DNA of 64,000 nucleotides from Octopus bimaculoides. Lineage: Eukaryota. Of the stretch, positions 1 through 64,000 are shown piece after piece. The stretch is taken from the NCBI RefSeq assembly GCF_001194135.2, contig NC_068984.1, positions 128,556,757-128,620,756 of the forward strand, written 5' to 3'. The translations under genes were made by a program, and so were the position numbers. The notes beneath the pieces were generated by a model. The model saw only the letters and a list, made by a program, of their open reading frames with translations, did no database searches and was not told the DNA's origin. Position 1 is the stretch's first letter; each line of letters opens with the position of its first letter.

Positions 1-429
1 AATATTGGTCTGCTCTCTTAGTCAGCGGGTGGTGTCATTTGAAGGCTAAAACAATGCGAAGCGCATTGTGACTAGCGATGTGTAACAACATCCGATAGTC
101 TTGTCAATACTGAGATACCTTGATGTATGTATGTATGCATACATATATGAGTGAATAAACAAAAGAAGGTAGCATTATAAAACGCTTTAGCTGTAATCCA
201 CTACAAAACATTCAGTTGTTATTCAATATAATATTGAAACAAATGTAGTTGTTATCCCACAGTATCAATAATTTCATGGCCTCATATAATACGTACAAGG
301 ATAGTTGTTTATCTGCTGTTGATGAATTATTATGCTATACTAGTATCTGATTTCAAATCCCATCGCAGTCAGTTTTTACTTTTTATGCTTCCGAGGCCGA
401 CAGAATAAAGTACCAAGGAATTTATTACT

Positions 430-775
430 TTCTTCCTTCCTTACTTTCTGAAGCATTTCGCTCCCCATGAAGCATAAGGTCATTGACAATTTTTCTCCAC
501 TGTTCTTAGCTCTGAACCGCTTATTCTGCTTCTTTCCACTTGGATCCCTACTTTTTCGGCTCTGAAATGGGCAGATTCTCAGCTGATAAGAGCTTCACCA
601 TCTGAGCCACCTATACTGTCTTTCTCGTTTCATATATCGTCTTGATGTTCCTTGCCGGAAGGCCTTCCTCTCCCGAATCTTCTTGGCTTTGAATTGTTGT
701 AGATGCTTCAGTATCTTTAGTTTTTTTCTGGGTAGGGATGTTGGCCTTAAACAAACCAACCTTTACCTCTGGTAA
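430..775 (-). mobile_element. Decayed RTE-type LINE 3' fragment
   Basis: Minus translation includes KPRRFGRGRPSG..., resembling the RxRGRP C-terminal motif of RTE reverse transcriptases. Multiple stops. Confidence 0.45.
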
Positions 776-1169
776 GAAGTGGTCCAACAAGGATCTTGTG
801 CTCTGATAGAATAGCCCTCAGAGTAATTGAGGTACACAAACTACCTCACCACAATAAGGATTGGCTCTTTTGGTTGTTACTACGGTCGACTGAATTGACT
901 GTATCCTCGCCTCGAAAGCCACCTTAATAGCATTCTAGCTCGCTCTTCGTCCATATCCCAGCCACCGAGCAAAGAAATGAATGTATTGGAGCCCCTACCT
1001 ACACAAGCACAGCATAAACAAGTTCGCATTAAGTCCCTAAGCCTGAGGGGGCCCGGGTAATGACCTAGTGCGCCTATAACTGAAAATGGCATTGCTCGCT
1101 CTAAATTTTTGAGCCTCTGCTATAAATAAATACTCTGGAAATAACCATTAGTTTTAAGCAGATCTTTAA

Positions 1170-1319
1170 TAATTGTATCGTTAAAAAGTTAGGTTCGCAA
1201 CCAAGTGGTTTCTGGTTCAGTTCCACTACGCAGCGTCTGAGGCACGTGTCTTCCACTATAATTCCGGGCGGACTAATGCTTTGTTAAGTGAATATGGTAG
1301 ATGATGATTGTATGGAAGC

Positions 1320-1366
<47 letters not shown>

Positions 1367-1375
1367 GTGCGTGTG

Positions 1376-1407
<32 letters not shown>

Positions 1408-1505
1408 TGTGTGTGTGTGTTTCCTCACTGGGTTAGATTTGTTCGATTAATCACTTCAAGACTGTGTTCCAGCATGGCCACAGTCCAATGACTGAAACAA
1501 GTAAA
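1170..1505 (+). mobile_element. SINE family B (tRNA-like head, CORE-like segment, internal (TG)n), degenerate copy
   Basis: Similar to copies at 30250-30672 and 42215-42640; ends in cagtccaatgactgaaacaagtaaaaga. Confidence 0.7.
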
Positions 1506-2099
1506 AGAAAACTAATCGTCATATTTAATTTGACTTCATGAAATTACATTCTTTTCAATCAGTTCTTGTGACAGACATTTTGAACATAATCTTTGTTGTC
1601 CAATATTAAAACTAATCGCACGATGCTAACTGGCTTCATAATACAAAACGAAGTTTTAGCTAAATACTTCAACTTAATAGTATTTGGTATTGTTATGGTA
1701 TCAACTGGTTTAAACCTAATATCTCCCAACAATAAGGAGAGTCCGAACTTTCTTTTTGATTGCTATTTCAATTAATTTTCCTCTGGTAAGAACATTTAAT
1801 ACACACGGCTCTATAGAATTAAAATAAAAGATGAAGAAAATGAGGTCTGCATTTTAGAAACAGTTTCATCATATGTTCATAAGCTCCTGTAGCTGCGAGG
1901 ATTTCTGTATGTAAGAAAGCTTTTGTAATATCAAGATGATCTCCTAGTATATGTCGTCCGATTATTATGTCTTTACAAGAGAATAGGCTGACACTTTTCT
2001 TTAATGAACGGATTACTTATATTACAAATCAATATATGCTTAATAATATTGACCAGAAAATAATTGTAAATCAACAAAGGATCAGTAATATCGACTATT

Positions 2100-2105
2100 T
2101 TTAAT
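2100..2105 (-). terminator. Candidate polyadenylation signal ATTAAA of the inhibitor gene
   Basis: About 165 nt after the stop, followed on the minus strand by a U/GU-rich tract (tttgttgattt) roughly 25-35 nt downstream. Confidence 0.45.
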
Positions 2106-2268
2106 AATGCAAAAAATACACAAATGGACATTGAAAGATGGATATAAAAATTTACCTCAGAGTATTAAAGAGCGCAAGGAAATAATGCAAATAAAAATAA
2201 TAATATGCTTATGGAAAATTCAAGTAAATCGAAGTTATCAAATATTCATGTTTACATTGATTAGATTT

Positions 2269-2471
2269 TCAATTGCGAGTTTGATAATCATATACAGGTC
2301 CTCTTGAAGAACAGTAATTCAAGCAATCTCTCTTCGTATAGAAGTTATTACCGTTGCCACCACATCCACCATACTGGAACATACGACAAGTTCCATAAGT
2401 TCGGTCATAATAAAATCTGGTCATTTTAGCCAAACAGAAACCAGGCTCTGGCCGCATGGCACAATAATTAC
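2269..2471 (-). CDS. Terminal coding exon 6: Kunitz domain 2 (R)NYCAMRPEPGFCLAKMTRFYYDRTYGTCRMFQYGGCGGNGNNFYTKRDCLNYCSSRGPVYDYQTRN*
   Basis: Acceptor ttatttcattttatcgcag| (phase 1). Canonical FQYGGCGGNGNNF motif with six Cys. TGA at 2271-2269. Confidence 0.95.
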
Positions 2472-3089
2472 CTGCGATAAAATGAAATAAAATAAAATAA
2501 AATATCAAAATCATATTAGTTTTAGATTGTATCGCAAACGATTATTTTGTTCCAGTATTAAATAATCAAACCAGAAATCAATTTTCTAGACAAAATTTCC
2601 AATCTATTCAACAAATATAAAAGAGATATTGTAAATCAATCTCAACAGAGATGTTGCTAGATAAAATGCGATGCTGATAGCAAACTATCGATTTCATTAT
2701 TTTTTTTCCGATGTAAAAGTTGTTGTTAAAAGTTTTAACTTCACCTTATATATATATTTTGTAATGGCCTAGTCAGAGGAAGAAGAAAACTAACCATGAT
2801 CTTTTATGCAGAATCTCTAAGGATGGTGTAAGAAAAGGAAATTGAAAGCACGACACACAGGTTCTAATAGTAAGAAGCATAACTTCAGATACCGACGTAA
2901 GACCCGGTTCCCAAGCTTGTAACGAAGGGGATTTCGCTAAAACTACAGGAGGCTCAAGTGGTGGTGTTAAACCAGGCGATATTCAAATGGCATACATACA
3001 TGTATGCATACATACATACATACATACATACATACATGCATACGGATTCATACACTTATTGCAGCGGTCCTTCAGTTTCACTAAGCCCT

Positions 3090-3415
3090 GTAAAAGAATT
3101 CGGAAGGCTGGGCCCCCAACCAAGCCTTTCGCGACACCCTTAAAGCCAGAAACTTTTTTGCACCTTCTCATACATAAAAGACCTCCTTCGGTCACGAGTG
3201 ACCATGAGATTGCACCTAGAAAGTTTCCCTCCGAAGTACAAGTCCGGGAAAATTTGTTTGTGCAAGACCAGCAGTCGCCCATGCATACCAGTTGCCCACC
3301 TCTACGTCACAGATGCTGTCCAAAAAAAGGGCAATAGCCACTAGAACTTGGCACGAGTGACGTTGCAACTCATTTCTACAGCTAAGTGAAATGGAGCAAC
3401 GTGAAATAAAGTGTA
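3090..3415 (+). mobile_element. Retroposon fragment (family F; related pieces at 26475-26648 and 60340-60480)
   Basis: Shared motif ctggagcaacgtgaaat(a/g)aag...gctcaagaacacaac across the three loci. Confidence 0.55.
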
Positions 3416-4641
3416 AACATACATACATAGTCACTTATAAAAAAACAGAAGTAAAGAAAGCGAAAAAAACAAAAACAAAAACAAACAAACGTGTGGACGT
3501 AGCACAAGAAATTTATTAATAAGTCGTTCAGAGAAGGAAAAGAGTAGTAGGTTTACGTTTCGAGCATAGCTCTTCTTCGAAAACAGGAAGATCAAGAAAG
3601 CCCCAGAGGAAAGAGGAAAAAAAAAGTCGTCAACATTCACGTGCAGTTACATTTTTGAAGTAACCAGAAGTTGAAGGAACGAAGAGAAAGTGCCTTCTGG
3701 GACAGGAGAGTGTGAAAATGGTCAGTATGTGTGTGTGTGTGTGTGGTAGCATGTGTATGTAAGTAACTGCGCGCGTGTGTAAGTAACTGCGTATGTGTGT
3801 GTGTGGTAGCGTGTGTGTGGGTGTGTGGTAGGATCTGTGTGCGTGTGTTAATGTCGCTCTGAAAGGTCAGCAGCTATAGTGACAGGTGTGTGAGTGGGTG
3901 GGTGTGACAGTGTATGTGTTTGTGTTTGAATGCGTGCGTAGATGGAAGGGTCAATAATGAGTTAGAGGCAGATGCAGTCTGAAGAGGATGTGAGACTGGG
4001 TGGGTGTGGTTGTGTGTTTGTGTGTGTGTGTTGGCATGTGTGCTTAGACGGAGTGGGAATGTACATGTGTGTGTGTGTGTACACATGTGTATGAGTGCGT
4101 GTGTGTATCACTCTGTCTGTGTGTGTCTCTCTCTCTCTTGCTTTATATATATATGTGTGTGTGTGTACGTGTGTTCCTGTGCGAATGTGTGTGTGTGTGA
4201 GGAGATGTGTATGTGTGTGTGAGGAGATGTGTATGTGTGTGGGGGATGTATGTGTGTCTATATGCGTATGAGTGTGTGAAAGTGTATGTACGAGCGTGTA
4301 TATGTGTGCGTGCGTTGTGTGTGTGGAGAGCCATGCATGCATACATACATAGAAATAGAAAGACAGACAAAAGACATGCATTATATATTTATATACACAT
4401 ATATATGCATACACGCATACATGCTCTTATACATAGCTATATACATACATAAAGCATACACTCGCACACAAACATGCATACACACATGCACACTTATACA
4501 CGTATGAATATATGCATGCATACATACACATATACATCCATAAATGCACACTCATGCATACATACACGAACACATACAGAATGTGTATATTTCATATACA
4601 TATATTCCATTCAAAATCAGTCAAAAGATAACATTTATAGA

Positions 4642-5270
4642 AAACTAGCAGCTAAGCCTGGTTTCACCCGGTCGGTTTGGATGATGTGGCTGTAAAACCT
4701 GCTCTGTGTAAGCATTCGACTTGTTTGGGCACGCTTACGTTGAAAAACAATTTTAGAATGACTTTTTTCTGTCAAAACGCTAAAAATAACTGACCAACAA
4801 CAAAATAAAAGCAATCAAAATTCAACCAAATCAAAAAATAAACCCAAATACTAAGCGAACAATGATGAACCATCCCACTTCCATTGCACGCGCACACGCA
4901 CACACAAACACACTCACACACACACATTCACATACCCTCTTTTACATACACACACATATATTCACAAAGAGTTGAAACGCTGTTTGATTTCTTCAGCGTA
5001 CAATTTTCATCATCCCACTACCAAGTATGACATCACCCTTCCTTTCTTATTCATCTATCACCACTTCCTTTCTCATTCATAAACACAAGAGTATTATTAT
5101 AGTAGATTATCTTGGTAACCATGGGAGTTATGAAAAAAAAAAATACAAAGCCCAGCAACACCACCGGATCATTCTACACTTGTGTGTAATTTTTCGCGCA
5201 ATTCCACTCAGCCGTTTGACCGTGAATCCAAAGACAAGAAAGAATCGCCCATGTCAAATTTATATCTATA
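4642..5270 (+). mobile_element. Non-autonomous Helitron-like (HINE/Lep1-like) element
   Basis: Starts aaACTAGcagctaagcctgg and ends ...catgtcaaatttatatctatag. A related 3' end (catgtcaaattt...(GACA)n(CA)n...ttttatagat) is at 11738-11912. Confidence 0.45.
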
Positions 5271-5271
5271 G

Positions 5272-5849
5272 ACGGCACTGTCATGGTATTAGCTGTCAGA
5301 ATTGAAAGTAGAACTGACAAGGAACGTTACTGCTGGTTTGAGTTGATTCTTTGGCTACTGACTAGCCGGAGCTATCTATCTGTCTGTCTGTCTATCTATC
5401 TCACTCTCTCTCTATATCTATCTATCACTCGTTCACCTCTGTTTGTGTCCGTAGAATTTATCAAATTAGAAAACGCAAATTTAATAAAGAGAGCAGTGAA
5501 AATATGCAGAATGTTTCTAAAACATCAGTCAAACAAATCTTTCCTATTGTCATATNNNNNNNNNNCGCGGACGCGCGGACGCGCGACTGCGCGTTCGGGA
5601 CCACTCTGCTTTAGTAGTACCCTTATACTCTGTGTGTTTTCAAACGCATGGATATAGGTGTTAAATTTGTTCCAATAACTTTCGAGTGATAGATAGATAG
5701 ATAGAGAGAGAGACAGACAGACAGATAGCTCGCTCCGGCCAGTCATGGTATTAGCTGTCAGTAGCCAAAGAATCAACTCAAACCAGCAGTAACGTTCCTT
5801 CAGATTTTTCTACTTTCACTTCTGACAGCTAATACCATGACAGTGCCGT
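5272..5849. mobile_element. Foldback/MITE with ~160-bp inverted arms
   Basis: Arm 5272-5431 (acggcactgtcatggtattagctgtcag...) is the reverse complement of arm 5683-5849, including an internal (TCTA/TCTG)n tract. Confidence 0.85.
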
Positions 5850-8031
5850 ATAGACTACTCCGAAATCTGGAATTTTTCTATCCAGATTATAAATTTACAT
5901 TTGTATCGATAATCCTCAACTAAATATGTAAACAATAATCTTGGAAAGTTGATATAAAGATTTCGCAAATTTAATAAAGAGAGCAGTGAAAATATGCAGA
6001 ATGTTTCTAAAACATCAGTCAAACAAATCTTTCCTATTGTCATATACATTCCATTGAGGCGTTTTGTTTCTATCCTTTTCTTTATTGGAATACTTCAAAC
6101 AGTTAGAAAGCGAATATATATATATGTCTGGATCTTTCAGTCGGTTCAAACAATTCCAAGCATTTGAGTCATTGAACTTAATCCCCAGGCTGACTCAGTG
6201 TGACATTAGGCTCTCGAATCACACAGACAGTTTACCATATTGATATCTACGGATTTATAAGGGTTGGGACATAATAATATGGCAGCAGGTACTTGACCAA
6301 AGAACCACGCAACAGAATCAAATCCGGAACCTCGTGTGTCAACTTCTTAAAGTCAGTGCACATAAATGTGTATACAAGTATGTATGTATGTATGTATGTA
6401 TGTATGTATGTATGTATGTATGTATGTATGCATGTATGTATGTATGTATGTATGTATGTTTCATTTAATGAACACAGGAGCTAAACGTGGACTACTTCAA
6501 GTTTCAAGCTCGCTAAGTGCAGTCATCGAACCAGTTTGTATTGCGTTCCTTGCACGATTCGGCAATCGTTCAGGCTCATATGAGAGGGCTACTTCGTAAG
6601 GAAATGCAAGAAAGAGAAAACTGAGAAGAAAAAGTTAAGGGAAAAGGGGAATAAAGGCTATATATCTCATGCATATATGTATATATGCATTCATTTATGC
6701 ATGCAGACATGTATACACACATGCCTGTATAAACATACATGTAATGTCATTTACATATACTCATTCAATAACTACAGTCATGATATATATGTATTTATAT
6801 GTATCCTAGACCTGGGCTTCCTTCAAGTGAACACAAGCAAAATACCTCAGACACAATATGGCATATATTCACCTCTGCTATCTCAGCCTTTGCTGCAGCA
6901 ACTATTTCCGGATTATTCCCACAAGGATTACTTTACACGGATACTTACTACTGGAATGAAACTACACTCCAAGTACTGTTCTCTCTTTCTTTCTTTTTTT
7001 CAGCACATCACACTCACTTCATACTAAAACTCTCGCCTATGGATATAATAATCGATTCCTTTACTATTTCTGTCTCCGATGAAGGGAAGTACTGGATCTT
7101 CCCAGAAACAGCTGTAAGACTCTATCCATAAAATATATTTCCAACCTTACCATTGCTCTCTTTATCCTTTATATATATATATATATATATATATACTTAA
7201 AATATNNNNNNNNNNNNNNNNNNNNNNNNNNNNNNNNNNNNNNNNNNNNNNNNNNNNNNNNNNNNNNNNNNNNNNNNNNNNNNNNNNNNNNNNNNNNNNN
7301 NNNNNNNNNNNNNNNNNNNNNNNNNNNNNNNNNNNNNNNNNNNNNNNNNNNNNNNNNNNNNNNNNNNNNNNNNNNNNNNNNNNNNNNNNNNNNNNNNNNN
7401 NNNNNNNNNNNNNNNNNNNNNNNNNNNNNNNNNNNNNNNNNNNNNNNNNNNNNNNNNNNNNNNNNNNNNNNNNNNNNNNNNNNNNNNNNNNNNNNNNNNN
7501 NNNNNNNNNNNNNNNNNNNNNNNNNNNNNNNNNNNNNNNNNNNNNNNNNNNNNNNNNNNNNNNNNNNNNNNNNNNNNNNNNNNNNNNNNNNNNNNNNNNN
7601 NNNNNNNNNNNNNNNNNNNNNNNNNNNNNNNNNNNNNNNNNNNNNNNNNNNNNNNNNNNNNNNNNNNNNNNNNNNNNNNNNNNNNNNNNNNNNNNNNNNN
7701 NNNNNNNNNNNNNNNNNNNNNNNNNNNNNNNNNNNNNNNNNNNNNNNNNNNNNNNNNNNNNNNNNNNNNNNNNNNNNNNNNNNNNNNNNNNNTATATATA
7801 TATATATATATATATCTTTTCTTTCCTTTCCTGAGCGTCCAATAACACCGTACTTATTCCATGTCCTCACGATGTTTTTTCGTGTTTTTTCTTGCGTGTT
7901 CATGTTGAAATTGATTATATATATACACACATACATATATATACATGCACATATTTTCACATCATACATACATATCCACGCAAACGTGCATGTATACCTC
8001 ATATATACATGTGTACATTTATTCATACATA

Positions 8032-8081
<50 letters not shown>

Positions 8082-8155
8082 TGCATATACACATACATAA
8101 ATACTTATATACATATACACATATACATAATACACACACGTACATATACATGCAT

Positions 8156-8207
<52 letters not shown>

Positions 8208-8212
8208 GGGAG

Positions 8213-8372
8213 AATATACAAAAAATAACAACAGACGAGGACAGGTGGTGTAAATAAGAAAAGTATATATTAGTATGACGCTCGGGAATACGGAAAGTCT
8301 TTGACGTTTCGAGCTACGCTCTTCAACAGAAAGAATACGGAGACAAGGAGAAAAACACGGAGAAAAAAAATT
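8213..8372. mobile_element. Penelope-like terminal-repeat fragment, near-identical inverted copy at 63841-64000
   Basis: 2 mismatches in ~160 bp by manual alignment. Contains gaagagcgtagctcgaaacgtc, resembling Penelope-type termini. Confidence 0.7.
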
Positions 8373-8373
8373 G

Positions 8374-8409
<36 letters not shown>

Positions 8410-9683
8410 NNNNNNNNNNNNNNNNNNNNNNNNNNNNNNNNNNNNNNNNNNNNNNNNNNNNNNNNNNNNNNNNNNNNNNNNNNNNNNNNNNNNNNNNNNN
8501 NNNNNNNNNNNNNNNNNNNNNNNNNNNNNNNNNNNNNNNNNNNNNNNNNNNNNNNNNNNNNNNNNNNNNNNNNNNNNNNNNNNNNNNNNNNNNNNNNNNN
8601 NNNNNNNNNNNNNNNNNNNNNNNNNNNNNNNNNNNNNNNNNNNNNNNNNNNNNNNNNNNNNNNNNNNNNNNNNNNNNNNNNNNNNNNNNNNNNNNNNNNN
8701 NNNNNNNNNNNNNNNNNNNNNNNNNNNNNNNNNNNNNNNNNNNNNNNNNNNNNNNNNNNNNNNNNNNNNNNNNNNNNNNNNNNNNNNNNNNNNNNNNNNN
8801 NNNNNNNNNNNNNNNNNNNNNNNNNNNNNNNNNNNNNNNNNNNNNNNNNNNNNNNNNNNNNNNNNNNNNNNNNNNNNNNNNNNNNNNNNNNNNNNNNNNN
8901 NNNNNNNNNNNNNNNNNNNNNNNNNNNNNNNNNNNNNNNNNNNNNNNNNNNNNNNNNNNNNNNNNNNNNNNNNNNNNNNNNNNNNNNNNNNNNNNNNNNN
9001 NNNNNNNNNNNNNNNNNNNNNNNNNNNNNNNNNNNNNNNNNNNNNNNNNNNNNNNNNNNNNNNNNNNNNNNNNNNNNNNNNNNNNNNNNNNNNNNNNNNN
9101 NNNNNNNNNNNNNNNNNNNNNNNNNNNNNNNNNNNNNNNNNNNNNNNNNNNNNNNNNNNNNNNNNNNNNNNNNNNNNNNNNNNNNNNNNNNNNNNNNNNN
9201 NNNNNNNNNNNNNNNNNNNNNNNNNNNNNNNNNNNNNNNNNNNNNNNNNNNNNNNNNNNNNNNNNNNNCCTAACCCTAAAACTAACCCTAACTCTAGAAT
9301 CCGAACTCTAAAATTGTTACACACATAGATACGCACAGCGTAATTTATTATATAAACAATATATGCGTATAAATTACGATTAAACCGGATGAAATATGTC
9401 ACAGGGTATAACATTTTTATGACCGCTCAGCAGTAACTCTATTGAGCTGAATTGACGTCAGTGATTGGTTGAAATTACAGAAATACGACAACTTTAACAT
9501 GGAATAACTTGCGATGTACGTTTTTTTGTTAAGAAGACTAAGAGTAAAAGATGTCTTATATGACACATTCTACCAGTGTCCCAAGTTTCAAAGTGTTTCG
9601 TTAGTGTTTTGTTAAGAAAATACTGGTGCCCCCGTTTTGAAATAGATCCAGTTAGGCTATTATAACAGTCATATATACATATG

Positions 9684-9727
<44 letters not shown>

Positions 9728-10934
9728 CCTATACATATAAACATACGTATATATACATATGTACGCATACATACATAAGCACACATACGCATGCAACAGG
9801 CTGAATGTGGTATTGTCCTTTAATTGGAGTGGTTTTCAAAAAGATTTCTAACGTCGATTCTTCATTCTTTGCTGAGAGTTTACTGTTGTAAAATGGCGAA
9901 GATATGAAAAGTAGTATTAGAATATTAAGTGCATGATTAATTTATGGAATGAAGTTTTACAAACAAATCCAATCATATTTGTCAAAAATGGAGGAGATAA
10001 GATGTTAAAAAGTTGTAAGAAGTTTATTCATGCATACAGTTGTTTCGTGTATAGATATAAATTCATATTTGAATTTTAAAATGATCATAGTACTCATCAG
10101 TGCAGAGAGAAAATAATAATAGGAACTTAAAAAAAGAGCCAAAAATTTGGATCTATGAGTTCCATGCTTATCTGTTCCTATCTGTGTGCGATAGTGATGG
10201 GAATCATGTCAAATATTAAACCACAACTAACAGTTGAACGTTAGAGGATGATATAAATATAGAGATATCGATAACACTGTATAGATTAGTATAGATTTGC
10301 TAATTAAATCTCCATATATGCAGTATAGGGTGAATAAGTTAGAGAAATGTCCAATGAGAAAACGTTACCTAATGTAAATTAAATCTAACCGTTAGAAACA
10401 ATACTTGGTATTTTTTATAAATAATCATAAACAGATGGAGAAAGTTTAACGTTAAAAGATTTATGTTTGTAAAGCTTAGACTAGAAAGTTAATGGAGTCA
10501 TTTATGAAAATATAGGAGGAGTGGGAAGAATTAAAAAGAATGAACTGGAAGTAGATTAAGGACTCTTGTTTACTCAAGATCCGTATTAAGGTAACATGGA
10601 AGTATAATAAAGGAGAAGATGAGGATAAGTGGTAATTCAGATGGAAATATTACAATTAAGGTTGTATATACTCCCGAAGTCATTGTTAAGAATAGAGATA
10701 AGATAACATATTAGGAGATACAGGAAGAAGAGAAATATAGAAGCGATAAGGTAATAAATTAGAGAGGGTGAAAATGAAACGAAACTTGACTAGTGTAAGA
10801 GAGATAATAATAATAATAAGAAAAATAATAATAATGATCAAGTATTGGATGTAATGAGAGAAGTGAATGTTAAAAATAAAAGAAAGATAGATAAATGTAT
10901 TGAATGTGTAGGATAATGCTATAAAAGGACAAAC

Positions 10935-11072
10935 GTCGCCCTTTCAAAGCCTAGCCAGGCTCATGGGCCCGGTTTCTATGGCGTATGTGTTCCCCCCAGC
11001 TGGACGGGACGCCAGTCCATCGCAGCGTTACTCAAGAAACAGGAAGAAAGAGTGAGAGAAAGTTGGGGGCAC
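10935..11072 (+). mobile_element. Interspersed repeat family D (inverted copy at 29480-29605)
   Basis: aaacgtcgccctttcaaagcctagccagg...ccccccagctggacg matches the reverse complement of 29480-29605. Confidence 0.75.
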
Positions 11073-11866
11073 TCACTCTCTCTCTCTCTCACACACACAC
11101 ACAATCTTTCATACACACGTACATACATATGTATACATCTATNNNNNNNNNNNNNNNNNNNNNNNNNNNNNNNNNNNNNNNNNNNNNNNNNNNNNNNNNN
11201 NNNNNNNNNNNNNNNNNNNNNNNNNNNNNNNNNNNNNNNNNNNNNNNNNNNNNNNNNNNNNNNNNNNNNNNNNNNNNNNNNNNNNNNNNNNNNNNNNNNN
11301 NNNNNNNNNNNNNNNNNNNNNNNNNNNNNNNNNNNNNNNNNNNNNNNNNNNNNNNNNNNNNNNNNNNNNNNNNNNNNNNNNNNNNNNNNNNNNNNNNNNN
11401 NNNNNNNNNNNNNNNNNNNNNNNNNNNNNNNNNNNNNNNNNNNNNNNNNNNNNNNNNNNNNNNNNNNNNNNNNNNNNNNNNNNNNNNNNNNNNNNNNNNN
11501 NNNNNNNNNNNNNNNNNNNNNNNNNNNNNNNNNNNNNNNNNNNNNNNNNNNNNNNNNNNNNNNNNNNNNNNNNNNNNNNNNNNNNNNNNNNNNNNNNNNN
11601 NNNNNNNNNNNNNNNNNNNNNNNNNNNNNNNNNNNNNNNNNNNNNNNNNNNNNNNNNNNNNNNNNNNNNNNNNNNNNNNNNNNNNNNNNNNNNNNNNNNN
11701 NNNNNNNNNNNNNNNNNNNNNNNNNNNNNNNNNNNNNATATTAGCAAGGACCAAAATTTGACCCCCTTAGAACCTTCTCCGACTAAGGAAAAACCTTCAT
11801 GTCAAATTTGGAATAGATTATCCAGCAGTTTGGCCGTGCATAGAGGAAACACAGACAGACAGACAG

Positions 11867-11897
<31 letters not shown>

Positions 11898-11921
11898 GAA
11901 TTTTATAGATATGGATATATA

Positions 11922-12590
11922 TACGATGGGCTTCTTTCACTTTCCGGCTACCAAATCCACTTACAAGGCCGTGGTTGGTCCAAGGCTATAGTAGAAGACA
12001 CATGCCCAAGGTGCCACGCAGTGGGACTGAACCCGGAACCATGTGAATAGGAAGCAAGCTTCTTATAACACATTGTTAATTTTTTTCGACCTCTAGAGTA
12101 ATATGGGATTTATGAAAAGAAAGCTTTATATAACCCAGAACATATAAAACAAACGATTGCAGCATGGAAAACCTTTTTTTGTCATTCAAAAACACACAGA
12201 AACCATTGACTTTACTTAAATATTTATCTTTCATCTTTTGTATTTTACTTGTTTCATTAGAGTGCGACCATGCTGGGGCACCGTCTTGAAGAACTTATAG
12301 TCGAATGTGTCGATCCCAGTACTTTCTTTATGCTTGGCATTTATTCTATCGGGTCTTTTACCGAACCGCTAGATTACGGGGACATAAACACATCAACACC
12401 GGTTGTCAAGCGGTGGGACAGACACACACATATACGACAGGCTTCTTTCAGTTACTGTTTATCAAATCCACTCACAAGGCTTTGGTCTGCCCGAGGCTAT
12501 ATAGCAGAAGACACTTTCCTAAGGTGCCACACAGCGGGACTGAACCAGGAACCAAGTAGTTGGGAAGCAAGCTTCTTACCACACAACCTC
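11922..12590 (-). mobile_element. Two SINE family B copies (head half 11922-12072; near-full copy 12235-12590)
   Basis: Shared ccaaatccactcacaaggc...gacacttgcccaaggtgccacgcagtgggactgaacccggaacc block. Confidence 0.85.
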
Positions 12591-13209
12591 TTATTTGTAA
12601 TATGGTGTCAACATTTTCGTCGCTCGAAACTGCGACCTGCTCACCAACAAAAAAATCGTGCCGCACAATTTTAGATCAAAACTCTTGCCATGCAAGTACA
12701 ACTTAAACAAAGGCTAACTAAAAGTCTGGAAACTAGCATGGACTTTTAGAACAAATTTAAGGAAACGTTTCGGACAGAGAAAAGGTTAATCCTACGTAAC
12801 TTAAACAATGAAATTTGCAAATTTCGGAAAAAGTTTGTATTATAAGCTGAGGTGGGAGAAATCGATTTTTCAAGTCCTACATCGTATAGAACATATTTTA
12901 AAATTTAGATTTGAAAGTGGCGAGCTGGAAGAATCGTTACCGCGCCGGACAAAAAGCTTAGCGGTATTTCATCCGTCTTTACGGTCTGCGTTCAAACTCC
13001 GCCGAGGTCCTCTTTGCCTGTCATTCTTTCGGGGTCAATGAAATAAGTACCAGTTGAACACTGGAGTCAATATAATCGACTTATCCTCTTCCTGAAATTG
13101 CTGGTCTAAAATTTGAAATCGATATTTAAGTTTGAAGAAGTGAATCACCGAATTCCTTTTCAATTTATTTTCTATCCAATCTTCCTTCTGTTAAGAATGT
13201 ACCTTCGCC

Positions 13210-13435
13210 GGCGAGCTGGCAGAATCGTTAACACGCCGGGCGAAATGCTTAGCAGTATTTCGTCTGCCGTTACGTTCTGAGTTCAAATTTCGCCGAGGTC
13301 GACTTTGCTTTTCATCCTTTCGGGGTCAATAAATTAAGTACCAGTTATGCACTGGGGTCGATGTAATCTACTTAATCCCTTTGTCTGTCCTTGTTTGTCT
13401 CTTCTATGTTTAGCTTCTTGTGGGCAATAAAGAAA
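13210..13435 (+). mobile_element. SINE family A (GGCGAGCTGGCAG head), full copy with 17-18 bp TSD
   Basis: tRNA-like A/B boxes (tggcagaatcgttaa / gagttcaaatt). Flanked by aagaatgtaccttcgcc at 13193-13209 and 13437-13453. An older copy lies at ~12915-13120. Confidence 0.92.
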
Positions 13436-15019
13436 TAAGAATGTACCTTCGCCATAACTACCGCCTTCTTCTGATTTGATGCCGTAACCACCATGATCCT
13501 TTCAGTTCTGTCTTCTCTTTCTTTTAAAAGCGTAAAACTTTCGAGGTCTTTTTGTTGGACATTCCCTAGACACACGTAATCACTTACCAAATTTACTGAT
13601 TATTTTTCAGTGTCCATGGATGCTGTTCACCATGTTATCTCTTGCACCCACGAACAGAAAAGAGAGACGAATAATCTTTAAATTTGGAAAAGCTTCTCCA
13701 CCAGGAATAAGTTAATGATTTTCCTTTTCTTATTTGTCTTTTTCCTGATCTTAAACCCTTCCCTTTCAGAGCATAGACACACTTTATCCCCACATACATA
13801 TACACTTCACCCTTCCTTTTCTTCGAAATATTCACCCTTCAGCCTTGTCTCAAAATGCTTGTGTCACAAGGGTGGAGAGAAATTAATCAATATTTTCTCA
13901 TAGACTATTATATGAAGCTCTTACTAGAGAGCGTCCGTTTCTTGACGTAAAGATAACACTTAAGATAGAAGTGGCAAATGTATAATAAATGCAGTTTTCA
14001 AAGAGACCCTCATCTAAGCATGCGCCTTCAGTACACCTTTGTGTACTTTACACCATCCCCAGAATTAAGGTTTCAAAAAAAAAAAAAAAAAAAATTCAAT
14101 TTCAAAAGAAATTGTGTATTTCATGGTTTAACTATGCTAAGTTTGTTCGTAGATTATAAATATCGGATACTAATAAAGGTTAAATTCGAACTTTATAAAA
14201 AATGTGTTATTACGGATGTGTTCTTTGATAAGGAAAAAAATCTAAAAAGAGTTAAACCTGATTTGAAACTATGATTATTTCGGTTAATTATAATAATAAA
14301 TATGATTTTGTCGATAAGAGTTCCAGTCTATTTAAATCTTGAGATAAATACAGAAAATTCGGCCAATAAAACTTCTAAAATAAGTATAATTAATGTATTT
14401 TTAATTTGCTAATCGATGTATTTTCAAATCCTTATCGTTCATATATTTACATTTTCCCAATATTTTAGAATTAATTTCTAAATAAATTCTACTTTCAAAA
14501 TTGTGGCAACGTTCCACGAGTTTCCAAATAGAATTATCCTTGGAATTAATCAATACAGTAGTTCCAGTATGTTATGCTTAATTTTAGGCGATCTGCCAAT
14601 AAATATCTCTCTAAGTTGGAAGAGTTTCTCTTATACTAACAAACCACAGCGACTAACTCGTTCTTTCATGTTTCTTAGAGTGACAACTTTCCATGTTTAA
14701 AAGTAAATAGTTTTGAATTGGATGAGATACAATTCTAATTTCTAATGCATACTCGTAGTCTACCCTATGGTTCTAGACGCTAAACATAGTGTATGCCATC
14801 AATATGTTAATCAAATATGAACATTTTTTGTTGAAGTTAAGCTTACGGGGGAACCTCTGCATAGTCGATCCTACTTGAAATGGCAGTCAAATTTTCTTCA
14901 AATGACACCCTATTTTCATCAGAAAAAAAAACAACAAAAACTATTCGTTGGGTCTATCTATCTATCTATCTGTTAAAACTCACTGATTGCTTGCTTGCTC
15001 ACTTGTCTGTCATTTAATA

Positions 15020-15815
15020 CAGTCAAACTGGCGCATAATGGGGAAACAGTATGAATTAAGGTATCCCTGAAATGTGAATACAAACGGAATAAAAAATATT
15101 TGCGATAAAGGACCCGAAATAACTATTACGTGGTAGCAGGGCGTGCTAGAAATAGCAGCCAAATCTTTCTTTTTCTGGGGAAAGGAGCCGTTTACGCGTG
15201 ATTTCGATGTCACATTCGTTGAAAGCATGCGAAATAACCTGGAAAAGAAAAAAAAATCCGCGAAACAAAACTCCGTTGGTAGGAAAATCGGGGTTTCCCG
15301 GGAAACTCCGAGGTCCTCGCCATCCCTCCACCTCTTTCTTTTCCGGAAAAAAGTGACTTGCGGCGGGTTTGGAGGTCAGATACGTTGAATGCACTCGAAA
15401 ACACCCGTGGAAAAAAACGATTTCACACCGAGGTAGGAACGAGTTCTTTACGAAATATTTATCCAAGATCGGATCAGGCATGCGAATAGAATGATCGATG
15501 AGACTGATAAAGTAAAGACTGAGCGTCTGGCGAAACAGAGGGAAAGGGACAAAAGCAGGAGACATCATGAATCGGATGCTCATGCGAATATAAACGGAAT
15601 AAAATAAGTTTCGTGTAAATCAGACCACGGGTTACCGAGATACACGTTATTTTTCGGGTACCTTTAAAAATAGCCAAACCGGCGTATAATGGGAAAAATA
15701 CTTTGAAAGTAAGGTACCATTGAAATGTGACTACAAGCGGTATAACGCAAGTTTTGCGAAAATCGGACCACGGATTCCCGAGATACGCGGTTTTTTTCGG
15801 GTACCTTGAACTACT
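15020..15815. repeat. CpG-rich stretch built from ~100-130 bp diverged repeat units, probably DNA-transposon derived
   Basis: ggcg(c/t)ataatggg...aaggta(t/c)c...tgaaatgtga at 15030 and 15681. gaccacgg...ccgagatac(a/g)cg...tttttcgggtacctt at ~15620 and ~15765. Confidence 0.6.
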
Positions 15816-16488
15816 GGTGACCCAACTGCATAGTCGTGGATAGACTATCAGTGCCGCCCATGCTGGATTGTCATTTATCCGATTCACACTTTTCTTTGAT
15901 GCAACTTTCCAACTTTCCAATAATATTCTGCTACAATCTATGTTATAATGCTTGACCATGGGAAAGAAATTGCAGATATAATCTATTATATACACAGCAT
16001 TTATATTACTCACAAAATATTTAGGTAGTTGATTTTACAAAGAAATCAAAGACTTGATTCAAGGTCTAAGACAATCTGTTTTGACAAGTTAGATTTTAAT
16101 AAAAGATGGTTCACCATTTTTAAATTTCTTTTTTACATCGTCAAATAATAAAATATGAAGTCAACGAAATAGCGCAGTAGTTGTATTAAGGTGGTTTGAA
16201 AACTTGCAGAAATAGTCCAGGAAGATACCAGCTGATAAAGTACAGCTTCCTATATTTACAATTACTATTCACACCAACCAAACCTATTTATGAGGAGAAT
16301 TAATATAGGTTTAATGAAAAGTGTTGAGGCACTTTTAGTTCAAACTATATAAGCATTTACGTGAATTTGGCAGAAATGGCTAGTAAATAAATAGAGTAGT
16401 AAAGTTCGTATTCGAAGTAATAGTACTTTAATAAATAAGTAGGAAGATTTAATATTGGATGCCTAAACAAAAAATTTATTAAACTTAC

Positions 16489-16644
16489 GGCAAGATAGTT
16501 CGCATTCTTCTTTATTTTCGAAATTGTTCGCGTTTCCTTGACAACCAGAATATGAAAATATTTCACAATGGCCTGTTTTACTGTTGAAGAAATACCGCAG
16601 CAATCGGGCGCGACATAATCCCACTTTTTGAGGTTGTTCACATA
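16489..16644 (-). CDS. Coding exon 5: Kunitz domain 1 (L)CEQPQKVGLCRARLLRYFFNSKTGHCEIFSYSGCQGNANNFENKEECELSC
   Basis: Acceptor cacttattattccag| (phase 1) and perfect donor C|GTAAGT (phase 1), 156 bp. Six Kunitz Cys and the Y-S-G-C-x-G-N-x-N-N-F signature. The ORF track translates this region in the wrong frame. Confidence 0.95.
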
Positions 16645-17869
16645 CTGGAATAATAAGTGGTAACTAAATTGAATTGAAATCTTAAAAGCTATCATCTGAC
16701 ACCAACACATAAAACATACGCACACAGCATACACTCACAGAAGATCATGCGTAGAAACTTACAATACATTCAATTCAGACATGAATTTTAAATACCGCAA
16801 CTGTCAACTCAACCACAATAGACACAAACAACAACATATGGTAATAGGTTAGTGCTTACATACTCGATACAATGTGCCAAGAATTTTCTAATTATTTGAA
16901 ATTACTCTCCGTAGAGAGAATCATTAATGTAATAATCGATTGCGCAGCGTCTGGCATCGTGCTCGACGCAAGACAATTAGAAGTCTTCTTTACAGTTTTA
17001 CTTCGTAAGATTCACCGATCAAGGATATAATTTCATTCTCTATTTTGATTCTTATTCTGAAGGTGGTAACTGAACCGTGATGGCGAAAGGAAACTAAAGA
17101 GCATCTACACATCTTGATTATATGTTAGGTTTCTTTATAAACCCTACTCTTTACTGGTTTACTTTATCTATGAACCCTGTTAGACATTGGTTTATCTTAT
17201 GATAATCTCTGACCGTTGGTTAAGATTGATCATGAATCTGCACCAACTGGCGCAAGGTTTTCTTGAGAAAGACAAACAGTTAACCATGCATGCAAGTTTC
17301 CCTTCTCGCTGTTAGTGTTGTCCGAAAGTAAGGTTTTTCATAATAAACCAACGTAGCTTGGTACTAGATTTGTTGTAGTCGTAGCTTGCTGCCAGAACAC
17401 AAAGAGTCAGTACAAATACCACTTAACATCTTATCCAATGCTTTAACACTTCTGTCAAGCCAATACTCTGGACAGACACCTTATTATCGACTCCGAAAGG
17501 ATAAAAGACAACGTTGATTTACGCAAGATTTGAATTCAGAGCGTTGGAGCAAATACCACATGCAAGCTCTTACGACTCTGCTGCCTGGTTAAACTAAGCT
17601 TACTGTCTACTGAATTTGCCAAAACCCACTTGATGCGCTTGCTTTTCACCTCTACCCATCAAACCACAGCATTGCAGTCTTCACATCTTATGTTAAATAC
17701 TGTGACTAATCCTTCGTCCCTAGAAATGCCGCTTTCATTTATTTGCCAACGTCGGTTCAAACTTAAAATTAACTTACTTTTGGAAGATATAAGTCGGTCC
17801 CAAATATTCTTTTCTACTCAAGGCACAAGGCCTAATAAACTAATAAATAATTGAATAAATAAATAATAA

Positions 17870-18230
17870 TAACCCTTTCTGCTATAGGCACAAGCCCAGC
17901 AGTTTCGGGGGAGGAGCTAAGTCGATTACATCGATCTCAGTGCTCAACTGGTGATTATTTTACTGACCTCGAAAGGATGAAAGGCAAAATCGACCTCAGC
18001 AGCATGTGAACTTAGAACGTAAAGACAGACGAAATACTGCTCAGCATTTTGTCCGACACGCTGAAAAAATAATGTTTAGTGATATTTCGTCCGTTTTGGC
18101 GTCCTGAGTTCAAATTCCACCAAAGTCGACTTTGCCTTTTATTATTTCGGGGTAAGAACCAGTTGAGTACTGTGGTCAATGTAACCGAATTCGCCTCCTC
18201 TTAAAATTGCTGGCTTTGTGCTAAAAAATC
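17870..18230. mobile_element. Adjacent opposite-orientation SINE family A copies (minus ~17870-18065; plus ~18075-18230)
   Basis: Both carry the gtcgactttgcctt(t)...ggggt core, in opposite orientations. Confidence 0.65.
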
Positions 18231-18243
18231 ACAAAGCATTACA

Positions 18244-18454
18244 CAGGGTGTCCACACGGTCTCGGTATATGGAGTAAATAAGATCATAACATAAACAATT
18301 AGATAAGAAATAATAATTTCTTAAAGTATGTGTTAATTCCCCATGTGGGTACATGGAGTAAATAAAATCATAACATAAACAATTAAATATAAGAAATAAT
18401 AATTTCTTAAAGTATGTCTTAATCCCCATGTACCCAGACTTTGTGGACACCCTG
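18244..18454. mobile_element. Tc1/mariner-like MITE with an internal ~85-bp tandem duplication
   Basis: TIRs CAGGGTGTCCACA...TGTGGACACCCTG. TA on the right flank, CA on the left. Confidence 0.75.
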
Positions 18455-18788
18455 TACGTATAGCAGGGCATTAGCAGTGTCATTAGATCGTCGGATAAAA
18501 CGCTATGTGATATTTCTTCTGATACACTATGCTATGAGTTCAAATTCTACCGAAGTCAACTTTACTTTTCATCCATCTGCGACTCATAAAATAAAGTACC
18601 AGCCATGTGCTAAGTTCGATTAAAACGATTATCCTCTCCCCGAAATTTCAGGCTTTGTGCATATATAAGAAACACTGTAGTATATATGTATACAATTATG
18701 TGCGTTGACTACAGCATTAGAGCATTTTAGCTCTTATTTCTAGCAATGTAGCTGTGTCTAACACCTTAGTCATATTTAGTGACAATTA

Positions 18789-19002
18789 AAGGCGGCGAGC
18801 TGGCAGAATCGTTAGCACGATGTACGAAATGCTTAGCGGTACTTCGCCCGTCGTTACGTTCTGAGTTCAAATTCCGTCGAGGCCGACTTTGCTTTTCATC
18901 CTTTCGGGGTTGATAAAAAGAATACCAGTGAAACACTGGGGTCGATATAATCAGTTAGTCTCCTCCCAAAAAATTTCAGAGCTTGTGCCTTTAATAGAAA
19001 GG
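18789..19002 (+). mobile_element. SINE family A with 17-bp TSD
   Basis: atatttagtgacaatta at 18772-18788 and 19003-19019. Confidence 0.92.
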
Positions 19003-19069
19003 ATATTTAGTGACAATTATAGTTTTCCTTTTTGGTGAAACATTGCATACTGCTGTCTATATTTAATTT

Positions 19070-19405
19070 TATGTTGGCATCAATTTTAAAACCCATCCAA
19101 GACTTGGCCCCCGTGCTATCCGCCCACTACAGAAATCGAACTCAGGACACATAACATTACGTCACAACTACTTTACCTCAACCGGTCCAGCTCTCTTTAA
19201 TATCATATCAAGATACGTCAAAACGGAAACGGATCCCATAAAATTCAAAAGTTCACTGAACAAATTTCTTCAAAAAATCCCGGACCAACCTCCTACGACT
19301 GGATGAGCCATGGTGCCCCTTATATGACTAAAATACTTCACCAGGTAGTACTATTAAGTTAGACATAGCCTGGGCCTATACTGGCCGAAAATTACCAAAG
19401 TTATA
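19070..19405 (+). mobile_element. CR1/L2-group LINE 3' fragment
   Basis: Translates HNYFTSTGPALFNIISRYVKTETDPIKFKSSLNKFLQKIPDQPPTTG*, matching the FK..LDKFL..IPDQP C-terminus of CR1-group RTs. Followed by (TA)n. Confidence 0.7.
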
Positions 19406-19407
19406 TA

Positions 19408-19446
<39 letters not shown>

Positions 19447-19681
19447 GTGTATGTATGTATTTTACTTGTTTTAGTCATTAGATTGCGGTCATGCTGGAGC
19501 ATCACCTTGAAGAATTTTTAGTCGAATGAATCGATCCCAGAGTTTAATTTTATTTTAAGACTGGTACTTAATCTGTCGGTCTCTTTTTGCCGAAACGTTA
19601 AGTTACGGGGACCTAAACACACCAACACCAGTGTGATAAAAAAATAAAATAATAAAAAGAAAGAAAGGTTGTAATATTTAC

Positions 19682-19861
19682 ATGGGGCATTGCTGAACGT
19701 GGATGCTGCGGGTTTCAAGCAACAAAGCCCGTAGTTGTTGTTCGGATGAATGACGCATTTATAATCACCAACACAGTTGACGACGGGTGAAACCTTACCG
19801 AAACAATAGTCATTCGGTGTACCGGTTTCACAAATATTCTCCACATGACCGGGACTTCCGG
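19682..19861 (-). CDS. Coding exon 4: lustrin/WR1-like Cys-rich module (A)GSPGHVENICETGTPNDYCFGKVSPVVNCVGDYKCVIHPNNNYGLCCLKPAASTFSNAP
   Basis: Acceptor tgattattttcattgtcag| (phase 1) and donor T|GTAAAT (phase 1), 180 bp. C-x2-G-x-P...C...C...C...CC spacing. Confidence 0.85.
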
Positions 19862-20159
19862 CTGACAATGAAAATAATCAATGAAAAATAACAAAACAAA
19901 GCAAAACAACAAAAAAAAAAAAAATTAAAATCGTTGTTGACGGTGTTGCTGATGGTGTTGTTTTTGGTGGTGGTGGTGGTGTTTTAGTTCTTGGTCAACT
20001 TTGATCGAATAGACTTAAATAATCAAAGGCATTCTACCTTATCTGCGATCAACCCATCTTCTTTCAATGAAGCCAGGAGGCTGTGACTCGATTTAGCTCT
20101 TATTTCCAGTAAGTCGAACAACTACGCAGAGGCTCCCTCGTTGGCTGCTTAGTGTACAA

Positions 20160-20445
20160 TGGTTGTTATTTTGTTAGCCGCGGTGATGATGATGGTGGTG
20201 GTGGTGGTGGTGATAGTGGTGATGATGATGATGATAATTAGTATTGTGATGATTATCATTTATACCACCACCATCATCGTCATCATCGTCGTCATAACCA
20301 CCACTACCACCATCATAATTAGCGTCGCTACTTCACCATCACCACCGCTGCCGCCGCCGTCATCATCATCATCATCGTCGTCGTCATTGTCGTTTTCATC
20401 AGTATCAGCCCATCATCATCATCATGATCATCATCAACATCAATA
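20160..20445. repeat. Compound (GAT/GGT)n then (CAC/CAT)n trinucleotide repeat
   Basis: Direct reading. Explains the low-complexity ORF 20159-20482. Confidence 0.9.
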
Positions 20446-21436
20446 TAAGTCAATACATAGTAATTATCTAAAGTCTGCATGAGTGAAGGTGATTATTGTT
20501 GAGTATTAACGATTGTTTTCATTTTAATTATGATAATTATCGATAATTACTGATAAATTAAATAGAAGTTATTAACAGAAATTAAATATTTGATAGGAAC
20601 GGTGTTTCATCTTTAATAATTAGCTTGATTAATAACGCAACAACGGCAAATTTAACAGTCAATAGCCAATGATTTTGCTTGCTATATATCTATCGAATTG
20701 GCGGAAACGTTAGCGCGTCAGTTTTTGTATTAACTTCTACGTTCTGAGTTCGATCCCGACTGCAGACAATTTTTTTTTTCATTCTTTCGGTGTCGATTAA
20801 ATCTCTGTAGGCACAAGGCTTGAAATTTTGGGGGAAGGGTACTAATCGATTAGATCAAACCCAGTGCGTGATTGATACTTATTTTATCGACCTCTGAAAG
20901 GATGACAGGCAAAATCAACTTCTACGGAATTTGAAATTAGAACGTAAGCCGGAAGACATGCAGTTAAGTGTTTTGTCCGAAGTGCTAACGATTTTGCCAG
21001 CTAGCTGCCTCCTTCGCCGTCGCTTAATCGAGGCAGTTGACTGGCGTGATTGTTAGAGGCTCGAACAAGATGTTTTACGTTGTCCGTTCTGGCTTTTTGC
21101 AATTTGAATCTGAGCTCGAATTCTGATTAGTTGCGAATGACAAAAGCTAATCGTCTGACCACGGAGTACCACATGACCAGAAATTGGCCTGCATAGAATA
21201 TGTAGGCCTACAACCAGCTATAAGACAAGGTTTTATCCGGCAGTGGATGGAAAACGGCTGAATGGAATTAGATAATCTTATTTGAACAATGCATACACAC
21301 ACCCAAACGTATGCATTCATACAAAATTACCCGAATGAAATCTGCCTAAAATTATAAAAGGTATACTGAGAGTATAGTTATTCCATTTCGACGCAAGGGT
21401 GGCTAGAGACTAACATAAACAATGTCTTCGGGGAGA

Positions 21437-21934
21437 AATATTCGGTAGACGTAAAGAATGTGGACCGCANNNNNNNNNNNNNNNNNNNNNNNNNNNNNNN
21501 NNNNNNNNNNNNNNNNNNNNNNNNNNNNNNNNNNNNNNNNNNNNNNNNNAAAAAAAAAAAAAAAAAAGAAAAAGAAAAAAAAAATGAGCCGGCATTTTAA
21601 AATTTTAATTCCCTTCCCCACCAAATTTTTCAATTTTCGCTTTTCTCAGATTTTTTTTTTTTTGCGAAATACATAGAAAACTACAGAGATTATGATTCCG
21701 AAAAAAAAAAAAAATTGAAAAGCTTCAATTTTAAAGAAAAACAGCGAAAATTGAAGAATTCGGGGTTGGTGGGGGAATTAAAATTTTTAAATGCCGTTTT
21801 TTTTTGGTTTGCTGAATCAGAATAATCTCCGTACTCGAAAATGGGGGATTCTGTATAAGAAAAAAGAAAAAACAAAAAAACAAAAAATAACCAAAGTGGG
21901 TGCGGGTCCACATTCTTTACGTCCGCCAAATATT
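21437..21934. mobile_element. Nested foldback element (outer and inner inverted arms)
   Basis: Outer arms aatattcggtagacgtaaagaatgtggaccgca / tgcgggtccacattctttacgtccgccaaatatt. Inner arms ~21591-21648 / ~21736-21795. Confidence 0.8.
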
Positions 21935-22291
21935 CATGAAGCCAACAAACATTTATGCAAGGGTACATATTTTGGGTTCATTTTTTCGGCACAAGGTCAG
22001 TAATTTCGGGAAGTAAGTCGATTACATCGACCCCAGTGCTCAACTGATACTTGCTTTATCGACATGCCGCGAAGCATTTTGCCCGGCGTGCTAACGGTTG
22101 TGCCATCTCATCGCCTAATGGATACATATTATGTTTGACAAGAAAGAAAATACAAATCACAGTGAATAGGAATATTAGCCTCTTCTGGACCTACGATAAA
22201 TATTTCACACCTCATTTAGAAGGCTACGCTTTTATTATCTAAGAACAGGAGATAGCTACAAATATCTGATCAACGAGAGACACCTATATAT

Positions 22292-22675
22292 TGTTGGCAC
22301 TCCGTCGCTTACGACGTCGAGGGTTCCAGTTGATCGGATCAACGGAACAGCCTGCTCGTGAAATTAACGTGCAAGTGGCTGAGCACTCCACAGACACGTG
22401 TACCATTAACGTAGTTCTCGGGGATATTCAGCGTGACACAGTGTGACAAGGCTGACCCTTTCAATTACAGGCACAACAGAAACAGGAAGTAAGAGTGAGA
22501 GAAAGTTGTGGTGAAAGAGTACAGTAGGGTTCACCACCATCCCCTGCCGGAGCCTCGTGGAGCTTTAGGTGTTTTCGCTTAATAAACATTCACAACGCCT
22601 GGTCTGGGAATCGAAACCGCGATCCTATGACCGCGAGTCCACTGCCCTAACCACTGGGCCATTGCGCCTCCACTG
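22292..22675 (-). mobile_element. SINE family C (tRNA-like head GTGGAGGCGCAATGGCCCAGTGG), full length
   Basis: Highly similar to 40606-40987. Flanking cctatatat duplication. Confidence 0.9.
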
Positions 22676-23379
22676 CCTATATATATTTATATCTTAAAAG
22701 GAAAAATTAAATCAGGATGCTCATAATTTGGAATTTTTTCTACTGACATGAGGATATACAGTAACATGAAATAATCTGCAGGAAAAGAAACAGCCATCCT
22801 ATCGTTAATAGCAGTCAAATCTCCCCCGAGTCGCCCTCTGTTGTCTTAAGAATAGAAATAAACAGATGGAATAATATACTCCTTGGTACGTTATTACGTT
22901 ATATCTGGATTAAAGACGGGAAGGTCAGGGATAGAACATATTTAATCACAGGTTGGTTTGATAAGAACTGACATCATCATCATCATCAGCATTATCATCA
23001 AAGCAGCAATACCACCAGCACCATCAGCACCACGACCACCATCAATAACAGCAATAACGACATGCATTCATCATCTATAATTATGCAGGCTCTTTAATAT
23101 GGTTGCTGAGAGAAACATCAAATGATAAATTCTCTGTTGAATGGAAATAGAAATATATGAGACGTATAGAGTGAGAGAGAGAGAGAGGGCAAGAGATTGA
23201 AAGAGAATGAGAAAGAGAGCGAGAGCAGTGGACGTGCATAAAGAAAAGAGAACAAGAAAGAAACGAGAATCAAAGAATGGCATGATATTTTGCCTAAATC
23301 TTTGAGCAAAAATGAATTTGGAAAGCAGTATAGTCACGTAAAAGACGATTAGACAGTAATGAGAATCTTTTGTGCTTAC

Positions 23380-23479
23380 CAGGAATACATTTGGCCACCT
23401 CCGTCTTGCACACGCCTGAAGGACATTTTCTTGATTCTGTTTCTACCTTGCACGTATGACCGGGGTTACATGAAACTTC
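23380..23479 (-). CDS. Coding exon 3: follistatin-N-like Cys module EVSCNPGHTCKVETESRKCPSGVCKTEVAKCIP
   Basis: Acceptor tttgctttaattcccacag| (phase 0) and donor G|GTAAGC (phase 1), 100 bp. Completes a 6-Cys module begun by the last Cys of exon 2. The ORF track shows only other frames here. Confidence 0.88.
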
Positions 23480-23732
23480 CTGTGGGAATTAAAGCAAATG
23501 AGACGATTCCAGCAATTATTCTGAGCAAATGTCTTGGGAATATGAAAGATTGTTAGAACATCATTTATTTTCTTCATAATAGATGCTGAAGCAACAAATA
23601 GCACACGTATGAATATATATACGTATATATATATACACATATATACACATATGTATAAATATATTTGCATGCATGTATGAATGTGTAAGTGTATGTGTGT
23701 ATGTATGTGCGTGTATGTTATATTATACTGTG

Positions 23733-23764
<32 letters not shown>

Positions 23765-23949
23765 NNNNNNNNNNNNNNNNNNNNNNNNNNNNNNNNNNNN
23801 NNNNNNNNNNNNNNNNNNNNNNNNNNNNNNNNNNNNNNNNNNNNNNNNNNNNNNNNNNNNNNNNAAATTGATATTAATCAATTAAAACCAGTGGCTTAGC
23901 ATATTTAAAAAAATTCAAAGATTAAAAATTGTGTTATATACAAAATTAA

Positions 23950-24469
23950 GAGGAATGACTACTAAAGTGGACACCTAATATGCTAAACATAGACTTCAAA
24001 TCGCCATTACCACGAAGGGTGTGTTCTCAGGAAAAATCTCAACAAAACGCCAAAATGCAAATAAATAAGTAAGACAAATGAAAATATACGAAATATAAAA
24101 CGATTACCTACGTACCATGGTTTCACTTGTTAATATTTACGTATGTAAACACGCAAATATCTGCAAGGTCGTCAGCGTAGTCTGTCGCTTGTAAAACATA
24201 TTTTCCAGAACTAGATACAGAACGCTCAACCGAAACAGAGCATGTATAAAGTTCTACAAATTATATTTGGGTGTATTTTTCAAATGTTTTCACTTTGGCG
24301 CGCTAAGGCCGGAAATAACTCTGCAGTTAATAAATTTCAGCAGCTAATTTACCGGTTAGAGAACATTTTATTCATTTGTCTTGCTCACTTTTACATTTTG
24401 GCGTTTTGTTGAGATTTTTCTTGAGAACACACTCTTCGTGGTAATGGTGATTTGTAGTGGTCATTCCTC
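23950..24469. mobile_element. Kolobok-like non-autonomous DNA transposon
   Basis: TTAA|GAGGAATGAC...GTCATTCCTC|TTAA with ~100 bp imperfect inverted arms. TTAA target plus purine-purine termini fits Kolobok rather than piggyBac (CCY). Confidence 0.75.
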
Positions 24470-24505
<36 letters not shown>

Positions 24506-25102
24506 NNNNNNNNNNNNNNNNNNNNNNNNNNNNNNNNNNNNNNNNNNNNNNNNNNNNNNNNNNNNNNNNNNNNNNNNNNNNNNNNNNNNNNNNNNNNNNN
24601 NNNNNNNNNNNNNNNNNNNNNNNNNNNNNNNNNNNNNNNNNNNNNNNNNNNNNNNNNNNNNNNNNNNNNNNNNNNNNNNNNNNNNNNNNNNNNNNNNNNN
24701 NNNNNNNNNNNNNNNNNNNNNNNNNNNNNNNNNNNNNNNNNNNNNNNNNNNNNNNNNNNNNNNNNNNNNNNNNNNNNNNNNNNNNNNNNNNNNNNNNNNN
24801 NNNNNNNNNNNNNNNNNNNNNNNNNNNNNNNNNNNNNNNNNNNNNNNNNNNNNNNNNNNNNNNNNNNNNNNNNNNNNNNNNNNNNNNNNNNNNNNNNNNN
24901 NNNNNNNNNNNNNNNNNNNNNNNNNNNNNNNNNNNNNNNNNNNNNNNNNNNNNNNNNNNNNNNNNNNNNNNNNNATATATATATATATATATATAGTTAA
25001 TAAATCCCTGAACGAGGTATAAACAGTAGCTGCACGACAACGTGAAGTATATTTGCCACTTAAATGCGGCTAACCCCTAAGGGGTAGCAGAAACTACAAC
25101 AA

Positions 25103-25311
25103 CAAAGCGGCGAGCTGGCAGAAACGTTAGCACGCCGGGCGAAATCTTTAGCTGTATTTCGTCTGCCGTTACGATCTGAGTTCAAATTTCGCCGAGGTCG
25201 ACTTTGCCTTTCATCCTTTCGGGTTCGATAAATTAAGTACCAGTTACGCACTGAGGTCGATGTAATCGACTTAATCCCTTTGTTTGTCCTTGTTTGGGCA
25301 ATAAAGAAATA
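25103..25311 (+). mobile_element. SINE family A with 14-bp TSD
   Basis: agaaactacaacaa at 25089-25102 and 25312-25325. Confidence 0.9.
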
Positions 25312-26071
25312 AGAAACTACAACAAAAAGTACAGCAGAAACAACAACAGTAGCAAAAGAAAAGAAACAGCAAAAACTCCTCAAAAGGAAGCCCTAAAAGG
25401 AACACCAACAGATACCAAACCAACAGAGTTACCCATTCCCATGTCTCATTCAGGCATGTGCAAAAACAAACAAACAAACAAAAAAAGACAAAGAATGGAA
25501 AGACGTTCACAAGAAAAAAAAAACGAAAAACGGACACAACCACAGCCCCTCCCCACAACACAGACACATTCCCACAGCCACTAACCCTAATACCCATATT
25601 ACCAACACCATCAATACCACTGCCAGTACCACAGACAAAACAGAAACCACTATTAAAAAGTATAATGAACCTTACTGCAATAAACACACACAAAAAAATA
25701 CACAGCTAATGAAATATATACAAGAACACACCAACATTACTTCAAGAAATTTTCTTTGTGCACCACCTAAAGCAACACAATACATGCAGATCCTCAGCAT
25801 TTCAAATAACATGTTCATTGACATAAAAGATTACTCCAATGCGGTGGGCATATTTCAGAAAACTATAAGTAAAACGCTTTATAAAAATCTGATTGTGGAA
25901 ACACCCAAAACTAGTCAGAGGAGTGAGAAAACCACTCACCCTCCCGACAGCCAAAACAGCTTTTGGATAAACGTCGTTGCAAGAATAGCTAGAACGAATG
26001 GGTCTGGCTTGAGTATAAATCTCTAATCGTCCCTCTTGTTGAGCCTTAGTAGCTAATAAAGAAAATATAGA

Positions 26072-26654
26072 CAGTTATAACTTAAACTTATTAAAGAAAA
26101 TAATTTCTTGCCGAACAACCGCACAGATGCTTTGTTCATAGTGATAAAATGTTTATGTTCACATAAGCTCACTTCCTCCATTAATTTATCTATGTATCTA
26201 GCAAGCTAGCTGTCTGTCTATGTAATCAATCTATCAAGTTATTTTAATAGGATTAGCAACAGGATTAAACAGTTTCCAGACGAGTAGGAGGGATATAATG
26301 ACTGTTTCAAATTTAAAATTCATTCAATGTCCGTTTGTGAAAGAAAAGAACACGGGAAAAGAACAATGACAACTATAGCTTAAACTTATTGAAGAAAATA
26401 ATTTCTTGCCGAACAAACATACAGATTGATCGAATGTTTATGTTCACATAAGCTCACTTCCTCCATCAAATTGACATTACCTGTGCAGGTGCACCATGTG
26501 TCACATGTTAGGCGACGAAATGATCGCAGTGCAACGTGAAATGAAGGGCTTCGCTCAAGAGCACGATGGAACGCTCAGTCTGGGAACCGAAATCACGATC
26601 TCGCAATCGTAAGTGCAACACACAAACCACTAAGTCATGTGCCTTCACGTGGAT

Positions 26655-26687
<33 letters not shown>

Positions 26688-26934
26688 TACAAAGATTTAT
26701 ATAGCTGCCTCTCTCTCTCTCTCTCTCTCTCTTTCTAGCTATCTAGCTACCTATCTGTTTATGTAATCAATCTATCAAACTGTTTTATAGGATTAGCAAA
26801 CAGAATTAAGCAGTTTCCAGACGAGTTGGAGGGATATAATGACGACTGTTTCTAATTAAAAATTCATTCAATATCCGTTTGTGAAAGAAAAAAATAAGGA
26901 AAAAGAACAATGACAACTATAACTTAAACTTATT
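26072..26934 (+). repeat. Local tandem duplication of a ~300-bp unit, second copy interrupted by a retroposon and microsatellite
   Basis: aacttaaacttatt at ~26079, ~26378 and ~26921. ttccagacgagt(a/t)ggagggatataatgac in both copies. Confidence 0.8.
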
Positions 26935-27129
26935 ATATAGACTGAATTATTCATAAGATAAACTAGATTGAAAACCGATCTAAGATTACTCTCCATTGTT
27001 GATGTGTAGCTATAAGTCGGCTTTGATCGAGATGACATCCTAGCTGTGACAATCTCGCCTTTCTAGACAAGATGTGTTTTTAAGGCGTAGAAGATATACC
27101 ATCTTTTATTAAGACGTAATATAATAAGG

Positions 27130-28020
27130 AATATATTATACAAAGATTGGTGGTGCTGCATCGGTAAGTACTGTATTTATTGGAAAAAGATAAAGAGAAA
27201 GAATAATGGAATATTGCGGAGGACGGTGAAGTGGAAGTGGAGTTTTCGACGTTTCAAGCAATCTTACTTTTGGGCTAATTAAAGGTGGAAAGGCAGAAGA
27301 GTTTTTAAATCCTCTATGTTAGGACGACTGGCAGCAACTGATAGAGAACGCAAAACAATGTGAGAGAGTATGTGTCGACAGGAAGTAGTGAGAGAGAGAG
27401 AGAGAAGGAAAGAGAAAAGAAGGAGGAAAAGAAGATGGATGAGGCGTTGTAGAGAAAATGTAGAGAAAAGAGTAAAGCAGTGATCACTGTATTAGGAAGA
27501 GGAGGAGAAGGAGCCGGAGGTAAAAAGTGTTCATTCAAATTCACAAGTGTTACGGTTCTAAGTCTAAATATATATTGTTCCGTCTGTTTCCTTGAGTGCG
27601 CGGTACCAAGGTGTGCAGATAGATAATGGAGTGACCCCCTAGTGTCGGAGTGGGTGTCGACAGGCTGACCTTGTATGCGTATTAGATTATTTTGTATGTG
27701 CTCGATGATCGACGAGGTGACGACCTACGCTAAATTAAAAGGCGCCGTAAAGTTTGCATATGATTGAGTATGTGACGTTGGTTGTCGTGCAGGAGAAATT
27801 TTAGGTGATATAGCGCCGGTGATGGTTGAAATATTGTTGATGTAAGAAAGATGTTGCATCTGCGGTGTGGGCATTGAAAGTACTTACCTGGGGCGCTGTA
27901 GAGCTTTTAACTGAGAGGTTACGGAAATGTCTACTTTTATAAAAAACGAAGAGAGTTGCTGCAGGAAAGCTCGGGGTGGTTATGAGATCAGAGAGTAGAA
28001 TTAAGAAGTTTCGGATGAGT
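27130..28020 (-). mobile_element. Decayed Penelope-like element, GIY-YIG endonuclease region and 3' end
   Basis: Minus translation PGKYFQCPHRRCNIF...NFSCTTTNVTYSIICKLYGAF*FSVGRHLVDHRAH resembles the PLE motif FTCxSxNxIYxIxCxxC...YIGxTxR. Terminal ttgaaacgtc. Confidence 0.6.
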
Positions 28021-28029
28021 GTACCTTAC

Positions 28030-28157
28030 CTCGCAACGCTTTCGACAGCGGCAGATCGGACATCCAGTTCGTCCATCTGTAGCAAATCCACTCTGGAGAC
28101 ATTGAATTCCGCAGTAAGATTTTGACAAATCAAGACACCAGGGGAACAGTGGTTTAC
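28030..28157 (-). CDS. Coding exon 2: antistasin-like domain (G)KPLFPWCLDLSKSYCGIQCLQSGFATDGRTGCPICRCRKRCE
   Basis: Acceptor ctctttatctcaaaag|GT (phase 1) and donor GAG|GTAAGG (phase 0), 128 bp. Contains the C-x7-C-x3-C-...-GF-x2-D-x3-GC-x2-C-x-C pattern typical of antistasin repeats. Absent from the ORF track. Confidence 0.9.
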
Positions 28158-28189
28158 CTTTTGAGATAAAGAGATAGATAGAGAGAAAG

Positions 28190-28192
28190 TGA

Positions 28193-28266
<74 letters not shown>
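28190..28266. repeat. (GA)n microsatellite immediately upstream (minus strand) of the exon-2 acceptor
   Basis: Direct reading. Confidence 0.95.
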
Positions 28267-28271
<5 letters not shown>

Positions 28272-29799
28272 CATTGCTTCAAACAATTTCTCTCAGAAAT
28301 TTTCATTGATATATGTATGTATGTATGTATGTACGTACGTATATATATATGTATGTATGAATATATATATATGTGTGTGTGTGTGTATGTATATATATAT
28401 ATATATATATATATAAAACCATCTATGTATCATACTTAATGTAAATATATATTTACTGCAGTACTCGTCCGGTTATAACATCTCTTACGAATATGGTGTG
28501 TTTAAAATGTATATCGGAGGTAGACGAAAATCGTCCCAGTAGCGGCTAGCGAGAATGCGAGATACATTTCGGTCTTTTTGGGCCTTGTCAATGGCGTGTA
28601 CTTAGAGCCAGCCATATGCTTTGACGAAATTCCCCGCCTTCGATGTAAAGGAAAACAAAGAAAAAAATTCACTTGTATTGCGAATAGCAAAATAAAAATC
28701 CTTATATACAATAAAAGTAGTATGAAATTAAAATAGTCATCTATGTATCATACTTAATGTAAATACATCGTTGGAAAGCAAGTTTACTGCAAATATTAAT
28801 CCAGAGATAACATTCCTTATATGTTGTGTTGTGTTTAAAAACACAAAATGACTTGATTGGACTGTTTAGTTTGTACATACGGCCCACTGCATATTTTATT
28901 TACCTGAAAAATTGCATAAAGAAGAAAAACTAAAAGACATGTTTGCTTCTGTATCGTTTAACATCTTTTCCAACCAATCACGATCAATCGCAGCACGTTC
29001 TTAATTTTGGCGCCTTTCTAAGTTAGAATGCTGCCCTTCGTATGAGCCAACTGTTTTTTTTTTTCATAAATACGTCATTTACGTATTGGCAGAGCTTACC
29101 AGTATTTTCTGGCGAATTCACGTCAGTCAGTGTAACACTTTCTCAGACAAATACACACTTGCTAATTCATATTATTCTTTCTCAACATCTACGTGCTTTA
29201 TTGAAAAGTATATTTCGTTCGTTATGTGCTTAATAATGGTTTCAAATTTTGGCACAAGGCCAACAATTCTAAGGGAGGAGGATAGTCGATTACATAAGTC
29301 CCAACACGCAAACTTTATTGACCTCGAAAGGCAAAGTCCACTTCGATGTAATTTGAACTCAAAACGTAAATAGCCGGAAGAAATGCCGCTAAGAATTTTG
29401 ATGCACTAACGATTCTGTCAGCTCGTCACCTTTTGGCATAAATATTCTACACTGAACTGACAAGTAATTAGTTCACTGTACTCTTTCGCCCCAACTTTTT
29501 CTCACTCGCTGCGATGGACTGGCATCTCGTCCAGCTGGGGGGAACACATACGCCATAGAAACCGGGAAACCGGGCCCATGGGCCTGGCTAGGCTTTGAAA
29601 GGGCGACGTTTATCGTTTTTTAACTTTTACTAGTGCTGTGTGTGTATGTGTGTATGCGTGTGTGTGTGTGTGAAGCGCACTTTTTTGGTTGTTATAATTG
29701 CTTCTTTTGACGCTATTTGTCTTCATGCAACGAAAATATTAACAGCAAATTAATTTCAATTGCAGTGAAAGATACTTTGAAATATTAAACACTCTATGG

Positions 29800-30096
29800 C
29801 AGGGGTTTTCAAACTGTGGTCCGCGGACCACAGGGGGTCCGCAAGGACAAGACAGGGGGTCCGTGGACAGCAAATACTTTTTATGGGCAATTTGATTTTA
29901 TATATGTTTTTTAATCGAAATCTTTTCATTGACAATAAACCTATTTGTTAAATACTGTTAAATAAATAAATGTAAAAATATATGTTATTTTAAGCAAATA
30001 TTTATGTATAAATTTCATAAGCGTTTATAAGGGGCTCCTTAAGTTAAAGCCTGAAATATAAAGGGGTCCGCAAGTCAAAAAGTTTGAAAACCCCTG
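29800..30096. mobile_element. hAT MITE with perfect 8-bp TSD
   Basis: ctctatgg|CAGGGGTTTTCAAAC...GTTTGAAAACCCCTG|ctctatgg. Confidence 0.92.
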
Positions 30097-30249
30097 CTCT
30101 ATGGTATCTTGTTAAAATCTTATGTGCTTGATTTTATGACATATATACGCTGGTCCTTTCTTTAACATTGGCGAGCTCAGACTTTTACTACGATCCTTTA
30201 AATTAATGAATAAATCAATTTAAAAAGTTCACAAATTTACTCTTTTACT

Positions 30250-30483
30250 CTTTTATTCTTTTACTTGTTTCAGTCATTTGACTGCGGCCATGCTGGAGCA
30301 CCGCCTTTAGTCGAGCAAATCGACCCCAGGACTTATTCTTTGGATGCCTAGTACTTATTCTATCGGTCTCTTTTGCTGAACCGCTAAGTTACGGGGACAT
30401 AAACACACCAGCATCGGTTGTCAAGCGATGTTGGGGTGGGGTGGGGGACAAACACAGACACACAAACATATACACACGCATAC

Positions 30484-30514
<31 letters not shown>

Positions 30515-30672
30515 TACGACGGGCTTCTTTCAGTTTCCGTCTACCAAATCGACTCACAAGGCTTTGGTCGGCCCGAGGCTATAGTAGAAAACACTTGCCA
30601 TGCAGTGGGACTGAACCCGGAACTATGTGGTTAGTAAGCAAGCTAATTACCACACAGCCACACCTGCGCCTA
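30250..30672 (-). mobile_element. SINE family B, full copy
   Basis: Head ggcgcagg...gctgtgtggtaa on minus strand; internal (TA)n/(CA)n. Confidence 0.9.
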
Positions 30673-30719
30673 CAAATTTGATAAAAAGAAAAATCAAACT
30701 TGCTATATTTAATTCGGTT

Positions 30720-31140
30720 TTCGTGCCTTCGGTCGTGAATGTTGGGTAGTGACCGAACGAGTATGATTGTGAATACAAGTGGCCGAAATGGGGTCCCTCC
30801 GAAAGATCTCTGGAGTAACGTTACTTTTTAGAATGGGTAGCTCGGCGATCAGGGAATCTTTCCAGGTCATACATCTGTGTTTCTTCGCATTGAGAGATCA
30901 CAGCTCCGGTACAACTGACACGTGATTAGAATGTCGCAAGAACGGATCGTAAGACGGATTGATCAAGCCTAGCTAACCGGCAGGAGATCTACGGGTAGAC
31001 CAAGAATTAGATGGTTGGAGCATCTACATAGTCTCAGTTAGTTACGCTTAAGAACCCAACTGAAAAATTGTAATGACGGTTGCTTCTGAAAGGGCCCTAT
31101 GCAGGAGGTGCCTGAAGACTCTACCTAACAATCCTTGCAG
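30720..31140 (+). mobile_element. Decayed RTE-type LINE 3' fragment
   Basis: Translates IERSQLRYN*HVIRMSQERIVRRI...TGRRSTGRPRIRWLE, the RTE-like W.GHV.RM...R..GRP..RW signature. Confidence 0.65.
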
Positions 31141-31935
31141 GAATGGTGGGTGGGAAAGATGGATGGATAACATCCAGACTCTGGATGTTATTTCTAATTA
31201 AAATAACGCCTACATACACAAACATAGAAGCACACATGTATATAGATATATGCATATATATATATNNNNNNNNNNNNNNNNNNNNNNNNNNNNNNNNNNN
31301 NNNNNNNNNNNNNNNNNNNNNNNNNNNNNNNNNNNNNNNNNNNNNNNNNNNNNNNNNNNNNNNNNNNNNNNNNNNNNNNNNNNNNNNNNNNNNNNNNNNN
31401 NNNNNNNNNNNNNNNNNNNNNNNNNNNNNNNNNNNNNNNNNNNNNNNNNNNNNNNNNNNNNNNNNNNNNNNNNNNNNNNNNNNNNNNNNNNNNNNNNNNN
31501 NNNNNNNNNNNNNNNNNNNNNNNNNNNNNNNNNNNNNNNNNNNNNNNNNNNNNNNNNNNNNNNNNNNNNNNNNNNNNNNNNNNNNNNNNNNNNNNNNNNN
31601 NNNNNNNNNNNNNNNNNNNNNNNNNNNNNNNNNNNNNNNNNNNNNNNNNNNNNNNNNNNNNNNNNNNNNNNNNNNNNNNNNNNNNNNNNNNNNNNNNNNN
31701 NNNNNNNNNNNNNNNNNNNNNNNNNNNNNNNNNNNNNNNNNNNNNNNNNNNNNNNNNNNNNNNNNNNNNNNNNNNNNNNNNNNNNNNNNNNNNNNNNNNN
31801 NNNNNNNNNNNNNNNNNNNNNNNNNNNNNNNNNNNNNNNNNNNNNNNNNNNNNNNNATATATATATATATATATAAATAAATGAAAGCCCTAACGATGTA
31901 TAAAGGAAACAGAAAACGGATGAAAGTTGACATAC

Positions 31936-32023
31936 CATCGCGATAATTAAAGGAAAATACTCCAACATTGGCCAAATAGCAAACAACTATAAAAATAGTT
32001 AAACAACCGCTTTTATTGATCAT
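31936..32023 (-). CDS. Coding exon 1 of a secreted multidomain protease-inhibitor gene: signal peptide MINKSGCLTIFIVVCYLANVGVFSFNYRD
   Basis: ATG at 32023. Basic-then-hydrophobic N-terminus. Preceded by a pyrimidine-rich acceptor (ttttattttccttttacaatttccag|, exon starts 32034). Ends at a phase-1 donor G|GTATGT. Confidence 0.85.
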
Positions 32024-33654
32024 GTTGAATGGAACTGGAAATTGTAAAAGGAAAATAAAAGGATTAAGATATTTTATCATGGAATTATGATTTCAGTGTT
32101 AGGTCATTTGAGTTATGAGAGGGTTAGTAGATTTAGTGAAATGAACGAGCTATCTAAAACAGCGCAATATGTACACCATGCTTCTCTTTCAACTATGTTA
32201 ATTTTCTTTCAGATTTCTCTGACTTCAACATGGTACATTGCATTCACAAAAGTTTTAACTTCAGGGAGTTGGTGGCAAGCATTATTATAACTTATATGAA
32301 CATGTGCTGTTGGGTGTTTTTAGAAGAGCTTTTCTTTTTTGTATTTGCATCTTGCTTTTCTCCGTGAAAACCTTGATGTCATCAGTGAGGAGCACGGTGA
32401 AATATTTCACCAACAAAGCTAACAAGGCCGCTGAGATACTGCCATGATGAGTGAATATGTTACGTCTCTGGTTAAAAACGATGAAAGCAGTCACAAAATA
32501 AAACTGCGATCTTCAAAGCACTTTTAATTTTAATTTTAGAGCTGTTTCATATTTTTTTAGCTTGTCATTTATTTATTAAATGCAATCATTTGGAACATTT
32601 TCGGAAAATTCAACATGAAATTGATTCCTTTTTCTCTCAACATAGGAATGAAAACGAGGCCAGCATCTAGCTCCAGGTGAAAGTTGTATTATAGAATGTC
32701 TAACTACAAAGCTAAAATTCTTTTCGAAAATATCGATACCAGGCGGAAGCTAAGATCACGTTTGAACTCAGCACGGAAAAATATATGTAGACAAACAAAA
32801 AAATCCAGATTAATAACACCCATATTATCTAATGTATGAAGTAGAGACAGCCTAAAATATATCAGATTTGCAATATGCAGTGTACTAGTTGATGCAATAG
32901 CATTTATGATAAATATGAGTAGAAATAAATCGAACCAGGTAGGGGAGAACGAAATGAAAACTGGAATGTACGACTGACAATCAGTTGGCAGAACAGAAAT
33001 ATAGAAAGAAGTGAAGAAATGTAAGATATTGCAACCAATTTTTTAATGTTATATGGAAAAATGAGTAAAATATAGACGAGAAAGTTAGCCTAGTTCAAAG
33101 AGAAAAAAAATATATATATTGCCATAGAAAATATCAGTTGAAGAAATAATTGTACATATATTATTGACATAGGAGATTTTATTGAGAAATGATGCAAAGA
33201 AAACACGAAATAAGATTATATCAAGTTTCACCTCAATATGGAAAAATAAATCGTCAAGTAATTAAGTCTTGGGTGGTCAGTGTCGAGTGATGCGGACATA
33301 ATTATCGAGGTGGAAGCGATGAGGTAGTAAACCTCTAATGCTTGCAATATATTTTTCCTTCTGTCCTTTTTTTTTAATTAATCAAATATAGTGCTCATAA
33401 AATTGATATGTCCTGCCATACTGGTGAAATTGATGTAACTGATGCTCAGTTTGGACATCCATAGATCGATGTCTGTAGAGAAATGTGAGCGACGAAGTAA
33501 TTTTTGTTTCTACGCTATGGTGTTGGACAATCTTAAAACATTTAAAAACTAATTTTACAAAACAAAGCAATTTCACTGCTTATTTTTCAATACTCACCCC
33601 TACTAAAGGGAAGGTTGGTTTTCCTCCAAAAGTACTGTTTTGAATAGCATGATA

Positions 33655-33842
33655 ATGGTTTCAAATTTTGGCACAAAAGTCGATTACATCGACTCCAATG
33701 CTTAGCAAGTATTCACTTTATCGACACTCCGAAAGGCAAAATCAACCGCGGCAGAATTTGAACTCAGAACGTAAAGAACCGGAAAAAATATCGCTTAACA
33801 TTTTGTCCGGCACGCTAACGATTCTGCTAGCTCGCCGCCTTT
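33655..33842 (-). mobile_element. SINE family A copy. Further copies at ~20695-21010, 21985-22115, 29240-29430, 36520-36735, 44280-44400, 48305-48535, 49350-49530, 52680-52775, 57185-57310
   Basis: Shared cgaaaggatgaaaggcaaagtcgacctcggcggaatttgaactcagaacg core. Confidence 0.8.
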
Positions 33843-34042
33843 GTGACTAGCATCATAGTACGAGATGAAGATAAAGAAGATTCTTAAAATATCCTAATCG
33901 ATCAATTTCATATTGCGACAAATCTGATACAAAAAAAAGCAATGAAAGAAATAACGTAAGAAATACGTCATAAAGAAGAAAAAATACAGAATAAATAAAA
34001 TTTAATATATTATAGAATCACGAAGAAAATAAGAATTCATAC

Positions 34043-34162
34043 CTTTTTTGATATTTCAATTTCCTGCTTATTATGTATTCTTATATTACTTTGAAATGCA
34101 ACAAACTTTAAGAAACGATCTAGTGTCGTGGTCAGTCAAGTTGGGCACGAAGTATTCTCATT
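34043..34162 (-). other. Candidate non-coding first exon (5' UTR) of the inhibitor gene
   Basis: Starts about 31 nt below a TATATAA box at a CTAAT initiator-like sequence. Ends at AAG|GTATGA. Supplies the donor needed for the acceptor at 32035. Confidence 0.6.
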
Positions 34163-34215
34163 AGTCAACAACAGGATACATTCTGCTTATATAGGGAACA
34201 TTGTCAACATTGACA
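34160..34215 (-). promoter_or_regulatory. Candidate core promoter: TATA box (34193-34187) plus an upstream TGTCAA-N2-TTGACA palindrome
   Basis: Minus strand reads ...tgtcaatgttgacaatgttccCTATATAAgc..., with initiator-like spacing downstream. Confidence 0.55.
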
Positions 34216-35162
34216 TTTGGGGAGGTAAAAAATTTGCTTGTTTACTTTGAAACTTCTGTATGCAGCCCCCAGTATTAGCCCACTCCAAACACACATTTCC
34301 ACTCTAACTTATTCCCTGTAACTTTCACCTTGTGTGTTTAAGCCAATTCAATTTAGACCTTCCTTAATGAGGTTACGCCTCGAGACTTGATATTTTCCCT
34401 GTCGAAATTAATTAGTCTTAATTTCAAATTCAGCTCATATCATTGACACAAGCAGTTAACTTTTTCTCCACCTCAGAAATCATATTGCTTTAATTGTATT
34501 TTGTTTCTTTTGTTTGGGTTCCAAAAATAGAAAATGGATTGCTTCTTTTTATTAATCTGTGAATTAAAAATAAATTTCGGCAACACATTTACATATATCT
34601 ATCTACAAACTCACACGTAACCATACATACCAAACACAGGTATATGCACATACACATAACTATATATTTTATATAAGGCTTGTCGAATAGAAATTGCAAC
34701 ATATTGTGCATCGTCAGAAAATATTACTCCCTCTAGTGAGGCCGATCAATACTGATGCTACTAGAGGATATTCAGGTTATTCCCATATTATAGATATCTT
34801 TTACACCTCTTGTTAGCTATTTCTACAACAAAGCCCAGTCCATGTGCCTCAATGATCCTGAGAACTATGTCTTTGGAGTGCAAGCTCGCTCCTTGCAGGA
34901 CGAAAATGGACTATTTCTTCTCTGAGGTAAAAATGGGTTTACGAGGGGCCAAACTCTCTACTTACAAAAAAAAAAAAAAAAAAAAAAAAAGTAACAGAAG
35001 TATTGATGGCAATCCAGAACCAGAGCCAAATGACGTGTCAGACCCTAACCTAAAACCCATACAGGAGGCAGAAAAGAAAACGACCCCCCAAACCTGGAGG
35101 TGGGATACTGAGGTAGTTTTGAAAAAATAAGGATCCAGCGGGAGAGAAGAAAAGACAGCCGT

Positions 35163-35490
35163 GAAGCACTACATAGAGAACATAACCCGTGCATATATGT
35201 CTAATTTTTCAGAAATTACCGCGCATGTGCGGAATACCTAATCGGCAGCAAATACAAAAAAATGCCGATTTTTCAGAAATTAGTCAAAAAACATTTTATA
35301 ATTAATAAGTCTTAGGGTAGCAAAAAATTAAGAAATTTAATTCACTACCAGTGGTGTAGCGAGAAAAAAAATTAGTCAACAGACTTTATATTATTCAATG
35401 TAAAATACAGTGTACATTTAATACACATGCGCGGTAATTTTTGAAAAATTAGACGTATATACACAAGTCATGTTCTCTATGTAGTGCCTC
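35163..35490. mobile_element. MITE/foldback with ~70-bp TIRs
   Basis: gaagcactacatagagaacataacc...aattaccgcgcatgtg is the reverse complement of cacatgcgcggtaatt...catgttctctatgtagtgcctc. Confidence 0.8.
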
Positions 35491-36734
35491 GTGCATACAT
35501 GTCGATCTAGGCTATTTCGCTGATGATAGTTGGCCTTGCAAAATAGTTTGTTTTGCTAAAATAACTTGAAACCTGGTTCGAAATATAGATGGTAAATGTT
35601 TTTATTTTTCATTCCTTTTCGAAATTATCCCTAATTTTGTGGTGTAGAGCTTTGGCTTCTCTTTCTAGCGGGTCAGTGTCCTTTTATGGGCATCTCTAAT
35701 GTGTATTAAATGTACACTGTATTTTACATGTATGTATGTATGTATGTATATATATNNNNNNNNNNNNNNNNNNNNNNNNNNNNNNNNNNNNNNNNNNNNN
35801 NNNNNNNNNNNNNNNNNNNNNNNNNNNNNNNNNNNNNNNNNNNNNNNNNNNNNNNNNNNNNNNNNNNNNNNNNNNNNNNNNNNNNNNNNNNNNNNNNNNN
35901 NNNNNNNNNNNNNNNNNNNNNNNNNNNNNNNNNNNNNNNNNNNNNNNNNNNNNNNNNNNNNNNNNNNNNNNNNNNNNNNNNNNNNNNNNNNNNNNNNNNN
36001 NNNNNNNNNNNNNNNNNNNNNNNNNNNNNNNNNNNNNNNNNNNNNNNNNNNNNNNNNNNNNNNNNNNNNNNNNNNNNNNNNNNNNNNNNNNNNNNNNNNN
36101 NNNNNNNNNNNNNNNNAAAATACAAAGAAGCATTTTTTGTCCAGTGAAGTTTCAAAGAACTTGGTATAAAAAACTCTTTTTCGTTATTACGACGACAGCA
36201 ACGATAACTTGAGTATATCGCAGAAACAGCACATTTACTAACAATATATTTTTAATTGTCAATAAAATGTAGGACACAAGACACACAAACACACAAACGT
36301 TATTTCAAAGCTTCAGTCGCTTACCAGTTTTGACTGTTTATCTGCATTTTTGTGCGTAGGGGTGGGCAAGGATTTTTCTTTAAGTGGAAGTCTAGCTGTT
36401 GACTGTGCAATGCAAGCCTCGCCACTCCAGACCACCGCCGCTAAGCATTTTGTCCGGCGCGGTAGCAATTTTCCCAGTTGCCAACTTTATGAATAATAAT
36501 AATAAATAATAATAATAATAATGGTTTCAAATTTTGCTACTGGACAGCCATTTTGGGGAGGGGATGAATCGATCACATCGACCCCAGTGTTGAGCTGGTA
36601 CTCAATTTATCGACCCCCAAAAGGATGAAAGACAAAGTCGATCTCGGCAGAATTTGAACTCAAAACGTAACGACGACTAAATACCGCTAAGCATTTCGCC
36701 TGGCTTGCTAACGATTCTGCCAGCTCACCGCCTT

Positions 36735-36774
<40 letters not shown>

Positions 36775-36789
36775 CAGATTTGCTTGTTG

Positions 36790-37175
36790 GTTGTTTGACC
36801 TTAACCAGTTGAGCATGTCCCTTGGTGGCTGACGATATGTGCATCTCTGATCATGAGCAGAAGTAGTGTGCCGAGTGGAATTTTTTTGGGTTTGAATAAT
36901 TCACCTTTGGAAACATGGGTGTTTTGCTCAACATCCTTAAACAAACCTTATTCAGGGACCTTTTGAGCAGGATGGGCTACTCGACCTGGAGAAAATTCTA
37001 ACACCTGCAAGGTCATGCGATGTTTATCTTGATATGAGATCACCATGTCGCGCAAATATGGTTGTGATGCATGTGCCTGGTGTACCCTTATCAGACAGGT
37101 AGTCATGATGGGTATACTGGGCTTCGTACATTTTACCCCAGTGTCACTTTGATGGCATGCACCCCTCTCTCACTC

Positions 37176-37221
<46 letters not shown>
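36790..37221 (+). mobile_element. Retroposon 3' end with (AAT)n tail (family E); inverted copy at 50880-51360
   Basis: ttaccccagtgtcactttgatggcatgca...ctctctcac(tc)aataataat shared in opposite orientation. Confidence 0.8.
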
Positions 37222-40101
37222 NNNNNNNNNNNNNNNNNNNNNNNNNNNNNNNNNNNNNNNNNNNNNNNNNNNNNNNNNNNNNNNNNNNNNNNNNNNNNNN
37301 NNNNNNNNNNNNNNNNNNNNNNNNNNNNNNNNNNNNNNNNNNNNNNNNNNNNNNNNNNNNNNNNNNNNNNNNNNNNNNNNNNNNNNNNNNNNNNNNNNNN
37401 NNNNNNNNNNNNNNNNNNNNNNNNNNNNNNNNNNNNNNNNNNNNNNNNNNNNNNNNNNNNNNNNNNNNNNNNNNNNNNNNNNNNNNNNNNNNNNNNNNNN
37501 NNNNNNNNNNNNNNNNNNNNNNNNNNNNNNNNNNNNNNNNNNNNNNNNNNNNNNNNNNNNNNNNNNNNNNNNNNNNNNNNNNNNNNNNNNNNNNNNNNNN
37601 NNNNNNNNNNNNNNNNNNNNNNNNNNNNNNNNNNNNNNNNNNNNNNNNNNNNNNNNNNNNNNNNNNNNNNNNNNNNNNNNNNNNNNNNNNNNNNNNNNNN
37701 NNNNNNNNNNNNNNNNNNNNNNNNNNNNNNNNNNNNNNNNNNNNNNNNNNNNNNNNNNNNNNNNNNNNNNNNNNNNNNNNNNNNNNNNNNNNNNNNNNNN
37801 NNNNNNNNNNNNNNNNNNNNNNNNNNNNNNNNNNNNNNNNNNNNNNNNNNNNNNNNNNNNNNNNNNNNNNNNNNNNNNNNNNNNNNNNNNNNNNNNNNNN
37901 NNNNNNNNNNNNNNNNNNNNNNNNNNNNNNNNNNNNNNNNNNNNNNNNNNNNNNNNNNNNNNNNNNNNNNNNNNNNNNNNNNNNNNNNNNNNNNNNNNNN
38001 NNNNNNNNNNNNNNNNNNNNNNNNNNNNNNNNNNNNNNNNNNNNNNNNNNNNNNNNNNNNNNNNNNNNNNNNNNNNNNNNNNNNNNNNNNNNNNNNNNNN
38101 NNNNNNNNNNNNNNNATATATGCATATATTCATACATATATGTACATACCTATATCTATATGTATACATACATGCATATATGGGTACAGGACATCAGAAA
38201 AAAACGTTAAACACAATGAGAAACGAAAACAGAAAACGATCTTTTTTTGAACAATGAGAAAAAAATACAGAGACGAGACATGCAACATAAAGAATATTTC
38301 CCTTCATCAAATGACCCTGCTCCATCTACTCCGCGTTTCGAAGGCAAGGACAATACGCAACTTTGTTGGAACAGTCCTTCCCGCAAAGCAAATTAAATAA
38401 AATTTGGAATTTTTTGCGGAGGGTGAAAGTGTTAACAAGAACAGGACAGTGAGACAGTAAAAACAAACAATAAGGGCTGTTAGGCCTAGACGATAGAAAA
38501 ATTATCATTTTTTGTACGCTAGTAGACGTGAATGAGAGAAGAGACAAGAGACAGAAATCACATCTTCTCTATAAAAAGCCAGCGGATAGAATCGTCTTGA
38601 CCTGGATAGAATCGTCTTGTCACTGGAATCCCTGTATTTCATGGCCTCTCTTGTTCTTGACATCATGAACTCGAGCAGGTATGGAAGTGAAAAGACATTT
38701 ACATACAAGTCGGCTTCATGAGTATATTGTCATGGAATACAAATAAAGTAGAAGGATTGATGTAATAGTCTTATCGGGTGAACCATAACTTATATCATAA
38801 TGATATCTATTATGATTATTCATAATTATTTTGTAACTACCTGCAACTCTCTGACAGCACTCTACTCCTTCCGTGTACAAACTTCAATGCCATCCTGTGC
38901 TACTTTTTTTGTCACTGGAATCCCTGTACTTCTTGTTCTTGACATCATGAACTCCTCTGAGAGGTCACTGAACGAGAGTTGCAAGGTATTGACTGACCAG
39001 TTCAGAGCGATACTGCTTCGGCTCCTTGATAAGCTAAGCCACCTCGAAAAAAAAACAAAAAAAACTGCACGTGCATACATACGCTAGAGATGTTTATCAT
39101 CCTACAACACAGCCAGATGTTACGACTCATGTCTCCTCAGATACGATTCATAAATATGCTTTTCGTATGCTGTAAATGCGAAGTTAGGGTAGAGAATTGG
39201 TGGAGATGATAATAATACACATAATAATTTAGGATGGTAACGAAATTACAAGTAAAATCAAAATTCTAGAAGAACATGATGATATATAATATCGTGAGAA
39301 AAAAGTAAATTATAAATGAAATGCTATTGATGAAGAAAGCAGTAGTAAGATTGAAACACACGGAGAGAATATAAAGGTTGTAATTATAGATATGAAAATG
39401 CATTAACATAGAAAAGAATAAAGATAACTCTATTGTGTTAAAGTGTAGAGTGAAAAGGCACTAGGAAAGGAGGGAGTGATATTTGGGCAATGTTGAATGG
39501 TAAAGGTTTCAAATTAAAAGAGAATTGAAGAGGAAATAGGTTAAGAGAAGTCAGGAAGTCAGGTCGTGCTTGGAACATATTGGTGGTGATGGGGTGGGGT
39601 GTTAGTGCGATTGGGGTTGACTGGGTGGTACTGTTGTTTATGGAAGAAGAAATGAATGTAACAGAAAGGCGAGAAAAGGTTAAATGTAAAATACTTTAAA
39701 AGACTTTTAGAGGTAATAGGTTAAGCAAAGTAGTTAGTACGAGCGAATAAGCTAGGAAAATTAGGTCGTGTAAGGTTGAAGTATAAAGTAAATGAACATA
39801 AAGAGGGGAGGGGCTGGGCAAAGGCGAATCTTAAAAGTTTGCAAGATTATAAGATTAAGTAGGATAGTCTAGGTTATGTAAGGTACTAGAAATAAGTATA
39901 AGTGGTTGGGCGTAGTTGGGTAGTAGTTTTGTTTATAGAGGAAGGAATAGAAAACAAGATAAAAATGATGCCGGAGAAGTAGGGTATATATATATNNNNN
40001 NNNNNNNNNNNNNNNNNNNNNNNNNNNNNNNNNNNNNNNNNNNNNNNNNNNNNNNNNNNNNNNNNNNNNNNNNNNNNNNNNNNNNNNNNNNNNNNNNNNN
40101 N

Positions 40102-40152
<51 letters not shown>

Positions 40153-40605
40153 TAGAGACAAGGAGAAGAACAGAATAAAAAGAAATCAAGCGAAAGAAGT
40201 AGAAAATAATAGATTCAAGTAAAAAAATGTATTGATATGAATAGTAAGTTTGAAATACAAATAGAATAGGAGTTAAAAATCAACATCAGCAACGAAACCC
40301 TGATAATAGAAGAGGTTTGAATGTGCTGAGGCCTGTCCTGCTATATTACACAATTGATCAAGCTTAATAATATGTTTAGAGTATTATCATAACTTGTGGT
40401 TGGTAAATTCTAGGTCAGCTCTGGATGAACAGACCTATAATCATAGACGTTCTAGCAGTGACCATTCTGTGGTTTTGTATATCCAACAGTACATTTTCCA
40501 GTGTGTCCTTCCTTTATTGAAAACAAGACGTGATCTGAAGGAGATTTGGCAGTTATTTCTAGCAAGTTGAGCGACAACACACAAGACCCCCACTTCATCT
40601 GTTGT

Positions 40606-40987
40606 TGTTGGCACTCCGTCGCTTACGACATCGAGGGTTCCAGTTGATCCGATCAACGGAACAGCCTGCTCGTGAAATTAACGTGCAAGTGGCTGAGCAC
40701 TCCACAGACACGTGTAACCTTAACGTAGTTCTCGGGGATATTCAGCGTGACACAGTGTGACAAGACTGACCCTTTGAAATACAGGTACACCAGAAACAGG
40801 AAGTAAGAGTGAGAGAAAGTTGTGGTGGAAGAGTAGAGCAGGGTTCGCCACCATCCCCTGCCGGAGCCTCGTGTAGCTTTGGGTGTTTTCACTCAATAAA
40901 CACTCACAACGCCCGGTCTGGGAATCGAAACCGCGATCCTATGACCGCGAGTCCGCTGTCCTTACCACTGGGCCATTGCGCCTCCAC
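40606..40987 (-). mobile_element. SINE family C, full length with 11-bp TSD
   Basis: tcatctgttgt at 40595-40605 and 40988-40998. Confidence 0.92.
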
Positions 40988-41743
40988 TCATCTGTTGTAG
41001 TCGTTGGTAAACCAAGTTTTATGACACTAGCAGACCTGACTGCTCGAACTTTACTTTTAAATTTAAGTAATAAAATGAATATTTGCGAAACTATGTTAAG
41101 CTTAGTATTTTAAGGTCCCGAACATACAGCTTGTCATTAAATCAAATTTAGATATCTCTTTCGGCGTATTTGATGTTCTCGATATTTCTAAAAAGACAGT
41201 AAAAGTAATGCCAGCACATTTGAAAGCTGCAACAAAATTCTATAAGTAAAAATAATATATTTTTTTCCACACACCATATAATTCCCTTATCACATCTATA
41301 ATCACGCATCCTTTCAATATATTTACAATAATAATATGACTTTCTAGGTTTCAAAACCCTAGCTTACTATTAATTATTGATCATTTCTATACTAAATATG
41401 ATAGATTAAAAATTTGTAATTGTATATTTTGTATAAGTTACTTTTTTTTTTCTTGTAGCATTGCCAAGAACAGTTTGTCTACAGGAATGACATTAAGTAT
41501 ACATTTGAGATGAAAAGTGACGTTTGATGTTTTGAAGTAGTTTATATTCAAAATAATCCAAAAAGACACGATTTTATGAGTTGAACAGAAACGGAATCAG
41601 GAAAAAATTTCCATATATTTCTCTAAGTATATTCTCTTTCACTTTCTTTTTTTTTATAGCTATTTTAGCAAAAGAAACATATAACACACATATACACATA
41701 CTCAATATTAAAGTATATATATACTTAATAAATACAATCATAT

Positions 41744-41792
<49 letters not shown>

Positions 41793-42022
41793 NNNNNNNN
41801 NNNNNNNNNNNNNNNNNNNNNNNNNNNNNNNNNNNNNNNNNNNNNNNNNNNNNNNNNNNNNNNNNNNNNNNNNNNNNNNNNNNNNNNNNNNNNNNNNNNN
41901 NNNNNNNNNNNNNNNNNNNNNNNNNNNNNNNNNNNNNNNNNNNNNNNNNNNNNNNNNNNNNNNNNNNNNNNNNNNNNNNNNNNNNNNNNNNNNNNNNNNN
42001 NNNNNNNNNNNNNNNNNNNNNN

Positions 42023-42063
<41 letters not shown>

Positions 42064-42214
42064 ACCATTAAAATATAGAATACGTTTTAAACCAGAAGTC
42101 AAAAAGAATTGGTCAGACAATATCGGAGTTTACAAATGTCTTGTTAAAGATGCAGTTAGCATAAAGATAATTTATTTCAGAGTCCAATGGTTTCTAAAGG
42201 GTTGTGAAACACTA

Positions 42215-42640
42215 ACGTGGTACATAGCCATGACTATATGGTTAAGAAATCCTCTTTGCAACCACATGGTGTAGGGGTACAGTCCCACTGCGTGACACCT
42301 CGGGCAAATGTCTTGACTCGTAGGTGAATTTCATAGACAGAAACCGTATGGAAGCCCGTCATACACCCCCACACTCATATATGTGTATATATGTAAATGT
42401 GTGCGCGCGAGTGCGTGTGTGCATGCGCGTGTGTGTGAGACTGTATTTTCCCTCTCTTACTACTTGACAGCCTGTGTTGATTTATTTCTCGTCCTGTAAC
42501 TTAGCGGCTCGGCATAAGTGACCGATAGAATTAGTACCAGACTTTAAACAACAAGTCCTGGTACCGAATTATTTGACTAAAACCCTTCAAAGCGCTGCCC
42601 CAGCATGGCCGCAGTGCAATGACAGACACAAATAAAAAAC
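42215..42640 (+). mobile_element. SINE family B copy. Others at 45120-45540 (-), 45720-45925 (+), 50615-50820 (+), 62025-62190 (+), 62200-62353 (-)
   Basis: Shared head/CORE-like/tail blocks, e.g. ccccagcatggccgcagt...aatgactgaaacaa. Confidence 0.8.
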
Positions 42641-43410
42641 AAAAAATAGCGATAAAAATTGATATTGATTTGTGATATTGATTTAAAAAAATTACTTTAC
42701 ACCAAGACCTGGTTTATTCGTAAATATTATTTTAAAAGTAATATTACAAATCCCATATTTAATATGGATACATCATCGTCATATGTCGTTATTCACAATA
42801 TTAAAGCTTTCAGTTACTCTATGCTGCATTATGATATCGTAAGAATATATTCTTAATTTTATTTCTATGGAAATACGGTTACGTGTATGACATTCGTTTA
42901 CGTTATGGAATATTTAAATGTTCATTTGATAAAATAAGTTAGTTATAATTGGAAGGAAACTGTAAAACTATGCGAACATCGGCCCCTATAAATCACAATT
43001 CACTGTAACAGTAGCTTTCTGTGCCTTGGTGTGCAAGAGCGCAGTAAATGTCTCTTAAGTTAGGATAATCTTCATTACAGTTTAAGCAATAATGAAGGTA
43101 GTATTAACTTTAAGAGATATTAACGGTGGAGAACATTCCATGTTATTACACACAACGACAAGAAGCCAGCAATTGTAAGGGAGAAGGAGAAATTGTAATG
43201 TTTACATCGTTTACAAGAGTGTTGGTGAAAATGAATCAAATAAAGTAGTTCTTAAACGAGAACTGGAACTGGATTTTCGTCTCGACTCATCAAAACTTTT
43301 ACTTCTATGCACCTCGTCGCAAGCATATGAATAACACTGTTATAACTACAGATGTCGCCCTGAAAACTGTCAAACAGTATTGTGTTAGTCATGGAAAGTA
43401 TTGCCTAAAT

Positions 43411-43914
43411 CAGGGGTCGCCAAAGGGGATCCGAGGGACCCCCTAGGTTTCGGTGAAGAATTACAGGGGGTCGATGATAGCCAAGGGGTCGAATGGGGGT
43501 CGGCGTACGAAAGACCAGCTCACTCAAATGAACTGCTGGAAATACTTAGTCAGTGCCATGCTCATCCCTCATATTGATGTTGTTAATTTCAATAAAAGAT
43601 ATTCCAGCAATATGATGCGTTTTTCACATTTTCTAACCGTGAAAACAATTTCATAGAGATTGAAAGTTTAATACTATATACTCGTACACGAAGTTTTAAA
43701 TGTAAAAAATGTGTCATCTTCAATAGAATTTCTTAATTCGTCGTACATATATATTTTAGCTAATGTTTTAATTGCCAGCATGAGTACCCGGTACGCATTT
43801 GATATATGGTACGGTTGAGTAGGGTGTTAAGATGTTTTAAATGAGGAGGGTGGTCAATGCGGAAGGAGAAGTGGCTAAAGGGGGTCGATGGTCGAAAAAG
43901 TTTAGTGACCCCTG
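43411..43914. mobile_element. hAT MITE
   Basis: gcctaaat|CAGGGGTC...GACCCCTG|gcttaaat (7/8 TSD). Confidence 0.85.
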
Positions 43915-45332
43915 GCTTAAATAAAGAAAACGAAAAAGATGTATATATAACGTAAATTCTTAGTTCAAAAGTTAGAAAATGCTCCAAATCAACGAGGGAC
44001 CCTTGAGAACGAGTTGATTGAGGAGCTTGTTTTGTAGAAAACTCGAAAGGTTACCGAAATTGACGTACGATGCTTGTAAAAATATTGATCTCTAACACTG
44101 GTACAGCACTATACCTTTCGGGAGATGGTATACACAGTAGTGTAGCTGTAGGGGACAACACTTTAATAAGGGTAGCACATTTGAGTCTATTGTATCATCC
44201 TCTATAATCTTGGGAGCCCAGGGAGTGGCAAACTTAAGGGATACCTCGGGCGGCACACACTCTAGCTCTGCCACTAGGTATAGTTGATTATATCGACTCC
44301 AGTGCTAAAATGATATTTTATTTTATTGATTCCGGAAGATAAAAGGTAAAGTTGATCTCGGCAGGATTTGAACTTGGAACATAAGAATAAAGGCTGTAAC
44401 TAAATACTGACAAAGAATTTTTGCCAGATCCTTTCTACCAATTCACAGCCATGCGGCTGAAATACCTACCGATATTATTTTAGAAAAGAATTCAGTACAA
44501 AGACATCCAGAACGTTTATAATTCTCCACTGATATCATAGATGTTATCTCTTCAAACATTCTAAAAATATGAGCTCAACTTGGTAGAAAGTGAACCCAAA
44601 TATATATGGACATGTTGTACTTAAACATTGCTTTCAGAGCTGATTATTAGAAAATAGAGACATACAATCACGACCGACTTATGTATGTGTTTAGTTTATC
44701 AACATAAGCTAAGTACATACTTTAGTCGGTCACGTACACATACATATAGACGGGGAGCCGAACTTCAGTTATAAGATAAAATATAATTATCTAACTTAAC
44801 CGACATGTAAGAAATTCTCCCCTACTCTCTCTCTCTCTTCTCTTTTGCAGAGAATTTAACGATCAATCAGGACAAAAATAAAAAACTAAAATCAAGAACG
44901 TCTTTTAAACTATAAACTATTTTTGCTCTATAAGAAATGTCTAATTTCGTAAAATGCTGAATTTAGCTTAATTTATTTGTTTCAAGTTATGTCGTACTGA
45001 TAATTCCCAAAAAAGAGATGAAATAGCGCTCTACACATCTACCAGCGACTGGAAAGTAAGAACTTTATAATGTGTAGGTAGAAAAAATGTGTATGCTCTG
45101 TACACCTTTACACTTTTATTCTTTCATTCTTTTATTTGTTTTAGGTATTTGACTGCAGCCATGCTGGAGCACCACCATAAAGGGTTTTTTTTAGTCGAAA
45201 AAATCGACCCCATGACTTATTCTTTGTAAGCCTAGTACATATTCTATCAGTCTCTTTTGCCGAACTGCTAGAATACAGAGACGTAAGCACACCAACATCG
45301 GTTGTCAAGCGACAGTGTGGGACAGACAGTCA

Positions 45333-45393
<61 letters not shown>

Positions 45394-46454
45394 GACAGGC
45401 TTCCACAGAATTTCTGTCTACTAAATTCATTCATAAGGTATTGTTAGTCCGGGACTATAGTCGTCACTTGCTCAGGGTGCTGCGCGGTAGTATTGAACTC
45501 GAAACCACATGATTGCAAAGCGAGCTTCTCAACCACAAGAAAAGAAAGGTCTAATTAGACATATACTTTTCAATACTCCATGTTTAAAATTAAAAAAAGA
45601 AAAGAGGTGGGTTAATCACACATAGAAGAACTTTGATAAATGGCCTGTTGAATGAAGGTTAACCTAGGTCCAGCAACAACGACAATACCGCACTACGTAA
45701 AGGGTCAGATAAAGACATACCTATGTGTGCGTGTTTTTGTGCATGTCTTTATCCTCCCTTCCGCCACTGCTTGACAATCGCTGTTGGTTTGTTTACGTCC
45801 CCGTAACTTAGCAGTTCGGCAAATGAGACCGATGGAAGCAGTACTAGACTTTAAAAATAACTGCTGGCTTCGACCAAAACCCGTCAAAGCAGTGCCCCAG
45901 TATGGCCGTAATCTGGCGATTGAAACACGTAGAAGGTCAAAAGTCAAAGACAACAGATACAACGGGATCCTCCGTCAGATAGTATTACACAATCAAAATG
46001 CTGATGACATTGAGGTGGAGGTATTATTACACAATCAAATGAGGCGGACACGGGAAAATCATCTTGCAGCTGTCATCACCTTCGAAACTTGTTCTCATTC
46101 CCTGATGTCAATGAAGTTGACATGGGAATATTTCATGTCAGAAACGTCTTGTTCGCTAAATAGGTAGTATACAAAAGCATATTTTTGTGCATGCTTCCGT
46201 GCCTGTTTGCATGTGTGCAGGCGTTCTGCGTAGTATCTGTATGTGTGTATTCATGTCTCCCGTTCCACGTGCACACACAAATATGTACGTCTGTGTGTGT
46301 GTGTACGCCCGCGCGCGTGAGCGAGTAGATAAGGTGACCTCGAACCTGTCCTCAAAAACGGAATAGAAAATCAACGTAATAGCCTTTCTATGCCTATATG
46401 CCCACACACATCACACATCAATTACACGCATTATCAACATATACCCATATATGC

Positions 46455-46492
<38 letters not shown>

Positions 46493-47672
46493 NNNNNNNN
46501 NNNNNNNNNNNNNNNNNNNNNNNNNNNNNNNNNNNNNNNNNNNNNNNNNNNNNNNNNNNNNNNNNNNNNNNNNNNNNNNNNNNNNNNNNNNNNNNNNNNN
46601 NNNNNNNNNNNNNNNNNNNNNNNNNNNNNNNNNNNNNNNNNNNNNNNNNNNNNNNNNNNNNNNNNNNNNNNNNNNNNNNNNNNNNNNNNNNNNNNNNNNN
46701 NNNNNNNNNNNNNNNNNNNNNNNNNNNNNNNNNNNNNNNNNNNNNNNNNNNNNNNNNNNNNNNNNNNNNNNNNNNNNNNNNNNNNNNNNNNNNNNNNNNN
46801 NNNNNNNNNNNNNNNNNNNNNNNNNNNNNNNNNNNNNNNNNNNNNNNNNNNNNNNNNNNNNNNNNNNNNNNNNNNNNNNNNNNNNNNNNNNNNNATATAT
46901 ATATATATACATACATATCTATATATACGTATATATGTATATATGTGCATACATGCATACAGACACACACACACGCATACACACACGTTACATTACAAAT
47001 TTGTATTAGTTAATTAGATATTATAAATAATCTGTTAATACATTACATCCAAAGTATCAGCATACACCGTGCGCACTCATTATCAACGCACACACTGTCA
47101 TCTCATGCCATATGCAACATGAGCGATTGAGGGAGCCTCTTGTTGGTCGATTGACTAGCAAGAAATAGTACCCCAATCACACTCTATCAGTATATATCAT
47201 ATACTTCATTATTGGCACCTTGGGTAAGGCGCTAGCAACTCCTTAGCCTTCCGTGCTAAAGATACGGTGAAGATGTCAGCTGGACGACTTTGGATTAACT
47301 GACAAGGCGGAGGAGTTTTAAGTGCCCTAGGGCAACAGCTTGAAGTTTATTCCAGTCAAGTGGTGATCTGTACTATCTGACAATGGTTGGACTTCGTCTA
47401 GCAAGTGAACTGCTACTGCAGGTCAACCTCAACGCCAACCATGCTCGCTGCACTCTTGTACACCACTTGGTACTTGGTGTAGAGGCCCAGAGAAGCAGTC
47501 TGGTGGTGGTGGCAGTCGGGTGGCGATGCCAACTACCTTACTCATTGTCAAAGGCATTTTGTTCCAAGTGAACAAAGCAGTGAATGCCGATCCTACGTCG
47601 GACAGCCGCCGACGATATGCTTTATTATTGTACAGTATATACACGCTTTATTAATATGTCTTTCGTCTTGAG

Positions 47673-48021
47673 CAGGGGTTCTCAACCGTTTTTTATCTAT
47701 GGACCTCTTCGATTACTATTTTATTCTGATGGACCCCCATAGCCATTCGATATTTAAAAACTAGTTTTATTAAAAACCTCTTTCAAAATTCCTATTTTAT
47801 TTTTTACACATTAACTTGTGTAAAGTGAACTATGTAAAATGTTAGAGAAAGAAACCTAGCATTTCTTGCCATACGTACCAATACATACATCTAATGCAAA
47901 TTTCTTTCAGGGGCCTTTAAAATACTGTTGTGGATGCCTAAGTTGCTATTTTGCGGTGAGGAACCCAAAAAATCTTGCATGAACCCTCAGGGGCCATATG
48001 GATCCCGGTTGAGAACCACTG
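47673..48021. mobile_element. hAT MITE
   Basis: gtcttgag|CAGGGGTTCTCAACC...GGTTGAGAACCACTG|gccttgag (7/8 TSD). Confidence 0.88.
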
Positions 48022-48689
48022 GCCTTGAGGAAAGAAAATAGTCCTACATAACGTGAACAGATGGAACCCGTTAAGTATAGGTTTGTACAATCACGGTTGA
48101 TACACAGCTAAGCGACAATAATAACAACGGGACAATGATTCACATATTAGCAATGTACGATAAATACACACATCTTTAGCAAACAATATAGACACCCTGT
48201 TAATAACTCATATTTATATACAGTCAAGTTACATACAGTTCCTTTTATGAGAATATTTTATGCATGGATATTGTGAAAACATTTCGTGTACACTCCGTGT
48301 CTTAATTCTCTATTACCCACAAAGGGCCAGGCATAGAGGGGACAAACACGGACAGACAAACGGATTAAGTCGATTACATAGACCCCAGTGCGTAACTGGT
48401 ACTTAATTTATCGACCCCGAAAGGATGAAAAGTAAAGTCGACCTCGGCGGAATTTGAACTCAGAACATAACGGCAGACGAAATACCGCTAAGCATTTCGC
48501 CTGACGTGCTAACGTTTCTGCCAGCTCACCGCCTTATTTGTATACATATATACACACAAACACATTCACACAGATGCACACACATTTCATAAATTACTTA
48601 TAATAAAAATGTTTTAATTAGTAGCCTTAATGGGACATTCTCAGACATGTTTACTCTACCTCATTTTTATAGGTTTAAACAATGTAAAC

Positions 48690-48904
48690 ATTTTGGAAAA
48701 CAGATTTTCGTTGGAACATTTTTGGAAAAGACTGCCGCGAGGAGGCACAAATCGCAATGAACAGAAGTAGAGAGTAGAGAGAACATGTCATTGAAGAAGT
48801 CGCAAATGTTGACGAAAAGACTTTGGCCAACACGAATGATTGAGTGATTAACACAATGATTAATCTGTTGTAGGGATAATAGTAATAATAGTACACCCCT
48901 GTGT
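48690..48904 (+). pseudogene. Possible Tc1/mariner transposase C-terminal remnant
   Basis: Frameshifted LEHFWKRL / HVIEEVANVDEKTLANT resemble the Tc1/mariner tail, ending in cacccctgtgta. Weak. Confidence 0.3.
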
Positions 48905-49609
48905 AACAAGTGGTATGTGCTAGTCGCTATAAATAAGGTGACATCGGTCAGTATAGGGAGAGAGTACGAAGTAGACGGTCATAGATAGTCGTGGTCTTAC
49001 TTGTCTTACGAACTATACTGCTATACCAGAGTAGGCGTTATAATAATCCGACATTAAGGATTACAACAGTGGCGACGAAGAATTAACAAACTCACAAAAG
49101 TTTTTACTGTGCAAATTTTACGGGAAAAAAATCGTAAAATTATGGAGAATTTGTTGGCCGGTTTGCTCGAGATGCAAAACAGTAACAACAGCAACTAAAA
49201 GAACAACAACAGCAGCTACAACCGCAAGAACAACAGCAGGAACATCTTTTATACCAAGACAAAACATGTATATATTAACACTTCCAATGAGTTAAGATCA
49301 GAAACCATCAGGACATTAATTATTATTATTATTATTGCCTTATTGCCGGGAAAATTGCTTAGTGGCATTTCGTCCGCCATTACGTTATGAGTTTAAATTC
49401 TGCCGAGGTCGACTTTGCCTTTTCTCCTTTCGGGGTCGATAAATTAAGAACTAGTGAAACACTGGGGTCAATTTAATCAACTAGTCCCCCAACCCAAAAT
49501 TACAGACCTTGTACCTATAGTAGAAAGGATCGTTACTATTGTAGGCTTTACGTACGTCACATCGCTCGCAAGTTTGTATGTTTGTTCATGTCATATAAAC
49601 TTATAAAAG

Positions 49610-49612
49610 TTG

Positions 49613-49670
<58 letters not shown>

Positions 49671-49679
49671 ATCTATCTA

Positions 49680-49730
<51 letters not shown>

Positions 49731-50005
49731 GTCTATCTGTGTGTCTGTCTGTGTGTGTGTCTGTCTGTGTGTGTGTCTGTCTGTGTGTGTGTCTGTCTGT
49801 GTGTGTGTCTGTCTGTGTGTGTGTCTGTCTGTGTGTGTGTCTGTCTGTGTGTGTGTCTGTCTGTGTGTGTGTCTGTCTGTGTGTGTGTCTGTCTGTGTGT
49901 GTGTCTGTCTGTGTGTGTGTATGTCTGTGTGTGTGTCTGTCTGTGTGTGTGTCTGTCTGTGTGTCTGTCTGTGTGTCTGTCTGTCTGTCTGTCCATCTAT
50001 CTATA
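49610..50005. repeat. Compound (TCTA)n-(TCTG)n array grading into an 18-bp minisatellite (gtgtgtgtgtctgtctgt)n
   Basis: Direct reading. Confidence 0.9.
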
Positions 50006-50095
50006 TATATATATGATATTACTCTGTATTACATAATATATGTGTTTATATATATATGCATAAATACACACACACGAGAAATAATGATTATCATC

Positions 50096-50152
<57 letters not shown>

Positions 50153-50288
50153 ATGCTGCTGCTGCTGCTGCTAATGATGATGATGATGATGACGATAGTA
50201 CTGATAATGATGATAATTAACGAGCCACTCCGCATCAGATCAAAACACTGGGAACAATAAAATAATGACTAGATTATTTGCAAGCGAT

Positions 50289-50319
<31 letters not shown>

Positions 50320-50883
50320 GCAATAACAACATCGCCAATAACAACAGCAATAACAACACCGCCAACAATAAACGGAATCCAAAGAGTTCTCCTCCTGTCA
50401 TACAGATGTAGATAAAAGATTTTATCCCTGAATTGTGACAGTTACGAGAGCAGACACTCCTGAAATGCTGCAATATTAATTGTAATCCACATTACAGTTT
50501 TACTGACATATCTCATAAATTAAAGAAACACTCATAAAGAATGAGTAGCACACACGATATATATTTCTCAGTTAAAAAAAAGTTATTACGATGTTACCAA
50601 ATTGTTATCACACTGGCGCAGGCTTGCCTGTGTGGTTTAAGAATTTTGTTTCGTAGCTACGTGGTTTCAGGTTTAATCTCACTCGACTACGCAGCATCTA
50701 GTAAAGTGGGGTTTTTTTTTCTACTCTAGACTCAGATCGGCTCAAGCAAACCTTGTTTGTGTGTGAAATTCGGTTGAAGGGTTCTGTTTAAAATTCTTCC
50801 AGCCACTTGAAAATCTTTGTAATGCCCCGCTCATCCGATGCCCCTGTGGCAAATAAAAGAAATCAACATCATCACCGTTGTTG

Positions 50884-50965
<82 letters not shown>

Positions 50966-51362
50966 GTGAGAGAGCAGTGCATGCCATCAAAGTGACACTG
51001 GGGTAAAATATACGANNNNNNNNNNNNNNNNNNNNNNNNNNNNNNNNNNNNNNNNNNNNNNNNNNNNNNNNNNNNNNNNNNNNNNNNNNNNNNNNNNNNN
51101 NNNNNNNNNNNNNNNNNNNNNNNNNNNNNNNNNNNNNNNNNNNNNNNNNNNNNNNNNNNNNNNNNNNNNNNNNNNNNNNNNNNNNNNNNNNNNNNNNNNN
51201 NNNNNNNNNNNNNNNNNNNNNNNNNNNNNNNNNNNNNAATTCGAGTAGCCCATCCGGCTCAAAAGGTCCCTGAATAAGGTTTGTTTAAGGATGTTGAGCA
51301 AAACACCCATGTTTCCAAAGGTGAATTATTCAAACCTCAAAGAATTCCTCTCAACACATGGC

Positions 51363-51441
<79 letters not shown>

Positions 51442-51954
51442 GCATGTACACGTGTACGTACGTGATGATTGTTCTATCTTCACATATGATTACTGTCCCT
51501 CTGTGCTTTCTTGTCAATATAATAGTTGACTTTCCATCCATGACTTCTCAGATGAACATTCAGTCCACTGCTTTGTAACTGTGTGTTTCGATCGATCTAT
51601 CTATCGATCTATCGATCCCTCGATCCATCCATCCATCCATCCATCCATCCATCCATCTAAGCACAAACATACATATAAGCATAAATATTCATATACACGT
51701 ATAAATGGACAGATACACGTATAAACACTCACAGACGTATACACGCGTGCATAATGCTGATACATATACTACCACTACCATCACTAGCATCACTCGTCCC
51801 ATCATCATCATTACTAAAACTACTACAATCACGGCTACAACCACTATCATCATCTACACTACTATACATACAGATATATGTACGAACGTATACATACATA
51901 CATGCACACAATATATTTCCATATTTTATCTATCTACCAATCTACTTATCTCTC

Positions 51955-52000
<46 letters not shown>

Positions 52001-52099
52001 NNNNNNNNNNNNNNNNNNNNNNNNNNNNNNNNNNNNNNNNNNNNNNNNNNNNNNNNNNNNNNNNNNNNNNNNNNNNNNNNNNNNNNNNNNNNNNNNNNN

Positions 52100-52153
<54 letters not shown>

Positions 52154-52841
52154 CGTGTGTGTTGGAAATTGAAAGTATTGGAGCTTTAGGAAATTAAAGA
52201 AATGGTTGGAGATGACAGCAGCAAATATAAATTATATATCAGTTTTCCTTTATTTCCTATATGACAACAGAAAATAGACATCTTCCGGTCTTGTTGGTAC
52301 ATTAATTCAATATTAATTAAACAGACACAGTTCGTCCGTATAGGTTTGAAATATGACAGAATTCAAACAGAGGATGCAACAGATCTTAGTTTACAACATC
52401 AATCAAAAATGTGCAGGTTAAGAAATATAACTTTGAAAACACAACAGTCAATGATAACAAGTTGGTTACGCGATATCAATAATAAGTGAAGTGTGCATAA
52501 TGTCCTTTGAGAATATGTTTATATTTTCTTGTTTTACAAAAGTCAGTTGACTACATTGAGTTATCATTTATCTTTTACTTATTTCAGTTATTGGACTGAA
52601 GACATACTGGAGCAACACCTTGAAGATTTTTTTTTAGTTGAACGAATCTACGCCAGTATTTATTTGAAGTTTGCTACTTATTCTTATTTCTTTACTGCCC
52701 ACAAGGGGCTACACACAGAGGGGCAAACAAGGACAGACAAACGGATTAAGTCGATTATATCGACCCCAGTGCGTAACTGTGTATGTGTGTCCGATTTTGT
52801 TTATATACCTCGAACTGCTTCTAATTCATATTTGAATATAT

Positions 52842-52911
<70 letters not shown>

Positions 52912-52985
52912 TAATAATAATAAAAATAATAATAATAATAATCTATGGATGGAGTTTTAAAATATTTTATAAATTCCATCCATGG

Positions 52986-53040
<55 letters not shown>

Positions 53041-55409
53041 GCATATTTATTTTACGTTGTATCGCTCAGCTCGGTACAGCCCCATAAAACTGAGCTTTTC
53101 CAAGTGTAATAACTTGTCCTGTACTTTTTCAGGTTTTTAATCCTAAGAATATTGTTTCTCGTGCTCGCATTTTCCCATGTAATCCATGTTTTTTTTCCAG
53201 GATATGCTATTATGTTAATTAATAATGTGTCAAATGTTTCAATTAGCAGTGTCGTTGATAATTTTTTCCTTACCTCAATGATGCCGGTGACATATTAAAA
53301 GTCCCCTTATAGAACTATATTCATAGAATAGTATAGAACTATATTATCACCCTCAAATATGAAAAACAAACTCTCATAACTTTTTTCTTTTAAAACTTCA
53401 TTGTATGAAATTGATACCATGAAATTCCTCGAATTGAGCTCTATCATTTAAGCTTAATTAAAATATAGTTTGCTTTTAAAATAAAAAAGTTAATTGCATT
53501 TAAATCCAATTTTTTGCTTTACATCTTTTTCAAGATATTTTACCTTACAACTTTTTTGATACAAATTTTTGTTGCATGGAACCAAAACTATGAAATTCCT
53601 TAGGCTTTCTTCTATTATTGAAGCTAAGATAAATATATTTTGCTTTTAAAATAAAAAAAAAAGTTATTTAGATCTAAACTATAACGTTGCAACAAATTTT
53701 GATGTAAACTTTTTTCTACTGGAACAAATCTCAATTTTTTACGCCAAAATGTAGCTAGAGACCAATCCTCTTCAAAAATGTTAACAAATTTCAATTTGGT
53801 TAAGAACTGAATTAGCGACAAGCTCTGAAAGATGCTGCGTGTGAGTAAATTGCGACCTTAAGAATATTATTCAATTGCTACTGTAGTTGAATGATATATA
53901 AGGAATGTAAATGCTTAAGGTTTTCTCGAGTTTTTTTTTATATACACAAAACTATAATAACCGCATTTCTGCGATGATATTTTATAGTGGATCGCGAGCA
54001 AATTTATAACATGTCAATTCAATCAGTTGTAGAACGAACAAATCTCGATGAACTCCATAGGTTTTCAATGTAATTTGTAGGAGCCCGATGAATATAATTT
54101 ACAAACTGAATTCAATGCTTCAGGCGTACGTGACTGCGTCCTATCGGGTTAAAGGTATTTAAAAATGACATACTGAGCGGAAATAAACGCTGTCAATAAA
54201 CATTTATAGTTTATGGTCTAGATGTTGTCATGTCCGAAGAGTTCAGTAGAAAAATGGCATGCCGGGATAATAACGAAGGACCATTCAATGTACATAACGA
54301 CCTTGAACACTTTCTCCTCAATCGATCGAAGAAAGAGTTTTTCTGCGGTTTAAGTTCTTCAAAAGGATCAATGAACTCAAGGGTAATGAAATCGATGCCA
54401 TTGACGTAAAATGCAGCTGTGACAAGGTGACACATTTTACATTGTCTGTAGGTATGTCACGCACATGTGTTGCATATTGCTATATACCCAAAGCACGTTA
54501 TATGTGTAAGGGACGACCGTGCGAACTCATAAAAGGAGAAATGGTGACGAATGGAAAAACAGAGGACTCCTTTTATTTAAACGCGTCACACGGTCGAACA
54601 CACAATAATATATCGAAGATGATATACTAATATGTTATGCGACGATAACATAGATGACCAGTAATGAAAGACCACAACCGTATTAGATGAATAACAGAGA
54701 TATTTATTGTGGCGTTAAAGATGTATGTCTGTGTGAGAGTGTGAATGCGACATATAAGAACATAATCAAAGACAGGCCGTCATACAAAGAAAAGTGTGTA
54801 TGTGAGTGATACATGTGTGTATGAGTGTTTACAGCAGATAGAAAGAGAGTCAATAACACGTGAGCAATTATACCAGTTCTTTAGTACACTATAGGAAAAG
54901 TTCTGTATGTNNNNNNNNNNNNNNNNNNNNNNNNNNNNNNNNNNNNNNNNNNNNNNNNNNNNNNNNNNNNNNNNNNNNNNNNNNNNNNNNNNNNNNNNNN
55001 NNNNNNNNNNNNNNNNNNNNNNNNNNNNNNNNNNNNNNNNNNNNNNNNNNNNNNNNNNNNNNNNNNNNNNNNNNNNNNNNNNNNNNNNNNNNNNNNNNNN
55101 NNNNNNNNNNNNNNNNNNNNNNNNNNNNNNNNNNNNNNNNNNNNNNNNNNNNNNNNNNNNNNNNNNNNNNNNNNNNNNNNNNNNNNNNNNNNNNNNNNNN
55201 NNNNNNNNNNNNNNNNNNNNNNNNNNNNNNNNNNNNNNNNNNNNNNNNNNNNNNNNNNNNNNNNNNNNNNNNNNNNNNNNNNNNNNNNNNNNNNNNNNNN
55301 NNNNGAAGCTGCTGAAGTGGTCGCTGGAACTGCTGCTGCTGTCGTGTGGTACACGGAACAGTTCTCAAAGAGAAACTGGACCGAGACAAATTTGTGGGGT
55401 ATGAGTTGA

Positions 55410-55560
55410 TCTATTTATAACAAATTATTGGCTCCCGATGGCTTCAGTTTAATACTCTATCACGTGACCTTATTAGGGGCTGTGATTGGTCAGTTTGCGT
55501 TCTGGCGGGAACGGTTCGAAGAAGTTGCCGATTCGAATAATAATCAGTCACGTGATGACA
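55410..55560. promoter_or_regulatory. Orphan promoter-like motif cluster
   Basis: TATAAATA on minus (55419-55412). Two ATTGG/CCAAT (55427-55431, 55485-55489). Two TCACGTGA E-boxes (55459-55468, 55547-55556). E2F-like TGGCGGGAA (55503-55511). Locally CpG-rich. Confidence 0.5.
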
Positions 55561-55893
55561 AGGTTAATGTTTTCCCCTACGTTCGCGTTTGTTTATATTT
55601 AAATGAGAAGAATGGCGATAGCAGTTTTGTATCTAATGGCGATAGTTATTAGAGACGATAGGTAGTTTCACTACATATGTAACTGCTATTACGTGTGCAA
55701 GATGTGAAGCTGATCCTCCATATGCACTGACATGGTTGAAACTACAATGGACGGTGAAAGCACTCGATGATCATTGGTTACTTACTACCCCGAATGTCAT
55801 ATCCCCATGACCTCTACTCTTCCCCACTGTCTCACTTTAGGTGTGTGCGTTTGTATACATATATATGTATGTATGTATGCATTAGTGTACACA

Positions 55894-55968
<75 letters not shown>

Positions 55969-56079
55969 TAAACTATTCTGATAAAAACAATTTTTACAGA
56001 AATTTCGGTCAAGTAATGCGCGACAAAGGTAGTTCTCGAAACATCTGAAACCAGAATGTTCAATGTATCACAGATAGAA

Positions 56080-56140
56080 TATGTGTGTGTGTGTATACAC
56101 ACACACACACATACACACACATATGTGCACACACACACAC

Positions 56141-56171
<31 letters not shown>

Positions 56172-56499
56172 CTTATGTGTTTGTATGTTGTGGGCATACG
56201 TGCGCGTGCATACACGCACACACATACACAGGCGCATATATTTATGTATGCCTCGAATTGTTTGTTTGATTCACTTAGCTTACATACATACATACATACA
56301 TACATACACACATACATACATACATACACACATACATACATACATGCATACATACATACATATATATACGTTTATATATATATGTGTAAGTTCATATATA
56401 TGTGTATACATGTATATAAGTATCCACGTACGCATAAAGATATGTACATATATTACATATATGTATATATATGTGTTGATATTCATATAAATTCATGCT

Positions 56500-56578
<79 letters not shown>

Positions 56579-56690
56579 ATATGTATGTGTGTGTGTGTAT
56601 GTGTTTATATATACATGCATACATACATACAACTATACATAAGTATACACATATATGAGCGAGTGTGTGTATATACGTACACCTATGTAA
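56080..56690. repeat. Compound (CA)/(TA)/(TACA) microsatellite block. Similar blocks at 3725-4600, 7860-8210 and 57590-57830
   Basis: Direct reading. Accounts for the many HT/CV/YI-repeat pseudo-ORFs in the track. Confidence 0.95.
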
Positions 56691-57319
56691 TCCGCCTTAC
56701 TGAACACCTACCCAGCCACCCACCTACTCGTCTCGTGTATGTATATGTTTCCATGTGTTTAAGAGTTAGCTGAATGAAATCAAAAGCTGATAGCAAGAAG
56801 TGGTTCTAACCGGTTTGAGTAGTCTCTAGGTATGTTAGCTGATACCATTAGCCGTTTTATTTCAAACACCTCGAATTGGCATCCCTCCTACACTGTCAAT
56901 GTTTACGCAATGTAATACTCACACACTATATGTGTCATCTGCTCTGTTTTTGCCTTACGTACATCTACGTTAGCACCTACAATTCACTCCAATGATATCA
57001 GTTTTCTTCAGCTGATTTTTCAAACATTAATTCGCTGTTTGATGTATTATCGCTTGGTTAATAAAAGTCTTTTAAGAATTCATCATGAACTGACGGGAAG
57101 GTAAATGGTTTTAAGATTCAAGACTGTCGACATTCGGATTCAAAAGCAATTTTGAGCGATTGGAAGTAAGTTGAGAATAATGACAATAATCCTTTCTCCT
57201 ATAGGCACAAGGCCTGAAGTATTTGACGAGGCGGCAAGTTGATTACATCGATCCCAGAGCTCAACTGGTACTTATTTTATGAACTCTGAAAGGATGAAAG
57301 GCATAGACAACCACGTTTA

Positions 57320-57351
<32 letters not shown>

Positions 57352-57596
57352 CACTTACAAATACATACAGAGACCAGCTAACATGCATTTTGCAAACACA
57401 ATCTATAAGGAGACCAGTAAAAATATGCAAGGCTTTTCTAAAGTTTAACATAACTCTTATCTTTGTTGCCACTCAATTTCCAGCAAAAAGACTTTTGTTT
57501 CTTTGTTAAAAACCAGAATTCCAATAATTAAAAGAAATAGGTTTAAGGTTACTTACTTTCATATATGTAGGGGTATATGTAGACATGTTTATATTT

Positions 57597-57632
<36 letters not shown>

Positions 57633-57657
57633 ACACACAGACACACACAGACACACA

Positions 57658-57750
<93 letters not shown>

Positions 57751-60740
57751 GTGTGTGTGTATTGATGCATTCATACATACACACACAAGTGCATATATAT
57801 ATATATATATATATATGTTGGCATATACATACATCCCAGCACAAGAAATATTAGTGGAACGTTCCTATTAAAACGTTCACCCAGTAGACTTAGATGTCTA
57901 CGATAGAACACATAAACTAAATAATATTATGGGGGTTAGCTTCTCGAATGGATGTAAGCGTTTCAAATTTAGTAAGAAGAGAAATTTTATAGTCATCTGC
58001 TTGGAAATCTACAACTCGTTCCAGATTATATATTACATTCGTACGTATAGTCAGTCGCTGGTATACTTGTTTATGATACTTAGTTTTAAACAACAGTCTG
58101 GGTTTCAGACAAAGAAAAAGATCATTTAACTTGTCTGCTGTAAAATCAATACGTAAAAGTAAAAAATGAAAATATGCAAGATCTTTCTCTATATCAAGAT
58201 AAAATTCTATATTTTTGTCGTTATCTAAATTACAATGATGAGATTTGTTGTCTTTGTTACAAACAAGGCTCACAATGGAATAAGTAAAAGAATTAAAAAC
58301 GAGACATACATACAAACATGCATAGTATTATAATAATATTCTCAAATACACACATACTAATTCTTGGTAAGAGTTTAATTTTCCCGCCCATTTACGCAGC
58401 AGTAAGATTACAATCGGAGAAGCTTTATCCCTTATTCGTCACATTAGTCTATTGCAAGCGTTATAGCAGTGAGAAACCGCTGGTTTGAGGTGACATATGG
58501 ACTTTGGAAAAAAGATATTCCTGTAAAATTATGTTATAGAAACATATCTTTAAGCATTTTCCTAAAATTAAAAGACATATATTTGTGTAAATAACACTTC
58601 AATAACAGAATTATTACCGAAATTAAAATTTTGGCTCGTCGTGCTAAAAAGATTTCTCATTAATGCCCGTGTCTATGAAAGATACGAATATGTTCATCCT
58701 GGGCTTTTTATCTGCGACAATGAACTAACAGTCTAAAGCACAACTATGCTATTTAAGCTATCCACCACGATTACAGCTTAGTCGTCGACTGCTATATATA
58801 GTAGCCAAGCGTCGTGTGCTATCGATTGAGGAAGGAGAATGGGTGCGTCTTCCATGAGGCGTGAACAACTACCCATTAAACTGTCTGTAAGGAGATTCTC
58901 ACGCCTCTATTTTCCGTATGTCGAAAACAGAGGGAACGTGTTTATATCTTATATATTTCATTACCACAGTTAAAGGCTTTCCAATATGTAAACTATTTCA
59001 CTATTTCTGATTTACTCCGCGTTTTGCATAAAATTTATCTTTAAATAATCTGAGTTTATCTTTTCCCTTTTCTTTAAATTTCTCACAGACAGAGCCCTAT
59101 TTCAGAGTTCTGTCTGCGATACTCTCTATCAAGACGAGTGTATTCAATATATGCCTCAGTGAATACTATTTATTCTAAAAGAATTCTATTTCTTGCTACT
59201 CGAGTTTTATGCCACTGTGATCTTCAGGTGAGAACTATTTTCTTTTGGTAGAATATGTTTTAATAGGGTGGATCCTTTGACAATATCAGTTGATTTCCAG
59301 ATATTGTTTTCTCATGTTGCATTTTAGGGTTGTTGTCTATAGCTAACGTTTTCGCTGTTAGCTTCCAAAGCTGTTTCGTTGTTGAATTTAAAGGTGTTAT
59401 TTATAGTTATAGTAATTTCATTTGTTGATTTGTTGCTGGTACTATTTTTGAATTAGTGGTTTTCGCTGCTGTTTATCTATAGATTGTTTTGTTATTTCGA
59501 AGTATTCTTGTTTACCTGGTTCTATTTCAGCTATTGTTCTATTTCCGATATCTCGTTTTTTTTTCGCTTTTGTTGGATTATTTCATAACCTGTTTACCTG
59601 GAGTAATTAATGGTAGTTTTTGCATGTTGTTTATTTGTTCATCGCTTAAATCGTTTTTAGGAAGTTGTTTTCTATTTTGTTAGCTATGGTTCGGTGACAG
59701 CAAGTTCCAGTTAATGAATTTGTATAACCTTTTTAGTTGAGCAGTGTTTTTAGATTTTAAGTACTCTTTGAAGGAGTTTATGTCTATTACAAGAATAATT
59801 TTAGTTAATAGAAAATTTCCAGCCCACTGCATTATTATTACACTCTGATATATTCAGCCTACTGTTCTTATAATCTTGATTGTTATTGCCATAACGTTTC
59901 GACCGTGGACACTCTTGTCTTTTTCAGGCAGCATGTTCATTCGCAAAATTTAAAATTGACAAAACAGCTATGAATATATGAAGAACACTTTTGAAGAAAA
60001 TATATAATTTTAAATGATTCTTTTAAAGTGAATATGCTTCATTCTAATTACCTTCTTTTCATTCTGTTTACCTTCTAATTATAAATTGTTTTTGAGTCCT
60101 TGAAGCTACAAATACGAAAGCTAGTTATTTACAAATATTCACAAGCGTCATTGGCAAGCAAGTATGACTTGGTAATATGTACTGTGCTTTCGTTAAGTGC
60201 TTTAGGTATCTACAAAATCGTGAGCTGGTACAGGCACACGCTCTGCATTCCCACTCTTGACTTAGTGGAACGCCAAAGATGTGACAGTCTGGTCGAGGGA
60301 GAAAGAGAGAAAGAGAGGGAAAGAGAGGGGGACGGAGGGGGACTTGTGCTAGCCTTCAGCTGAGTAGACTGGAGTAGCATGAAATACTTCCCTCAAGAAC
60401 ACAACTCACAGCCCGGTCTAGGAATCGAACCACGTATGAATCTCATGAATGTGAGCATAACGCAGTTGCCAAAAGGCCACGTACATTCATAAACAAAAGT
60501 AAATAGGTTGACTAAATATTTTACTGGACTTGCAAAACTTATAGCTTTGTATTCAGAACTGTTGAAGTCAATTAAGTCACCCAGGGAAATTTATCAAAGA
60601 TAATCCCTTACATATAGCCTTTCTTCAAATAAGTAAAACAAACAAACAATTTTTAATAAATAAATAAATAAATAAAGGATCGTGACAGTGTGTTTCAGGA
60701 AAAGGACTGAATTATTGATAGTGATATCAATGGAATAGGG

Positions 60741-60781
<41 letters not shown>

Positions 60782-62312
60782 NNNNNNNNNNNNNNNNNNN
60801 NNNNNNNNNNNNNNNNNNNNNNNNNNNNNNNNNNNNNNNNNNNNNNNNNNNNNNNNNNNNNNNNNNNNNNNNNNNNNNNNNNNNNNNNNNNNNNNNNNNN
60901 NNNNNNNNNNNNNNNNNNNNNNNNNNNNNNNNNNNNNNNNNNNNNNNNNNNNNNNNNNNNNNNNNNNNNNNNNNNNNNNNNNNNNNNNNNNNNNNNNNNN
61001 NNNNNNNNNNNNNNNNNNNNNNNNNNNNNNNNNNNNNNNNNNNNNNNNNNNNNNNNNNNNNNNNNNNNNNNNNNNNNNNNNNNNNNNNNNNNNNNNNNNN
61101 NNNNNNNNNNNNNNNNNNNNNNNNNNNNNNNNNNNNNNNNNNNNNNNNNNNNNNNNNNNNNNNNNNNNNNNNNNNNNNNNNNNNNNNNNNNNNNNNNNNN
61201 NNNNNNNNNNNNNNNNNNNNNNNNNNNNNNNNNNNNNNNNNNNNNNNNNNNNNNNNNNNNNNNNNNNNNNNNNNNNNNNNNNNNNNNNNNNNNNNNNNNN
61301 NNNNNNNNNNNNNNNNNNNNNNNNNNNNNNNNNNNNNNNNNNNNNNNNNNNNNNNNNNNNNNNNNNNNNNNNNNNNNNNNNNNNNNNNNNNNNNNNNNNN
61401 NNNNNNNNNNNNNNNNNNNNNNNNNNNNNNNNNNNNNNNNNNNNNNNNNNNNNNNNNNNNNNNNNNNNNNNNNNNNNNNNNNNNNNNNNNNNNNNNNNNN
61501 NNNNNNNNNNNNNNNNNNNNNNNNNNNNNNNNNNNNNNNNNNNNNNNNNNNNNNNNNNNNNNNNNNNNNNNNNNNNNNNNNNNNNNNNNNNNNNNNNNNN
61601 NNNNNNNNNNNNNNNNNNNNNNNNNNNNNNNNNNNNNNNNNNNNNNNNNNNNNNNATATATAATATGTGTGTGTGTGCGTGCGTGTGTGTACATGATTAT
61701 ATTTTGCAGGAGGCAAATAATTAAGCAATTGAGCTTATTAATATACAAAATGGTTGTGTGTGAACGTGCTCGCATATGTATGAGTGACTTTGTGCTTGAG
61801 ATTGTCCCCTACACGGCTTGACAACCGGTCGAACTGTATGGAAAGTCGCAGCATTCCTAGCAGACCACCAGTGCCTGACCTCCGGCAGAATCTTCCGGGG
61901 GCGCATCGGACTGATTAGCCACATGGCCGGACGCACAATGACCCCTCTTCCACTCCCTTGTGATGCCCTGGTCATCGTCGACAACGACGGACGAACAGTA
62001 ATTTACACACACACACATATATATGCAGGCGTAGCTGTGTGGTAAGAAGTTTCATTCTCAACTACACGGTTCCGGTTTCAGTCCACTGCGTGGCACCTTG
62101 AGCAAGTGTCTTGTACTATAGCCCCAGGCCGACCAAAGTCTTGTGAATGGTTTTGGTAGACGGAAACTGAAAGAAGCCCGTCGTACATATATATATATGT
62201 ATTCTTTTATTCTTTTATTTGTTTCAGTCATTTGACTGTGGCCATGCTGGAGCACCGCCTTTAGTACTTATTCTATTGGGGTCTTTGCCGAACCACCAAG
62301 TTACGGGGACGT

Positions 62313-62353
<41 letters not shown>

Positions 62354-63347
62354 NNNNNNNNNNNNNNNNNNNNNNNNNNNNNNNNNNNNNNNNNNNNNNN
62401 NNNNNNNNNNNNNNNNNNNNNNNNNNNNNNNNNNNNNNNNNNNNNNNNNNNNNNNNNNNNNNNNNNNNNNNNNNNNNNNNNNNNNNNNNNNNNNNNNNNN
62501 NNNNNNNNNNNNNNNNNNNNNNNNNNNNNNNNNNNNNNNNNNNNNNNNNNNNNNNNNNNNNNNNNNNNNNNNNNNNNNNNNNNNNNNNNNNNNNNNNNNN
62601 NNNNNNNNNNNNNNNNNNNNNNNNNNNNNNNNNNNNNNNNNNNNNNNNNNNNNNNNNNNNNNNNNNNNNNNNNNNNNNNNNNNNNNNNNNNNNNNNNNNN
62701 NNNNNNNNNNNNNNNNNNNNNNNNNNNNNNNNNNNNNNNNNNNNNNNNNNNNNNNNNNNNNNNNNNNNNNNNNNNNNNNNNNNNNNNNNNNNNNNNNNNN
62801 NNNNNNNNNNNNNNNNNNNNNNNNNNNNNNNNNNNNNNNNNNNNNNNNNNNNNNNNNNNNNNNNNNNNNNNNNNNNNNNNNNNNNNNNNNNNNNNNNNNN
62901 NNNNNNNNNNNNNNNNNNNNNNNNNNNNNNNNNNNNNNNNNNNNNNNNNNNNNNNNNNNNNNNNNNNNNNNNNNNNNNNNNNNNNNNNNNNNNNNNNNNN
63001 NNNNNNNNNNNNNNNNNNNNNNNNNNNNNNNNNNNNNNNNNNNNNNNNNNNNNNNNNNNNNNNNNNNNNNNNNNNNNNNNNNNNNNNNNNNNNNNNNNNN
63101 NNNNNNNNNNNNNNNNNNNNNNNNNNNNNNNNNNNNNNNNNNNNNNNNNNNNNNNNNNNNNNNNNNNNNNNNNNNNNNNNNNNNNNNNNNNNNNNNNNNN
63201 NNNNNNNNNNNNNNNNNNNNNNNNNNNNNNNNNNNNNNNNNNNNNNNNNNNNNNNNNNNNNNNNNNNNNNNNNNNNNNNNNNNNNNNNNNNNNNNNNNNN
63301 NNNNNNNNNNNNNNNNNNNNNNNNNNNNNNNNNNNNNNNNNNNNNNN

Positions 63348-63348
63348 C

Positions 63349-63379
<31 letters not shown>

Positions 63380-63383
63380 CCAC

Positions 63384-63436
<53 letters not shown>

Positions 63437-63480
63437 CCATCATCATCATCGCAGCCACCATCATTACCACCACCCCCCAC
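63348..63480. repeat. (CAC/CAT)n trinucleotide repeat adjoining a gap
   Basis: Direct reading. Confidence 0.9.
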
Positions 63481-63772
63481 CTTCAACATTACTGCTACCC
63501 CCGCCTCCACCTAATAACAATAGCTATCAAGAATAACAATGTCACTGCCTTCGCCCCCGCCAACCTCTTCTATCCTTTACCCAAATTATGTAAACAAAAT
63601 ACGGTGAAACTATATCTTATATCATCGCACCAATATACCTCTCGCAATTTTCACTAGCCTTCACCGCAGTTGTTTGCGTGTGTGTATGTGTGTGTGTCAC
63701 ATACATACATACATACATACATACATACATACATACATACACACATACACACATACATACATACGTACATAC

Positions 63773-63803
<31 letters not shown>

Positions 63804-64000
63804 TATATTATTATGATTGACCGTTGACTGAACACTATTCAATTTTTTTTCTCCGTGTTTTTCTCCTTGTCTCCGTATTCTTTCTGTTGAAGAGCGTAGC
63901 TCGAAACGTCAAAGACTTTCCGTATTCCCGAGCGTCATACTAATATATACTTTTGTTATTTACACCACCTGTCCTCGTCTGTTGTTATTATTTGTATATT

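Follow-up and report, generated by a model that had tools for sequence, protein, structure and literature searches.

An annotated octopod gene for a probable secreted multi-headed serine-protease inhibitor with an 18-cysteine cassette in front of two Kunitz domains

Introduction

In boophilin (2ODY), bikunin (1BIK), SmCI (4BD9) and TFPI, Kunitz/BPTI domains of the canonical type follow one another in tandem, each with the standard spacing of its six Cys and with its P1 loop exposed. These two- and three-headed inhibitors lack an antistasin-linker-lustrin cassette, whereas the octopod protein described here carries one in front of its Kunitz domains. TFPI, whose target is the vertebrate TF/FVIIa/FXa system, contains three Kunitz domains plus a basic tail; the octopod protein has two such domains. 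For its first module, the leech I15 inhibitors antistasin, hirustasin, bdellastasin, guamerin and gigastasin form the comparison family. Lustrin A from abalone nacre and nematode proteins that pair Lustrin_cystein/WR1 with Kunitz domains are secreted proteins in which a Kunitz-type domain accompanies Cys-rich repeats of the lustrin type (C...C...C...C...CC); in lustrin A this domain is the Kunitz-like C-terminus. As a matrix protein, lustrin A is large and repetitive, and its spacers are rich in Pro or in Gly/Ser. The corresponding octopod module stays below the Pfam Lustrin_cystein threshold by itself. In vertebrates, WFIKKN1/2 and eppin share the design of unrelated small inhibitor-type modules preceding the Kunitz domain(s), but the WAP, Kazal, Ig and NTR domains were not detected in the octopod protein. 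The follistatin domain of WFIKKN2 (6MAA) matched the region of modules 1 and 2 weakly and not significantly (E 0.05-0.8).

The same 18-Cys cassette, with every Cys column conserved, is found in arthropod thyroglobulin type-1 'thyropin' WAP/antistasin proteins, for example Anopheles AGAP004333. The WAP-ATN thyropin group has been described (PMC3407033). The antistasin-linker-lustrin string is colinear in these proteins and in some of them a Kunitz domain follows, as in the arthropod protein P0141 and the third repeat of P0075, where the cassette precedes a Kunitz or Kunitz-like domain in the same order as in the octopus. The arthropod proteins are much larger, at up to 1522 aa, carry a hydrophobic anchor at the C-terminus and contain multiple copies of Thyroglobulin_1 and WAP, neither of which is present in the octopod protein. 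Their cassette also differs from that of Octopus in two respects: the antistasin P1 residue is still Arg, and the first loop of the lustrin module is longer.

Gene structure

The gene is located on the minus strand of a window of 64,000 nucleotides (the whole stretch of DNA analyzed) from Octopus bimaculoides chromosome CM046604.1. An independent rebuild joined six exons into an 855-nt ORF without internal stops; all introns are GT..AG, with phases 1,0,1,1,1 in order. The product is a disulfide-rich protein of 284 aa (~29 kDa). This is exactly the chain proposed in a first-pass annotation of the DNA, and the translation is 100% identical to the O. bimaculoides RefSeq proteins XP_052823667.1/XP_052823668.1 (P0071). 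Two of its 32 Cys lie in the signal peptide; the count of 30 mature Cys, six per module, was confirmed on the rebuilt translation.

Coding exon 1 (32023..31936, 88 nt) starts with the ATG at 32023, encodes the signal peptide (aa 1 to ~24) and ends in phase 1 at the donor G|GTATGT; its translation is identical to the N-terminus of XP_052823667.1. Exon 2 (28157..28030, 128 nt, phase 1 to 0) encodes module 1, an antistasin-like six-Cys module (aa 30-70). Exon 3 (23479..23380, 100 nt, phase 0 to 1) encodes most of module 2, a six-Cys linker (aa 71-105), the first Cys of which (C71) comes from the end of exon 2. Module 3, of a divergent Lustrin_cystein type (aa 106-165), is encoded by exon 4 (19861..19682, 180 nt, phase 1 to 1) and Kunitz domain 1 (aa 166-218, P1 = Arg177) by exon 5 (16644..16489, 156 nt, phase 1 to 1). 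Exon 6 (2471..2269, 203 nt including the TGA at 2271-2269) contains Kunitz domain 2 (aa 219-272, P1 = Leu231) and a 12-residue tail. All six exons are on the minus strand. There is one exon per module and the units are of phase class 1-1, with modules 1 and 2 jointly forming one such unit that is cut by the phase-0 intron. This is the layout classically associated with modules that exon shuffling has brought together.

The first-pass span of 2269-34193 is right at its 2269 end, but the coding part stops at 32023 and not at 34193. It had also been stated that the 128-, 100- and 156-nt exons are out of frame in the ORF list. This applies to the 100-nt exon, which is not represented, but not to the other two, parts of which are found in the correct frame in the ORFs 27988..28128 and 16463..16624.

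Assembly gaps

Eight N runs lie inside the gene and all of them are intronic: 5556-5565, 7206-7792, 8410-9268 and 11143-11737 in intron 5, 21470-21549 in intron 3, 23765-23864 and 24506-24974 in intron 2, and 31266-31856 in intron 1. The last one ends 79 nt from the exon 1 donor, which is the shortest distance between a gap and an exon. Two of the runs, 24506-24974 and 31266-31856, were missing from the program-made note. With eight gaps across a 30-kb span and a locus that was split in an earlier annotation, one may consider a pseudogene or an artefact, in which unrelated Cys-rich exons were joined over the gaps by chance. The chromosome-level assembly, which has the same gaps, is base-for-base equal to the window and therefore gives no independent evidence. 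The exon chain was tested independently on the orthologous loci, both free of N, in O. sinensis (L002) and Argonauta hians (L003). At either locus only one GT-AG solution exists, and it comprises six exons. The internal exon lengths of 128, 100, 180 and 156 nt are shared by all three species, as are the phases. Since the same six exons occur in these gap-free loci from two genera, no coding exon is concealed in a gap. The ORFs are intact, every Cys is conserved, dN/dS against Argonauta is 0.18, and independent annotation pipelines arrive at the same 284-aa product. A chance joining is thus effectively refuted.

The claim that the gene is hidden does not hold, as the identical protein is already in RefSeq; only an older O. 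bimaculoides annotation broke the gene into fragments of 85 and 212 aa. It is a genuine octopod gene that had been annotated in O. bimaculoides before. O. sinensis, O. vulgaris and A. hians also have annotated full-length orthologues. The names 'TFPI', 'boophilin-H2-like' and 'BPTI/Kunitz domain-containing protein 4-like' in the databases derive from the similarity to the tandem Kunitz inhibitors. XP_052823667.1 itself is named 'tissue factor pathway inhibitor', which should be read as similarity only because of the three Kunitz domains, basic tail and vertebrate target of TFPI.

Flanking elements

Candidate poly(A) hexamers of the AATAAA/ATTAAA type (pattern match only) are located on the minus strand in the region 2000..2105, with starts at 2105 and 2005, 165-265 nt past the stop codon. 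On the other side of the coding region, a polypyrimidine tract with an AG at 32036-32035 forms a candidate 3' splice site (32024..32036, minus strand), its AG 11 nt upstream of the ATG. If used, this site would imply at least one untranslated upstream exon; an alternative O. vulgaris model (P0070) reads through this point. The end coordinate 34193 falls inside a TATA-like motif, TATATAAG, recognized as a sequence pattern at 34196-34189 on the minus strand. A putative untranslated leader exon may follow it (region 34041..34196, minus strand) and would end at a GT donor at 34042-34041. The putative leader/TATA region is 93% identical to O. sinensis, and the flanking introns are about equally similar.

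The N-terminal cassette

Module 1 scores 22.5 bits against Pfam PF02822 (Antistasin) in all three species, just above the cut-off of 21.2. A profile of the cassette matched antistasin 1SKZ in the PDB (E 1.1e-6), and the leave-out HMM gave 25-33 bits, equalled by none of 300 shuffles, so that the antistasin assignment of the first-pass annotation stands. In the alignment with antistasin, module 1 falls on the subdomain that carries the reactive site (C-R34-V35-H-C ... G-C-x2-C-x-C), and the first part of module 2 matches the N-terminal subdomain of the repeat that follows. Compared to the leech proteins the order is therefore shifted, with the C-terminal subdomain first and an N-subdomain-like module after it; Pfam support is marginal and Gly replaces the P1 Arg in Octopus. 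This residue is Gly46 in O. bimaculoides and Gly in three Octopus species, while Arg is kept at the Arg34 position in Argonauta and arthropods.

Module 2 had been called follistatin-N-like, which is acceptable as a resemblance but not as a membership. It reaches 20.2 bits against FOLN, under the cut-off of 21.1, and only 2 of 33 homologous modules match this family. Besides FOLN, module 2 resembles the N-terminal subdomain of antistasin repeats, which gives the better alignment (antistasin residues 62-82). Its leave-out HMM (12-15 bits) was equalled by 6-13 of 300 shuffles.

No Lustrin_cystein match was obtained for module 3 in a direct Pfam search, yet 30 of 30 arthropod homologues of this module match PF14625. 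Alignment of the cassette with P0075 by hhalign gave a probability of 98% (E 1.8e-13), and the leave-out HMM of module 3 (17-22 bits) was equalled by 0/300 shuffles. The module has a deletion of ~9-10 residues in the Cys1-Cys2 loop. Judged by transitive homology, it is homologous to the Lustrin_cystein domain and appears as a divergent member, which bears out the lustrin-like label. Structure prediction of the cassette (pLDDT 73.8, moderate confidence) gave no significant fold match.

The cassette is homologous to the repeated unit of large TM-anchored arthropod proteins, and molluscan shell-matrix proteomes repeatedly contain antistasin-, WAP-, lustrin- and Kunitz-type modules (PMC3374290, citing Shen et al. 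1997 for lustrin A). Together with the loss of the antistasin P1 Arg in Octopus, this would suit a mainly structural, adhesive or extracellular-matrix component (cuticle, sucker lining, egg case, mucus or basement membrane), comparable to lustrin A, papilin and the arthropod thyroglobulin/WAP/antistasin proteins. Its Cys-rich modules would bind matrix partners and protease inhibition would be secondary. We consider this role unlikely: the protein is small, has no low-complexity, Pro-rich or Gly/Ser-rich spacers and no chitin-binding or collagen-like domains, and the canonical loops of both Kunitz domains are intact, with the P1 class conserved across genera.

Kunitz domains, secretion and conservation

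The two Kunitz domains are a solid part of the first-pass description, both being found by Pfam (114.5 bits). Both have the spacing C-x8-C-x15-C-x7-C-x12-C-x3-C. Kunitz 1 aligns with BPTI positions 4-56, Arg177 matching BPTI Lys15, and its loop GLCRARLLRYFFN is BPTI-like (BPTI: GPCKARIIRYFYN). The P1 residue of Kunitz 2 is Leu231 in O. bimaculoides and Tyr in Argonauta. The best solved relatives are SmCI 4BD9 (9e-37) and boophilin 2ODY (1.4e-28), besides bikunin and TFPI.

Residues 4-27 form the sole hydrophobic stretch, which is kept in three genera, and no further TM-like stretch was found in the 284-aa protein. It is therefore predicted to be secreted, as had been proposed. Across three genera none of the 30 mature Cys varies. 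Against O. sinensis, dN/dS is 0.62; the Kunitz domains stand at ~0.35 and the cassette at 0.63-0.78. The cassette values of 0.6-0.8 between two Octopus species (small counts) are compatible with relaxed constraint or adaptive change.

Venoms and the saliva of blood feeders make use of Kunitz and antistasin folds. The closest named relatives include tick boophilin, sea-anemone SHPI and stichotoxins, and the value of 0.62 indicates fairly fast evolution between Octopus species. The protein might then belong to the venom or saliva made by the posterior salivary gland, with Kunitz domains acting on haemostatic proteases or ion channels of the prey rather than on endogenous proteases. However, the gene is apparently single-copy: its orthologues in three genera are 1:1, and the window shows no tandem expansion. 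This is unlike typical venom gene families and weakens this idea. The literature search gave no paper tying the protein to salivary glands. A venom role seems quite improbable, even more so than a matrix role.

Proposed function

The literature search also revealed no biochemical data for the octopod protein or its orthologues and no paper mentioning the compact stand-alone two-Kunitz form. Inhibitory activity and specificity are deduced here from the families to which the domains belong. The protein consists of a signal peptide, the 18-Cys cassette (antistasin-like module, six-Cys linker, divergent Lustrin_cystein) and two canonical Kunitz/BPTI domains. Most likely it inhibits extracellular serine proteases through several heads, by the standard (Laskowski) mechanism. 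Kunitz 1, with Arg177 in a BPTI-like loop, would block trypsin-like enzymes, and Kunitz 2, with Leu231 (Tyr in Argonauta), chymotrypsin- or elastase-like enzymes. The Gly at the P1-equivalent position argues against a third trypsin-type reactive site in Octopus. Because of this residue, the antistasin-like module is probably retargeted, or may serve in binding or anchoring instead of being a trypsin-type inhibitory head. As relatives of the cassette occur in large membrane-anchored arthropod proteins of unassigned function, the cassette need not be inhibitory.

An annotated octopod gene for a secreted multi-headed extracellular serine-protease inhibitor is probably the best explanation of the locus. 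The combination had been suggested as possibly lineage-specific, which is not the case for the antistasin-linker-lustrin(-Kunitz) string. On sequence comparison, the N-terminal half is an old module string that is present in arthropod proteins too, whereas among the homologues found only those of octopods have the compact architecture that stands alone with two Kunitz domains.

Gene structure and prior annotation

The gene lies on the minus strand of the window, which has a G+C content of 36.5% and contains 18 runs of N. For its reconstruction, Cys-rich exon candidates were taken from the minus-strand stop-to-stop translation and their borders then read, while the first coding exon (E1) was identified as a hydrophobic exon that begins with ATG and ends in phase 1. 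The coding exons are E1 (32023..31936, donor G/GTATGT), E2 (28157..28030, 128 nt), E3 (23479..23380, 100 nt), E4 (19861..19682, 180 nt), E5 (16644..16489, 156 nt) and E6 (2471..2269). Joined, they give 855 nt encoding 284 aa, with phases 1,0,1,1,1 and GT-AG borders for all introns. The protein contains 32 Cys, two in the signal peptide and 30 in the mature part (six per module). This is exactly the six-exon, 284-aa model with 30 mature Cys of the first-pass annotation, whose exons of 128, 100 and 156 bp correspond to E2, E3 and E5.

All eight N runs within 2269-32023 are intronic, and even the closest one, with its end at 31856, leaves 79 nt to the E1 donor. The newer chromosome-level assembly was rejected as a check of these gaps, as its sequence is identical and has identical gaps; the comparison of the window with O. 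bimaculoides CM046604.1 (GCA_001194135.2) showed no mismatches across 42 kb, gaps included. Therefore, two orthologous loci free of N were fetched instead, one from O. sinensis (L002) and one from Argonauta hians (L003), and GT-AG borders reproducing each annotated orthologue protein were searched by brute force. A single solution of six exons was obtained per species, and the internal exon lengths of 128/100/180/156 are the same in all three species. The orthologues are colinear with the rebuilt protein, and the two Octopus proteins, both of 284 aa, align without indels. No coding exons are concealed in the gaps, and an artefactual gene model is effectively excluded.

A search of 5.8 billion proteins returned the 284-aa O. 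sinensis protein (83% identity over the full length) and the 275-aa A. hians protein (60% identity). At 90%, the O. sinensis protein clusters with the RefSeq entries XP_052823667.1/XP_052823668.1, which are letter-for-letter identical to the rebuilt protein, so that the gene is not hidden as had been proposed. Two relics of older annotation belong to the same cluster. A0A0L8FPB5 (85 aa), named 'Antistasin-like domain-containing protein' in UniProt, consists of E1 and E2 running on into intron 2, and a 212-aa fragment begins at E3. The gene was thus formerly split by annotation, and the current RefSeq model is correct. No mention of the accession numbers, the RefSeq names or AGAP004333, an Anopheles relative described below, was found in a literature search.

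Upstream region and repeats

A further in-frame ATG precedes the annotated start by 57 nt (window position 32080, minus strand), and its use would extend the protein by MIKYLNPFIFLLQFPVPFN. The downstream ATG is preferred, because a likely 3' splice site (32036-32035) separates the two and every annotated orthologue begins with MINKSG or MVNT. An alternative O. vulgaris model (P0070, CAI9722157.1, 296 aa) is extended at its N-terminus, and this extension maps weakly to 41277-41309 and 33589-33633 on the minus strand, which points to further exons upstream that are probably untranslated. The start of the transcript may thus lie near 41.3 kb, beyond the range assigned to the gene in the first-pass annotation; the other candidate positions for the 5' end are about 34.16 kb and 33.6 kb. 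Conservation footprinting was uninformative for the putative leader exon and promoter, because identity to O. sinensis is about 90% all along the introns and no similarity to Argonauta was seen outside the coding sequence. At the C-terminus of P0070, Kunitz 2 is cut after GGCGGN and the protein ends with ERNLNSQLC. This resembles the '..RRNLNSERN..' peptides of a 200-bp repeat family (e.g., 18766-18936 and 25060-25383) and could represent repeat exonisation or an annotation artefact.

This interspersed family of about 200 bp looks SINE-like and has 13 copies in the window, including those at 12911-13442, 17846-18062, 18786-19004, 20805-21010, 25101-25296, 29312-29433, 33677-33844, 36495-36735, 48300-48538, 49345-49530, 52680-52779 and 57179-57306; most copies lie in the introns of the gene. 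Many copies are also present in the O. sinensis locus. The family showed no tRNA-like head with ARAGORN and no Rfam match. A second interspersed family is represented by 8 copies with lengths of 200-430 bp, among them those at 11863-12588, 19456-19632, 30235-30667, 42463-42660, 45107-45461, 45769-45943 and 62025-62202, and, apart from these, two sequences of about 380 bp (22291-22674 and 40605-40988) form a pair that is 91-93% identical to O. sinensis copies. Long TG/CA-rich and TATG-type microsatellite-like tracts (1300-1490, 3960-4590, 6330-6470, 7900-8400, 49480-50260, 55800-56770, 57550-57860 and others) give rise, on both strands, to spurious ORFs rich in Cys/Val and Tyr/Ile. Assembly gaps adjoin many of these tracts, which suggests simple repeats as the cause of the gaps. 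ORF inspection of the rest of the window revealed no other convincing protein-coding ORF, and scans of the window for tRNAs and Rfam families were both empty.

Kunitz domains

With the whole protein as query, Pfam reports only two Kunitz domains, PF00014 (MEROPS I2) reaching 114.5 bits against a cut-off of 21. The match falls into two separate stretches above the curated threshold, in agreement with the two Kunitz domains read from the sequence before. Matches found with phmmer include BPTI, boophilin, bikunin and SmCI, with E-values from 1e-13 to 9e-37. The six Cys of Kunitz 1, encoded by E5 (C167/176/192/200/213/217), and of Kunitz 2, encoded by E6 (C221/230/246/254/267/271), follow the spacing C-x8-C-x15-C-x7-C-x12-C-x3-C, with a canonical loop and the P1 residue right after Cys2. 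In the alignment to BPTI 4-56, P1 of Kunitz 1 is Arg177 at the position of BPTI Lys15, and this Arg is unchanged in three genera. P1 of Kunitz 2 is Leu231 in Octopus and Tyr in Argonauta.

The protein is named 'tissue factor pathway inhibitor' (TFPI) in RefSeq. TFPI consists of three tandem Kunitz domains and a basic C-terminal tail and acts on TF/FVIIa and FXa. The octopod protein has only two Kunitz domains, an unrelated 18-Cys cassette in front of them and the tail SSRGPVYDYQTRN, and among its solved relatives TFPI is only the fourth-best. Membership in the TFPI family was rejected; the name reflects Kunitz similarity only and is misleading.

The N-terminal cassette

The 18 Cys in front of the Kunitz domains form three modules: an antistasin-like module 1 (aa 30-70), a six-Cys linker module 2 (aa 71-105) and a lustrin-type module 3 (aa 106-165). 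Module 1 alone reached 22.5-22.6 bits against PF02822 (MEROPS I15, cut-off 21.2) in the three species tested (O. bimaculoides, O. sinensis and A. hians). This pass is marginal, since the score drops to 18.4 bits in a 137-aa piece and PF02822 is not reported for the whole protein. A search of the PDB with a profile of 33 cassette sequences found antistasin (1SKZ, E 1.1e-6), and the antistasin assignment of the first-pass annotation is thus supported by both the narrow Pfam match and the cassette profile. The deeper profile was required for this match, as an octopod-only profile gave only chance matches to lactoferrin.

Module 1 aligns to the reactive-site subdomain of antistasin (C33-R34-V35-H-C37 ... 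GCEFCKC), and the start of module 2 aligns to the N-terminal subdomain of its second repeat. Arg34-Val35 is the reactive site of antistasin. The Octopus species carry Gly46 (C-G-I-Q/R-C) at the position of Arg34 and thus have no basic P1 residue, while Argonauta has C-R-L-Q-C and the arthropod cassettes have C-R-M-x-C.

A follistatin-N-like identity had been suggested for module 2 and is not upheld. The match to FOLN (PF09289) remained below the cut-off (20.2 vs 21.1 bits), was seen in O. bimaculoides only and spans profile positions 1-16 of 22; among the homologous modules, 2 of 33 match at E <= 0.01. From the alignment to 1SKZ, modules 1 and 2 are best read as a single antistasin-type unit. 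Such a unit fits the gene structure, in which E2 and E3 together form a phase 1-1 unit with a phase-0 intron inside; E4 and E5 are each phase 1-1. With the 33-sequence profile, the start of module 2 (dpCegveCpegeeCeaqevkC) also matched the centipede toxin RhTx (PDB 2MVA, 27 residues, E 0.0028), which may reflect a common small hairpin motif or chance.

No Pfam family was matched by module 3, and the Lustrin_cystein/WR1 model PF14625 gave no match to the three octopod modules at E <= 10 (0/3 at E <= 0.01). However, module 3 aligns with residues 185-231 of the arthropod protein P0075, a PF14625 domain at 43.3 bits (hhalign probability 98%, E 1.8e-13). PF14625 is matched by 30 of the 33 homologous modules, namely by all 30 from arthropods and by none of the three from octopods. 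The six-Cys pattern C..C..C..C..CC is kept in module 3, but its first loop is 9-10 residues shorter than in the arthropod homologues, and for this reason the Pfam model misses it. The earlier designation 'lustrin/WR1-like' therefore holds as homology to bona fide PF14625 members, but not as a direct match.

AlphaFold2 prediction of the full protein from a four-sequence alignment was unusable (pLDDT 35.6). For the cassette with the 33-sequence alignment, a pLDDT of 73.8 was reached. Foldseek found nothing significant for the cassette model in the PDB (best E 1.1). Small disulfide-rich modules commonly give no significant Foldseek match.

Homologous cassettes in arthropods

For identification of distant homologues, an exhaustive profile search was substituted for a word-indexed protein search, which had missed even the orthologues owing to a limit of the tool. 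The 137-residue N-terminal alignment was compared with 1.84 billion representative proteins and returned only three proteins outside the octopod cluster. The best of them was P0075 (1522 aa, E 9.6e-13), in which the match spans all three modules together. A metagenome PAN-domain protein (P0076, E 2.8e-4) was judged spurious, because it and the cassette do not share a Cys framework.

In P0075, Pfam identifies six Thyroglobulin_1, four Antistasin, two WAP and three Lustrin_cystein stretches. Its family is pan-arthropod, with members in Anopheles (AGAP004333), fleas, Lepidoptera, wasps, crustaceans and a pseudoscorpion, and corresponds to the arthropod thyropin proteins with WAP and antistasin domains (PMC3407033). 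When the three octopod cassettes are aligned jointly with 30 from arthropods, conservation extends to all 18 Cys columns. The homology was further tested by leaving out the octopod sequences: HMMs were built from arthropod sequences only, and the octopod modules were scored against 300 Cys-fixed shuffles. Module 1 (25-33 bits) and module 3 (17-22 bits) were each matched by 0 of 300 shuffles, and the score of module 2 (12-15 bits) was reached by 6-13 of 300.

The order of the domains is also found in arthropods. P0141, another arthropod cassette protein, contains Antistasin, linker and Lustrin_cystein followed by a Pfam-positive Kunitz domain and is colinear with octopus residues 53-217. In P0075, residues 1030-1085 (Logan contig), behind the third cassette, form a degenerate Kunitz-like stretch (C-x7-C ... 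C-x3-C) that is not called by Pfam and aligns colinearly with octopus Kunitz 1. In contrast, neither Thyroglobulin_1 nor WAP domains were found in the octopod protein by Pfam, so that it has only the cassette in common with the arthropod thyropin WAP-antistasin proteins, plus the trailing Kunitz domain in some members. As a whole, its architecture is unlike that of TFPI, WFIKKN or the arthropod thyropins. In the protein and profile searches, the compact form of signal peptide, cassette and two Kunitz domains was seen only in Octopoda, and to this extent the combination may be lineage-specific, as the first-pass annotation had suggested. Its parts, however, are present in arthropod proteins in the same order, and both the parts and their order predate Octopoda.

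It is conceivable, though we consider it rather unlikely, that antistasin-linker-Lustrin_cystein with an optional Kunitz domain is an ancient unnamed supradomain which acts as one working unit instead of three independent modules and is common to arthropod membrane-anchored thyropin/WAP proteins and a compact secreted octopod protein, that octopods excised it and kept it as a stand-alone gene and that, through the later change of the antistasin P1 from Arg to Gly in the genus Octopus, it acquired another target or lost its inhibitory role.

Evolutionary rate and proposed function

The sole hydrophobic segment of the protein comprises residues 4-27. The mature protein has about 29 kDa, a pI of 8.6 and no N-glycosylation sequon. 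Between O. bimaculoides and O. sinensis, dN/dS is 0.62 for the mature protein (dS 0.15), about 0.35 for the Kunitz domains and 0.63-0.78 for the cassette modules, all based on small counts. Against Argonauta, where dS is saturated and counts are likewise small, it is 0.18 for aa 30-272. The framework is constrained and the loops are fast-changing, as is usual in secreted inhibitors.

The gene is genuine, already annotated and encodes an uncharacterised mosaic Kunitz inhibitor. The best-supported reading of the protein is a secreted multi-headed serine-protease inhibitor of the standard mechanism, where we infer secretion, activity and specificity from knowledge of the families. One Kunitz head would be directed against trypsin and the other against chymotrypsin or elastase. 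The N-terminal cassette would serve as a third head in Argonauta or as a binding module in Octopus. A matrix-type role and a role in salivary venom are less probable rivals of this reading.

The six-exon gene could be recovered exactly from raw sequence across eight assembly gaps, and automatic domain annotation misses all but the Kunitz half of this octopod-conserved inhibitor. Three modest points are new: the homology of the cassette with the repeated unit of arthropod thyroglobulin/WAP/antistasin proteins, the identity of module 3 as a divergent Lustrin_cystein domain missed by Pfam, and the loss of the antistasin reactive-site Arg in Octopus, where Gly takes its place, with Arg retained in Argonauta. 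A high abundance in saliva, haemolymph or mucus would make the protein a well-defined candidate regulator of cephalopod protease cascades.
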